Below are positions 1 to 32,000 of a stretch of 32,000 bases of DNA, piece by piece (position 1 is the stretch's first letter; the number at the start of each line of letters is the position of its first letter). The notes under the pieces were generated by a model. It was not told the origin of the DNA. It searched no databases and worked only from the letters and a program-made list of their open reading frames with translations. The position numbers were made by a program, and so were the translations under genes. The stretch is from Candidatus Saccharimonadota bacterium. GTDB taxonomy: Archaea > Nanohalarchaeota > Nanosalinia > Nanosalinales > Nanosalinaceae. Location of the stretch: contig NZ_CP180230.1 in assembly GCF_047555085.1 (NCBI RefSeq), positions 720,001 through 752,000 on the forward strand, read 5' to 3'.

Positions 1-55
1 AAAATTCTTTACAAGATTTAAAAAAGGCCTACTAAGAAAAACACAGGAAAAATTC

Positions 56-697
56 TCAAAGGCCTCTAACATCCGACTGAGAAAATCCTCCACGCGAAGC
101 ATTATACAAGGCCTTTATCGAGGCCTCCGGAAGAGGATAATCCCAGACACGGACATGAGCCAGTTTTCCTCTGCCATAGCTACCTCCATTTCTATTCTCA
201 CATATCTTATATGCATTGAACTGTCCAGAAGTCAAGTTAGAAGAAGTATCCAGAAGTTCACCATTCCTGTATGCCTTGGCACCATTGGGGCCGACTTTCC
301 AAACAATATTTACCCAGCCTGCTCCGTTAACATTATTCCATCTAAGTCTAGTATTGGATACTTCATTCAGAACAAGATTGCTTCCATTGTAATATAGCTG
401 AAGAGAATTAGATACAGTGTAGTCATCAGTTGTAGAAAAATATGAATTCTGTATATTATCTGTTTTCAGCCAGATAGAAACCGTATGACTCCCATTCCAG
501 TTAGGCGCAGAAGAATAAACGCGGCCATCCTGTCCATCAAACTCGTACGCAGATTCTCCCAGAGGCCCGGAAACGTCCTGCGTAACACCAACACTCAAAG
601 AACCATGATGCTCTCTCCCCGAATAATCCAAAGCATTTCCAGAGGCCTCCTGCAAAGGCCAGTATCCAACAGTCCGCGTAAATATTTTCGATCTCAT
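56..697 (-). CDS. LamG/concanavalin-A-like jelly-roll protein, single domain (module 1, member A1)
   Basis: 213-aa ORF with ATG at 697 and TGA at 56-58. Laminin_G_3-type pattern: 'VGYWPLQEASGNALDYSGREHHGS', 'AYEFDGQDGRV' and C-terminal 'GKLAHVRVWDYPLPEASIKALYN'. The first 17 and last ~30 residues nearly match A2 (19269..19931); the core is not alignable. No signal peptide is visible. Confidence 0.8.
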   Translation of the reverse strand: MRSKIFTRTVGYWPLQEASGNALDYSGREHHGSLSVGVTQDVSGPLGESAYEFDGQDGRVYSSAPNWNGSHTVSIWLKTDNIQNSYFSTTDDYTVSNSLQLYYNGSNLVLNEVSNTRLRWNNVNGAGWVNIVWKVGPNGAKAYRNGELLDTSSNLTSGQFNAYKICENRNGGSYGRGKLAHVRVWDYPLPEASIKALYNASRGGFSQSDVRGL

Positions 698-706
698 AAA
701 TTTGAT

Positions 707-1456
707 TCAGCTCCTCGAAAATCCCCAATTAGCATTTCTCCCAACATTATACAGCTTCCAGACCTGCTGCTGAGACAAGGCCTCAGAATAAATCCTTACT
801 TCATCGATCTCTGAGTTCCCTGATGTTACGCTGCCATTACTGTCATCATATCTGGCGCCTATTTGTGTATCCTTGGAATGTGATATAGATCCATAGGATG
901 CCGGCGAACCCGGATCATATGCAGTGGTTTCGGCCTCTGTACCATCCAGTAAAATCCTCATACTGTCTTTATCATTATCTCTCATAACCACTGCATGATG
1001 CCAGTTTCCATCAGCGACCACTTGAGTTGTCCTATATACAATCTCATCATTGCTTCCATCATCTATGGAAATTCTTAGATATCCTTGAATAATCCAGCTG
1101 TAAAAACCTGCAAAGCCTGCACTTTCATCCCTGTTATCAATAATAGGGACATTTCCGCTTGTATCGGAGGTCTTAAACCAAAAAGAGACACTGAATGATG
1201 AACTGCCGAATGTACTGGCAAAGCTATGTGGCACATTCACGTAATCATCGCTCCCATCAAAACTAAAGGCCTCAGAGCCTCCGACACCGGAAGCGCCTGT
1301 AGTAATTCCACCATTCAAAGATCCATCATTGCTCCCCCAGGAGTCACTGATAACACCTGAAGATACATCACTTGAATCCATACTCCAGCGACTAACAGCT
1401 GAAGAAGGCCTGACTTTGTCCGGATGTACAGTTGCCTCATTCAGATTTTTAGTCAT
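707..1456 (-). CDS. LamG-like domain protein (module 1, member B1)
   Basis: 249-aa ORF whose ATG overlaps the C1 stop (ATGA at 1453-1456). Hallmarks are 'SDSWGSNDGSLNGGITTG..SEAFSFDGSDDYVNV' and 'IDEVRIYSEALSQQQVWKLY'. Residues 1-73 and the last 33 match B2; the middle is divergent. Confidence 0.8.
   Translation of the reverse strand: MTKNLNEATVHPDKVRPSSAVSRWSMDSSDVSSGVISDSWGSNDGSLNGGITTGASGVGGSEAFSFDGSDDYVNVPHSFASTFGSSSFSVSFWFKTSDTSGNVPIIDNRDESAGFAGFYSWIIQGYLRISIDDGSNDEIVYRTTQVVADGNWHHAVVMRDNDKDSMRILLDGTEAETTAYDPGSPASYGSISHSKDTQIGARYDDSNGSVTSGNSEIDEVRIYSEALSQQQVWKLYNVGRNANWGFSRS
717..785 (-). repeat. 69-nt block identical to 19951..20019 (B C-terminus)
   Basis: Base-by-base comparison gives 69/69 identity, flanked by ~85-90% identity that runs through the B-A junction. 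Confidence 0.9.
1266..1342 (-). repeat. 77-nt block (1 mismatch) shared with 20476..20552 (B N-terminal region)
   Basis: 52 identical nt, one A/G difference, then 24 identical nt. Confidence 0.9.
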
Positions 1457-2823
1457 ACATCAAGGCCTCCCATCTCAACAATTTTTTGGATTTCACTCTG
1501 AGTTAGAGGCCTGTTGTATATACGGAAGTCTGATATCTTGCCGTCCAGGTGTTCGTAGTTGTAGCCTCCGAGAGAGATAAATTCCGGGGAAAGGGTTATT
1601 CCTGCGTCTGTTAAAGTATTCTTTTTCTGGCCGTTGTAGTAGAAGTCAACATCGTTTCCTGTGCCGTGATTTACAAGAGTCACAAGATTCCAGGAATTGT
1701 TCTCCCATTCAGAGACCGGCATCAATCCATCTCCCCACGGAGACTGGATCTTATCAGTCGCAGAATCATAGATATACACTCTATCCGAGTTATCAGGAGA
1801 ATCAAATAGATAATCCCCGTTAGTTCCATCTGCAGAAAGATTCTCCGTATTTGCCCAGAAAGAAATCGTATAAGTAGAAAGGCTTAGGGCGGAAGTATCT
1901 AACTGAACTTCTTCATTGTTAGCCGAATCAAAACTTCTGGCCTTCGCTCCTCCAAGGCCTACAGCCGTACTCGTACCTGTCACACTCGTAGAATCAAAAT
2001 TATTCCCGGATAGATCATAGGCCTTCCCTGCCGAGTCTTCATTGAGAGGCCAGTGCCCGACAAGGCCCGAAGTCAGTCTGTCCTGATCAGTAATATTTTG
2101 AGTAGACGTCCTCTGATACAGGGCCTCTACTTCTGCTGTGCTTAGCACTCTGTCATATATTCTGACGTCGTCTATCTGTCCGTTTAGACGGTCTGAAAGT
2201 GAGCCGTCATCTTTTACTCTTGCGCCGATGTATTTAGTATTAGAATTGGAGGTATCGTTTTCTCTTGTTCCTGTTGCATCCTGACTTGCGTCTACATAAC
2301 CTGTTAACTCTGTACCTCTTGCCACTAGGGCTATCTGATGCCAGTTTCCGTCGTTAACAGTTACAGAACCGTCCATAGTTCCCCAGTTGTAGTCCACAGT
2401 TCCATCAGAGTTAAATCCTATCTCAGCTCGCCTTGTGCCTGCTGTCCCACTCTGCCTGTCCGATATTATATATCCTGTAGATGTAGTTTTTACCCATAAA
2501 ACATAACTGTAATCATCCGATGCGGAAGCCCCCAGTCCCTGGAGAAAACCTCTGGAAGAAAAACTGACGTAGGAACTTCCATCAAAATCCTTTGCATCGC
2601 CTATTTTACCTGAGACGTATCCTGCTGAAGTATTATCTGTCCCGTTGTTGTCTAAGGCCTTGTCTTCGACCGTGCCGTCAAAAGGATAGTATGCAACGAG
2701 GCCGTCTGTCAAGCTCCCTAATTCGTAGCCCTGCTGGAGGCCTGCACTCAGACTGTCTTCTGTATCATCGGTTACGCCTGTCGAGTCTCTTCTTGTAAGT
2801 TCTTCAGAGTTCCAGCGTACCAT
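1453..2823 (-). CDS. Tandem two-LamG-domain protein (module 1, member C1)
   Basis: 456-aa ORF with two LamG_3 units, ending 'IDDVRIYDRVLSTAEVEALY' and 'ISDFRIYNRPLTQSEI'. The inter-domain linker is encoded by 134 nt identical to C2. It starts 36 nt downstream of tatC. Confidence 0.8.
   Translation of the reverse strand: MVRWNSEELTRRDSTGVTDDTEDSLSAGLQQGYELGSLTDGLVAYYPFDGTVEDKALDNNGTDNTSAGYVSGKIGDAKDFDGSSYVSFSSRGFLQGLGASASDDYSYVLWVKTTSTGYIISDRQSGTAGTRRAEIGFNSDGTVDYNWGTMDGSVTVNDGNWHQIALVARGTELTGYVDASQDATGTRENDTSNSNTKYIGARVKDDGSLSDRLNGQIDDVRIYDRVLSTAEVEALYQRTSTQNITDQDRLTSGLVGHWPLNEDSAGKAYDLSGNNFDSTSVTGTSTAVGLGGAKARSFDSANNEEVQLDTSALSLSTYTISFWANTENLSADGTNGDYLFDSPDNSDRVYIYDSATDKIQSPWGDGLMPVSEWENNSWNLVTLVNHGTGNDVDFYYNGQKKNTLTDAGITLSPEFISLGGYNYEHLDGKISDFRIYNRPLTQSEIQKIVEMGGLDV
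2042..2175 (-). repeat. 134-nt block identical to 21282..21415 (C inter-domain linker)
   Basis: Base-by-base comparison gives 134/134 identity. A further 30/30 block lies at 1931..1960 and 21171..21200. Confidence 0.9.
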
Positions 2824-2859
2824 TGTATAACTCTTTATTCTAATTGCTTGTTAAGTTTT

Positions 2860-3546
2860 CTACTTGTTTATCCTCTTCACGATATGTATACTGGCTTCGT
2901 ACAGGCCTAGCATAGGCAACGTGATCAAGGCCTGAGAGATTATATCAGGTGGTGTTGCGAAAGCAGCCAGCACCAAAACAGCTATGATAAAGTATCTGCG
3001 GTACTGCTTCATCATACCGGAATTTATAAGGCCTAGACGCGCCAGTAAAGCCGATATTATCGGCAGCTGGAAGAAGATCCCTGTGAAAGTGGAAAGTTTC
3101 AGTGCAAATCCTATAGTGCTTTGAAGGCCCCATACAGAGTTTACTGTGCTGGCTGATGAGAAGGCCTGGAAGAATGCAAGGCTTGTCTTGACTATGAACT
3201 GGTATGCGAAAGTCGCTCCTCCTATAAAAAGTATTATAGAGAAAGGTAGAAAGTTTCTGAGCGATGTGTACTCTCTTCTTGTAAGGCCTGGTTCTGCGAA
3301 CTTCAAGGCCTGGTAGACGATCACTGGAAGTGTCAGTACTATCCCTATGATTATTGAAATCATTAACTGGGTGTAGAAGACTTCGAAAGGTGTGAACGCG
3401 TTCAGACTGAATCCTAGATCAGTCTGGAAGAATGAAAGTATCATTCCGGATTTGTAGAAAACTCCTGCAGTGGCTAAAACTATGAATATAGAAGTGAAAA
3501 TCAGGCGTCTCCTGAGCTCTCTCAAATGGTGTTCAAAACTGTTCAT
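2860..3546 (-). CDS. tatC: Twin-arginine translocase subunit TatC
   Basis: 228 aa and polytopic. TatC motifs are 'HLRELRRRL', 'FAEPGLTRRE', 'FFQLP' and 'ATPPDIISQ...LYE'. It starts 16 nt downstream of tatA. Confidence 0.9.
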   Translation of the reverse strand: MNSFEHHLRELRRRLIFTSIFIVLATAGVFYKSGMILSFFQTDLGFSLNAFTPFEVFYTQLMISIIIGIVLTLPVIVYQALKFAEPGLTRREYTSLRNFLPFSIILFIGGATFAYQFIVKTSLAFFQAFSSASTVNSVWGLQSTIGFALKLSTFTGIFFQLPIISALLARLGLINSGMMKQYRRYFIIAVLVLAAFATPPDIISQALITLPMLGLYEASIHIVKRINK

Positions 3547-3562
3547 TGCTCAACAGGCCTTC

Positions 3563-3769
3563 TTACTCGCTAGAATCCTTAACGTCCTCTACCTCTGATT
3601 CTACATCCGGAGCAACGTCTTTGCCGACTTCCTCGGCTTCCTGCATAGACTTCTTGTACTCCTTCTTCGACTCACCCAGAGAACGGGCAAGCTGAGGTAG
3701 CTTCTTAGGACCTATAAGCAGAGCAAAAATCGCCGCTGCAATCAAGATAATCTCCCAGTTACCAAACAT
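3563..3769 (-). CDS. tatA: Twin-arginine translocase subunit TatA/E
   Basis: 68 aa. An N-terminal TM plus hinge 'WEIILIAAAIFALLIGPKKLPQLARSLG' is followed by an acidic tail. A TATA-like TATTTATT lies 22 nt upstream of the ATG. Confidence 0.85.
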   Translation of the reverse strand: MFGNWEIILIAAAIFALLIGPKKLPQLARSLGESKKEYKKSMQEAEEVGKDVAPDVESEVEDVKDSSE

Positions 3770-3791
3770 ACACCAGAATTACACTCGAATC

Positions 3792-3799
3792 AATAAATA
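3792..3799 (-). promoter_or_regulatory. TATA-box-like element upstream of tatA
   Basis: Minus-strand TATTTATT lies 22 nt before the ATG at 3769. It is preceded by T-runs (TTAATTTTTCTGTGTTTT) after the stop of gene D. Confidence 0.4.
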
Positions 3800-3828
3800 C
3801 CTTAGGCCTCAAAACACAGAAAAATTAA

Positions 3829-5187
3829 TCACAGGCCTCTACTGTTCACAGTGAACTTTCTCATGTCCCGGCCTCTAGTCCCCCAACGATACAGTTCGAA
3901 AATCTCTTCCGGGCTTAAAGCTCTGTTGTATACTCTCAAGTCATCGATGAGGCCTTGGAAGTACCCATAGGGATCTGGTGTCTGTTCATCTGTAGTCCCT
4001 CCTATATCTAATGGATAATCATTTGTCCATCCTGAAATATTGCCTGCACCTTCGTCCACTTTAACTCCGTCTACATAGGCTTTTACGCCGGCACCTTGCT
4101 CATATACTCCTGTGACATGATGCCAGTTACCATCACGAACTCCAGAGGCATACGCATAAGCATCGTTCGACCCATCCTGATAGGAAAAACGCAGATCTCT
4201 TTCACCATTGGTTATGATATCCCATACCTTATGCACCCCACCGGCAAGCTCTCCCTTCCCAACTAAAACATGAGAATAACCCGTAAGAGAAGATTTAAGC
4301 CAAAAAGAACACGTTAACGATTCTCCAGAACCGATATCAAACGCAACACTGTCCGAAACTTCTACTCTATCATCATTCCCGTCAAAATCAGCTGCCTGAC
4401 CTCTTATCGCATCATTACTCCACGAAAGACCTCCACTAGTTGTTCCGTTATTCGATCCCCAGGAATCATCCACGTTTCCATCAAAGGCCCAGCGAGAAAC
4501 AGCCGAAGAATCAGAATCATTCGGAGGCCTCGCATAATCTCCAGATCCCCATTCGTGTAGAGTCTTTATTTCATCGGATGAAAGTGTGCGGGAGTAGAAT
4601 CTTGCATCCGTCATGTTTACGTTGCTCCAGCTGTTGTATACCGCGGCGATCCAAAGAGGATCTGTGGACACGTTTGATGGAGATGGAACGGATGTAGTTG
4701 AGCCATCTAGCTCGCCGTCCAGATAAACTTTCCATTCTGATCCATCATATTGCAAGGCTACGTGATGCCATTTTCTGTCATCTACTACTGTATTACCTAT
4801 AACTTCTGTACTTCCACCACCCACACCGATGTAGAATTTATTCTGCTCTGGATGGCTGCTGTTAGAAAACTGTAAGCTAAACTGGCCTGCCTGATAAGTC
4901 TCATCTGCCGGGGACTGACCGAAAAACTTTTGCTCATCTCCAAAACTTCCTTTCCTTTTGATCCATGCTGTGAAAGTCCAAGGCGGAGAAGTAGTATCGA
5001 GATTGCTTCCGGAAACCTTTACAACATCATCGTTTCCGTCAAAACTGTAGCTTGTTAGGCCTCCTTTACCGGCTACACCTTGCGTAACACCGCCATTCAA
5101 AGATCCATGATTTCCGTTGCCAGAAAGATCATAGGCCTTTGATCCGGAATCTTCGTGTAGAGGCCACCAGCCAATTAATCCAGTCAT
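3829..5187 (-). CDS. Tandem two-LamG-domain protein (member D)
   Basis: 452 aa with two LamG_3 units. Unit starts are 'WWPLHEDSGSKAYDLSGNGNHGSLNGG..YSFDGNDDVV' and 'SRWAFDGNVDDSWGSNNGTTSGG..ADFDGNDDRV'; unit ends are 'TDARFYSRTLSSDEI' and 'IDDLRVYNRALSPEEI'. It ends in SRGL, as A1 ends in VRGL. Confidence 0.8.
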   Translation of the reverse strand: MTGLIGWWPLHEDSGSKAYDLSGNGNHGSLNGGVTQGVAGKGGLTSYSFDGNDDVVKVSGSNLDTTSPPWTFTAWIKRKGSFGDEQKFFGQSPADETYQAGQFSLQFSNSSHPEQNKFYIGVGGGSTEVIGNTVVDDRKWHHVALQYDGSEWKVYLDGELDGSTTSVPSPSNVSTDPLWIAAVYNSWSNVNMTDARFYSRTLSSDEIKTLHEWGSGDYARPPNDSDSSAVSRWAFDGNVDDSWGSNNGTTSGGLSWSNDAIRGQAADFDGNDDRVEVSDSVAFDIGSGESLTCSFWLKSSLTGYSHVLVGKGELAGGVHKVWDIITNGERDLRFSYQDGSNDAYAYASGVRDGNWHHVTGVYEQGAGVKAYVDGVKVDEGAGNISGWTNDYPLDIGGTTDEQTPDPYGYFQGLIDDLRVYNRALSPEEIFELYRWGTRGRDMRKFTVNSRGL

Positions 5188-5209
5188 ATTTTAGGCCTCT
5201 GAGAATTTT

Positions 5210-5932
5210 TTATACTGAGAGTTCGATGTTGTTGATTACTGCTGTTTTTTCTACGTTGGAGTTCTCGAGTTCGATATGCATCCAGTAGTCGTTGCCTGTT
5301 CCTCCTGAAAGATTTGTGAGGCTGTAGGAGCTTGTTCCGTCCTGTAGTGTTATTGTTTGTTCGCTGTCAGCAGTTCCGTTTCCTGTGGTGTCTTCGTATA
5401 CTGTAACTGTTGCTGTGGTGTCTGTTGGGACGTTGGCGTCGACTGTTGCTACTGCGCTTACGCCTTCAATCTCGACGTAGTCTATTACTGCTGTTTCTTC
5501 TATGTTGGAGTTTTCGAGTTCAAGTTCTATCCAGTAATTGTTTCCTGGCTCTCCTGTAAAGTCAGATAGCGAATAAGTGTTTGTTCCATCCTGTAGCTGT
5601 ACTGAACTGGTGTTATCGGCTACACCGTTTCCAGAAGTATCTTCGTATATAAATAATGTTGCTGCCTGTCCGTTCAGCGTTGTGGCTGCTGTAAGTTCTA
5701 CTCCTCCTGTTCCTGTTGATATGCTCGTACTTACAGCCAGGGTTCCATTATTTTCTGTCTGTACCCGTAACTGGTTGAGTTCAGCATTAGAAGGATCAAC
5801 AAGATTCAGTGCTCCTGTACCTGTTTCCGTCTGGACTCTAACTATAGGATTATCTACATCAGTAGGCTCGAATACCGGTACTTCTTCTGTACCTGTTTCT
5901 GTCCCAACTTTCACAGTCCCTATTTTAGCCAT
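5210..5932 (-). CDS. Acidic Thr/Gly-rich protein with two ~66-aa tandem repeats, function unknown
   Basis: 240-aa ORF. Residues 91-156 and 174-239 repeat the pattern 'VYEDT(S/T)GNG.AD...LQDGT..YSL...G..GN.YW..ELENSN.E.TAVI'. It starts 15 nt downstream of the Tat-signal gene. I recognise no family. Confidence 0.6.
   Translation of the reverse strand: MAKIGTVKVGTETGTEEVPVFEPTDVDNPIVRVQTETGTGALNLVDPSNAELNQLRVQTENNGTLAVSTSISTGTGGVELTAATTLNGQAATLFIYEDTSGNGVADNTSSVQLQDGTNTYSLSDFTGEPGNNYWIELELENSNIEETAVIDYVEIEGVSAVATVDANVPTDTTATVTVYEDTTGNGTADSEQTITLQDGTSSYSLTNLSGGTGNDYWMHIELENSNVEKTAVINNIELSV
5216..5662 (-). repeat. Two in-frame tandem coding repeats (~198 nt each, at 5216..5413 and 5465..5662) inside the 240-aa gene
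   Basis: Period is 83 codons. Nucleotide identity is roughly three quarters by eye, for example ATTACTGCTGTTT(T/C)TTCTA(C/T)GTTGGAGTT(C/T)TCGAGTT. Confidence 0.8.
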
Positions 5933-5947
5933 TGGTTAACACACTCC

Positions 5948-6232
5948 TTAGTCAAGGTCTGTCCTGTACCACATCTGGCCTACTTCAGGATTGCTTGGAT
6001 CTGCTGTTCTCTTGTCAAGGACAAAGTTCTTGATCTCACCTGCAACTTCTGTTCCAGGCATACCGGAAAGAAAATTATTTCCATTAACATCAATAGAATC
6101 TGATCCAATCCTGACACGTGAAGCTGCAGAAGGAATAAGGCTTAAAGCACCAATGCTCAGAGATCCGATTCCAAGCATCTTCATGAAACCTCTGCGGGAA
6201 ACACCTTCCTCTTGTTCTATTTCTTCAGACAT
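5948..6232 (-). CDS. Small secreted protein with twin-arginine (Tat) signal peptide
   Basis: 94 aa. Tat motif 'VSRRGFMKM' is followed by the h-region 'LGIGSLSIGALSLIPSAAS', leaving a mature part of only ~55 aa. A TATA-like box lies 24 nt upstream. Confidence 0.7.
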   Translation of the reverse strand: MSEEIEQEEGVSRRGFMKMLGIGSLSIGALSLIPSAASRVRIGSDSIDVNGNNFLSGMPGTEVAGEIKNFVLDKRTADPSNPEVGQMWYRTDLD

Positions 6233-6256
6233 TACATCGAGTAATTGTATTCAGTC

Positions 6257-6264
6257 ATTTTTAA
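6257..6264 (-). promoter_or_regulatory. TATA-box-like element upstream of the Tat-signal small-protein gene
   Basis: Minus-strand TTAAAAAT lies 24 nt before the ATG at 6232, which implies a leaderless or very short leader transcript. Confidence 0.45.
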
Positions 6265-6354
6265 CCTTTAACCCTGCAAGAGTGTCAGACAGTGAAATAA
6301 CAGAATACAGAGTTCTCAAGTTCTGGCAAAAATGTGAAGATGAGTAGAGAATTG

Positions 6355-6398
6355 GAAACAAAAATGTAAGAAACGGGGAAAAAGGAAATAGAGGCCTT
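6355..6398 (-). terminator. Oligo-T termination region after rps7
   Basis: The minus strand after the TAA reads AAGGCCTCTATTTCCTTTTTCCCCGTTTCTTACATTTTTG, with two T5 runs. Archaeal RNAP terminates at oligo-T. Confidence 0.35.
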
Positions 6399-7028
6399 TT
6401 ATCGTGCGCCGTCTGCCTCTCTTTCACGTCTTTCCTTCTCACGGACTGCCTTGACGGAGTTATCTCCTTCTGCAGCAGCCATAAGTTCATCTGCAAGAGT
6501 CTGTGAGGCCTCTTCAGATGATGTTAGTCTGTCCTGGTATTCTCCCTGGACAAGCAGTCTGAGTGCGAGATCTACTCTTCTCTGAGGTGCAACTAGAACT
6601 GCTTTACGTGCTCTTGCTCCTCCTCTTGAGTATGAGACTACTTCCTCGACTGGAGCCGAGTTCTCAATAGCGTCTACAAGAATCTGAATCGGATTTTCTC
6701 CGGTCTCTTCTTCGATTATTTCAAATGATTCTTCGATTAGCTTCCAGAGTCGCTCGCTTGAGCCTGTGTTCTGTCCGGAAGATACAAGATGTTTCCCTCC
6801 AGAATGTCCTGCAACGTACATCCTGTTGAGAAGTCTTTCTACAATCGGTACATCCGCCTTGTAGAACTGTTTCTCGCTGTGTCTTCCCTTTGAACGTGGT
6901 GCTGAGATGTTTTCAAGATTGAGATATCGGACAAGTCCATCGTCGCTTACTTCTACTTCCGATGCATCCCATCTTCCGAATGTAAGAATCTCGTCTTCCA
7001 GTTCCAGTGTTGCTGCGTCTGTTGTCAT
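6399..7028 (-). CDS. rps7: 30S ribosomal protein S7 (uS7)
   Basis: 209 aa with the archaeal uS7 pattern ('RSKGRHSEKQF', 'NPIQILVDAIENSAP.EEV', 'REKERREREADGAR' tail). GGTGAT lies 7 nt upstream of the ATG, and the gene directly follows rps12. Confidence 0.95.
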   Translation of the reverse strand: MTTDAATLELEDEILTFGRWDASEVEVSDDGLVRYLNLENISAPRSKGRHSEKQFYKADVPIVERLLNRMYVAGHSGGKHLVSSGQNTGSSERLWKLIEESFEIIEEETGENPIQILVDAIENSAPVEEVVSYSRGGARARKAVLVAPQRRVDLALRLLVQGEYQDRLTSSEEASQTLADELMAAAEGDNSVKAVREKERREREADGAR

Positions 7029-7036
7029 TTTTTAGA

Positions 7037-7459
7037 TCACCGTGTTGGCTTCTGCTTGTTTCCTGCGACGAGTTCTTCAAGTGAAACGCCATTTACTTTG
7101 ATTACCTTGTATCTGACTGTCGGGATGTCTCCTTTCGGTCCGGAGTCTGCTCCTCCGATTCCCTCGATCATCACTTCGTCGTGCTCGTCGATGTGGTCGA
7201 TCGCTCCGTCGCCCGGAACGAAAGCTGTCAACTGTTTACCGTTTTTGAGGAGCTGTACACGCACACATTTTCGCAGCGCTGAGTTAGGCTGCTTTGCCTC
7301 GATTATACGTTTTTCTAGAACAATTCCTCTTCCCTGAGGGCTTCCCTCAAGAGGATCTGCCTGATCCTTCAAATTCAACATCCTTCGCTTGTAATATTTA
7401 TCGCTCCAGCGGTACTGCTGGCTGTTCTTCCTCATTTTACGTGCACTATACAGTCCCAT
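7037..7459 (-). CDS. rps12: 30S ribosomal protein S12 (uS12)
   Basis: 140 aa: '[20 protein letters not shown]', '[16 protein letters not shown]', '[27 protein letters not shown]'. TATAAAAA lies 24 nt upstream. Confidence 0.95.
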
Positions 7460-7483
7460 ACAAGCAAGTAATTCAGGTTAAAC

Positions 7484-7491
7484 TTTTTATA
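7484..7491 (-). promoter_or_regulatory. TATA-box-like element upstream of rps12
   Basis: Minus-strand TATAAAAA lies 24 nt before the ATG at 7459. Confidence 0.45.
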
Positions 7492-7525
7492 CGGGTGGCC
7501 TATAAGATGGAGAAAATACGCGGAT

Positions 7526-9103
7526 TCAATCTATGAACAGCCACAGTGCGAACACCAAGAGGCCTCCTCCGATAAGCTGCAAGGTATTGGAAGGCATCGT
7601 CTGTGCGAAAAGAAAGACAGCGGATAGAATCAGGCCTGTAATCAGTATTTCCTCGTGATCTTCGGAATGTTGCTGCACCTGAACGTTCTTCTGCTCCTGA
7701 TCTTCAAGTAGCTTGGCGATCTTTGAAGGAGCCTTGGTCAGTAATTCCTTGTTCTGGTAAAAGTCGATCATGAAAGTCTTGCCGAGTTCTTTAGGCGAGT
7801 TCTCCTTCTTCAGTATATCCTCCACTTGATCCCTGTAGTCATCTGTGAGCTGGGCCTCAGGATTTATTGTCAACAGTATTCCTTCGATAGTTACCAGTGT
7901 CTTACCTGTCAGGACAAGATTCGTCGGCAGGTATACTCCTCTCCGTGAGGCCTTTACGATCATCTTGAACAGGGTACTTGTCATGCTCTGATCTTTGACT
8001 CTTGCATTTCTCAGGGTCAGCACCAGTTCTTCGATATCCTGTTTGAAGGCGTCAGTATCTGCGTCAGGTGCAACGTGTCCAAGCTCCTTTATGACTTCGA
8101 AAGCAGAGTCGACATCTTCATTTGAGATATGGAGAAGTAGAACACCAAGCCTTTCACGCGTGGATTTAGTAAGTTTTCCGACCATGCCGAAGTCGATAAG
8201 TATTATGCTTCCATCTTCACCTATGAAGAAGTTAGATGGATGAGGATCAGCATGGAAGAATCCATCACGAATCACCTGATTCAGGCCCATCTTTATTCCA
8301 CGTCGTGTAAGCTCAGCAGTATCAATATTTAGATCTTCCAGTGCCTCAGTATCAGTACATTTTACACCTCCAACTTCTTCCATAACCAGAACTTTCTCTG
8401 TTGTATACTGACTGTAAACTTCCGGTATCTTAACCCTGTCATTGTCAGACATGTTCTGACGTATTATATCTGCGTTCCGTCCCTCCTGCTGGAGATCCAT
8501 CTCTTCCCGTATCCATTTATCGAACTCTTTGACCAGGTCAACAAGCTGCATGCCGCTTAAACGACTGGAAACATTTTCCGCCCGCTTGGCCAGGAACTCA
8601 ATGATATCCAGGTCCCTGTGGACTTTCTCCTTTATGCCAGGCCTCCGGACCTTCACCACGACATCCTCTCCATCCGGAAGTGTCGCAGAGTGGACCTGGG
8701 CGATCGAGGCAGCGGCCATCGGCTCTTCATCAAATTCATCAAAGTTATCATCCAAGGGACCGATCTCCTCTTCAACTATATCCACGGCCTCTTCAGAGTC
8801 GAAAGGAGATACAGAATCTTCAAGGCCTTCAAGCTCCTCGATATATCTGCGCGGAACAATGTCCGGCCTCTGCGCCATTATCTGCCCAAGCTTCACGAAA
8901 GTAGGTCCAAGCTCCTCAAATGTTTCACGCAGCCTCTCCGGCTTCGGCTTCTTCTGCCTGTCTGAAGTAAATCTCTTCGTGAAAGGTAGACGATGCGTTA
9001 AATCAAGTTTGTCGAGAACTATACCAAGCTCCTGATCGGCCATTATATGGATTATCTCATCCAGTCTCTTGATATCGCTGACTTCGTTCTCGACTCTGCC
9101 CAT
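7526..9103 (-). CDS. ABC1/UbiB (AarF) atypical kinase family protein with C-terminal TM helices
   Basis: 525 aa: 'LGPTFVKLGQIMAQRPDIVP..YI.EL..L.D.V.PF', 'AAASIAQVH.A.L.DGE.VVVKV.RPGI', 'HADPHP.N'. The C-terminus is hydrophobic. Confidence 0.85.
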   Translation of the reverse strand: MGRVENEVSDIKRLDEIIHIMADQELGIVLDKLDLTHRLPFTKRFTSDRQKKPKPERLRETFEELGPTFVKLGQIMAQRPDIVPRRYIEELEGLEDSVSPFDSEEAVDIVEEEIGPLDDNFDEFDEEPMAAASIAQVHSATLPDGEDVVVKVRRPGIKEKVHRDLDIIEFLAKRAENVSSRLSGMQLVDLVKEFDKWIREEMDLQQEGRNADIIRQNMSDNDRVKIPEVYSQYTTEKVLVMEEVGGVKCTDTEALEDLNIDTAELTRRGIKMGLNQVIRDGFFHADPHPSNFFIGEDGSIILIDFGMVGKLTKSTRERLGVLLLHISNEDVDSAFEVIKELGHVAPDADTDAFKQDIEELVLTLRNARVKDQSMTSTLFKMIVKASRRGVYLPTNLVLTGKTLVTIEGILLTINPEAQLTDDYRDQVEDILKKENSPKELGKTFMIDFYQNKELLTKAPSKIAKLLEDQEQKNVQVQQHSEDHEEILITGLILSAVFLFAQTMPSNTLQLIGGGLLVFALWLFID

Positions 9104-9126
9104 ACAAAGTAGTTTTCACAGACTTC

Positions 9127-9135
9127 TAATTAAAA
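9127..9135 (-). promoter_or_regulatory. TATA-box-like element upstream of the ABC1 kinase gene
   Basis: Minus-strand TTTTAATTA lies 23 nt before the ATG at 9103. Confidence 0.45.
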
Positions 9136-9328
9136 GCACTGTCCGCCTGTAAAAGCCCTAGAAAAATATGATAAAAAATTTGTACAGAGGCCTCTAGTCG
9201 GTAAAGTGTGCGTTGCTGGGTATACCAGCGGTTGCTTCTAGTTCTTCTCTAGAATTGGAAGATGAACTTTTCTCTGTGGAAAATCTTTTTGGAGGCCTTT
9301 ATGGAGTTTGAGGTTCTGCAGAAATATT

Positions 9329-9739
9329 TTATTCTACAGTTACTTCCTCTACTCCATGTGTTCTCTGCAGGATTTCACGGATAGATTCAATCTTCTGTCC
9401 GTTCTTTCCTACTACGCGTCCTTTGTTATCTCTAGGTACGTCGATTGTTACCTTGTCGTCTTCGATATCTACCCCTCTGATATCTGCAGGTACAAGGTTG
9501 TTGATAAATGCACCTAGATTGTCGTTGTACTCGTAGATCTTGATGTCTCTTCCAAGTTTTTCCTGTACTTTCTGAACTACTTTTCCTCCCTTCCCGATAG
9601 CCATTCCGGCCTTTCCTTCAGGTACTACAAAGTAAGCTTCATCTTCCTTGATGATCGCATCTCTAACCTCTACGTCTGTAATGGATTCGAAGAGGTTGAT
9701 GTTTCTGATCATTTCAGTGTCGTAAGTCGCTGTTGCCAT
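9329..9739 (-). CDS. nusA: Archaeal NusA-like transcription termination/antitermination factor (two KH domains)
   Basis: 136 aa with the KH signatures 'AIGKGGKVVQKVQEKLGR' and 'VVGKNGQKIESIREILQR'. It occupies the conserved position after rpoA''. Confidence 0.85.
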   Translation of the reverse strand: MATATYDTEMIRNINLFESITDVEVRDAIIKEDEAYFVVPEGKAGMAIGKGGKVVQKVQEKLGRDIKIYEYNDNLGAFINNLVPADIRGVDIEDDKVTIDVPRDNKGRVVGKNGQKIESIREILQRTHGVEEVTVE

Positions 9740-9833
9740 AAGATATTAACCCTAAAAACGTGTTTCCGTGTAATTCAATGAGAGTGGTTACCTTTATATA
9801 TGAATCGATGGAGAAGTATTTTTTCGCCCCGGT

Positions 9834-10952
9834 TTACTCATCATCACCGGGTGCGAATTTAGGTTTTAAGTCGATCATACCGGTACCGTTAGGCATCGGC
9901 TGACCTACGAGAATGTTCTCAATAACTCCATCAAGTTCGTCGTTTTCTCCTCTTAGAGAGCCTTCACGCAGGTGCTTCTTCGTCTCCTCGAAGACTGAAC
10001 GTGCAAGCAGGGATTCCTTGTTGCCCATGATACCGTAACGTGTTGTACCGTTGAGTTCTCCCTCCTTTGTCATCATGTCTGCTAGAAGCATGATGTGGCG
10101 ATCGTCAACTCCGATTCCCTGGGCCTCCAGAGTCTCGTTAACTTCATCGACGATTGTCTGTCTCAGGGCCTCTACTCCGAGAACTGAAAGAATCTCAAAG
10201 AGATCGTTACTCTTTGTACGCGTCTCATCAACTTCTTCAATTTTCAGAGTCTTTCTTAGAGAAGATCCTGCTGTCTGAAGACGCCATTCTCCGTCGTCTT
10301 CATTAACAACTACCTGTTCAATACCTTTCAGGCCTTTGATACGGGCATCTTCGGTCTTGTTCTTAATCTTCTTCAGATCTCTAAGATCATAGTCGTCCTG
10401 TGAAGACTCTACAATGATATTATTGCCTTCAACAGATACCTTGGACTTTCTGACGGATTCCTCAACTCTGGCCTTGACGTCCGAAGTATCAATGTCATAA
10501 TCATCAAGCAGATCTTCATTGAGCTTGTACTCTACCTGAAGCTGCATGATGTCGATCGTATCCTGTGTGATAAGATCCTCGAAGACTACCTGCCGTAGCT
10601 TACGTGCTACTTCCAGCGCATCCTCCTTCGAATTATAATCCTCGTGAAGGTAGACATCCATAGCCGGAGTCTTAGGATTTCTCCGTGCGTCGACGATCTC
10701 GATCAATCTTGGAAGTCCTGCTGTCAAGGATACCTGTGCTCCTCCTGCCTGGTGATATGTCTCCATAGTAAGCTGTGTGGCAGGCTCCGAAAGAGACTGA
10801 GCGGCTACTACACCGATTGATTCTCCTGGCTCGTACTGCATCTGCTCGTAGCGCTCCTTTAGTTTTTCCTTTTCTTCCTGTGACAGGCCTCTCCCCTGAT
10901 ACTTCTGTGGGAGTTCCTGTGCACGATCCTTCCAGTCAAAGTCTTGTGTCAT
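9834..10952 (-). CDS. rpoA2: DNA-directed RNA polymerase subunit A''
   Basis: Conserved 'EPGESIGVVAAQSLSEPATQLTMETYH.AG' and 'G.TRYGIMG.K.S.LAR..FE.T'. I prefer the ATG at 10952, which has GAGGTGA 8 nt upstream. The ORF-track start at 10964 is a GTG inside that SD. Confidence 0.93.
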   Translation of the reverse strand: MTQDFDWKDRAQELPQKYQGRGLSQEEKEKLKERYEQMQYEPGESIGVVAAQSLSEPATQLTMETYHQAGGAQVSLTAGLPRLIEIVDARRNPKTPAMDVYLHEDYNSKEDALEVARKLRQVVFEDLITQDTIDIMQLQVEYKLNEDLLDDYDIDTSDVKARVEESVRKSKVSVEGNNIIVESSQDDYDLRDLKKIKNKTEDARIKGLKGIEQVVVNEDDGEWRLQTAGSSLRKTLKIEEVDETRTKSNDLFEILSVLGVEALRQTIVDEVNETLEAQGIGVDDRHIMLLADMMTKEGELNGTTRYGIMGNKESLLARSVFEETKKHLREGSLRGENDELDGVIENILVGQPMPNGTGMIDLKPKFAPGDDE

Positions 10953-10966
10953 TTTTCTGTTCACCT

Positions 10967-13441
10967 CTAATCAAGATTGATGGATGTTGAAAGCTGTCCT
11001 CTATCGGATTTTTGCGGATCAACTCCATCCTCTCCAGCTCTGAACTGGATGATATCGCCCTGAGCATTCCTTACTGTCTGATCATACTCGACACGCAAGT
11101 CCTGCAAGGCGTTTGCAACTCTTCTGTACATGTATCCGGATGTCTTCGTCCTGAGTGACTTGTCCATCAGTGCCTTTCTCTGGCTCATCTGGTGGAAAAA
11201 CATCTCCTGTGGATCAAGGCCTTCAAGAATACTTGAGGAAACAAATCCTCTTGATTCAGGCGTCATTTCGCCTTTCTTGAAGTGAGACAGTGTTCTGTCC
11301 TGATAACCTCTTTCAATCCTCTGATTTCTTACAGAGTTCTGTCCAAGGAGGCCTGCCATCGTTGTAACGTTCTGCATGCTTCCTCTTGCACCGGAGTCTG
11401 CCATGACGTAAGCTGAAGATTCTTCGCTGAAGTTGTCGGAGACAAGATCTCCAATATCAGCGAATACCTCGTTCAGTGTCTTGGTGATCTTGATTTCCCG
11501 TGTCTGCTCAAGAGTCTTACCTGTAATTGCCTCCATCTCACCGTCTTCGTACTGCTGAAGAAGTTCTTCAGCATCTTCGATGGTGTCGCTGATCATGTCC
11601 TTGATCTGTTCAGTTGCCTCATCAGGCACCTCTAGATCTTCAAGGCCTATGCTGAATCCGCGCTGTGTCAGGAAGATTGCTCCGACACGTGAAACACGGT
11701 TCAGGAACTCTGTAACTTTATCAGCACCGTACTCGATTGAAAGCTGCTGGATGATCTCTCCACCGTAGTCTCCAAGAGCATCCTCATCGAGAACTCCCTC
11801 GATAAGTTCTCCCTCTTCGATAACTACCTCATTATCTTCTCCTTCGTTAATTGTCAGAGAGATATCATCCGGTATAAACATTGAGACAAGCTCTCTACCG
11901 GAAATCTCTTCCTTCTCAGGAAGATCTGCCTCGTACTCACCAGCCTCTGCAAGAAGATTGAAGGCCTTCTCACGTGAGACAGTTCTGTCAGGCTGTGTCA
12001 ATAGGTAAAGGCCTGAAACATAGTCCTGAAGCATACCGACAATCGGGCCTCCCATCTTCGGAGACTTGATGTGCTCCTGGACTTTCATCAGTTCCTCTGC
12101 CTCTGCACGGGCCTCTTCTGTCTGCGGTACGTGCAGGTTCATCTCGTCCCCGTCGAAGTCTGCGTTGTACGGTGCACATACGTTCAGATTCAATCTGAAA
12201 GTCCTGTATGGCAGTACACGGACTTCGTGTGCCATGATAGACATACGGTGGAGGGACGGCTGCCTGTTGAACAGGACAGTATCTCCATCTCCAAGATGTC
12301 TTTCAACTTTCCAGCCTTCATCCGGCTGGATTTCTTCAAGTATATCCTCCTGATTTTCTTCTGTTATTCTTTTTCTCTTCCCACTTGGTGGGTAAACATA
12401 GTTAGCACCCGGATGTGTATCAGGGCCGTTTTCGATCCTCTCTTTCATCTCCTCGAAGTTCCTATCGTTCACTTCTTCAGGGATTGTAAGCTTCTTTGCA
12501 ACCACGTGTGGAACTCCTACTTCGTTGATCCCGATGTTAGGATCAGGGGATATAACTGTACGGGCCGAAAAGTTCACACGTTTTCCGATAAGGTTCTGCC
12601 TGAAACGGCCTTCCTTACCCTGTACACGCTCGATAAGAGACTTGAGTGAACGGCCGGATCTGTGTCTTGCCGGCGGAACATTACTCATGTCGTTGTAGAA
12701 CAGTGTTGCGACGTGGTACTGCAGTAGCTCGTGTAGATCGTCGATAATGAACTCAGGGGCCTCGATTTCAATATTGTTCTGGAGGCGCTTGTTGATCCTG
12801 ATTACATCGACGAGCTTGTGAGTGATATCGTCCTCTGATCTCTCTCCTGTTTCAAGAGTGATCGAAGGCCTCATCGTTACCGGAGGAACCAGAAGCTTCT
12901 CGATAATCAAGTCTTCAGGCCTCCCTCCTTCTACTCCAAGCTTTGCTGCCATTTCATCCGGAATCTTCTTAAACCGTTCCTGGATCTCTCCTGGAGTGAT
13001 TTTTTCGCCGTCTTCGTAGTAAGTATAAGGTTTCTCGAAGTCGACATCGGAGATTTCCTCTCCGGTCTCCGGATCCTCCTTCATCATGTTGGACTTTCTC
13101 AACGGTTTATCTTCATTCTTCAGTAGAAGTGAGACTGATCCGTCGTCGTGGACATTGGTGAATCTGAGAAGGTTCCTGACTTTCTTGGCGTAGAGTGAGT
13201 GAACTACAGGCCTTGAAAGAGTGATCTTTCCGAAGTGGCCCTGACATTCACGCATCTGGCCTCCACAAGTCTGGCAGGTCATCCCTGGATCGATTACTCC
13301 AAGTGCAGGATCCATGACACCTCCCTCTACAGGGTATCCGTCTGCGTCGTAGACCTCTGCCTTGTTGATCTCTTTTACAGCATTTTCTTCGACGTCTCTT
13401 GTACTCATGATTCCGAAGTCCAGTTCAGTAATGCTCTTCAT
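10967..13441 (-). CDS. rpoA1: DNA-directed RNA polymerase subunit A'
   Basis: 824 aa with zinc motif 'CQTCGGQMRECQGHFG', catalytic 'YNADFDGDEMNLH' and 'RQPSLHRMS'. GGTGATCC ends 5 nt upstream of the ATG and overlaps the rpoB' stop. Confidence 0.95.
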   Translation of the reverse strand: MKSITELDFGIMSTRDVEENAVKEINKAEVYDADGYPVEGGVMDPALGVIDPGMTCQTCGGQMRECQGHFGKITLSRPVVHSLYAKKVRNLLRFTNVHDDGSVSLLLKNEDKPLRKSNMMKEDPETGEEISDVDFEKPYTYYEDGEKITPGEIQERFKKIPDEMAAKLGVEGGRPEDLIIEKLLVPPVTMRPSITLETGERSEDDITHKLVDVIRINKRLQNNIEIEAPEFIIDDLHELLQYHVATLFYNDMSNVPPARHRSGRSLKSLIERVQGKEGRFRQNLIGKRVNFSARTVISPDPNIGINEVGVPHVVAKKLTIPEEVNDRNFEEMKERIENGPDTHPGANYVYPPSGKRKRITEENQEDILEEIQPDEGWKVERHLGDGDTVLFNRQPSLHRMSIMAHEVRVLPYRTFRLNLNVCAPYNADFDGDEMNLHVPQTEEARAEAEELMKVQEHIKSPKMGGPIVGMLQDYVSGLYLLTQPDRTVSREKAFNLLAEAGEYEADLPEKEEISGRELVSMFIPDDISLTINEGEDNEVVIEEGELIEGVLDEDALGDYGGEIIQQLSIEYGADKVTEFLNRVSRVGAIFLTQRGFSIGLEDLEVPDEATEQIKDMISDTIEDAEELLQQYEDGEMEAITGKTLEQTREIKITKTLNEVFADIGDLVSDNFSEESSAYVMADSGARGSMQNVTTMAGLLGQNSVRNQRIERGYQDRTLSHFKKGEMTPESRGFVSSSILEGLDPQEMFFHQMSQRKALMDKSLRTKTSGYMYRRVANALQDLRVEYDQTVRNAQGDIIQFRAGEDGVDPQKSDRGQLSTSINLD

Positions 13442-13451
13442 TGTGGATCAC

Positions 13452-15248
13452 CTATTCCTCCTCTACCTCGATGTCAGTATCTATCATCAGTGATTTTAAC
13501 TCATCGAGTAGAAGCAGCATAGCGTGAGGGATTTCTGTCTCCTCGAACTCTCCGTCTTCACCGTTCTGCTTCACGACTTTGTTCTGTTCACGGTCAAGGT
13601 AACCTCTGTCACCCGACTCCGTGTCGACGTGGATCTCGCTGGCGTCAGCTCCGAACCGCTCCTTCAGAAGCAGTGAAGCTCCGTGTCCAACGAAAACGTC
13701 CTTTTCCATCTCTCCCAGCCGGAGGCCTCCCTCCTGACTGCGTCCTTCTGTAGGCTGCTTTGTAAGCAGTGTGACAGGTCCACGGCTTCTTGCGTGCACC
13801 TTGTCCCCGACCATGTGACTCAACTTGAGGTAGAAACCAGGCCCGATCATAATCTCGGCCTCCATCTCCTCACCGGTTACACCGTTGTACATGGTCTCTT
13901 TACCGGATGACTCGAATCCAAGCTCCTCAAGCTGATCTCTGAGCTTGTCCTTGTCCTCTCCGTGATAAGCTGTGGCATCGACTTTCTCTCCACGGAGAGC
14001 TCCAACTTTTCCTCCAATTAACTCGATTATCTGCGCCACGGTCATACGGCTTGGGATAGCGTGCGTGGAAAGAATCATGTCAGGAGTAATACCCTGTTTC
14101 GTGAAAGGCATGTTCTCCTCAGGAGCGATCATTCCGATAACTCCTTTCTGTCCGTGTCTTGTCGCAAACTTGTCTCCAAGCTCAGGGATACGGTACTCAC
14201 GCATCTTTGCCTTGATCAGCTTGTCACCGTCACCGGTCTCGGAAAGCATAACCTTGTCAATAACTCCCTGCTCTCCGTGCCTTACTGTGAGACTTGTCTC
14301 TCTCCTCTCTGCAAGCCCCATCTTCATCTCTTCGCCGCCTCCTCCAAGGAACTTCGGAGGAGAAGTCTTACCTACAATCACATCATCGGAATCTACCTGT
14401 GTCTCAGGATTAACGATTCCATCATCATCAAGATGCTCATAGGCCTCTTCACGCCTGTATCCACGGACATCCTTATCCGGAATAGAAATTCTATCCTTCT
14501 GACCTCCGTAGAAACGCTTGGCCTCTGTCTTGTAAGTCCTCATATAAGTTGAACGTCCCAGGCCTCTCTCGATAGAGGCCTTGTTCATGATTACTGCGTC
14601 CTCGATGTTGTATCCATCGAAGGATGCAAGAGCAATCATCATGTTCTGGCCGATCGGATGCTCTCCGACAAGAGTATCGTATGTGTTTGTCTCTACTATC
14701 GGCTGCTGAGAGTAAGTCAGCACGTTAGATCTTGTATCAAATCTCTGATGGAACTCGCTTGTAGGCATTCCAAGTCCCTGTCCTGCCATCTTTGCACCGA
14801 AGTTCACACGGTCTCCACGATTGTGTTCAGGATAGACTGTCAGAGAAGCTGATACACCGTGGATAATCTCGGAGTCGATCTCCATGTGAGTATGCTCGCC
14901 AGTAACTTCCTCTTCATTCATAGCTACGTAGGCATTCTCTTCCTCTTCAGCATCGATGTACTCGATGATTCCTTCATCTTCAAGATCTTCAAGACTTATT
15001 TCTCCTTCCTGAAGCTGCTCTCTCTGCTCATCTGTAAGAAGAGGTTCACCGTCTTCAACGATGACTACAGGCCTCATGACTCTTCCAGAGTCTGTATTGA
15101 TCCTGATCTCATCACGGTTCTCGTTGTAGTATACCGATACTTCCTGATCAAGCTCTCCTTCACGCCTCTTTTCAATCAGATTCTCACGGATCTCCTCAGG
15201 AGAATCAACATCGTCAACTATCTGACCGTCAAGGAATACGTCAGTAAT
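13452..15248 (-). CDS. rpoB1: DNA-directed RNA polymerase subunit B' (C-terminal half of split RpoB); start codon unresolved
   Basis: Conserved 'RHGQKG', 'GEMEKD' and 'PSRMT.AQ'. The first ATG is at 15077. The frame stays open and RpoB-like for 59 more codons ('TDVFLDGQIVDDVDSPEEIRENLIEKRREGEL..INTDSGRV'), up to the TGA at 15255-57. That stretch contains no ATG, GTG or TTG. I placed the 5' end at the ATT at 15246-48, which has GGTGAT 5 nt upstream. Confidence 0.85.
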   Translation of the reverse strand: MTDVFLDGQIVDDVDSPEEIRENLIEKRREGELDQEVSVYYNENRDEIRINTDSGRVMRPVVIVEDGEPLLTDEQREQLQEGEISLEDLEDEGIIEYIDAEEEENAYVAMNEEEVTGEHTHMEIDSEIIHGVSASLTVYPEHNRGDRVNFGAKMAGQGLGMPTSEFHQRFDTRSNVLTYSQQPIVETNTYDTLVGEHPIGQNMMIALASFDGYNIEDAVIMNKASIERGLGRSTYMRTYKTEAKRFYGGQKDRISIPDKDVRGYRREEAYEHLDDDGIVNPETQVDSDDVIVGKTSPPKFLGGGGEEMKMGLAERRETSLTVRHGEQGVIDKVMLSETGDGDKLIKAKMREYRIPELGDKFATRHGQKGVIGMIAPEENMPFTKQGITPDMILSTHAIPSRMTVAQIIELIGGKVGALRGEKVDATAYHGEDKDKLRDQLEELGFESSGKETMYNGVTGEEMEAEIMIGPGFYLKLSHMVGDKVHARSRGPVTLLTKQPTEGRSQEGGLRLGEMEKDVFVGHGASLLLKERFGADASEIHVDTESGDRGYLDREQNKVVKQNGEDGEFEETEIPHAMLLLLDELKSLMIDTDIEVEEE

Positions 15249-15253
15249 AAGCC

Positions 15254-15260
15254 ATCACCT
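15254..15260 (-). promoter_or_regulatory. Shine-Dalgarno-like AGGTGAT in front of the rpoB' conserved region
   Basis: The GGTGAT-N5 spacing to the ATT at 15246-48 is the same as the GGTGAT-N5-ATG spacing of rpoA' (13447-52 to 13441). The in-frame TGA (15255-57) lies inside this motif. Confidence 0.5.
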
Positions 15261-15326
15261 TTGAAGTTTTTGTACAGTTTCCAAACGTTTCAAGTCCATC
15301 AACTTTTCTCATTATCATTTTCTGAA

Positions 15327-16784
15327 TCACCTTGCATCGATCCCCGAGTCATGAAGCTTTGCCTTCAGGGAATTCTTCTCCATATCAGTCATTCCTGTGG
15401 AAACATCTGCTGTCATCGCCAGATGAGTTCTCAATCCGATGTTCATACCTTCAGGAGTCTTGATAGGACAGACACGGCCCCACTGCGTAGGATGAAGATC
15501 TCGGGCCTCAAAGTGCTGTCTGTCGCTGGACAGTGGAGAAACAATATTTCTCAAGTGGGCAAGAGTCTTGATACGATTGTTGCGCTCAAGTCTCTGACAG
15601 ATACCTGTTCTTCCACCGACCCAGTTACCTGTAGCCATAGCTCCCATGATCTGTGAAGTCAGCTTGTCTGAAACGATTGTTGACTGAAGGCTTGGAAGAC
15701 GGCCTCTTTTAGCAGATTTCTGGAAGTTATACTTCATACGGGCAACAAGCCCCCACTTACCGAGGAACACTGATCTGAACTGCATCTCAAGCAGCTCTCC
15801 AGCCAGATTCATCCTCTTGTTGGCGTAGTGATCGATATCGTCTTCATTGATATCGCCCTTGCCAAGTGCAATAGTATTTCTTATCATCTTTGTCAGGAAC
15901 TGAGCCTTCTCCTCTCTGGAATCCTCATCCTGTCCAAGATGTGGCAGAAGGTACTCATCCAGAATATTCTGGACACGATCCTCGACATCGTTCGTGATAC
16001 CGGCCCTGTTCGCAATATACTCGAAGGCCTCTGACTGATCAGAAGCATCAACTTCATACAGGTTCAGGTAGACATCGGAGGCATAATCCTCGCCAATCGC
16101 CTCAACGATCTCTTTATCAGTTTCATATCCAAGAGCTCTTACAAGAGCTACTGCCGGAGTCTTCTTCACATTCGCAAAGCTGATATTTACAATATCCTTA
16201 TCTCTTCTGAGAATATGCCTCTGAACGTATCCCTGATTCTCGGAGTTGATACGGCACTTCTCCTCATCGCCATCCTCCTGGAAGACAGGCTTGTTGTTCG
16301 CCAGCTCCTCCATAGCGATCAAAGTCTTTTCAGAGCCGTTAACAATGAAGTATCCACCAGGATCCTCAGGATCTTCACCGGCCTCTCTTAGCTCTTCTTC
16401 ATCCATGTCAGAAGTCCAGCACAGATCGGAGCCGATCATGACAGGGATCTCTCCGATAGTAACTTCCTCGGATTCCTGCTGAATTCCCTCGAAGATAGGA
16501 GTAAGTTCAACTCTAATCTCTGAAGAATAAGTAAGATCTCTCATACGGGCCTCACGAGGCATAATCTCTCGCACAGAACCGTCAGCTTCGTTGATCTTCG
16601 GCTTCTTGATATCAACATCAACAATCTTGATAACAAGATCCTCACCTTCAGGAAGCTCAGGCTCTATAGACTCAACTTCATTAAGTATAGCCTGAATCCT
16701 GTCCTCAACGAAACGGTTGTATGATTCAATCTGGTGTTTTACAAGGTTACGATCAATTAGCTGCTCCAGGAACTCTTCTTGCAT
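15327..16784 (-). CDS. rpoB2: DNA-directed RNA polymerase subunit B'' (N-terminal half of split RpoB)
   Basis: RpoB N-terminal motifs 'HQIESYN.FV', 'FIVNGSEK' and 'P.KTPEG.N.GL'. I prefer the ATG at 16784 (MQEEF..), which has GAGGTAAT upstream. The ORF-track start at 16805 is a TTG overlapping rpoH. Confidence 0.93.
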   Translation of the reverse strand: MQEEFLEQLIDRNLVKHQIESYNRFVEDRIQAILNEVESIEPELPEGEDLVIKIVDVDIKKPKINEADGSVREIMPREARMRDLTYSSEIRVELTPIFEGIQQESEEVTIGEIPVMIGSDLCWTSDMDEEELREAGEDPEDPGGYFIVNGSEKTLIAMEELANNKPVFQEDGDEEKCRINSENQGYVQRHILRRDKDIVNISFANVKKTPAVALVRALGYETDKEIVEAIGEDYASDVYLNLYEVDASDQSEAFEYIANRAGITNDVEDRVQNILDEYLLPHLGQDEDSREEKAQFLTKMIRNTIALGKGDINEDDIDHYANKRMNLAGELLEMQFRSVFLGKWGLVARMKYNFQKSAKRGRLPSLQSTIVSDKLTSQIMGAMATGNWVGGRTGICQRLERNNRIKTLAHLRNIVSPLSSDRQHFEARDLHPTQWGRVCPIKTPEGMNIGLRTHLAMTADVSTGMTDMEKNSLKAKLHDSGIDAR

Positions 16785-16797
16785 TATTAAATTACCT

Positions 16798-17031
16798 CTA
16801 TTCAACCACTCTTCTGTAGTAAGTTGTTTCGCCTGCTGTAGGGCTTGAACGCGTTATCTCAAAGACATCACCGACCTCGAAATCCTTCTGCTTCAAAGCA
16901 GAATCATTACTTTTTATACGAGGAAGATTCTTCTTCTCAATATCAAATTTTTCAAGAAGATCCTCAACTTCCTCTTCAGACATTTTACGGTGTTCTGGAA
17001 CGAGCCGGTGGTCACGTACATCCATAGCCAT
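16798..17031 (-). CDS. rpoH: DNA-directed RNA polymerase subunit H (Rpb5-like)
   Basis: 'HRLVPEHRKMSEEEVE.LL.KF.I....LPRI...D.A' and 'GDVFEITR.SPTAGE..YYR.VV'. I prefer the ATG at 17031, which has GGAGTGAT upstream. The ORF-track start at 17043 is a GTG inside the SD. Confidence 0.9.
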   Translation of the reverse strand: MAMDVRDHRLVPEHRKMSEEEVEDLLEKFDIEKKNLPRIKSNDSALKQKDFEVGDVFEITRSSPTAGETTYYRRVVE

Positions 17032-17097
17032 TGGTGATATCACTCCTTGAGCAGGCAGAAAAGTTTGCTCTCAGACATATACATCAAGAGTAACAAA

Positions 17098-17105
17098 CTT
17101 TAAAA
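17098..17105 (-). promoter_or_regulatory. TATA-box-like element upstream of the rpoH operon
   Basis: Minus-strand TTTTAAAG lies ~66 nt before the rpoH ATG at 17031. This implies a ~40-nt leader that carries GGAGTGAT. Confidence 0.35.
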
Positions 17106-17147
17106 GGGTAGTGAGTGACGACAAAACTTATTTAAAGAAGCTCGAAG

Positions 17148-17813
17148 TTAGAACAAAGCTTCCTCCTCACTTCTCATAGAATAATAACCATCACCAACCA
17201 CCACGTGATCCAGGACATCCACACCCATCTTTTCACCCAACTCCCTCAACTCCTCTGTAACCTCTATATCCTCCTGTGTGGCAGAGGCCTCTCCCGACGG
17301 ATGATTGTGGACAAGTATCATTGCCGCAGCATTCGAATTCAAAGCTCCCTTGAAAATCTCTCGAGGCCTGAAACCGACTTCAGAGACACCGCCGTCGAAC
17401 TCCTTCCTTGCCAGAATCTCGTTGCCAGAGGAGAGATAGAAGACTCTCAGAATCTCCTCTTCCAGAAACTTCATATCGCCGCAGACAGCTTTTACATCAC
17501 TCAGCGAGGAAATCTCTTCACGCTCCTCTTTCTCCAGTCTTCTGGAAAGTTCTCCGATTGCCTGTAACTGTCCGGCCTTCACGCGAGATACACCTTCAAA
17601 ATTTTTCAGATCTTCAAGGCCTCTGTCCGCCAGCTCGTCCAGAGAATACGTGTTCAGAATCTCCGAGGAAAGTTCCTTGACATTCTTCCCTTTAGTACCT
17701 GTCCTGAGAAGTATCGATAGAAGCTCTACATCCGTCAGACCGTCCGGACCACGTTCTTCAAGCTTTTCACGAGGCCTCTCGCTTTCAGGAAGATCCTTGA
17801 TAGTATAATCCAT
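17148..17813 (-). CDS. radC: RadC-like JAB/MPN domain protein
   Basis: 221 aa. The N-terminal HhH-like region is 'ERPREKL...G...L.D.ELL.ILLRTG.KG.NV'. The JAMM motif is 'HNHPSGEA..T.EDI..T'. Confidence 0.8.
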   Translation of the reverse strand: MDYTIKDLPESERPREKLEERGPDGLTDVELLSILLRTGTKGKNVKELSSEILNTYSLDELADRGLEDLKNFEGVSRVKAGQLQAIGELSRRLEKEEREEISSLSDVKAVCGDMKFLEEEILRVFYLSSGNEILARKEFDGGVSEVGFRPREIFKGALNSNAAAMILVHNHPSGEASATQEDIEVTEELRELGEKMGVDVLDHVVVGDGYYSMRSEEEALF

Positions 17814-17848
17814 CTATCCCGAAATTTTTCGTGGCGACTTAAAAAATC

Positions 17849-18394
17849 CTAGAACTCTATAAAATCGTCTTCCGGCAGATCATCCAGCGAGGCCTCGGGA
17901 TCGACACTTATCGAATCAATTCTTATAGGGCCGGACATCTGTTCTATAAACTCTGCTGGTAGTGTGTAGAGCTCGAGGCCTTCGTGTTCTTCTGGCAAAG
18001 GTTCTACATTGTTTCCATTCCTGAGAACGAATTCTCCTTCATCTATATCTTCACTGTCTTTCATCTCGTACTGCATCTGTGTCCCGGCCTCGTTAACAAA
18101 CCTCCAGGCTCTGTTACCGGCATTAAAGGCCTCCATGACGGCATCACTCATCTTTCCATAGCCGTCGAAAAACTCGGCGTTCATCCTGTCGATAACATAA
18201 GCCGTCTTCGCAGCATCTCTGGCCAGAGAATCAACTTCTTCCACGTCTCTCTGATCTCTGACAGCCATCCGCCATTCCGTTATATTCCTGTAAGCTGCAT
18301 CAACAAGCTTCTCAGAGGCCTCTCTGTACTCCTCGGAATCCAGGTCCTCTTCAAGAACATAGTCGGCGTCGATATCGTCATCGCCCAGATACAT
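17849..18394 (-). CDS. Highly acidic hypothetical protein
   Basis: 181-aa ORF with an ATG start and coherent acidic composition. No recognisable motifs. Confidence 0.5.
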   Translation of the reverse strand: MYLGDDDIDADYVLEEDLDSEEYREASEKLVDAAYRNITEWRMAVRDQRDVEEVDSLARDAAKTAYVIDRMNAEFFDGYGKMSDAVMEAFNAGNRAWRFVNEAGTQMQYEMKDSEDIDEGEFVLRNGNNVEPLPEEHEGLELYTLPAEFIEQMSGPIRIDSISVDPEASLDDLPEDDFIEF

Positions 18395-18468
18395 GTTTTG
18401 TCACTGAAAAGCCAACACTAAAAGTTTTTCGGGTATACTTTAGAATCTAGGCCTTTCTCTACTTTTCC

Positions 18469-19263
18469 ATGAAGAAGCTGCTTGAAAATCCGGATTTCGA
18501 CGAGGCCTCTGAAATACTCGACGAATACCTGAAAAGAGATTTCACAGTCCAGATCAACGGCCTTTGTACAGTAAATTATCAGGGACGCGCCAAATCAAAG
18601 CTGGACAGAGGTGAAAGACTCGTGATAAAGAAGCAGGACTCTGCGATTCTGGTCCACGGGCCTGAGAACTATCAGCCGAAGAACTGGCAGCCGGAAGTCG
18701 ATTCATACAGCGTTGAGATAGACGAAGTTGAAGACGAGAAGACACTGGTTCTGGAGGCGAAAAGAACTAATCCTGATGAAATAGTGGAGATACGTTTCGA
18801 GGAGATCGAACTGCTTACAGTACACCAGTTAGTCGATAAATCAGATCTCAAGATCAGAGGCCACGAAGTAGACATCCACGAAGCGATCGAAGACGATCCA
18901 GAGATCGTCGAAGAAGGCCTAAAAATAGTGGAAAGAGAGAGGGAGACTCCCGCCGGATTCATCGACGTCTTCGCCCGTGATGAAAACGATAACTACGTTG
19001 TTATCGAAGTCAAGAGAAATCCAGACTACAACACAGTCTTGCAGCTCCAGAGATACGTAGATGAGATAGAAGAAGAGTTCTCCGGAAAGATAAGAGGAAT
19101 ACTTGTCGCACCGAAGATGACAGATAAAATCCTCAACTATCTGGAGGAAAGAGGCCTCGAATTCATCGAAGTCGAGATGGAAGACGTTATCGCATCGTAC
19201 GAGGCAATCGATCAGAGCCAGAAAGGCCTTTCCGACTTCGGAGCTGACTACACCGCAGAATAA
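18469..19263 (+). CDS. nucS: Endonuclease NucS/EndoMS (mismatch-specific, RecB-like nuclease fold)
   Basis: 264 aa. The N-terminal domain has 'LVIKKQDSAILVHG....P.NWQP'. The C-terminal domain has 'GFIDVFARDE.DNYVVIEVKR' and 'QLQRYV'. Confidence 0.85.
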   Translation: MKKLLENPDFDEASEILDEYLKRDFTVQINGLCTVNYQGRAKSKLDRGERLVIKKQDSAILVHGPENYQPKNWQPEVDSYSVEIDEVEDEKTLVLEAKRTNPDEIVEIRFEEIELLTVHQLVDKSDLKIRGHEVDIHEAIEDDPEIVEEGLKIVERERETPAGFIDVFARDENDNYVVIEVKRNPDYNTVLQLQRYVDEIEEEFSGKIRGILVAPKMTDKILNYLEERGLEFIEVEMEDVIASYEAIDQSQKGLSDFGADYTAE

Positions 19264-19268
19264 AATTT

Positions 19269-19931
19269 CTAGATTGTTTTACTGTCTGACTGTCCGAATC
19301 CGCCTCTGGAAGCATTGTACAAGGCCCTGATAGAGGCCTCCGGCAGAGGATAATCCCAGATCCTGACGTGAGCGATTTTTCCGTTGAATGGTTCGGTGTT
19401 GTCGGCGCGTCTTCCTATCTTCATGCTTGAGGCCGGTTGATTCAGGTTGCCTGTCTTGGAGAAAGATCCGATTTTCCGGCCGTTGTTGTACAGCTCCACA
19501 GTATTTCCATCGTATCGGACTACTGCAAAGTTCCAGGTATTCTTGAGACCGGAAACCGGTTGCTGCGTGTTACTCCATCCTTCAGCATCTGTCTGTACAT
19601 GCACCTCCAGATTATCGTCGCTGTCATCAACCTTCAGATTGATATTTTCAAAGTATCCGACCACAGAATGCCTGCTGGAATCACTGCCCTCATAACGCCA
19701 CCACGCCGCCAGAGTCAAACGATCTCCGGAAGGAAGAGCGCTGTCGACAACAATCTCATCATCAGTACCATCGAAATCCATAGCAGAACTGCCTACAGGC
19801 CCAGAAACACCATAAGATGAGACATTCGCAGTCGAAGCATGATTCTCATTGCCACTATAGTCATAGGCCTGGCCGCTACTTTCCTGCAAAGGCCAGTATC
19901 CAACAGTCCGAGTAAAAATCTTAGATCTCAT
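19269..19931 (-). CDS. LamG-like domain protein (module 2, member A2)
   Basis: 220 aa. 'MRSKIFTRTVGYWPLQE' and 'AHVRIWDYPLPEASIRALYNASRGGF' match A1; the core is divergent. Confidence 0.8.
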   Translation of the reverse strand: MRSKIFTRTVGYWPLQESSGQAYDYSGNENHASTANVSSYGVSGPVGSSAMDFDGTDDEIVVDSALPSGDRLTLAAWWRYEGSDSSRHSVVGYFENINLKVDDSDDNLEVHVQTDAEGWSNTQQPVSGLKNTWNFAVVRYDGNTVELYNNGRKIGSFSKTGNLNQPASSMKIGRRADNTEPFNGKIAHVRIWDYPLPEASIRALYNASRGGFGQSDSKTI

Positions 19932-19940
19932 AACTTCGAT

Positions 19941-20666
19941 TCAACTCCTTGAAAATCCCCAATTAGCATTTCTCCCAACATTATACAGCTTCCAGACCTG
20001 CTGCTGAGACAAGGCCTCACTGTAAATCCGGACCTCATCAATTTTTCCTTTAAACATATATTTGGACTGTCCCTGCCCATCTGCATTTGTGTCAAGACTT
20101 CCCATGATCATATGTTTTCCACTTGTATCCCCCATCGTCCCTGACGCAGATTGTTCGCTAACTTTCGAGCCGTTCACGTAGATACGTTGTTTTGAACCAT
20201 CCCAAGTGCCGGTAATATGATACCATCCAGTATTTATCACCGATCCAATTCCCGCCCGTAAATCAACTTTTCCGCCATCAAGACCTAACCTGAAGAGGAA
20301 ATCATCTGTATCATCTTGATAAGACAGGACATACGCGCCCGAGTTTCCAACCACAACATTGTAACTGCTGTTGGAACTTGAACCCGTTACTTTCACCCAC
20401 GAGGAAACAGTGAGCCGTGTAAAACCTCCTAGCACATCCCCCACGGCTACATAATCATCGCTTCCGTCGAAACTGAAGGCCTCAGAGCCTCCGACACCGG
20501 AAGCGCCTGTAGTAATTCCACCATTCAGAGATCCATCATTGCTCCCCCAGGAATCCTGTAAAGTTCCTGAACTGACATCAGAACTGTCCATACTCCAGCG
20601 TGAGACAGCAGAAGCAGGCCTCACTTTATCCGGATGAGTCGAGGCCTGTGAAATATCCCTAGTCAT
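19941..20666 (-). CDS. LamG-like domain protein (module 2, member B2)
   Basis: 241 aa. The N-terminal ~73 residues and the C-terminal 33 residues ('IDEVRIYSEALSQQQVWKLYNVGRNANWGFSRS') match B1. It has an ATGA overlap with C2. Confidence 0.8.
   Translation of the reverse strand: MTRDISQASTHPDKVRPASAVSRWSMDSSDVSSGTLQDSWGSNDGSLNGGITTGASGVGGSEAFSFDGSDDYVAVGDVLGGFTRLTVSSWVKVTGSSSNSSYNVVVGNSGAYVLSYQDDTDDFLFRLGLDGGKVDLRAGIGSVINTGWYHITGTWDGSKQRIYVNGSKVSEQSASGTMGDTSGKHMIMGSLDTNADGQGQSKYMFKGKIDEVRIYSEALSQQQVWKLYNVGRNANWGFSRS
19951..20019 (-). repeat. 69-nt block identical to 717..785
   Basis: See the partner entry. Confidence 0.9.
20476..20552 (-). repeat. 77-nt block (1 mismatch) shared with 1266..1342
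   Basis: See the partner entry. Confidence 0.9.
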
Positions 20667-22048
20667 ACATCAAGGCCTCCCATCCTCGCCAGAGTCTCAA
20701 TTTCGGATTTTGAAAGAGTTCTGTTGTAGAATCTTACATCCTGGATCTGGCCTTTCCAGTTGTAATTCCTCTGAGCCATATTTCCAATCAATATTTTTTC
20801 GTCAAGCAGAGAAGAGTCGTTAGGAATTGATAGCGAGGCCTTATTTTGAGCGTCAAGGTATACTTCATACTTATCCTCTGTGAGATCGACGACGAGTGTG
20901 AAAAAATGCCATTCGCCGTCATTAAAAGTTTCCGAACTAACGAACTCCACCAAGTTCCCTCCAGACTCGACATAATATGATCTGAATACTCCTGAATCTC
21001 TAAGTTCAGCTATCTGCCAGTCAGGAGGAGAATCAGGATCACTTCCACTCTGCAGGATAGCATTAATCGAATTAGGGGTCTCTTCAGCTTTGAACCATCC
21101 GGTAACAGTTGATCTAGACCCTCCTCCTACCGGAGAATCAGGAATCTGGATCTGATCATCGCTGCCATCGAAACTTCTGGCCTTCGCTCCTCCAAGGCCT
21201 GCGGCTGTAGTAGTACCAGTTACAGAAGTGGAATCATTGCCTCTACCAGATAGATCGTAGGCCTTCCCTGAGCCGTCTTCGTTGAGAGGCCAGTGCCCGA
21301 CAAGGCCCGAAGTCAGTCTGTCCTGATCAGTAATATTTTGAGTAGACGTCCTCTGATACAGGGCCTCTACTTCTGCTGTGCTTAGCACTCTGTCATATAT
21401 TCTGACGTCGTCTATATATCCGTCTGTGAAGTACTGTCCGTCTCCTCTGTTACCGATCTTTGTTGTATTTGAAGAGGAAGTTGATTCTGTTGCGTTCACT
21501 GTTGAGATCAGGTTTCCTCCTCTGTAGTATCTTATCTTGGAACCGTCGTAAGTCACGCAGACGTGGATCCACTGTCCCTGAGGCCAGCCGCTTTCAAGAT
21601 TGTGTTGAGAACCGCCAAACCAGAGCTGGACACCGGAACTGTAGTCGTAGCGGAACAGGGTGCCGTCACTTCCATCGTAATTTGCAAGTATGTTGAATTC
21701 ATCGCTTGACCCGCCGCCTCTGTCATATATCCATGCAGACATCGTCAACTGATCCATAGACCCGACACTGAATTTTTCACCGGTATCCACGTAGTCATCA
21801 TTTCCATCAAAGGCCTTCGCCTGACCGATCTTTCCAGATACAAAACCTGCAGAAGTATTATCTGTCCCGTCGTGATTCAGGGCCTTGTCCTCGACCGTTC
21901 CGTCAAAAGGATAATATGCAACGAGGCCGTCAGCCAGGCTTCCAAGCTCGTAACCCTGTCGGAGGCCTGAAGAGAAATCATTCCTGGCCTCGTCTGTGAG
22001 GCCTGTAGAATCTCTTCTTGTCAGCTCTCCAGGATTCCAGCGTACCAT
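20663..22048 (-). CDS. Tandem two-LamG-domain protein (module 2, member C2)
   Basis: I moved the start to the ATG at 22048 ('MVRWNPGELTRRDSTG'), by homology to C1 ('MVRWNSEELTRRDSTG') and because TTATATTT lies 21 nt upstream. The ORF-track start at 22099 adds 17 unmatched residues. Confidence 0.8.
   Translation of the reverse strand: MVRWNPGELTRRDSTGLTDEARNDFSSGLRQGYELGSLADGLVAYYPFDGTVEDKALNHDGTDNTSAGFVSGKIGQAKAFDGNDDYVDTGEKFSVGSMDQLTMSAWIYDRGGGSSDEFNILANYDGSDGTLFRYDYSSGVQLWFGGSQHNLESGWPQGQWIHVCVTYDGSKIRYYRGGNLISTVNATESTSSSNTTKIGNRGDGQYFTDGYIDDVRIYDRVLSTAEVEALYQRTSTQNITDQDRLTSGLVGHWPLNEDGSGKAYDLSGRGNDSTSVTGTTTAAGLGGAKARSFDGSDDQIQIPDSPVGGGSRSTVTGWFKAEETPNSINAILQSGSDPDSPPDWQIAELRDSGVFRSYYVESGGNLVEFVSSETFNDGEWHFFTLVVDLTEDKYEVYLDAQNKASLSIPNDSSLLDEKILIGNMAQRNYNWKGQIQDVRFYNRTLSKSEIETLARMGGLDV
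21282..21415 (-). repeat. 134-nt block identical to 2042..2175
   Basis: See the partner entry. Confidence 0.9.
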
Positions 22049-22069
22049 GGGTAGAAGTTTGTGTAATGA

Positions 22070-22077
22070 AAATATAA
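22070..22077 (-). promoter_or_regulatory. TATA-box-like element upstream of LamG module 2
   Basis: Minus-strand TTATATTT lies 21 nt before the ATG at 22048. Confidence 0.45.
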
Positions 22078-22132
22078 GCTTAATCAGAGTGTCTGTCAAG
22101 AAAAAACAGGAAATGAAAAATTGGAGGCCTTT

Positions 22133-22333
22133 TTAGAAGTCTTTGTGAATCCAGTAGCGCTCTATCTTTTCCAGATCAAGCCAGTGGATCTCGTCGTCGG
22201 CATCGACTTTGACAAGGCCTGAGCTTTCCAGGAACTCGGAGTTGTGTTTATGGAGTTCGTGTTCCTCTCCGGAGTCTGTCAGCACCATGACTTCTCCGTA
22301 CTCGTCGACGGCGTCTCGAAGTCGTTTGAACAT
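22133..22333 (-). CDS. Small hypothetical protein
   Basis: I prefer the internal ATG at 22333 (MFKRLRDAV.., 66 aa), which has AGGTGA 8 nt upstream. The long form (start 22402) would put its start 2 nt from the divergent gene's ATG. Confidence 0.45.
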   Translation of the reverse strand: MFKRLRDAVDEYGEVMVLTDSGEEHELHKHNSEFLESSGLVKVDADDEIHWLDLEKIERYWIHKDF

Positions 22334-22404
22334 ATCTTTTTTCACCTGCCTCTGAAATGATGTCCCAGTATCAAAAACCTTCCCTTTCCAATTAGAAACC
22401 ATAG

Positions 22405-24381
22405 ATGTGTGGAATCACTGGAGCACGTGAAAAAGAAACAGTAAAGGCCTTGAACAGGCATCTGAAGCATAGAGGCCAGAGCTGCAGCATCGAAGAAACA
22501 GAAAACTTTTCTCTAGGCCATTACCTTCATTCCGTCGTTGGAACAGTCGAACAACCACTGGAAGAAGAAGGCCTCCTGTCAGCGAACTGCGAGATATACA
22601 ACTGGAAGGAACTGAACAGAAAATACGGCTGGGATACGGAAAACGATGCAGAAACACTTCTCAAACTGCTTGAGAAAAAAGGAGTCAAAGGCCTGAAAGA
22701 AATCGACGGGATATACGCATTCGCATATCTGAAAAACGGTGAAATTATACTTGCACGTGACAGACTCGGCGTTAACCCGATCTGGTACTCTGAAAAAGAA
22801 TTCGCATTCGCCTCGGAGAAACAGGCTCTGGAAAAGGAAGGATTCACAGAAATAAAGGAGCTTCACCCGAGACAGATACTTGTCCACGACCTGGAGAGCC
22901 AGGAAACCTCTTTCAGGCAGAGAGAATTCTTCGAGATAACCGCGGATGAACAGGAAAAAGTTACAGATGAAAACATAGACGAAACAGCAGAACAGATCAA
23001 GGAGATATTCCTGAAAGCTGTGGAGAAAAGAGTGCCTGAAGGAGATGTCGGACTTCTTTTCTCTGGAGGCCTAGACTCCACTCTTGTGGCAGCGGCTTTA
23101 CAGGAACTCGATAAAGATTTCACTGCATACACCGCAGGGATACAGCACGGGAACGTCTCAGCTCCAAGAGACTACGAAAAGGCCCACGAAGTAGCTGAAA
23201 AAATGGGATTCCCTCTGGAAAGATACGAGGCCTCCCTAGAAGAGGTAGAGAAAGTTTTACCGGATCTTGTGGACTGGATCTCTACTACTAACGTCGTGAA
23301 GCTTGGAGTGGCTCTGCCTTTCCATTTCAGTCTGGCGCAGAAGAATCAGGCCTCTGAGCAGGTCGTTTTCACGGGATTCGGTTCCGAACAGCTTTATGCT
23401 GGTTACGCACGGCAGCAGGGATACCTGAACAAGGAGTGTCTGTCCGATCTGAGAGGGATTTTCCATGAAGATCTGTATCGGGATAACGTAGTAAGTTTCA
23501 GGAATGGCAGGGAGTTACGAGTACCTTTCCTGGATGAAGAACTTGTTGAGTATGCACTTTCTATACCTGAAGATATGAAAAGGACCGAAGAGTACCGTAA
23601 ATATGTTTTGAGGAAGGCTGCGGAGAAGCTTGGCGTCCCTGAAGATGTGGCGTGGCGGAAAAAAGTTGCTGCACAGTACGGATCAAACTTTGACAAGGCT
23701 GTAGGGAAACTGGCGAAAAACTCCGGCTTTGACCAGAAACAGAAATACGTCAACCAGTTCCGTGAAAAACCTAATAAGAAACTTGTTGCTCTTACTTCAG
23801 GAGGAAAGGACTCGAACGCAGCTTTGTTCCGCATGTGGCGTCGAAACAACGAAATATCGTGTCTTCTAACCCTGAGATCTGAAAACAAGGCCTCTTACAT
23901 GTTCGACTCGAAGAAATCGGATAAAGACCTGGAATGGCAATCAGAAAAACTTGGTATTCCGCTTATAACACAGGAAACAAAGGGAGAAAAAGAAAAAGAG
24001 CTTGAAGATCTGCGTAAAGGCCTGGAAAAAGCGAAGGAAAAATTTGATGTTGAAGGAGTTGTCGCCGGCGCTATTGAGTCAAGTTATCAGCGAGATCGCG
24101 TGGATAAAGTCGCTGAAGAGGTAGGCCTGAAAGTTTTCACACCGCTGTGGCAGTTTGATCAGAAACAGTACATGCACTGGCTTGTACGGGAAGGCTTCGA
24201 TGTTAAAATAACTGATGTGGCGGCTAGAGGTCTCTCAGAGGATTGGGAAGGCAAAGTTCTGGATAAAGAAGGTGTTGAGGATCTTCTGGAGTTAGCGGAC
24301 GAGTATCGTTTCCATCCTGCCGGTGAAGGCGGAGAGTACGAGACAAAGGTTGTCGGTTTCCCGGAAGAGCTTGTCGATTAA
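22405..24381 (+). CDS. Fusion: glutamine-amidotransferase/asparagine-synthase-like protein plus Dph6/MJ0570-type PP-loop ATPase (diphthine-ammonia-ligase-like)
   Basis: 658 aa. It has an 'MCGI' Ntn nucleophile and AsnB-like 'NCEIYN', 'DGIYAFA' and 'LARDRLGVNPIWY'. The first PP-loop is 'LFSGGLDS' (res 219-225). The second PP-loop is 'ALTSGGKDS' (res 462-470), followed by 'GAIESSYQR.RV' and 'PAGEGGEYET', typical of the MJ0570/Dph6 family. Confidence 0.8.
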   Translation: MCGITGAREKETVKALNRHLKHRGQSCSIEETENFSLGHYLHSVVGTVEQPLEEEGLLSANCEIYNWKELNRKYGWDTENDAETLLKLLEKKGVKGLKEIDGIYAFAYLKNGEIILARDRLGVNPIWYSEKEFAFASEKQALEKEGFTEIKELHPRQILVHDLESQETSFRQREFFEITADEQEKVTDENIDETAEQIKEIFLKAVEKRVPEGDVGLLFSGGLDSTLVAAALQELDKDFTAYTAGIQHGNVSAPRDYEKAHEVAEKMGFPLERYEASLEEVEKVLPDLVDWISTTNVVKLGVALPFHFSLAQKNQASEQVVFTGFGSEQLYAGYARQQGYLNKECLSDLRGIFHEDLYRDNVVSFRNGRELRVPFLDEELVEYALSIPEDMKRTEEYRKYVLRKAAEKLGVPEDVAWRKKVAAQYGSNFDKAVGKLAKNSGFDQKQKYVNQFREKPNKKLVALTSGGKDSNAALFRMWRRNNEISCLLTLRSENKASYMFDSKKSDKDLEWQSEKLGIPLITQETKGEKEKELEDLRKGLEKAKEKFDVEGVVAGAIESSYQRDRVDKVAEEVGLKVFTPLWQFDQKQYMHWLVREGFDVKITDVAARGLSEDWEGKVLDKEGVEDLLELADEYRFHPAGEGGEYETKVVGFPEELVD

Positions 24382-24400
24382 AAATCAAGGGAAAGTTTTT

Positions 24401-24883
24401 CTAGAAGATTACTGCGATAACGAATCCTGCAAGGATTGTTACTGCGATCAAGGCCTGTGTGAATGTAGAGGCCAGTATACCGAGAGCCGAGTAAATTCCT
24501 GCTTTTCTGCTTTTCTGCATATCTCCGGTTCTGAGATATTCTCTGATGAAGACTGTTAGGCCTGAGGCGATTATGACTCCGATCGGGCCTCCGAGGATGA
24601 AGAATCCTATGAATCCTGCTATGCCTGCTGCTACAGAAGTTTTACCTGATGCTCCTCCTGCTTTTGCTGTAATAGCTCCTGAGAACCAGTCTACTATGAG
24701 GCCTGTAGCTCCGAGGAAAGCTGTTATCCAGAGGAAAAGTGCTCCTGGCTCGGTGTAGCCTGTGCTCCACCAGTAGAGGCCTACTCCCAGAAGAGATGCT
24801 GCTAGGCCCGGCATTCCAGGTATTATGCTTCCTGCAACTCCGATTATGAGAAGCAGTAATGCTGCGATGAGAAAGTAGTCCAT
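24401..24883 (-). CDS. DUF456-like small integral membrane protein
   Basis: About 160 aa with four hydrophobic segments, including 'GSIIPGMPG' and the Gly-rich 'ITAKAGGASGKTS'. I prefer the ATG at 24883, which has AGGTGA 8 nt upstream. The ORF-track start at 24895 is the GTG within that SD. Confidence 0.6.
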   Translation of the reverse strand: MDYFLIAALLLLIIGVAGSIIPGMPGLAASLLGVGLYWWSTGYTEPGALFLWITAFLGATGLIVDWFSGAITAKAGGASGKTSVAAGIAGFIGFFILGGPIGVIIASGLTVFIREYLRTGDMQKSRKAGIYSALGILASTFTQALIAVTILAGFVIAVIF

Positions 24884-24913
24884 TGAAATCTTCACCTGTT
24901 GGAAATATGTGTT

Positions 24914-25049
24914 CGGGTCCGGTGGGATTTGAACCCACGACGGCCGGGTATCTTTTCCGAAAATCAGAGATTTTCTTATTCCCCGGTTCTCGTGGAGAAC
25001 CTTGAGGTGATTAAAAGCCCGGTGCTCTGCCAGACTGAGCTACGGACCC
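24914..25049 (-). tRNA. tRNA-Lys: tRNA-Lys (anticodon UUU) with a 62-nt intron at the canonical 37/38 position (24950..25011)
   Basis: Folded by hand. Acceptor stem GGGTCCG/CGGACCC. D arm GCTC-AGTCTGGCA-GAGC. Anticodon stem CCGGG/CCCGG with loop C-T-TTT-A-[intron]-A. T arm GTGGG-TTCAAAT-CCCAC. Discriminator G, and no encoded CCA. The intron contains the hairpin GGTTCTC-CAC-GAGAACC. Confidence 0.85.
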
Positions 25050-25096
25050 ATGAGAGGCCTTGTTTCAGGCCTCTATGAGTTTTTTAGTATAAATGT

Positions 25097-25336
25097 TTAT
25101 TCTGGACTTACGAAGAGTACGTTGTCTCCTCTTACGAACAGTCTGCCGTATTCTGTAGTGTTTTCTTCGCCTTTAACGGTGGCATTCTGTAGCCATACGT
25201 TTAGGTGTTTGTCGAAGGCCTGTAGTTCTCCTGAAACTGTTGTCTCCTCTCCTCCGAACTTCTTGAGTTTAATCAGTACGTTTCCTTCCTTTGCCTTATC
25301 TAGTACGTCAAAAGGACGCTTGTTGTTGTTAGCCAT
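25097..25336 (-). CDS. Archaeal Sm-like (LSm) protein
   Basis: 79 aa. Sm1 is 'RPFDVL......VLIKLK..G....SGELQAFDKHLNVWL'. Sm2 is 'LFVRGDNVLFVSP'. Confidence 0.8.
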   Translation of the reverse strand: MANNNKRPFDVLDKAKEGNVLIKLKKFGGEETTVSGELQAFDKHLNVWLQNATVKGEENTTEYGRLFVRGDNVLFVSPE

Positions 25337-25504
25337 GTAAAAGCTGCACCTGTAACACTGGATAGGCCTAACAAATTATATAAATGCTGTTAGTTTCCAG
25401 CGTTTTAAGCAAGTTCTAGACGGAATTTTTGCGGAGAAAAAATGAGGCCTCAAGGTAAAAAGTTGAGTAGTTGAGATGAGAAGTAGAGATCTGGAGAGGA
25501 GTTT

Positions 25505-25882
25505 TTATTCCTCTACCAGTGTTGCGTTGACTACGCCGTCCTGTCCAGGCCTTGACGTGATTCTGGCCTTTCCTTCGCTTGTCTGGATGATTGTTCCTTT
25601 GGTTAGGAGGCTTCTGCGGACGTAGTTGTCGTTCGCCGGGTTGTCGACTACTGATTCGATTTCAGCGTTTTTTACTTCTCCGTCGACTGAAATGTTAACT
25701 TTTTCGCTTCTTTTGGCGACGCTTTTCTGTGTGCTTCCTCGTGCGTCTTTAGTTACAACTTTCTGCTCTCCCAGTCCTGGACTGGAGAACTCTCTTCCTA
25801 GATCATACTTTCTGGACTTCCGGTAAGCCCTGGTTTTACCGCCTGACTTCTTTGTCTGGGACCTATCATGTCTTACAGCCAT
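25505..25882 (-). CDS. rps8e: 30S ribosomal protein S8e (eS8)
   Basis: 125 aa: 'RSQTKKSGGK....RKSRKY.LGRE', 'NPANDNYVRRSLLTKGTIIQT..G.ARITSRPGQDGVVNA'. TTTAAATA lies 23 nt upstream of the ATG. Confidence 0.9.
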   Translation of the reverse strand: MAVRHDRSQTKKSGGKTRAYRKSRKYDLGREFSSPGLGEQKVVTKDARGSTQKSVAKRSEKVNISVDGEVKNAEIESVVDNPANDNYVRRSLLTKGTIIQTSEGKARITSRPGQDGVVNATLVEE

Positions 25883-25905
25883 AGAACCTTTTTCAGGCCT
25901 AAAAT

Positions 25906-25913
25906 TATTTAAA
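25906..25913 (-). promoter_or_regulatory. TATA-box-like element upstream of rps8e
   Basis: Minus-strand TTTAAATA lies 23 nt before the ATG at 25882. Confidence 0.5.
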
Positions 25914-25992
25914 ACAGGGCAACATATGGTAGAGAAATCTTGTCGAATACGTACAGAATGAAAAGTAAAGAAAATGATATGGAGTGATCCAA

Positions 25993-26103
25993 TTAACCTA
26001 GGATGCCTCTTGCAGCAGTAACTACCCTGCTTAGAAGCCTGTCCTGTGAGAACTGGACTGGTATCTGATGTCCGGTGTCGTCAAGAAAATCTGACTCAAC
26101 CAT
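25993..26103 (-). CDS. Candidate leaderless small ORF (36 aa) or 5' end of an ncRNA
   Basis: The ATG at 26103 sits 22 nt downstream of the TATA-like TTTATAAG (26126-33). That spacing matches the other leaderless genes here. Translation is MVESDFLDDTGHQIPVQFSQDRLLSRVVTAARGILG. No homology was recognised. Confidence 0.25.
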   Translation of the reverse strand: MVESDFLDDTGHQIPVQFSQDRLLSRVVTAARGILG

Positions 26104-26125
26104 ACTACCAAGATCCCGGTTAAAG

Positions 26126-26133
26126 CTTATAAA
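26126..26133 (-). promoter_or_regulatory. Orphan TATA-box-like element in the rps8e/GTPase spacer
   Basis: Minus-strand TTTATAAG lies 22 nt before the ATG at 26103. Confidence 0.35.
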
Positions 26134-26247
26134 CCTAAACCAAAAAACACGCTTATCGTTCAGAAAGGTTCAAAACCGTTTATACAGGCCTCAAAACAGG
26201 AATAACGATCGCTAAAAGTTCTGGAAATTTCAGGGCCTCTACAGGAC

Positions 26248-27324
26248 CTAAATATGTCTTAGAGTGAGTTGAAGAATATCTTCATCCTCTAACTCATGTT
26301 CAAGGCCTACCTTCTGCTCCGGGAACTTTGAACTAGGCCCTGTCACTCTGGCATGCTTGAATCGATCCTTCATATCGCCTGGCAGGAATTCAAGAGCATC
26401 TTCTATAGTATCTCCTTCTCTGAGGATCAGGGGCTCGTCTTTATCCGGCTCCTCGTTTTTCTCCTTCATGTACACTCTTAACAGCCCCATCTTCTCGAAA
26501 ATCATGTCTCTGAGTTCTCCAAGGCCTTCACCAGTCTCTGCGGAGATCAAAAGATCGTATTCATCGAATTCAGATCTGTCATCAATCATATCTGCCTTGT
26601 TGATGACCTTGATGCCTGGAAGATACTTTCTATTGTCCATAAGCGCATCGATGAATCTGTCAAGGCCTAAATCCTCTCTGATTATTACTTCAGCGTTAGT
26701 ATAGCCGTTTTCATACATTAAATCCTGTATTGTATCTTCCTGTATGTCAAGATCTACTGTTGATGAGACGTTGATTCCTCCCCTGTCCTTTTTCTCTACT
26801 CTAACATTTGGAGGCTTTTTGTTCATTCTGAGGCCTGCTTTATAGACTTCGTCCGTGATCTCCTTTTCTCTCATCTCTTCAGGATCAAGAACTATCAGGA
26901 TAAGATCAGCGTTTCTTACTACGGAGAGTACCTGTGTTCCTCCGCCTCTACCGTCTGCTGCCCCTCCGATGAGGCCTGGGACGTCAAGTATCTGTATATT
27001 TGCTCCTTTATGCTTCAGCATTCCCGGATTAACTTCCAGAGTTGTGAACTCGTATGCACCGGTGTCAACTTCTGCATTCGTTAGCTCGTTGAGAAGTGTT
27101 GATTTGCCGACACTGGGAAAACCGACTAGAGCGACAGTTGCATCGCCTCTTTTTTCAACGGCGTATCCGGATGTATCTCCTGTACCTTTCGCCAGTTTCT
27201 GTTTCTTCTCCTTTAGCTTGGCGATCTGGCTTTTGATACGGCCTCTCTCCTTCTCAGTAGCCTTATTCACAGGAGTTTTCTGGAGTTTTTCCTCCAGTTC
27301 CTCGATACGGTCCTCAACGCCCAT
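26248..27324 (-). CDS. DRG/Obg-family GTPase with C-terminal TGS domain
   Basis: 358 aa. G1 is 'GFPSVGKSTLLN', G2 is 'YEFTTL', G3 is 'DVPGLI' and G4 is 'NKAD'. The N-terminus is a coiled coil, and the C-terminal 'ARV.G.S..F..Q.VG..H.L.DEDI' is TGS-like. Confidence 0.85.
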   Translation of the reverse strand: MGVEDRIEELEEKLQKTPVNKATEKERGRIKSQIAKLKEKKQKLAKGTGDTSGYAVEKRGDATVALVGFPSVGKSTLLNELTNAEVDTGAYEFTTLEVNPGMLKHKGANIQILDVPGLIGGAADGRGGGTQVLSVVRNADLILIVLDPEEMREKEITDEVYKAGLRMNKKPPNVRVEKKDRGGINVSSTVDLDIQEDTIQDLMYENGYTNAEVIIREDLGLDRFIDALMDNRKYLPGIKVINKADMIDDRSEFDEYDLLISAETGEGLGELRDMIFEKMGLLRVYMKEKNEEPDKDEPLILREGDTIEDALEFLPGDMKDRFKHARVTGPSSKFPEQKVGLEHELEDEDILQLTLRHI

Positions 27325-27367
27325 AACTGTAAACGCCTGTACAAACTTGAAAAAACCATCTACATTT

Positions 27368-28585
27368 TCAGCTGATCAGTATTCTTCCGTTCTCAGGCCT
27401 GAAACTGGCTCCTTCCTTCAGACGAGCAGCCCCGAAGCTCAGTATATCAAATGACCCATGCCAGCTCCCTGACAAAACAGTAGAGTTGGAAACATTCAAG
27501 GTAGCTTTAGAGCCCAGAGACTCAAACACAGAAGAGACCTCAGACTGAAAGACAGAAGAAAGCTCGAAAGATCTGCCTGAAATATCGTGAGTTGAGTTCG
27601 ATATACACTCGTTGAAGAGGCCTCTACGATCGCAGATAACGAAATCACTCTGATAGCGTATCAGGACGACTCCTGACCCTCCGTCTCCTCCAGATCCAAA
27701 TTCATAGTTACCTCCTCCGCCACCTCCACCCGTATTTTCCATAGCATTATGACCATCAGCTGATGATGATTGCCCATCGCTTGGCGCAGCACTATTGCCC
27801 CCTCCTCCTTGACCTCCATAGGCAGCTCTCACTTCTCCAGATATATCTGTTCGGCCTTCATGCCCTCCTCCGCCACCTCCTGCAAACCAGCCATTTTCTC
27901 CATATTCATCTCCGAATACATCCCCGTAGTATACTCCATCTCCACCATCTCCTGGCTGTTGAATATATTCATCAGAACATTCAGAATCTAGTCCTGTTTC
28001 TCCAGCACCACCTCCACCAGCTGCTAGACCTGATCTACCACAGTTAACATCGGCATCACCTCCTGAATACCCATTACTTGTCAAAGATTCTCCTCCTGTC
28101 CCATAATCTGTTCCGCCTCCACCTCCTGAAGCACCATCTTTTCCATCACAACCATGTGGTGCACCACCCCCACCTCCCTCAACAGAGATAGATCCGAAAC
28201 TGGATTTCTCACCGTTTTCAGCATTATTTTTCGCTCCATAACCACAGGAACCATCCCCCGGATTAGTTCCTCCGTTACCACCATCTCCAACAGATATAGA
28301 AATAGTATCATTCTGTGAAACATCAACGCTATCATAGACAACACCACCAGCACCACCACCGCCGCCTCTAGTAGCACCGCCTCCACCCCCACCAGCTACT
28401 ACAAGTACGTGTGCCTCATCCACGTTGTCAGGAACAGTCCATGTATGATTACCTACCTGCTCAAAGGCCTTAACCTCGTACTCCTGTGCAGAAGAAATGG
28501 ATAAACCTGCGACCAGGATAAGTATGAACAGGCCTGTAAATTTTCTGAAGCAAGATTTTTGCAACTGATACTGCACCTCTAACAT
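27368..28585 (-). CDS. Secreted or anchored glycine-rich repeat protein
   Basis: 405 aa with an N-terminal hydrophobic segment 'FTGLFILILVAGLSISSAQE'. It carries 'HTWTVPDNVDEAHVLVVAGGGGGG', 'ISISVGDGGNGG' and '..GGSGVVLIRY', as in proteins labelled glycine-rich domain-containing. It also has several Cys residues and a non-Gly C-terminal ~100 aa. Confidence 0.65.
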   Translation of the reverse strand: MLEVQYQLQKSCFRKFTGLFILILVAGLSISSAQEYEVKAFEQVGNHTWTVPDNVDEAHVLVVAGGGGGGATRGGGGGAGGVVYDSVDVSQNDTISISVGDGGNGGTNPGDGSCGYGAKNNAENGEKSSFGSISVEGGGGGAPHGCDGKDGASGGGGGTDYGTGGESLTSNGYSGGDADVNCGRSGLAAGGGGAGETGLDSECSDEYIQQPGDGGDGVYYGDVFGDEYGENGWFAGGGGGGHEGRTDISGEVRAAYGGQGGGGNSAAPSDGQSSSADGHNAMENTGGGGGGGNYEFGSGGDGGSGVVLIRYQSDFVICDRRGLFNECISNSTHDISGRSFELSSVFQSEVSSVFESLGSKATLNVSNSTVLSGSWHGSFDILSFGAARLKEGASFRPENGRILIS

Positions 28586-28706
28586 CTAGTTTCGCATAAC
28601 TGAGTGAAAAAGAAACCCCCATAAGAAGGAAACATTTTACAGATAAATATGAAGATCGATGATAAAAAGAGAATATGCATGGAGGGCCCAGTTGAGGCCT
28701 CTCAGT

Positions 28707-29006
28707 TTACTCTTCGACTTTCTCGATGCTTCCGTCCCTGCTGATGTTCAGCTGGATGTCGTCTGCCCATTCACGGACGTAGGCGCCTTCGATATGTACT
28801 TTAGCTCCTTCCTCGATGGCATCAATTTCCTCTTCCCAAAGCGTCAGGTCGACCTGTCCGGTGTCGTCCTCGAAAACCACAGTAACAATCCTTTTCTGCC
28901 CATATCTTGTGGATACTGCTCTTGGAGTTGGAAGTTCAGCGATTTCTCCTGTGATTTCGACATCGTCAGCTTCAGGGTCGAGTTCCTCAACTGTCATCTC
29001 AGTCAT
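28707..29006 (-). CDS. OB-fold nucleic-acid-binding protein (RPA/SSB-like single OB)
   Basis: 99 aa. The pattern 'V.ITGEI.....R.......G...V....FEDDTGQVDLTLWEEE.....EG..V.IEGAYV.EW......LN' is typical of tRNA_anti/RPA-type OB folds. Confidence 0.55.
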   Translation of the reverse strand: MTEMTVEELDPEADDVEITGEIAELPTPRAVSTRYGQKRIVTVVFEDDTGQVDLTLWEEEIDAIEEGAKVHIEGAYVREWADDIQLNISRDGSIEKVEE

Positions 29007-29034
29007 TATGTATCAACTAACTACCACGTAGCAA

Positions 29035-30012
29035 TTGAAACTTAAAAGGATTTTCCTGCATCTAAGAGGCCTTTCTGCACCTCAAACCGTAAAAACTTTT
29101 ACAGCGAAAAACTTGAATGTGAAAACTCCCTGGGGCTACTCTAAAAAGATCGAACAGCTGGAGGATAAAATCGAACAGCTGGAGGAAGAATTAGAGGCCT
29201 CTAAAAATGAAAAAGAAAAGTTTCAGGAACGCTTCGAGGCTGAAAAAGAAAGAAGAAGCGACCTCTCCAGGAAAAAACAGGAAGCAGAAGAGAAACTGAA
29301 CAAACTTCAGCAGAAGCTGGAGAACAGACCTCAGAAAAATGATAAACAAGAGGAAAAAAGAGAAGATAGAAACAGAGACATCGAACTTGGCTTCGAAGAA
29401 GTAATGAGAGGCCTGGAGAAAACATCTACAGTTAACTCAGATGAAGAGGATTTACTGACTGTCTACAGCGGGAAGAACAGTCTAGACGATTTAAAGGCGC
29501 TGAAGAACTCTGTCAGCCAGGAAGTTTTCACTGAGATCCAGAAAGACGGAAGCTCTGTAGTCTTCACGGATGAAAAGTTTTTCCGCTGGAAGATCAGGAC
29601 AAGGCCTTTCCTAGAAAGCTTCTGGAGCCTTGGGAAAAATTTCAGGCCTGGAAAAATCCTTGATTTTGTAGAGAAGGAAAAGTACTGGGTGCTGGCCTCT
29701 ATGGGAGAGACCGAAATTTTCAGAGAGGCCTCAGGAAGTTTCGAGAAAGTTGATCGCGTGAAGACTCGTGTCAACAGGAAGCAGAAGAAAGGCGGATTCT
29801 CGCAGGGAAGATTTGAGAGGAAGAGGGAAGAACAGATATCAGGACACGTGAAGAAAGTTAACGAGGCCTTGAAAGAAATCAGTGGAGAAATTTTTGTCCT
29901 CGGCGATAAGAGATTGTGCGAGGATATCGATGCAGAGTATCTTGGCGGCTTTGATTCCTCGAGGCCTGTTTCTGCGGATGTATTTTATAACTTCAAGTTC
30001 ATTCGTTTCTAG
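29035..30012 (+). CDS. Vms1/ANKZF1-like (eRF1-fold) peptidyl-tRNA hydrolase homolog with N-terminal coiled coil; N-terminus uncertain
   Basis: 325-aa ORF. 'RKQKKGGFSQGRFERKREEQISGHVKKV' parallels the eRF1 'GRGGQSA.RFARLR......V.KV' loop, with the Gln shifted (GGFSQ). Residues ~35-110 are a K/E-rich coiled coil. Before Met124 the only start candidates are TTG 29035, TTG 29113 and GTG 29119. Confidence 0.5.
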   Translation: MKLKRIFLHLRGLSAPQTVKTFTAKNLNVKTPWGYSKKIEQLEDKIEQLEEELEASKNEKEKFQERFEAEKERRSDLSRKKQEAEEKLNKLQQKLENRPQKNDKQEEKREDRNRDIELGFEEVMRGLEKTSTVNSDEEDLLTVYSGKNSLDDLKALKNSVSQEVFTEIQKDGSSVVFTDEKFFRWKIRTRPFLESFWSLGKNFRPGKILDFVEKEKYWVLASMGETEIFREASGSFEKVDRVKTRVNRKQKKGGFSQGRFERKREEQISGHVKKVNEALKEISGEIFVLGDKRLCEDIDAEYLGGFDSSRPVSADVFYNFKFIRF

Positions 30013-30014
30013 TT

Positions 30015-30719
30015 ATGCCGAATCCGAAAAATGTTTCTGAGGATGAGATCCGTGAAATCTATCAGGGCCTGAAAGATCGTTACGGAGAGGCCCCTGAGCC
30101 GAGCAGCATGTCCGGTGTTGATTATCTTGTTGAAACTATTCTTTCTCAGAACACGAACGATATCAATCGTGACAAGGCCTTCAAGCAGCTGAAAGAAAAA
30201 TACGATTCCTGGGAGAAAGTCGAAAAAGGAGATTACGAGGAGCTTGTCGATACTATCAGAGTAGCGGGATTAGGCCCGACAAAGGCGGAGAGAATACAGG
30301 AGGCCTTGCGGATCACCAGGGAGCGTGAAGATGAGTACAGCATCGAGTTCCTGAACGATATGAGTGTTGAAGAAGGGAAGAAATGGCTGACAGACATCCC
30401 TGGCATAGGCCCCAAGACAGCTGCTGTGATACTTTGCTTCCATTTCAAGAAGCCTGTGATCCCCGTCGATACACATGTCCACAGGATCTCGAAAAGATTC
30501 GAACTAGTGCCGGAGAAGGCCTCGAGGACGAAAAGTCACGACATTTTAGAAGAAATCGTGCCGGATGAAATCAAGTATGGATTCCATAGATTACTTATCA
30601 CGCATGGAAGAGAGACATGTAAATCTAAAGGCCACGTCGACAATGAAAACTGCTTCGAGAGATGTAAGTACTACAGAGAAGTTGTCATAGGCGGAAAAGA
30701 TCCGAAAGAATTCGTTTAA
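30015..30719 (+). CDS. nth: Endonuclease III-like HhH-GPD DNA glycosylase
   Basis: 234 aa: 'LVETILSQNTND.N', 'LGP.KAERIQ', the HhH 'L.DIPGIGPKTAAVIL' and 'VDTHV.RI..R'. The C-terminal Cys cluster looks incomplete (three Cys). Confidence 0.8.
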   Translation: MPNPKNVSEDEIREIYQGLKDRYGEAPEPSSMSGVDYLVETILSQNTNDINRDKAFKQLKEKYDSWEKVEKGDYEELVDTIRVAGLGPTKAERIQEALRITREREDEYSIEFLNDMSVEEGKKWLTDIPGIGPKTAAVILCFHFKKPVIPVDTHVHRISKRFELVPEKASRTKSHDILEEIVPDEIKYGFHRLLITHGRETCKSKGHVDNENCFERCKYYREVVIGGKDPKEFV

Positions 30720-30813
30720 ATTCTGGAAAAATTTTTTTGAGAAAATATATGTGAAAGGCCTGTCTTGCAACAGGCGTGAATTTGTATAGGAACTCAGGAA
30801 ACGACTGGAGGAA

Positions 30814-31038
30814 TTATTCCTCGTGATCGTGGTCGTGTCCTGGCTGTTCCATTCCTTCCTGCTGTTCCTGCATCTCCTCGACGATCTGCTGTGCGCGTTC
30901 GTTGATATCTTCCTGTGAAACGACGTCTTCTTCGTCTAGGATGTTAAGCAGGGCCTGAACTGTAAGTTCAAGGTTACCTAGCTTCTGCTGGAATAGCTGC
31001 ATGATCTGCTGTTCGTTCATTTCTGGTTGTTCTGGCAT
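30814..31038 (-). CDS. Small acidic Gln/Glu-rich protein with His/Asp-rich C-terminal tail
   Basis: 74-aa ORF ending in 'PGHDHDHEE'. No recognised family. Confidence 0.4.
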   Translation of the reverse strand: MPEQPEMNEQQIMQLFQQKLGNLELTVQALLNILDEEDVVSQEDINERAQQIVEEMQEQQEGMEQPGHDHDHEE

Positions 31039-31157
31039 AATTAATTGACACCTCTTAAAGTGAATAAAACAAGAGTTCTCTTGAACTCTTTTAAATGCGC
31101 ATACCTGTCACGAGGAAAAAGAAGGCCTCGAAAGAAAAATAAAGCACAGAAGGCCTT

Positions 31158-31568
31158 TTAAGCCGAGTTAAGAGGGTTTCTGGCTCCGCAGGCCTGGCAC
31201 TTCAGAAGCTGGACGCCTTTTTCCTTAACGATCTCTGTATCAGGGCTGTCACACTCCGGGCAGAAAACAAAGTCTTCAGCGAAGTTCTGTAGCCTTCCCT
31301 GAATATTTCCTCTTCTGAGCTCTCCATTAAGTACAAGCTCTCCCTCCTTCAGTCTTCCTGCAGTACCCAGTTCATTCTGCAGATACTTGGAAAGCCTGTC
31401 CTTCTCCCTGTTAAGCTTATCCGCTATCTCGGAAAAGTTTACAACTATAGTTTTAGATCCATCCTTCCTGGTATCTACTTCAGGCATCTCGAAACGTTCA
31501 CCGGATCCTGATTCTTCCGGTACTTCTTCCAGGCCTTTTTCCAGGAGATCTTCATAATCGTCAGTCAT
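31158..31568 (-). CDS. eif2b: Translation initiation factor aIF-2 beta subunit
   Basis: 136 aa: 'RFEMPEV......KT.V.NF.EIA..L.R......KYL..ELGT.G', and the zinc ribbon 'CPECDSPDT......LKCQACG'. Confidence 0.9.
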   Translation of the reverse strand: MTDDYEDLLEKGLEEVPEESGSGERFEMPEVDTRKDGSKTIVVNFSEIADKLNREKDRLSKYLQNELGTAGRLKEGELVLNGELRRGNIQGRLQNFAEDFVFCPECDSPDTEIVKEKGVQLLKCQACGARNPLNSA

Positions 31569-31609
31569 AAAAGAAAGTTAGAACGTGAATTTCTTAATTC
31601 AAGCGGTAT

Positions 31610-32000
31610 CTACTCTTTTTCAGAAACGGGAAATTCTCCGAACTCAAAATTTTCGTCGGCTTGATACTTCAACTCTATCAGTAACTGAGCTTGTCTCGAC
31701 ATCTCATCAGCATTTTCCGGATACCGCTCCTCTAAATCTAGGGCCTCTGTGACAGATCCACGGACGAATCCTGCGAAATCTCTTTCTCTCAATCTATCTG
31801 CCTGCTCCATCCTCTCCGCTTCAACGGCGTCAAAGGCCCTCTCCATATCCCTCCATGTATCCAGGCCTTCAACGATATCATAAGGAGTGGAACTTCTCCT
31901 TCCCTCTACTTCCTCCAGGCCCAGTATCCTGGGAACATTTGTCTCTGGTATTCCATCGGCGTGCCACTTCCTGTCCGAGTATCTGTCAGAACTATCCGTG
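31610..32000 (-). CDS. Hypothetical protein, 5'-truncated by the window edge
   Basis: I translated upstream of the ORF-track Met (31846). The frame stays open to position 32000 ('..PRILGLEEVEGRRSSTPYDIVEGLDTWRDMERAF..'), so the gene probably starts outside the window. Confidence 0.45.
   Translation of the reverse strand, partial: TDSSDRYSDRKWHADGIPETNVPRILGLEEVEGRRSSTPYDIVEGLDTWRDMERAFDAVEAERMEQADRLRERDFAGFVRGSVTEALDLEERYPENADEMSRQAQLLIELKYQADENFEFGEFPVSEKE

Follow-up and report, generated by a model that had tools for sequence, protein, structure and literature searches.

Cyanobacterial genomes carry hyper-abundant sequences known as highly iterated palindromes (HIPs), among them the still-unexplained HIP1. 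Variants one base off HIP1 are in surplus when the difference lies at an outer position and depleted when it lies at a central one (Elhai, PMC4390886), and Xu et al. interpreted the positional conservation of HIP1 as selection. In Synechococcus PCC 6312, HIP1 is replaced by CAGGCCTG, a HIP that contains AGGCCT and has a GGCC methylation core (PMC5861425; bioRxiv 10.64898/2026.06.24.733823). Recent work ties HIP1 to methylation-dependent transformation and correlates it with DNA-transfer machinery. The hexamer embedded in CAGGCCTG is itself a hyper-abundant palindrome in the DNA analysed here, a stretch of 32,000 nt (the window) from a Nanosalina-like nanohaloarchaeon, one of a clade of tiny, salt-loving symbiotic archaea, and gives an archaeal counterpart to HIP1.

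Counts against null models

Exact matching located 129 AGGCCT sites in the window, one per 248 bp (Table 1), as a preliminary description had estimated. Base composition predicts 6.4 at the computed G+C content of 46.0% (44% had been assumed), a first-order Markov model 6.8, and 100 dinucleotide-preserving shuffles gave 6.95±2.79 with a maximum of 18; with 6.4-7 across the three nulls, the enrichment was, if anything, understated. AGGCCT ranks first in frequency among all 4096 hexamers, the next palindrome, TCCGGA, reaches an observed/expected ratio (O/E) of only 3.6, and the outer single-base variants, rightly called far rarer, occur only 11-17 times each. A high-order Markov null, suggested previously, is invalid here: at order 4 it expects 124 sites, having swallowed the signal itself.

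Such counts might be a mere by-product: of codon usage or amino-acid composition, of a hidden MITE/REP repeat family, or of artefacts from assembly or adaptors. Within-gene codon usage alone does lift the expectation from 6 to 17. The codon-preserving shuffle had been named as the test able to overturn the claim. Shuffling synonymous codons within genes, which keeps both proteins and codon usage, yielded 16.8±3.8 sites (maximum 28) against 113 observed in coding sequence, and permuting whole codons yielded 7.8±2.9. All three codon phases are occupied, as described before (17/44/52), and the non-coding DNA, 2062 nt at 36% G+C after gene-model correction, holds 18 sites (O/E ~89). Coding sites are found again, in the same frame, in independent assemblies (ENA, JGI, NCBI and TARA samples), and close motif-poor relatives encode near-identical proteins without AGGCCT. 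The shuffles and the conservation across assemblies refute a by-product, to which we assign a negligible probability; amino-acid preference alone is, as had been argued, insufficient. Because the count exceeds the codon-preserving shuffle, because the non-coding excess is 89-fold and because the motif is on or off among relatives with near-identical proteins, a force that targets the DNA itself rather than proteins or codon choice is strongly supported, and the earlier core inference of a DNA-level function or drive stands.

Table 1. Coordinates of AGGCCT sites and associated features in the window
Feature	Position	Strand	Basis or remark
AGGCCT starts, part 1	25, 60, 109, 121, 643, 778, 1267, 1406, 1463, 1507, 1955, 2019, 2655, 2738, 2903, 2928, 3029, 3162, 3284, 3306, 3555, 3804, 3833, 3950, 4525		exact match
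AGGCCT starts, part 2	5057, 5133, 5193, 6392, 6506, 7560, 7632, 7948, 8639, 8823, 9188, 9293, 10330, 10885, 11217, 11349, 11643, 11962, 12009, 12866, 12917, 13208, 13723, 14441, 14560, 14576		exact match
AGGCCT starts, part 3	15069, 16025, 17285, 17364, 17617, 17772, 17890, 17976, 18127, 18316, 18449, 18503, 18915, 19152, 19224, 19334, 19865, 20012, 20477, 20616, 20642, 20673, 20836, 21195, 21259, 21811, 21963, 21999		exact match
AGGCCT starts, part 4	22125, 22215, 22445, 22569, 22689, 23067, 23228, 23348, 23888, 24018, 24123, 24451, 24558, 24699, 24777, 25055, 25067, 25216, 25364, 25445, 25547, 25895, 26186, 26303, 26522, 26663, 26831, 26972		exact match
AGGCCT starts, part 5	27395, 27618, 28465, 28530, 28695, 29067, 29195, 29409, 29602, 29644, 29726, 29864, 29962, 30175, 30301, 30517, 30756, 31123, 31151, 31190, 31531, 31863		exact match
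AGG-CCT for conserved Arg-Pro, RpoA'	12866-12871	-	ortholog comparison
Further RpoA' Arg-Pro AGG-CCT sites	12917-12922, 13208-13213		ortholog comparison
AGG-CCT at conserved internal V-M-R-P, RpoB'	15069-15074	-	ortholog comparison
DRG GTPase, AGGCCT made by amino-acid change	26514-26527 (site 26522-26527)	-	ortholog comparison
Non-coding site 1 nt past rps7 stop	6392-6397	.	TAA-A-AGGCCT-C on the coding strand
Similar post-stop non-coding sites	22125-22130 (after 22133 gene), 31151-31156 (after aIF-2beta), 3555-3560
tRNA gene, intron-containing	24914-25049	-	Rfam tRNA, 55.7 bits
Two non-coding sites, 6 and 18 nt upstream of tRNA	25055-25060, 25067-25072	.
Non-coding site, 74-nt divergent spacer, 14 nt upstream of nucS/endoMS start codon	18449-18454	.
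NucS/EndoMS mismatch endonuclease	18469-19263	+	context only
HhH-GPD (EndoIII-1-like) DNA glycosylase	30015-30719	+	context only

The repeated unit and its placement

The enriched unit is the bare hexamer, since 7- and 8-mers around it match their maximal-order Markov expectation (ratios 0.87-1.14) and no flank conservation extends past ±1; flank and k-mer analysis of the window revealed no longer motif or repeat element. The R..Y flank preference noted earlier exists, but the same ratios show that the hexamer plus its coding context explains it fully. GGCC is preceded by A in 72% of cases and followed by T in 77%, the product of which predicts 124 sites against the 129 observed: the two halves, AGG and CCT, behave independently.

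Spacing is Poisson-like (CV 1.00), and the sites of the window show no oriented or paired arrangement. The AGGCCT-free gaps of about 1 kb had been listed correctly and, given this spacing, rightly not called foreign islands. Density climbs with falling constraint, from 2.2/kb in the rpo genes through ~5/kb in surface-protein genes to 8.7/kb in non-coding DNA, and the force is thus stronger on unconstrained sequence. Taken together, spacing and density fit a per-site bias, not a spacing-dependent or dose-limited function.

Spacers do contain the motif, although their near-universal occupancy was overstated: it is present in 10 of the 20 that measure 30 nt or more. The sites reported straight after the stops of rps7, the 22133 gene and aIF-2beta, and the pair just upstream of the tRNA, were all found in place; ARAGORN missed this tRNA, which Rfam recovered. 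Across the motif-rich loci, a site begins within the span from the last stop-codon base to +4 nt in 10 of 107 genes, with ~2-3 in nearby 5-nt bins. The ATG-AGG-CCT (MRP) at 15069 is no gene start but lies inside RpoB', and its AGG-CCT is common to the relatives L006, L004 and L168.

Occurrence in relatives

Sequence comparison shows AGGCCT abundance to be lineage-specific, on or off among close relatives. Motif-rich relatives, 72-85% identical in nucleotide sequence, show O/E values of 24.9, 18.7, 14.5, 11.6 and 9 (20 in the window), equally close motif-poor lineages 0.6-2.9, and ~80 other archaeal rpo loci 0-3.5. Past the end of the window, where L167 and L168 were the relatives checked, the enrichment continues at ~14.5.

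A haloarchaeal stretch, L023, contains no AGGCCT against 6.7 expected, so motif density could tell symbiont from host DNA, a host comparison that leans on one 22-kb locus. This would suit DNA uptake or self-recognition, in which a surface, uptake or recombination protein prefers AGGCCT-bearing DNA. Site-bearing alleles might be preferentially transferred or recombined within the population, a molecular drive like that of USS and DUS, or sites might be selected as marks of self-DNA in a symbiont in cytoplasmic contact with its haloarchaeal host. The same statistics would follow (gains from any precursor, retention, on/off lineages, non-coding excess), Pilin_N-type genes occur in related loci, and the recent work on HIP1 points to transformation and DNA transfer. 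We nevertheless regard such a role as doubtful. Nothing past the hexamer is enriched, its arrangement is neither oriented nor paired, and the trait has no linked gene for competence or uptake. Known uptake sequences are 9-12 nt long, beside which a 6-mer is poorly specific, and known USS and DUS are not perfect palindromes, as AGGCCT is.

Gain and retention of sites

Sites of the window recur at the same position in L006 in 91% of cases, against 39% for other hexamers, while only 56% of four-fold degenerate sites are identical between the two. Retention is 85% from L004 to the window (background 28%) and 72% from L167 (background 20%), and the positional correlation persists among positions that are site-capable in both genomes. 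Gains are ongoing: every motif-rich branch has sites private to it, and the force has been at work on each of these branches.

Ortholog comparison shows sites arising from transitions and transversions, along synonymous paths of several steps and by amino-acid replacement, and then being kept. The commonest precursor in motif-poor relatives, AGGACT (20 of 105 phase-2 site-capable positions), requires an A->C transversion, and many sites took two or three substitutions, for instance from CGT-CCA to AGG-CCT. The three RpoA' Arg-Pro dipeptides of Table 1 read CGT-CCT/CGT-CCA, AGA-CCT/CGG-CCA and CGC-CCA/AGA-CCA in motif-poor relatives; here up to three synonymous changes converged on AGGCCT. In the DRG GTPase, a highly conserved protein, E-G-L replaces the E/Q-N-L (GAATCT) of L167 and motif-poor L170, and a second site (26663-26668) has L-G-L against L/M-D-L.

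Amino-acid differences from the outgroup are needed at 26 of the 52 datable window sites, and rich genomes have 17-19 site-capable peptides per 1000 aa, against 9-10 in the same orthologous genes of poor ones. Proteins have thus been altered to accommodate AGGCCT, capable peptides being about twice as frequent. Capable positions are, moreover, mostly used: 115 of 158 (73%) in the window and 243 of 340 over four rich genomes, against 18 of 210 in poor ones, or ~71-73% synonymous use versus 5-9%. Arg-Pro is written AGG-CCT in 82-86% of cases in rich genomes (18 of 21 in the window).

Between rich and poor relatives, outer one-off variants are in surplus in the rich (up to 8.75x) and central ones depleted (0.5-0.74x), paralleling HIP1. 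Part of the outer surplus is a trivial codon effect, such as Leu CTN versus TTR for AGGCCC.

The preliminary description had proposed a methylase with repair of the very-short-patch (VSP) type. In the classical form of such a system, an m5C methylase and a T:G-mismatch endonuclease or glycosylase would over-correct AGGTCT/AGACCT or AGGCTT/AAGCCT to AGGCCT. GGCC is commonly methylated in archaea, the window encodes an HhH-GPD glycosylase, and AGGTCT/AGACCT recurs as a one-off state at orthologous positions and is, as predicted, depleted in rich relative to poor genomes (0.51x). The other predicted depletion did not appear, AAGCCT/AGGCTT standing at 1.15x, and the transversion near-site AGGACT/AGTCCT is depleted equally (0.56x). 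The glycosylase resembles EndoIII-1 of D. radiodurans more closely than it does MIG, a T:G glycosylase, and occurs in motif-rich and motif-poor lineages alike. In E. coli the VSP effect is small, compared with 20-90-fold here. A pure T:G route as sole cause does not fit the AGGACT precursor, the two- to three-step sites or the amino-acid replacements; transversion and multi-step gains largely refute it, and we consider it highly improbable.

What acts on the sites

We tentatively favour a lineage-specific, per-site directional force on the exact double-stranded hexamer, HIP-like and belonging to one Nanosalina-like clade of Nanohaloarchaeota, with a methyltransferase as its probable agent. The comparisons above show near-sites of every kind being turned into AGGCCT and then kept, with synonymous opportunities driven to ~70-85% saturation and site-capable peptides doubled. 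A perfectly palindromic target with independently behaving halves points to a homodimer as the agent, a protein that binds DNA sequence-specifically and that this clade has gained or activated; the likeliest candidate is a DNA methyltransferase, either StuI-type (AGGCCT) or with a GGCC core. Molecular drive would be likelier than site-by-site adaptive selection: methylation-coupled biased mismatch correction, or gene conversion, could resolve site/near-site heteroduplexes towards the site, as in Elhai's ratchet model for HIPs.

Drive and selection predict nearly the same values for the statistics computed here. Under selection, each site would bring an advantage, through binding of an abundant chromosome-structuring or nucleoid protein or through a methylation-based regulatory or replication function, which corresponds to the chromosome-architecture view of HIP1. 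Positional conservation far beyond background, the argument of Xu et al., speaks for it, as do the palindromy of AGGCCT, its presence in all frames and spacers and its local peak after stop codons. Yet saturation at 71-86% and amino-acid changes in conserved enzymes would demand that selection be effective on >4000 sites in each 1-Mb genome of a symbiont that depends on its host, and returns should diminish if the function is collective. Spacing is random at the 32-kb scale, and no candidate binding protein was found; we judge selection of this kind unlikely.

Returning to the favoured directional force, the window and ~66 kb of further motif-rich loci (together ~98 kb, <10% of a ~1-Mb genome) yielded no gene for a methyltransferase or a restriction endonuclease and none of Vsr/MutH type. 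NucS/EndoMS is the sole mismatch-repair route visible here, and it is not known to choose strands by methylation; Elhai's MutHLS-style ratchet is therefore not transferable unchanged. As determinant of the trait, NucS/EndoMS was rejected because it is present in motif-rich and motif-poor lineages alike, across which it is ~84-87% identical.

An exact hexamer in excess

The preliminary description had put the window at about 129 copies of the palindrome AGGCCT, a roughly 20-fold excess. An exact count bore this out, with 129 copies at a window G+C content of 46.0%, compared with 6.4 expected from base composition, 6.8 under a first-order Markov model, and 6.95 ± 2.79 (maximum 18) in 100 dinucleotide-preserving shuffles. 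AGGCCT ranked first by frequency among all 4096 hexamers of the window, and the runner-up palindrome, TCCGGA, reached an observed/expected ratio (O/E) of only 3.6. The high-order Markov null that had been suggested as a check proved uninformative: at order 4 it expected 124 copies, most of the sub-words being supplied by the motif itself, and nulls that absorb the signal in this way are unfit here.

Genes were modelled from open reading frames with Pfam and NCBIfam support, and the model was later corrected for an rpoB' extension, a tRNA, and a short LSM start. The 113 coding sites fell into the three codon phases as 17, 44, and 52. Shuffling synonymous codons within genes, which keeps the proteins and the per-gene codon usage, yielded 16.8 ± 3.8 copies (maximum 28), and permutation of whole codons yielded 7.8 ± 2.9; amino-acid or codon preference therefore does not account for the excess. 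Non-coding DNA of the corrected model held 18 copies in 2062 nt at 36% G+C, i.e. 8.7 per kb and an O/E of about 89. This non-coding excess stands, although the statement that nearly all spacers contain a site was too broad, just 10 of the 20 spacers of at least 30 nt holding one. The ATG-AGG-CCT of the preliminary description is not a gene start but is internal to RpoB', where it encodes part of a conserved V-M-R-P. The tRNA described near AGGCCT sites is real and carries an intron.

The enriched unit is the bare hexamer. Heptamers and octamers occurred at their maximal-order Markov expectation (ratios 0.87-1.14), base composition around the sites was flat outside ±1, and the two flanks of GGCC behaved independently, with A preceding in 72% and T following in 77% of cases (the product predicts 124 copies versus 129 observed). 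Spacing was Poisson-like at the short range accessible within 32 kb (CV 1.00). A dispersed repeat of the REP or MITE type was ruled out by the flat flanks together with the commonest 10-mers, none of which exceeded five copies. Site density follows constraint, being higher where constraint is lower: 2.2 per kb in the rpo genes, 4.6-6.1 per kb in less conserved blocks (the Laminin_G_3 clusters, the RadC-NucS block, and 22133-32000), and highest in the spacers.

Motif-rich and motif-poor relatives

Syntenic contigs of relatives (loci with L-numbers) were obtained via exact-protein look-ups, and fell into motif-rich and motif-poor loci. For control, about 80 archaeal rpo loci gave AGGCCT O/E values of 0-3.5. 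An RpoA' search of genome and metagenome contigs listed five relatives among its matches (L007, L008, L009, L013, and L087), the rest being distant archaea, and it was this search that supplied the control loci.

AGGCCT content of the window and related loci, and share of carrier positions (peptide positions able to encode AGGCCT synonymously) that have the hexamer
Locus	Class	AGGCCT O/E	Carrier positions with AGGCCT
L293	motif-rich	24.9	68-74% (range for L293, L168, L006)
Window	motif-rich	20.2	115/158 (73%); Arg-Pro 18/21
L168 / L169	motif-rich	18.7 / 19.6	68-74% (L168)
L006	motif-rich	14.5	68-74%
L167	motif-rich	11.6	45-46% (range for L167, L004)
L004 / L005	motif-rich	~9	45-46% (L004)
L001	motif-poor	2.9	24%
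L294 (Ca. Nanosalina sp.)	motif-poor	2.1	17%
L002 / L003	motif-poor	1.0	
L087	motif-poor	1.0	
L170-L172	motif-poor	0.9	
L295	motif-poor	0.6	
Other poor relatives	motif-poor		5-7%

The rich lineages are mutually diverged, with nucleotide identities of 72-85% and four-fold-site identities of 0.44-0.56, and the distances among them are about the same as those to the poor clade of L170, L294, and L295. Since the parts of L167 and L168 that lie past the window's end (MCM, TBP, RNase P) retain an O/E of about 14.5, the enrichment is not peculiar to the neighborhood of the window; from such flanks, and only from them, we infer that it extends genome-wide.

The tetramer core behaved differently in the two groups. 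GGCC was under-represented in the motif-poor loci (O/E 0.44-0.85 in L170, L294, L295, L002, L087, L007, L008, and L013) and over-represented in the rich ones (1.8-2.8). In sequence terms, the former looks like ordinary restriction avoidance that was lost in the rich clade. A 22.5-kb stretch of a Halorutilales archaeon, a potential host type (L023, chromosome CP169074.1), marked the opposite extreme to the symbiont clade in AGGCCT content, with no copy versus 6.7 expected. TCCGGA, the second most enriched palindrome, had an O/E of 2.4-5.7 in the window, L168, L293, L295, L170, and L009. Because its excess is present in AGGCCT-rich and AGGCCT-poor lineages alike, it is a separate, family-wide feature, with Ser-Gly coding as a possible source.

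A scan of viral contigs for clustered AGGCCT also returned tandem repeats and polyomaviruses (GAGGC T-antigen sites), and none of the contigs could be linked to nanohaloarchaea. Two related AT-rich IMG/VR contigs (L174 and L249; UViG_3300029432_000018 and 3300045988_144701; GC 0.36) carried dispersed AGGCCT at an O/E of 15-33; they gave no family hits and were not assignable to nanohaloarchaea. A further IMG/VR contig (L255, GC 0.525) is a bacterial-type plasmid or phage element with Rep3, ParA, integrase, and DnaB-primase, with an O/E of 8. Judging from these non-tandem contigs, AGGCCT hyper-abundance may occur in further lineages.

Saturation, precursors, and change of protein sequence

The carrier peptides counted were Arg-Pro, [K/E/Q]-Ala-[F/L/S/Y/C/W], and [residue with an A-ending codon]-Gly-Leu. 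Pooled over genomes, 243 of 340 such positions carried AGGCCT in rich genomes versus 18 of 210 in poor ones. L001 and L294, with their intermediate saturation, could be at an early stage of accumulation, could have lost the driver and be decaying, or could carry a weaker allele of it. Beyond the use of existing opportunities, the peptides themselves were about twice as common in rich genomes: in the same ~1975 aligned orthologous residues, rich genomes had 33-38, L167 had 27, and poor genomes had 18-20.

The outgroup state was known for 52 window sites. For half of these (26), the peptide of the outgroup could also be encoded with AGGCCT, a purely synonymous route that often takes two or three steps (CGT-CCA or CGC-CCA to AGG-CCT). 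The remaining 26 need an amino-acid difference from the outgroup, as in ENL to EGL and LDL to LGL in the DRG GTPase, RDL to RGL in NucS, and EP to RP in RadC. At phase-2 positions the most frequent state in poor genomes was AGGACT (Gly codon GGA), from which AGGCCT is reached by an A-to-C transversion.

These paths bear on the proposal, made in the preliminary description, that a methylase coupled to T:G mismatch repair of the very-short-patch (VSP) type produced the excess. VSP-type systems act on T:G mismatches only and have modest compositional effects. Such a route would leave T-to-C gains and a depletion of T variants, and part of this was found, since AGGTCT/AGACCT occurred at 0.51 times the poor-genome level in rich genomes. 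However, the transversion variants AGGACT/AGTCCT were equally down (0.56-fold), AGCCCT/AGGGCT stood at 0.74-fold, and the gains include the AGGACT transversion, multi-step paths, and amino-acid changes, with an overall effect of 20-90-fold. A pure T:G route is thus not supported. Variants at positions 2 and 5 were unchanged to slightly raised (1.15-1.58-fold), and outer variants were in surplus (2.0-fold, 2.1-fold, and 8.75-fold for GGGCCT/AGGCCC), a surplus due in part to codon structure.

Retention and turnover of sites

Retention was measured in codon alignments, comparing AGGCCT with other hexamers at the same position. L006 shared 20 of 22 window sites (91%; other hexamers 39%). The window in turn shared 11 of 13 sites of L004 (85%; 28%), 30 of 42 sites of L168 (other hexamers 24%), and 13 of 18 sites of L167 (72%; 20%). 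As saturation alone gives overlap, we then limited the test to positions with a carrier peptide in both genomes. There the probability of a site in one genome given a site in the other, versus given none, was 1.00/0.50, 0.86/0.30, 0.65/0.00, and 0.56/0.00; the direction was the same in all nine genome pairs, with Fisher p values of 0.001-0.008 in four and 0.07-0.39 in five. Most sites of the less saturated genomes recurred in the more saturated genomes. Private sites were found in every lineage, so the process has been active along all branches. The near-identical assembly pairs L004/L005 and L168/L169 showed no polymorphism at AGGCCT sites and were uninformative.

Nature of the driving force

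The force behind the excess acts on double-stranded DNA sequence, is specific to the exact palindrome AGGCCT, and is lineage-specific; it turns all neighbor types into AGGCCT, preserves the sites, and overrides the amino-acid sequence of conserved proteins. The original observation was confirmed and its interpretation supported in part: the DNA-level cause stood, and a pure VSP route found no support. Given a perfect palindrome with additive half-sites, the agent would be a homodimeric sequence-specific protein. AGGCCT is the StuI specificity, a classical Type II recognition site, and GGCC is a frequent methylation target in archaea.

Plain selection for a bound protein is a serious rival to a molecular drive. 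Near-saturation, random spacing, higher density at low constraint, and the proteome shift are all expected under a per-site drive, and they are hard to reconcile with selection on a function that is collective and dose-limited, in a symbiont with a small population; we therefore favor drive and hold selection to be the less likely cause. One form of drive would work through biased uptake or exchange of DNA. Uptake sequences of Haemophilus (USS) and Neisseria (DUS) resemble AGGCCT in being genome-wide, lineage-specific, over-represented oligomers, inside genes as well as between them; their build-up is attributed to molecular drive through biased uptake and recombination, and they can alter protein sequence. 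They are, however, non-palindromic and 9-12 nt long, have flanks or an orientation that are conserved, are present at about 1 per kb, and are often paired as inverted copies that function as terminators, whereas AGGCCT is a 6-nt palindrome without extension. The uptake machinery seen amounted to generic Pilin_N genes in related loci. Drive by uptake or exchange is likewise a serious rival, of about the same weight as selection.

Our preferred, if tentative, candidate is a biased correction or conversion keyed to a methyltransferase, as in Elhai's HIP ratchet (HIP, highly iterated palindrome, of cyanobacteria), to which we would give somewhat less than an even chance. Such a process would drive near-sites toward AGGCCT, site by site. 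Known systems link Type II methylation sites to site-restoring repair: Dcm/Vsr (CCWGG) in E. coli, and M.MthTI with the Mig.MthI T:G glycosylase in Methanothermobacter, the latter an archaeal example sharing the GGCC core. No methyltransferase or restriction gene was found in ~98 kb of motif-rich DNA (the window plus ~66 kb of other rich loci). Since both NucS and the EndoIII-like glycosylase occur in motif-rich and motif-poor lineages alike, neither is the determinant; the causal gene should be among the few present in rich and absent from poor genomes.

Two window genes were examined as candidates and rejected. The HhH-GPD glycosylase, considered as a MIG-like T:G enzyme, matched EndoIII-1 (4UNF, 5.5e-35) better than MIG (1KEA, 1.6e-6). 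The acidic 181-aa ORF beside nucS, considered as a clade-specific factor, had no family hit and no DNA-binding character, and its only homologue was in L168/L169.

Relation to highly iterated palindromes

AGGCCT is best classed with the HIPs, as a new archaeal form of hexamer length. Like HIP1, GCGATCGC (Elhai 2015, PMC4390886; Xu, Lawrence & Durand 2018, PMC5861425), it is a short, G+C-rich perfect palindrome of the 15-300-fold enrichment class, occurs in every reading frame and between genes, and is conserved in position above background. HIPs are at least 15-fold enriched; the corresponding values here were 20.2 in the window and 9-25 in five related lineages. Occurrence in all codon phases and in spacers is not accounted for by protein or codon usage. 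Positional conservation exceeded that of control motifs, and the correlation also held within shared carrier positions. With HIP1 and the alternate HIPs it further shares presence or replacement that varies lineage by lineage, one-off variants that concentrate at the outer bases, flanking a 4-6-bp core of the kind targeted by methyltransferases (here 2.0-8.75 for outer, 1.15-1.58 for positions 2/5, and 0.51-0.74 for central bases, partly through codon structure), and the same candidate causes of ratchet, selection, and uptake.

Being a hexamer and not an octamer, AGGCCT is far denser (~4 per kb versus ~1 per kb for HIP1). Its host is a DPANN archaeon with a ~1-Mb genome and not a cyanobacterium, a taxonomic and not a mechanistic feature, and the visible mismatch repair is NucS/EndoMS in place of MutS/L. 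For AGGCCT we also give figures for how far the coding opportunities are saturated and the proteome reshaped. The quasi-periodicity of 10-90 kb reported for HIP1 lies beyond the reach of a 32-kb window. The closest relative by sequence is CAGGCCTG, which replaces HIP1 in Synechococcus sp. PCC 6312 (PMC5861425; bioRxiv 10.64898/2026.06.24.733823) and contains both the AGGCCT hexamer and its core, GGCC, a sequence already recorded as a target of methylation. In contrast, CAGGCCTG is an octamer with fixed C/G flanks in one cyanobacterium, while only 5 of the 129 window sites have C..G flanks. Restriction-site avoidance (Gelfand & Koonin 1997; Rusinov et al. 2015, PMC4687349) has the opposite sign to the enrichment. 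Our literature search, which was of incomplete coverage and can give only absence of evidence, returned no report of AGGCCT enrichment or of a HIP-type palindrome in archaea.

The fullest version of our reading is an independently evolved archaeal HIP, in which a single gained DNA-recognition enzyme (a methyltransferase of AGGCCT or GGCC-core specificity, or a relative of one), together with NucS- or HR-type repair or DNA exchange, would have driven a ~1-Mb genome throughout, rewriting ~70-85% of synonymous opportunities and about doubling the matching peptides. We advance this combination as possible, though less likely than not. What HIP1 does and how it arose has been in dispute for about 30 years, between repair ratchet, selection on chromosome architecture, and uptake signal, and such palindromes have so far counted as a cyanobacterial trait. 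AGGCCT adds an independent second case, in an archaeon of minimal genome, and offers a natural experiment, with a different repair toolkit (NucS being visible), an on/off contrast between sisters, and graded saturation (5%, 17-24%, 45%, and 70+%). Rich and poor sisters at 75-85% identity exist, some as near-complete contigs, and if the drive reading is true the causal gene, and with it the origin of HIP-type palindromes, would be traceable in them. Because amino-acid sequence is overridden in conserved enzymes, the strength of the force is measurable. On the practical side, AGGCCT is a strong binning and host-assignment signature of the nanohaloarchaeal clade, its excess distorts inferences of codon usage, dN/dS, and HGT, and digestion or methylation of the StuI/HaeIII type offers an easy experimental read-out.

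Gene content and local features of the window

Features of the window (positions along the window)
Feature	Position	Strand	Remarks
RNA polymerase operon rpoH-B''-B'-A'-A''			archaeal
NusA-like KH protein, S12, S7, S8e, aIF-2beta			
NucS/EndoMS, RadC, TatC, DRG GTPase			
Laminin_G_3 cluster 1	56-5187		flanks tatC
Small TAT-signal protein	5948-6232		
V-M-R-P site in RpoB'	15069		ATG-AGG-CCT
RpoB' N-terminal stretch	15078-15326	minus	249 nt, coding
Acidic ORF beside nucS	17849-18394		181 aa
Laminin_G_3 cluster 2	19269-22099		
Amidotransferase/Dph6-like fusion	22405-24381	plus	658 aa
tRNA with intron	24914-25049	minus	Rfam, 136 nt, 55.7 bits; ARAGORN, no tRNA
EndoIII-family (HhH-GPD) glycosylase	30015-30719		
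Post-stop AGGCCT sites	3555, 6392, 22125, 31151		TAA-(A)-AGGCCT-C

For the DRG GTPase, homologues bear the names Ca. Nanosalina, Ca. Nanohalobium, or Nanohaloarchaea, and among the matches listed for RpoA' the closest named one was Ca. Asbonarchaeaceae; by these names, the window organism is placed as a Nanosalina-like member of the Nanohaloarchaeota.

The seeming spacer between rpoB'' and rpoB' is coding. One of its frames gives ITDVFLDGQIVDDVDSPEEIRENLIEKRREGELDQEVSVYYNENRDEIRINTDSGRVMRPVV, and the N-termini of RpoB' from L168 and L004 are colinear with it; the equivalent stretch in L006 lies at 2114-2364. No ATG, GTG, or TTG occurs 3' of the upstream stop, and the start codon of RpoB', in L006 as in the window, is therefore probably non-canonical (ATT?).

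The two Laminin_G_3 (concanavalin-like) clusters hold seven proteins, which, with the small TAT-signal protein, the symbiont probably secretes or displays on its surface. Relatives lack orthologues of them at the syntenic positions; their AGGCCT density is high (4.6-5.1 per kb), and the clusters are thus compositionally native. The fusion of a glutamine-amidotransferase/asparagine-synthase module with a diphthamide-synthase (Dph6-like) domain is kept in all related loci at 650-675 aa.

AGGCCT also clusters right after stop codons, in the window as well as in L167, L168, and L004. In 10 of 107 genes of rich loci a site started between the last stop base and +4 nt, compared with about 2-3 in adjacent 5-nt bins, a ~4-fold peak over adjacent positions. 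This peak could signal a termination context or the end of a transcript, or simply reflect the first bases free of constraint after a gene.

Follow-up and report, generated by a model that had tools for sequence, protein, structure and literature searches.

The locus analysed here may be a nanohaloarchaeal cell-surface gene island, probably serving host adhesion, in which a minimal TatA–TatC translocase is encoded together with a cognate small Tat substrate and hitchhiker export takes place. We hold this reading tentatively, at slightly less than even confidence. The gene content suggests that a small protein carries its untagged neighbours to the cell surface. Judging from the sequences, the best-linked partner of this mini-protein is a 240-aa protein (rep240), through its N-terminal module, rather than any LamG protein.

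The window, that is, the whole 32-kb stretch of DNA analysed, is part of a nanohaloarchaeal chromosome. All eight co-oriented genes named in the original prediction are located on the minus strand, and their successive gaps of 15, 22, 59, 16, 36, −4, and 9 nt reproduce the predicted range from a 4-nt overlap to a 59-nt spacing. In order of transcription, the genes are as follows.

5948..6232, minus strand: mini-protein, 94 aa; ORF scoring above the TIGR01409 cut-off
5210..5932, minus strand: rep240, 240 aa, signal-less; N-terminal module and two beta-rich repeats of ~80 aa each
3829..5187, minus strand: D, 452 aa, signal-less; two LamG domains (2x Laminin_G_3, E 8e-48); last gene of the putative first unit
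3563..3769, minus strand: tatA, 68 aa; PF02416 (TatA_B_E), E 6e-12
2860..3546, minus strand: tatC, 228 aa; PF00902, E 3e-53, full model length
1453..2823, minus strand: C1, 456 aa, signal-less; two LamG domains (2x Laminin_G_3)
707..1456, minus strand: B1, 249 aa, signal-less; one LamG domain (Laminin_G_3), constant termini, and hypervariable core
56..697, minus strand: A1, 213 aa, signal-less; one LamG domain (Laminin_G_3); last gene of the putative second unit

By its NCBIfam matches, tatC is bacterial-type: it scores 169 bits against TIGR00945 (cut-off 132.7) and stays under the cut-off of the archaeal model TIGR01912. TatA reaches 47.4 bits against TIGR01411, under the cut-off of 53.9.

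The N-terminal region of the mini-protein has the layout of a Tat signal peptide.

6119..6232, minus strand: Tat signal peptide region, residues 1–38; n-region, SRRGFMK, h-region MLGIGSLSIGALSLIPSAAS, and possible AAS cleavage site

The h-region after SRRGFMK comprises 20 residues. Cleavage at SAAS/R and retention as a membrane anchor are two candidate fates of this signal. The mini-protein scores 20.6 bits against TIGR01409 (TAT_signal_seq, NCBIfam; cut-off 16.7), and the other seven products have no match to this model. A TatFind-like scan covered the whole 32-kb window, taking each ORF of 40 aa or more from all of its potential start codons; the only further matches in real genes fall in TatC, where RR pairs precede the transmembrane segments of the protein itself. 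No hydrophobic N-terminal stretch is found in rep240, D, C1, B1, or A1, the best 15-residue Kyte–Doolittle mean within the first 40 positions being at most 0.49. Since the listed ORFs begin at the first possible start codon, a hidden N-terminal extension is impossible. These three checks agree with the earlier claim that only the 94-aa product bears a Tat signal and that the LamG proteins and the repeat protein have none; among all eight products, the mini-protein alone passes both the scan and the TIGR01409 search.

Twelve close homologues of the mini-protein were collected, and a profile search of 1.84 billion proteins returned 104 hits, more distant relatives among them. The twin-arginine signal is canonical and conserved, with R13, R14, F16, and K18 invariant in 23 sequences. 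We found no published description of the family, in which a Tat-signal head is followed by an ending midway through a phage-tail-fibre repeat (…GQMWYRTDL*), and of which the mini-protein is the shortest member. The mature protein would be a chain of ~55 residues ending with the first half of that repeat, a feature that the original prediction leaves unmentioned.

5951..6037, minus strand: C-terminal end module EIKNFVLDKRTADPSNPEVGQMWYRTDLD, residues 66–94; first half of a phage-tail-fibre-type repeat, at which the protein stops

AlphaFold2 places a helix at residues 13–29 and two small hairpins in the mature part (mean pLDDT 60), one of them the end-module hairpin at residues 72–90 (pLDDT about 77). 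On this model, the mature mini-protein alone is predicted not to be folded compactly.

The end module has counterparts in viral proteins. The last ~29 residues match phage tail-fibre repeats (P..P..G.xWY.TD…LY.Y..G..W), and the identical type of ending is found on tail-fibre-like proteins of two viral contigs, one with a major head protein (L013) and one with a virion structural protein (L014). The module also lies inside a Bacillus phage tailspike, and giant fibre proteins contain it as a full internal repeat; no solved structure of this unit was found by sequence. Unlike the phage repeat, the mini-protein ends mid-unit, bears a Tat signal, and is encoded by a conserved chromosomal gene. A very improbable explanation is that the mini-protein is exported alone to display or release a mimic of a viral fibre tip, which would bind the virus receptor as a minimal host adhesin or, as an antiviral decoy, block it; the genes around it would then be unrelated. 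The motif is highly conserved and stands at the C-terminus of viral fibre proteins, presumably their distal end, and one relative (NHA29, below) retains the mini-protein without partner genes. The receptor, however, is not known, and neither the signal-less genes recurrently found downstream nor the fusion protein described below is explained.

A proposed docking element for the mini-protein is found at the N-terminus of rep240, upstream of a sequence that is repeated within the protein (54% identity, 50 aa).

5732..5932, minus strand: rep240 N-terminal module, residues 1–67 (MAKIGTVKV…VPVFEP…VRVQTE…); five-sequence profile

A profile built from 5 sequences of this conserved, ~65-aa module detects it in eight distinct genes, none of which (0/8) encodes a signal peptide. 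Their products carry domains of extracellular type, namely beta-sandwich repeats, lectin-like domains, fn3, and Gly_rich_2. In seven of the eight cases the module-bearing gene lies directly 3' of a mini-family gene. A rep240-type gene occupies this position in the window and in loci L004, L011, L012, L028, and L029; L024, also among the seven pairs, has a distant mini-protein (profile hit E 9e-15). The module protein of L020 has no adjoining mini gene, and in L023 the gene after the mini-family gene encodes a protein that lacks the module. Among 240 collected proteins, none combines the motif and the module in one chain. In P0157, a naturally occurring fusion, a Tat head and the motif share a chain with a lectin-like domain homologous to the cargo domains of two module proteins that lack a signal, L024_670 (E 1e-19) and L020_467 (E 1e-13).

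Our sample of genomic contexts is small, comprising about ten independent loci, mostly on short metagenomic contigs. In the closer relatives the mini-protein gene always lies between rps7 and tatA–tatC, so that the conserved core reads rps7–mini-protein–tatA–tatC; at more distant TatC loci the mini-protein is absent. The metagenome-assembled genome NHA29 has the order rps7–mini–tatA–tatC–EF-2, with no LamG, repeat protein, or partner gene nearby, and in L011 the mini-protein and tatA–tatC are accompanied by a one-repeat protein but by no LamG. The expectation that tatAC always adjoins LamG genes is contradicted by these two loci; across the closer relatives compared here, the invariant neighbour of tatAC is the mini-protein and not LamG. 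The suggestion that the cluster fills the slot of EF-2 after rps7 is supported by a relative in which EF-2 lies directly 3' of tatC, a point before which the window stops. Locus L012 has the order mini–rep–D–tatA–tatC–C, as in the window, L029 has mini–rep–C–B with no intervening genes, and in L026, with a TatC of 50% identity, a mini-family gene lies 2.7 kb upstream of tatA–tatC. The mini family, signal-less surface-type proteins, LamG genes, and tatAC thus co-occur in several rearranged forms, which cover mini-protein identities down to about 35–40%.

The LamG genes are far more diverged than the genes that flank them. D shares only 36–43% identity with its orthologues in L012 and L004. In the B family, column identity is 0.65–0.94 at the ends and 0.22–0.47 in the core; A and C likewise have conserved ends. 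None of the four LamG types (C, B, A, and D) bears a signal. An AlphaFold2 model of B1 is a LamG jelly roll, with which Foldseek retrieves LamG, pentraxin, and botulinum-toxin receptor-binding domains. A second set of such genes is present elsewhere in the window.

19269..22099, minus strand: paralogous triad C2–B2–A2; no adjoining tat or mini gene

This triad lies between an Asn-synthase fusion gene and NucS, a synteny kept in L020–L022. It shares DNA patches of 80–95% identity with the first triad, and C1 and C2 are 44% identical as proteins. Beyond gene order, we found no tie between any LamG protein and the mini-protein or rep240.

Part of this evidence favours a doubtful but serious alternative, in which the genes are merely unrelated neighbours: the mini-protein would be a small Tat-exported or anchored protein kept beside the translocase genes, in the way that phoD adjoins tatAd–tatCd in Bacillus subtilis, and the LamG and repeat genes would be fast-evolving cassettes in a permissive slot, whose products stay in the cytoplasm or leave by another route. 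NHA29 and L011, the conserved tat-free locus of the second triad, the strong divergence of the LamG genes relative to their flanks, and the closeness of unrelated genes in compact genomes all fit this explanation. It is harder to reconcile with the pairing of a mini gene and a signal-less module gene in seven of eight cases across deep divergence, with L029 and L026, where the order differs from that of the window and the players are identical, and with P0157, in which both parts are joined. In addition, fn3, lectin-like, and LamG domains are unusual for cytoplasmic proteins. Because relatives show the conserved core, the mini/module pairing, and the P0157 fusion, the hitchhiker idea of the original prediction is partly supported. 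The support, which is all genomic and includes the recurrent co-occurrence, favours the 240-aa protein over the LamG proteins as cargo; for the latter, the idea has gene order as its one tie.

A less probable origin of the cluster than any considered so far is a viral remnant or tailocin-like element, in which the LamG, repeat, and fibre-motif proteins would derive from tail-fibre genes that an archaeal tailed virus left behind or that were domesticated, with assembly in the cytoplasm. Besides the end module shared with L013, L014, and the Bacillus phage tailspike, the matches of the LamG proteins to virion and tail-fibre families in PHROGs are consistent with such an origin. Capsid, terminase, portal, and tail genes are, however, absent from the 32-kb window and from related loci, the chromosomal slot between rps7 and EF-2 is constant in several relatives, and the mini-protein has a conserved Tat signal and adjoins tatAC. 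Neither B1 nor the rep240 module has close relatives in IMG/VR, and the GC content of the cluster is near that of its flanks.

For the favoured hitchhiker reading, we propose the following sequence of events. The mini-protein would use its C-terminal half-repeat to dock, still in the cytoplasm, with the N-terminal module of rep240; less certainly, the LamG proteins may attach to the pair by their constant termini. TatC would recognise the folded complex through the single signal peptide, and TatA–TatC would carry it across in hitchhiker fashion. Once exported, the LamG and lectin-like proteins may bind host or other ligands with their variable surfaces.

In bacteria, Tat is known to export heterodimers of which one subunit alone bears a signal (cf. 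PMC10924467). As in the window, Escherichia coli HybO/HybC and DmsA/DmsB are encoded by adjacent genes and have the sole twin-arginine signal on one subunit; a folded complex crossing via Tat would be a further likeness. These pairs are cofactor-containing bacterial redox enzymes, whereas the mini-protein is a cofactor-less stub of ~55 mature residues, its putative cargo is adhesin-like, and the organism is a DPANN archaeon with TatAC only. In Bacillus subtilis, phoD lies beside tatAd–tatCd. The order of substrate, tatA, and tatC and the minimal TatAC recall NHA29, and the TatC of the window is likewise bacterial-type, but PhoD is a large enzyme exported alone, whereas the mini-protein is a very small, fibre-like stub that probably has partners.

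Among published systems, the nearest is that of the haloarchaeal Tat-fimbriae (tafi), Tat-dependent surface filaments with a LamG tip, which in Haloarcula hispanica involve TafA, TafC, and TafE with TafD, TafF, and TafG (Galeva et al. 2025, PMC11821415). Tafi resembles the window in being halophilic archaeal and Tat-dependent, with beta-rich subunits and a LamG subunit thought to be the adhesin. A filament of this kind, with the mini-protein or rep240 as pilin-like subunits and the LamG proteins as tip adhesins (cf. TafA, TafE, TafC) joined by donor-strand exchange outside the cell, is an improbable explanation of the cluster. The Tat dependence and LamG tip of tafi (PMC11821415), sub-threshold TafC matches for D, C1, and B1, and the beta-strand-rich, non-compact AlphaFold2 model of the mature mini-protein agree with it. 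Yet TafA, TafC, and TafE, like every secreted tafi subunit, bear their own RR signal, which the LamG proteins and rep240 do not, and the TafC match is limited to the LamG part (99 bits, cut-off 410). Tafi are assembled extracellularly through donor-strand exchange, and their gene cluster also encodes TafD, a signal peptidase of its own, and TafG, a DUF5305 protein. No counterpart of these two, or of TafA or TafE, is named among the eight products (Pfam, NCBIfam, and PHROGs), and Pfam finds no signal peptidase or DUF5305 in the rest of the window. Unlike tafi, the cluster of the window contains tatA and tatC.

Cultured nanohaloarchaea have strain-specific LamG/PKD surface proteins, which are regarded as mediating attachment to their haloarchaeal host and differ greatly from strain to strain (La Cono 2020, PMC7443923; Reva 2023, PMC10266531). 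In Ca. Nanohalococcus occultus (strain SVXNc), a LamG island lies, as in the window, a few genes from TatC (TatC, SVXNc_0793; LamG/adhesin genes, SVXNc_0798–0813; PMC10266531). The published proteins are described as secreted or membrane-bound, with Tat held to be probably inactive (PMC7443923; PMC10266531), whereas C, B, A, and D of the window are small, signal-less, and accompanied by an intact tatA–tatC pair.

The arrangement of the cluster makes two transcription units plausible, mini–rep240–D and tatA–tatC–C1–B1–A1. Both TATA-like octamers predicted, before the 94-aa gene and before tatA, are present.

6257..6264, minus strand: TATA-like box TTAAAAAT, 25–32 nt 5' of the mini-protein ATG
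3792..3826, minus strand: D–tatA spacer; terminator-like T-run at 3820–3824, then TATA-like TATTTATT at 3799–3792

A third TATA-like sequence (TATAAAAAAT) lies at 5214–5205, 5' of D, which makes promoter calls on A/T boxes alone weak. The positions of the T-runs fit two units: intergenic coding-strand runs of at least 5 T occur only after rps7, D, and A1. Those 3' of rps7, at 6328–6383, suggest that a separate transcription unit starts at the TATA-like box of the mini-protein. Three T-runs lie at 20–52, 3' of A1, and the 3' end of D with its T-rich tail resembles that of A1.

The window has a GC content of ~45% and belongs to an archaeal chromosome; the related contigs are labelled as Nanohaloarchaeota MAGs. 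Its minus strand carries rpoB''/B', rpoA'/A'', nusA, an ABC1 kinase gene, rps12 and rps7, and directly downstream of rps7 lie eight genes with successive gaps of 15, 22, 59, 16, 36, -4 and 9 nt:

7037-7459, minus strand, rps12
6399-7028, minus strand, rps7
5948-6232, minus strand, mini-protein (94 aa)
5210-5932, minus strand, rep240 (240-aa repeat protein)
3829-5187, minus strand, LamG protein D
3563-3769, minus strand, tatA
2860-3546, minus strand, tatC
1453-2823, minus strand, LamG protein C1
707-1456, minus strand, LamG protein B1
56-697, minus strand, LamG protein A1

Pfam places two Laminin_G_3 domains in D, two in C1 and one each in B1 and A1, and all four proteins exceed the gathering cut-off of the LamG family PF13385 (27.6 bits), with scores of 162.8 (D), 121 (C1), 85.3 (B1) and 40.1 (A1). 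The model of B1 is an ordinary LamG jelly roll, whose closest folds are laminin-G, pentraxin and botulinum-toxin receptor-binding domains. Residues 1-62 of this model, which have low confidence, were considered as a docking arm and set aside, as they correspond to the ordinary first strand region of Laminin_G_3 in a shallow alignment. Apart from two internal repeats, rep240 shows only a weak match to DUF7282.

The original prediction described this eight-gene layout with a Tat signal in the mini-protein only, and both points are borne out by the coordinates, a TatFind-like scan, the TIGR01409 model and N-terminal hydrophobicity. The mini-protein contains SRRGFMK at residues 12-18, in agreement with the consensus S/T-R-R-x-F-L-K, and R13, R14, F16 and K18 are invariant across 23 members of its family. 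For the h-region we required at least 13 uncharged residues after the RR motif and a score over the curated HMM threshold; the mini-protein has an uncharged stretch of 20 residues (13-residue Kyte-Doolittle mean of 1.78) and scores 20.6 bits with TIGR01409 (cut-off 16.7), a model that matches none of the other seven products. When every ORF in the window was scanned from every possible start, the only other matches in real genes were RR pairs preceding TatC's own transmembrane segments. No hydrophobic N-terminus is found in rep240, D, C1, B1 or A1, and since the ORFs of the cluster are already maximal, a hidden N-terminal extension is excluded. Among the eight products, the mini-protein is thus alone in carrying an export signal, the arrangement expected of hitchhiker export, in which only one partner has the signal. 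Orthologues of rep240, C, B, A and D in other loci likewise start without one.

TatA (PF02416, E 6e-12) and a six-helix TatC (PF00902, E 3e-53 over 207 of 208 model positions) are encoded together, with 16 nt between the genes, as in a minimal translocase. TatC (2860-3546) is of the bacterial type: it scores above the cut-off of TIGR00945, and reaches 127.1 bits with the archaeal model TIGR01912 against an equivalog cut-off of 192.6. Its homologues form a tight nanohaloarchaeal clade with 48-100% identity, after which identity drops to ~36%, where the named relatives among the matches are bacterial. Two more distant members of the clade have no mini-protein beside tatAC, and one of these has a 1760-aa fibre protein with a Sec signal upstream. 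A lone TatC has been reported in one of two cultured nanohaloarchaea, where Tat was judged probably inactive (PMC10266531). By comparison, the window (2860-3769) and several relatives contain an intact, adjacent tatA-tatC pair; tatA is small (62-73 aa), and annotation may simply miss it.

Twelve close homologues of the mini-protein were found, all of which conserve the RR motif, the h-region and the ending …GQMWYRTDLD. Gene orders in related loci are as follows:

L001/L007 (MAG NHA29): rps7, 99-aa zinc-ribbon gene, mini-protein, tatA, tatC, EF-2; without a rep gene and without LamG genes
L011: rps7, mini-protein, one-repeat rep protein, tatA, tatC
L012: the order of the window, as far as a C-type gene after tatC
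L004: rps7, 100-aa gene, mini-protein, rep240, D and onwards
L029: mini-protein (80 aa), rep protein (154 aa), C (454 aa, two LamG domains), B (230 aa); directly successive, the last three without signal
L026: 1243-aa signal-less fibre-like protein, mini-protein (132 aa), 513-aa protein with the rep240 N-terminal module, second protein with a Tat head (211 aa), tatA, tatC

The TatC of L026 is 50% identical to that of the window. A scan of species-representative genomes gave three loci, one of them the NHA29 locus; the other two match the C-terminal motif only. By gene order in NHA29, L011, L012 and L004, the invariant unit after rps7 consists of the mini-protein, tatA and tatC; the rep protein is intermediate in its constancy, and the LamG genes are variable additions. 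The recurrence of the same players in different orders in L029 and L026 is what would be expected of a functional linkage rather than of a one-off insertion. The linkage between the mini-protein and LamG genes is partial: it is seen in L029, L012 and L004 and is absent from NHA29, L011 and the second LamG triad of the window. In strain SVXNc, a few genes separate the TatC gene SVXNc_0793 from the LamG/adhesin operon SVXNc_0798-0813 (PMC10266531, PMC7443923). The ~100-aa zinc-ribbon gene located between rps7 and the mini-protein gene in relatives (L001 9651-9950; L004 3329-3631) has a weak match to DUF7838 and a hydrophobic C-terminal tail; tblastn found no trace of it in the 166-nt spacer between the two genes in the window (6233-6398).

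The best-linked partner of the mini-protein is rep240, through an N-terminal module. In the distant lineage of L024, a mini-family gene is followed after 16 nt by the gene of a 670-aa signal-less protein whose first ~60 residues match the N-terminus of rep240 (MA[KR]IGT…[VI]P[VI]FEP…). With a profile of this module we recovered rep240, its orthologues (L004, L011, L012, L028/L029) and the L024 protein, as well as a 467-aa protein in L020 and the C-terminus of the 513-aa Gly_rich_2/fn3 protein in L026. None of the eight module genes encodes a signal peptide, and seven of them lie directly downstream of a mini-family gene, the linkage expected between a hitchhiker and its carrier. A read-through product or fusion of the mini-protein and rep240 was ruled out by two in-frame stops in the window (TAA GGA GTG TGT TAA) and by different frames in L011 and L012. 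Among the 240 proteins collected and the Bacillus phage tailspike, none combines the C-terminal motif of the mini-protein with the rep240 module in a single chain. A different fusion is present in P0157 (298 aa), in which a Tat head and the motif are followed by a lectin-like domain in one chain. The signal-less module proteins of L024 (E 1e-19) and L020 (E 1e-13) have cargo domains homologous to this lectin-like domain. The same cargo domain can therefore follow a Tat head within one chain or belong to a signal-less protein of its own, whose gene adjoins that of a Tat-head mini-protein.

The LamG genes C1, B1 and A1 have a paralogous set elsewhere in the window, with identities of 44%, 49% and 38%, respectively:

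19269-22099, minus strand, C2-B2-A2 (triad 2)

Triad 2 lies between a gene for an Asn-synthase/diphthamide-synthase fusion and NucS, a position kept in three related contigs (L020-L022), without tat or mini-protein genes. The B family comprises 21 sequences of 216-250 aa, none with a signal. Its ends (the first ~70 and last ~35 residues) have column identities of 0.65-0.94, against 0.22-0.47 in the hypervariable LamG core; A and C also have almost constant termini. Between genomes with ribosomal proteins of 85-100% identity, B proteins reach only 40-49%. At the DNA level, triads 1 and 2 have patches in common that are 80-95% identical (up to 178 nt at 95%), with diverged cores between them (for example, 648-808 versus 19882-20042 and 2006-2183 versus 21246-21423). 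These patches suggest exchange between the triads, possibly by gene conversion between the two loci, and the pattern looks like constant segments flanking variable cassettes.

The evidence is purely genomic and comes from ~10 loci, in which the pattern is coherent. It is best read as a surface or adhesin system that depends on Tat and in which the mini-protein would supply the only signal. Gene order and the fusion lend good support to the linkage of the mini-protein with rep240-type partners. For the LamG proteins, the proposed linkage is based on their gene order in three or four lineages and on their character: they are of the extracellular type, hypervariable and signal-less, with constant ends. 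The original prediction, that the mini-protein escorts or anchors signal-less LamG complexes to the cell surface, therefore holds in part: pairing with rep240-type proteins (seven of eight module genes, and the P0157 fusion) favors an escort, but the tightly linked protein is the 240-aa one, and the LamG link is partial.

The C-terminal motif was first noticed as the last ~29 residues of the mini-protein standing at the very end of larger proteins in two related loci, and a family profile was then searched against 1.84 billion representative proteins. The 104 matches fall into four groups. The first consists of small Tat-signal proteins (80-157 aa) with the head SRRxFLK, an h-region, ASK[VL]TIxDxGI and the ending …NQNEAxxxVLEKRTSDPSSPxxGQ[MI]WYRTDL. 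Longer Tat-signal proteins of the second group have the same head and ending, often with a charged, coiled-coil-like stretch before the RR pair. The third group contains signal-less proteins ending in the motif, some on viral contigs: L013 (IMGVR_UViG_3300014869_000006) encodes a major head protein and a 313-aa protein that resembles tail fibres, and on L014 a 178-aa protein comes after a virion structural protein. The fourth consists of giant proteins with 5-14 complete internal units of the form P..P..GDxWYxTDTxxLYxYxxDGxxxxWVD, a repeat that the tailspike of Bacillus phages Stills and Staley also contains.

In complete units (P..P..G.xWY.TD, then ..LY.Y..G..W), as seen in P0137-P0139, P0187 and P0226, the second half follows the first. 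The mini-protein has the first half, present and conserved, and its chain ends after RTDLD, as do those of all its close homologues. By this comparison, the mature mini-protein is a Tat head followed immediately by the first half of a phage-tail-fibre-type repeat, after which the chain stops; it is a truncated tail-fibre joint. An AlphaFold2 model (23 sequences) predicts no compact fold, only a signal helix and two small hairpins, the C-terminal one with a pLDDT of ~77. Neither the repeat-protein query nor the family profile gave a meaningful sequence match to a solved structure of the motif in the PDB.

Capsid, portal, terminase and tail genes, which would mark a provirus or virion, were absent from the window and the syntenic loci. 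A search of IMG/VR found no rep240 module and one weak match to B1 (28% identity). In L013 (2488-5161), a DUF2341 protein lies two genes after the motif-ending tail-fibre-like protein, an order that echoes the motif-then-lectin order of the cellular loci. A stretch of 40-60 highly charged, coiled-coil-like residues ahead of the RR pair, unusually long for a Tat n-region, is present in P0140, P0142, P0145-P0147, P0150 and P0154-P0156; in these proteins the signal may be kept as a membrane anchor with a cytoplasmic arm.

A more specific mechanism can be put forward tentatively, as a possibility that we consider rather doubtful. The tiny Tat-signal proteins of nanohaloarchaea and some other archaea from salty habitats would form a 'pilot' family, in which the half tail-fibre joint of the mature protein clips, while still in the cytoplasm, onto the matching module of lectin, LamG or fn3 proteins that have no signal. 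The pilot would then drag pre-folded, exchangeable adhesin sets through TatAC, amounting to modular hitchhiker export of host-recognition proteins.

DPANN symbionts such as nanohaloarchaea live by attachment to host cells. Little is understood about how these symbionts select and vary their attachment proteins and bring them to the cell surface. The pilot reading, if true, would explain how clearly extracellular-type proteins exit the cell without an export signal. It would be the first case of non-redox, adhesin-type Tat hitchhiking and the first in archaea, extending the mechanism from bacterial redox enzymes to archaeal adhesins, and a viral tail-fibre joint would have been reused as a cellular export adaptor. 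It would also assign a specific job to Tat in a lineage where the pathway was judged probably inactive (PMC10266531). The reading would further define two short, easily searched elements, namely the MAKIGT…VPVFEP module and the combination of a Tat head and the …GQMWYRTDL end; with their help cargo proteins could be sought in metagenomes, and both are testable in Haloferax expression systems.

The nearest published system is that of the Tat-fimbriae (tafi), described in 2025 in Haloarcula hispanica (PMC11821415), to which we were led by a sub-threshold NCBIfam match of D to 'TafC' (NF052521, 99.4 bits versus a cut-off of 410, covering the LamG part only). Both are Tat-dependent, in our case by prediction, and tafi has a LamG tip. 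In contrast, each tafi subunit (TafA, TafC and TafE) has its own RR signal, assembly proceeds outside the cell by donor-strand exchange, and the cluster includes TafD and TafG (PMC11821415), whereas here only the mini-protein has an RR signal. No TafD signal peptidase, TafG DUF5305 or TafA-like family was named by Pfam among the window genes or by NCBIfam among the eight products. The proposed mechanism is shared with bacterial Tat hitchhikers, which are redox enzymes, and the gene order substrate-tatA-tatC is shared with the phoD-tatAdCd operon of B. subtilis. In papers on cultured nanohaloarchaea, LamG surface proteins are described as strain-specific and Tat is considered probably inactive (PMC10266531, PMC7443923).

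A/T boxes are present before the mini-protein gene and before tatA, from which two transcription units had been proposed. A third precedes D, so A/T boxes alone are weak promoter evidence. Intergenic runs of at least five T on the coding strand occur only after rps7, D and A1, and these positions fit two putative units, mini-rep240-D and tatA-tatC-C1-B1-A1. The 3' ends of D and A1 are near-identical (3808-3860 versus 17-62), with …(S/V)RGL, a stop and a similar T-rich tail with AGGCCT; the same 3' cassette, including the terminator, seems to close both units.

PADLOC models of defence systems gave no matches. Several further features lie outside the cluster:

27368-28585, minus strand, 405-aa Gly_rich_2 protein with an N-terminal transmembrane/signal segment and 7 cysteines
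22405-24381, plus strand, 658-aa fusion of an asparagine-synthase-like part (GATase and Asn_synthase) and a diphthamide-synthase domain
24914-25049, minus strand, tRNA (Rfam, 55.7 bits)
15078-15248, minus strand, apparent upstream extension of rpoB'

The Gly_rich_2 protein matches PHROGs of tail-fibre-assembly-like proteins, and a signal-less Gly_rich_2/fn3 protein also adjoins the mini-family gene in L026. The Asn-synthase/diphthamide-synthase fusion is kept in relatives, with 668-689 aa in L020-L022. The tRNA probably contains an intron, given its span of 136 nt; ARAGORN gave no tRNA in the window. A relative's rpoB' homologue aligns over all its 597 residues up to position 15248, while the first ATG/GTG/TTG of the frame is at 15077, and L021 has the same 541-aa rpoB' gene call as the window. 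The gene seems to start at a non-canonical codon (…W-L-I-T-D-V-F) or to contain a sequence error there.

Follow-up and report, generated by a model that had tools for sequence, protein, structure and literature searches.

Nanohaloarchaea are obligate symbionts. LamG proteins are the usual suspects for recognition of their hosts and have been described only as strain-specific. Strain-specific nanohaloarchaeal LamG proteins are seen as likely host-attachment factors, and the LamG/PKD surface proteins of Ca. Nanohalobium, Nanohalococcus and Nanohalovita, for which host recognition has been proposed, are secreted or membrane-bound, often very large and contain up to five LamG domains (PMC7443923, PMC10266531). 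The locus that we analysed in Candidatus Nanosalina sp. VS9-1 (Nanohaloarchaeota) belongs to the same phylum and its products to the same superfamily. In contrast, it encodes three small signal-less proteins, A, B and C, at two conserved sites, and these have a defined architecture in which constant frames enclose variable cores.

A further relative among halophilic archaea is TafC, the Tat-exported tip adhesin of tafi, which has a LamG_3-type domain; the Tat link consists of a demonstrated Tat signal in tafi and of tatAC adjacency in our locus (PMC11821415, PMC12337348). In both cases a small set of subunits is encoded co-operonically, and joining is thought to proceed via terminal strands. 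These studies, however, do not report frame/core cassette exchange for tafi (PMC11821415, PMC12337348). Moreover, A, B, C and a fourth LamG protein, D, have neither the TafA-like pilin domain found at the N-terminus of TafC nor its twin-arginine signal, and they reach only 30–99 bits against the NF052521 cut-off of 410, covering profile positions 148–369, i.e., the LamG part alone. Genes for TafA, TafE, TafD and TafG are absent, and none of the scanned ORFs of the window matched a signal peptidase or DUF5305.

Conserved frames with recombining variable segments are a kind of evolution well known elsewhere. In Type I restriction-modification systems, HsdS has two variable recognition domains that conserved regions both separate and flank, and recombination in these regions reassorts the domains and gives rise to new specificities. 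This closely parallels C, although as an analogy of evolutionary mechanism only, fold and function being unrelated. Flagellin- and pilin-type genes and phage tail fibres keep their assembly termini conserved and exchange hypervariable exposed parts by homologous recombination; assembly through conserved ends is proven there, whereas we infer it here, and the triad is without viral relatives. In replacement-type flexible genomic islands of hypersaline and marine prokaryotes, one site with conserved flanks holds very divergent alleles in co-occurring strains. These islands replace whole gene clusters, whereas the triad exchanges only part of a gene, a segment of about 400 nt between intragenic frames. 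In the literature searched, we found no earlier account of this triad, nor any of LamG mosaicism among DPANN archaea, and the statement in a first-pass annotation of this DNA that no characterised system has this layout thus holds.

The window, i.e., the whole 32-kb stretch of DNA that was analysed, is chromosomal and part of a 1.05-Mb genome. It carries two C-B-A triads of LamG genes at a distance of 19.2 kb, one on each side of the RNA polymerase operon (Table 1). Both modules are on the minus strand in the order C-B-A and form direct repeats, each a complete operon. C and B overlap by ATGA in both, within a 25-nt exact repeat (1450–1474 and 20660–20684), and 9 nt separate B from A; order, strand, overlap and spacer as first annotated are borne out by the ORF coordinates. 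We placed the start of C2 at the ATG at position 22048 because every homologue starts with M..RW, and C2 is identical to a LamG protein recorded at NCBI for Ca. Nanosalina sp. VS9-1. Typical frame motifs are GHWPLNE, SAVSRWSMD and MRSKIFTRTVGYWPL. Upstream of module 1, E lacks a signal peptide and is conserved (88% identical to L107) instead of hypervariable. The Tat signal of orf94 scores 20.6 bits with TIGR01409 (cut-off 16.7), and its homologues are 66–88% identical. A second D-type gene, P0062, belongs to the rest of the VS9-1 genome.

Table 1. LamG modules, neighbouring genes and exact inter-module tracts, in window positions.
Feature	Position	Strand	Description	Evidence
C1	1453..2823	-	456 aa, two LamG domains, module 1	ORF; PF13385 x2, E=6e-35
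C1 frames	2578-2823, 1924-2181, 1456-1542	-		
C1 cores	2182-2577, 1543-1923	-		
B1	707..1456	-	249 aa, one LamG; frames 1253-1456, 710-814; core 815-1252	ORF, PF13385
A1	56..697	-	213 aa, one LamG; frames 533-697, 59-169; core 170-532	ORF, PF13385
C2	20663..22048	-	461 aa, two LamG domains, module 2	ORF, PF13385, AlphaFold2 model
C2 frames	21803-22048, 21164-21421, 20666-20752	-		
C2 cores	21422-21802, 20753-21163	-		
B2	19941..20666	-	241 aa, one LamG; frames 20463-20666, 19944-20048; core 20049-20462	ORF, PF13385
A2	19269..19931	-	220 aa, one LamG; frames 19767-19931, 19272-19382; core 19383-19766	ORF, PF13385
tatC	2860..3546	-	36 nt upstream of C1, same strand	PF00902, E=3e-53; adjacency also in L097, L098
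tatA	3563..3769	-	68 aa	TIGR01411, E=1e-12, below cut-off; 89% identical to L104 TatA
D	3829..5187	-	Fourth signal-less two-LamG protein, frame/core mosaic as in the triad proteins	
E	5210..5932	-	240 aa, two repeated beta-rich units	Repeat family D6
orf94	5948..6232	-	Small protein, twin-arginine signal peptide	SRRGFMKM + hydrophobic region
134-nt exact tract, C linker	21282..21415	-	Partner 2042-2175; encodes IDDVRIYDRVLSTAEVEALYQRTSTQNITDQDRLTSGLVGHWPL	
30-nt exact tract, C linker end	21171..21200	-	Partner 1931-1960	
76/77-nt tract, B N-frame	20476..20552	-	24+52 nt, one mismatch; partner 1266-1342	
69-nt exact tract, B C-frame	19951..20019	-	Partner 717-785	
29-nt exact tract, A N-frame	19882..19910	-	Partner 648-676	

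All six triad proteins match Laminin_G_3 (PF13385; E 5e-10 to 4e-46, 40–157 bits against a cut-off of 27.6), the family that had been suggested for them, with two such domains each in C1, C2 and D. The AlphaFold2 model of C2 has two beta-sandwiches, both with pLDDT 70–90, and its Foldseek neighbours are laminin LG4-5, neurexin LNS, the carbohydrate-binding domain of AbnA (domain 4, target TM-score 0.75) and the trans-sialidase lectin domain. In the C model, a frame consists of beta-strands one to three, the final strand together with the helix after it, and short tails at both termini; a core of about 120–145 residues contains most of the beta-sandwich. The proteins begin 9–40 residues before the LamG domain.

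The first-pass annotation had described the constant parts of the two modules as identical or nearly so even at synonymous sites, with sharp boundaries to cores that could not be aligned by eye. This observation is real, but it was overstated. The blocks of 134, 69, 76/77 and 30 nt are all present at the nucleotide level, and identity between the modules changes in steps instead of decaying smoothly. Permutation of the constant parts (273 mismatches over 1176 aligned nt) gives an expected longest identical run of about 23 nt, with a 99.9th percentile of 46, and a run of 134 was reached in 0 of 20000 permutations. However, nucleotide identity covers no more than about a third of the constant parts, the remainder being conserved only as protein (dN 0.1–0.3, dS about 1). 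Nucleotide identity per segment is 62–88%, and as many as 101 of 314 amino-acid-identical codons differ synonymously, which contradicts the claimed identity at such sites throughout. NG86 dS is 1.0–2.5 in the C N-frame, the C C-frame and both A frames, and low only at the exact tracts, i.e., in the C linker (0.28), the B N-frame (0.60) and the B C-frame (0.52). With dN of 0.06–0.36 against dS of about 0.5–2.5 (C linker 0.28), dN/dS amounts to about 0.1–0.2 at a dS of about 1. Purifying selection at the protein level, not homogenisation, is the main reason why the frames are conserved. The cores, all still LamG, are a pool of very divergent variants. Alignment tools do align them, but at only 14–26% protein identity between the modules and with dN saturated at 1.1–1.7, which is far from ordinary. 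The 134-nt tract, 100% identical between the modules, shares only 41–59% of its third-codon positions with other genomes. This variation rules out a functional element at the nucleotide level and agrees with gene conversion confined to frame segments, one of the two explanations initially offered. The exact tracts are footprints of recent conversion.

Among metagenome-derived relatives, both sites are occupied, from which it follows that the duplication is old. Site 1, between TatC and aEF-2, is filled in L097, L098 and L016, and site 2, between AsnS-Dph and NucS-RadC, in L001, L096, L099, L100 and L017. The flanking proteins are 78–88% identical to those of the window, the triad proteins only 41–49%. 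Conserved flanks with divergent alleles, two of which (L017 and L099) come from one sample, are the pattern of a replacement-type hypervariable locus. In a sample of ten loci with 16 C proteins, mostly on short metagenome contigs, the frame/core mosaic recurred in all 16 C-type homologues, with median identities of 73% for the linker, 21% for core 1 and 19% for core 2. The triads are an accessory, tightly packed operon at two fixed chromosomal sites in Nanosalina-type nanohaloarchaea. When genome contigs were searched with a profile of the C alignment, no close relative turned up; the matches were one at 28% in a further nanohaloarchaeal MAG and otherwise generic LamG proteins from bacteria. 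The metagenome-contig search returned 80 loci, of which L016 and L017 alone are members of the close family. We discarded a viral origin: IMG/VR yielded only generic LamG sequences (26–41% over fragments) and GenBank phages a single cyanophage LamG domain (30%). PHROG matches were LamG domains within large virion proteins.

Individual cores reappear at 62–100% identity in a different genome, at the alternative site or with unrelated cores next to them. Core 2 of C, for example, is 85% identical between W1 and L096 (site 2), whereas core 1 of the same pair is at 23%, and two core 2 clusters of three members each carry unrelated core 1 sequences. The A core is shared at 82% by L096 and L099, and the B core at 95% by L097 (site 1) and L100 (site 2). 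Between L099 and L100 there are 3 mismatches in 7.8 kb, followed, from about 100 nt into B, by 25–35% divergence; the contigs of L100 and L016 end inside frames and chimeric assembly is possible for those two, while those of L097, L096, L001 and L099 reach across unique flanking sequence at one end or both. L017 and L099 show 100% identity up to the end of the C N-frame, after which, beginning with core 1, they are unrelated. The breakpoints fall at frame/core junctions, and high-identity sharing of cores is limited to equivalent positions, as recombination via flanking frames predicts. Exchange of cores between constant ends, the second explanation initially offered, is thus in agreement with the data, and the core variants that it led one to expect at the population level are present among the relatives. 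With stepwise identity and no ordinary dN/dS in the cores, none of the refuting conditions first set for the cassette idea applies. Because of the mosaic in all 16 homologues, the recurring cores and the junction breakpoints, we regard the frames both as targets of purifying selection and as homology arms. In the presumed same-genome pair L001/L097 frame identity is not raised (C linker 74% in nucleotides), and conversion between the sites is therefore sporadic.

Overall, we consider the following reading probable: purifying selection keeps the frames at the protein level, homologous recombination exchanges the cores, and the products would form a lectin-like binding complex of variable specificity. 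As the frames stay alike in DNA, homologous recombination inside them replaces cores singly, between strains and between the two sites. In VS9-1, a few frame tracts have recently been homogenised by non-crossover gene conversion between the modules; if a crossover joined the direct repeats, the RNA polymerase operon would be lost, and so presumably only conversions survive. The tight C-B-A operon kept in ten loci suggests that A, B and C might form a heteromeric complex, in which frames and tails would serve as folding and assembly surfaces and cores would determine specificity. Core diversity may be kept by selection from hosts or viruses, and core swapping probably varies what the cell binds.

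A surface role would need an unconventional export route, since A, B, C and D contain no signal peptide or membrane segment (maximum 19-residue hydropathy at most 1.06, against 2.4–2.7 in membrane controls). No triad protein has a twin-arginine motif with a hydrophobic region; only the separate orf94 has one. The position of site 1 inside the tatA-tatC cluster suggests Tat co-export. Accordingly assembled in the cytoplasm via frames and tails, the LamG proteins might cross the membrane through TatA/TatC on a twin-arginine partner, orf94 or another, and yield a lectin complex on the surface that varies between strains and functionally resembles the LamG tip adhesin of Tat-fimbriae in haloarchaea. 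We regard this route as conceivable, if rather unlikely. It would account for the run orf94-E-D-tatA-tatC-C1-B1-A1 on one strand with gaps of 16–59 nt around tatAC, for the retention of tatA-tatC-C-B-A-aEF-2 in L097 and of tatC-C-B-A-aEF-2 in L098, and for the insertion of LamG genes on both sides of tatAC. Furthermore, A, B, C and D score best, among the NCBIfam models, with the LamG section of the Tat-exported TafC (PMC11821415, PMC12337348), and E. coli has a natural three-subunit Tat hitchhiker complex (PMC4273604). However, orf94-tatA-tatC is also conserved in L104 and L105, both without LamG genes at site 1; orf94 is therefore not dedicated to the LamG proteins, which weakens it as their dedicated pilot. 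Module 2 is not near tat genes, adjacency can arise by chance in a 1-Mb genome, and the TafC scores far below cut-off (46–99 against 410 bits), with pilin domain, Tat signal and other taf genes absent, also speak against this route. That the triads, D, E and a Tat-signal partner make up an undescribed Tat-dependent surface lectin complex of DPANN archaea, with subunits pre-assembled and exported folded by hitchhiking, and with core swapping that would let populations adjust their recognition of hosts or viruses while assembly and export stay intact, is an unlikely, more speculative proposal.

The missing export signals would suit a cytoplasmic triad whose variable LamG cores bind components of invading viruses or plasmids, in analogy to the variable ConA-like or SPRY domains of eukaryotic restriction factors. 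Hypervariability is typical of arms-race genes, and the triad is accessory, being absent from site 1 in L104. Yet the proteins have no effector domain, their nearest structural relatives are extracellular lectin-type domains, and the secreted relatives from Patescibacteria carry signal peptides. PADLOC matched no defence model and gave nothing but a stray match at E=0.003, so that we dismissed a known defence system. Overall, we think intracellular recognition improbable.

Plain old duplication, after which the fold keeps the frames under uneven constraint and the cores drift or diversify with no recombination, is in line with the low dN and the dS of about 1 or more in most frame segments. 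Likewise, the frame motifs FDG..D and G.IDDVRIY.R.LS..E...LY are the general conserved ends of LamG_3, where the Pfam matches begin and end. Such divergence cannot, however, yield a 134-nt run with zero synonymous change (0/20000 permutations), near-identical cores in otherwise divergent genes at another site or genome, or a jump from 3 mismatches per 7.8 kb to 25–35% divergence inside one gene. As the sole explanation it is already contradicted, and we hold it to be very improbable. Least credible of all is programmed diversification within the cell by a DGR, a site-specific shufflon or pilE/pilS-type conversion from silent cassettes: the frame/cassette layout would fit and DGRs are reported in another nanohaloarchaeon (PMC7443923), but the 32-kb window contains no reverse transcriptase, invertase or integrase and, among its repeats, no promoterless core fragments, the mismatches comprise all classes (transitions 116/273) and are not adenine-specific, variation spans the whole 400-nt cores in conflict with a DGR target, the modules are direct repeats, whereas invertible specificity genes would call for inverted ones, and both modules are complete operons.

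With exchange of cores between selected frames as the preferred reading, the locus offers a small testable unit for nanohaloarchaeal binding specificity, namely three co-operonic proteins in which binding cores of about 400 nt are exchanged and frames stay fixed. Specificity swaps become tractable, as chimeras can be built at the natural breakpoints, and the locus could serve as a strain-level marker of host range in salterns. Finally, the export puzzle posed by signal-less lectins beside tatAC connects these symbionts to the recently discovered Tat-dependent fimbriae of haloarchaea.

Both triads lie on the minus strand in the order C-B-A, as the first-pass annotation had it (see the table), and share the ATGA overlap of C and B as well as a 9-nt spacer between B and A. 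The Laminin_G_3 assignment (PF13385) also held, since all six products passed the HMM, C with two domains. In both modules the B stop and the A start are in-frame and three codons apart (698-709 and 19932-19943), unlike in the related metagenome loci L096, L097, L098 and L099, where B and A overlap by 4 nt.

Coordinates of features in the window
Feature	Position	Strand	Remarks
A1	56-697	-	one LamG
B1	707-1456	-	one LamG
C1	1453-2823	-	two LamG
tatC	2860-3546	-	
tatA	3563-3769	-	member of one-strand tat gene string
D	3829-5187	-	two-LamG protein
E	5210-5932	-	direct duplication 5223-5347, 5472-5596
orf94	5948-6232	-	twin-arginine signal SRRGFMKM and hydrophobic region; TIGR01409 above cut-off
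Listed ORF	6251-6496		looks non-genic
Gap between listed rpoB'' and rpoB' ORFs	15078-15326		249 nt
A2	19269-19931	-	one LamG
B2	19941-20666	-	one LamG
C2	20663-22048	-	two LamG
Fusion gene	22405-24381	+	one 658-aa ORF; asparagine-synthase-like amidotransferase and diphthamide-synthase (Dph6-like) domain
Glycine-rich protein	27368-28585	-	405 aa; PF21722; PHROG 2295 and another PHROG family annotated 'tail fiber assembly'; N-terminal hydrophobic segment

A codon-aware alignment of the modules recovered every exact block quoted earlier (134, 30, 69 and 76/77 nt) and a 29-nt block in A. The boundaries are indeed sharp, with identity stepping between about 100% and roughly 30-40% within a few codons. 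When 273 mismatches were permuted over 1176 constant positions, the longest identical run averaged 23 nt, and 134 nt was reached in none of 20000 trials. The description of the scaffolds as nucleotide-identical applies to the exact tracts, but not to the constant segments at large (hereafter frames). These share 62-88% DNA identity, and a third of the codons for identical amino acids differ synonymously; in four of seven frames dS is around 1 or higher, and low values are confined to the exact tracts. Also the cores, the variable segments of about 400 nt between frames, had been called unalignable; they do align, though amino-acid identity is just 14-26% and dN is saturated, and all are LamG by HMM. 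The observation is hence partly confirmed: the pattern and every number quoted for it hold, with synonymous-site identity limited to a few tracts.

Within the 134-nt tract both modules are 100% identical, including all 44 third positions. In the homologous stretch of eight other loci third positions are only 41-59% identical, so the tract is no RNA or DNA element conserved for its nucleotide sequence. It was left by a recent conversion within VS9-1. Conversion limited to scaffolds, one of two explanations offered before, has thus left its trace, but what mainly keeps the frames conserved is purifying selection. On either side of the RNA polymerase operon, the two modules stand as direct repeats. 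A crossover between them would delete this operon and be lethal, so that only non-crossover events would persist.

The search of related genomes for further core variants yielded 16 C-type proteins (402-468 aa) from hypersaline metagenomes. All share one plan with constant N-terminal, linker and C-terminal parts (linker median identity 73%) and hypervariable cores (medians 21% and 19%). Contexts recovered for several homologues showed that both chromosomal sites are conserved: TatC / C-B-A / aEF-2 as site 1 (L097, L098, L016) and AsnS-Dph / C-B-A / NucS / RadC as site 2 (L001, L096, L099, L100, L017). Flanking proteins are 78-88% identical to those of the window and triad proteins 41-49%; the triad is a hypervariable locus with conserved neighbours. 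L001 and L097, sampled together and covered equally (54x and 53x), probably represent one genome carrying both modules. The duplication is thus old. Two NCBI MAG assemblies of a more distant relative (L104, L105) read S7-DUF7838-orf94-tatA-tatC-aEF-2 and have no LamG genes at site 1, which marks the triad as accessory.

Segment-by-segment matrices and sliding profiles bear out the second explanation, core exchange between constant ends, by near-identical cores in otherwise unrelated settings and by visible breakpoints. C core2 of module 1 is 85% identical to that of L096 at site 2, with core1 of the same gene pair at 23%, and the 16 C proteins include two core2 clusters of three members each with unrelated core1. 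L097 (site 1) has a B core that is 95% identical to those of L100 (site 2) and L016, and about 99% over its first 60 codons, against 47-87% in the frames; A cores of L096 and L099 share 82%. L099 and L100 match over 7.8 kb apart from 3 mismatches, then diverge by 25-35% from about 100 nt into B, within its N-frame. L017, from the same sample as L099, agrees with it at 100% to the end of the C N-frame, and from core1 on the two are unrelated. High-identity sharing occurred at equivalent positions only, as it should if both flanking frames must serve as homology arms in an exchange. The C gene of L016 (site 1) has 100% DNA identity to the C gene that L099 and L100 carry at site 2. Either the whole gene was converted between sites or the assembly was wrongly joined, since the L016 contig ends inside the C N-frame; we give this case little weight. 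The earlier interpretation is thus partly supported, in that conversion and core exchange both occur. Very probably, the locus evolves in this way, and frames would serve as homology arms between which variable recognition cores reassort.

Contig L016 stops at position 1 in the C N-frame and L100 at position 8694 at the start of A, an expected effect of inter-site repeats on short-read assemblers. Triad loci are probably under-represented in short-read MAGs.

C2 matches, at 100% identity, a LamG protein that Candidatus Nanosalina sp. VS9-1 encodes on a 1,046,238-bp contig. Between the modules lie chromosomal housekeeping genes (tatC, ribosomal proteins S7 and S12, ABC1 kinase, NusA-like KH protein, rpoA'', rpoA', rpoB', rpoB'', rpoH, RadC, NucS). 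The window is neither virus nor plasmid, and it contains no reverse transcriptase, integrase or recombinase. The rpoB' ORF has 541 aa from the first ATG versus 597 aa in L104, so its true start is probably an upstream non-ATG codon. Past module 2 follows the AsnS/diphthamide-synthase fusion gene, kept in all relatives. The glycine-rich protein, at the same position in L099, is probably a surface protein. In relatives, S7 and orf94 are separated by the gene of a zinc-ribbon membrane protein of DUF7838 (L104 9651-9950; L107 3329-3631), of which tblastn found no trace in the window (region 6233-6398).

From a 16-row alignment, AlphaFold2 models C2 as two LamG beta-sandwiches (mean pLDDT 66, 70-90 inside sandwiches). 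Frames of domain 1 form the first strands (42-46, 69-71, 76-80) and the last strand with the following helix (210-218, 224-236), those of domain 2 the equivalent elements; residues 1-35 and 257-288 are of low confidence. Foldseek matches were laminin LG4-5, neurexin LNS pairs, the carbohydrate-binding domain of arabinanase AbnA, trans-sialidase lectin domains and neurotoxin receptor-binding domains, all extracellular binding modules. For the triad, we put a binding role of variable specificity at even chances.

No signal peptide or membrane segment was found in A, B, C, D or E; patescibacterial three-LamG relatives do carry them. A cytoplasmic recognition role is possible, against which stands that neither an effector nor a defence-family match was found. 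Site 1 lies within the tat locus, on one strand in the order orf94, E, D, tatA, tatC, C1, B1, A1, and the top NCBIfam match of A, B, C and D, far under cut-off, is the LamG part of TafC, the recently described Tat-exported laminin-G-like tip adhesin of haloarchaeal Tat-fimbriae (PMC11821415, PMC12337348). Together with a ternary Tat hitchhiker complex known in E. coli (PMC4273604), this makes Tat co-export of a putative pre-assembled LamG complex an attractive idea. The evidence for it is the adjacency of module 1 to tatA/tatC and the Tat-signal orf94. We rate it as unlikely: module 2 is away from tat genes, and orf94-tatA-tatC is equally conserved where LamG genes are absent.

Mature orf94 measures about 57 aa and has ...EVGQMWYRTDLD at its end. 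The gene always lies directly upstream of tatA-tatC in related nanohaloarchaea (e.g. L104 9651-11265), whether or not they carry LamG genes there; its product could be a Tat substrate or accessory factor. D is a signal-less frame/core mosaic like the triad, and the cassette design thus extends beyond it. VS9-1 has another D-type gene at a different place in its genome (P0062), with which D shares 39% identity; with its positional counterpart in L107 D shares 43%, versus 88% for the neighbouring E. In E, two stretches of about 125 nt, offset by 249 nt and 74% identical, form an internal direct duplication, which gives two repeated beta-rich units (weak DUF7282 match). As E is conserved, not variable, it may be an invariant partner of the LamG proteins.

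Conserved frames acting as homology arms for reassorting variable recognition segments are a well-known mode of evolution, which the triad shares with HsdS target-recognition domains, central regions of flagellin and pilin, tail fibres and replacement-type genomic islands. Nanohaloarchaea are known to carry LamG proteins that are specific to the strain (PMC7443923, PMC10266531). Our literature search found no prior description of the signal-less C-B-A triad or its two fixed sites, nor of sub-genic LamG frame/core cassettes or the position at the tat locus.
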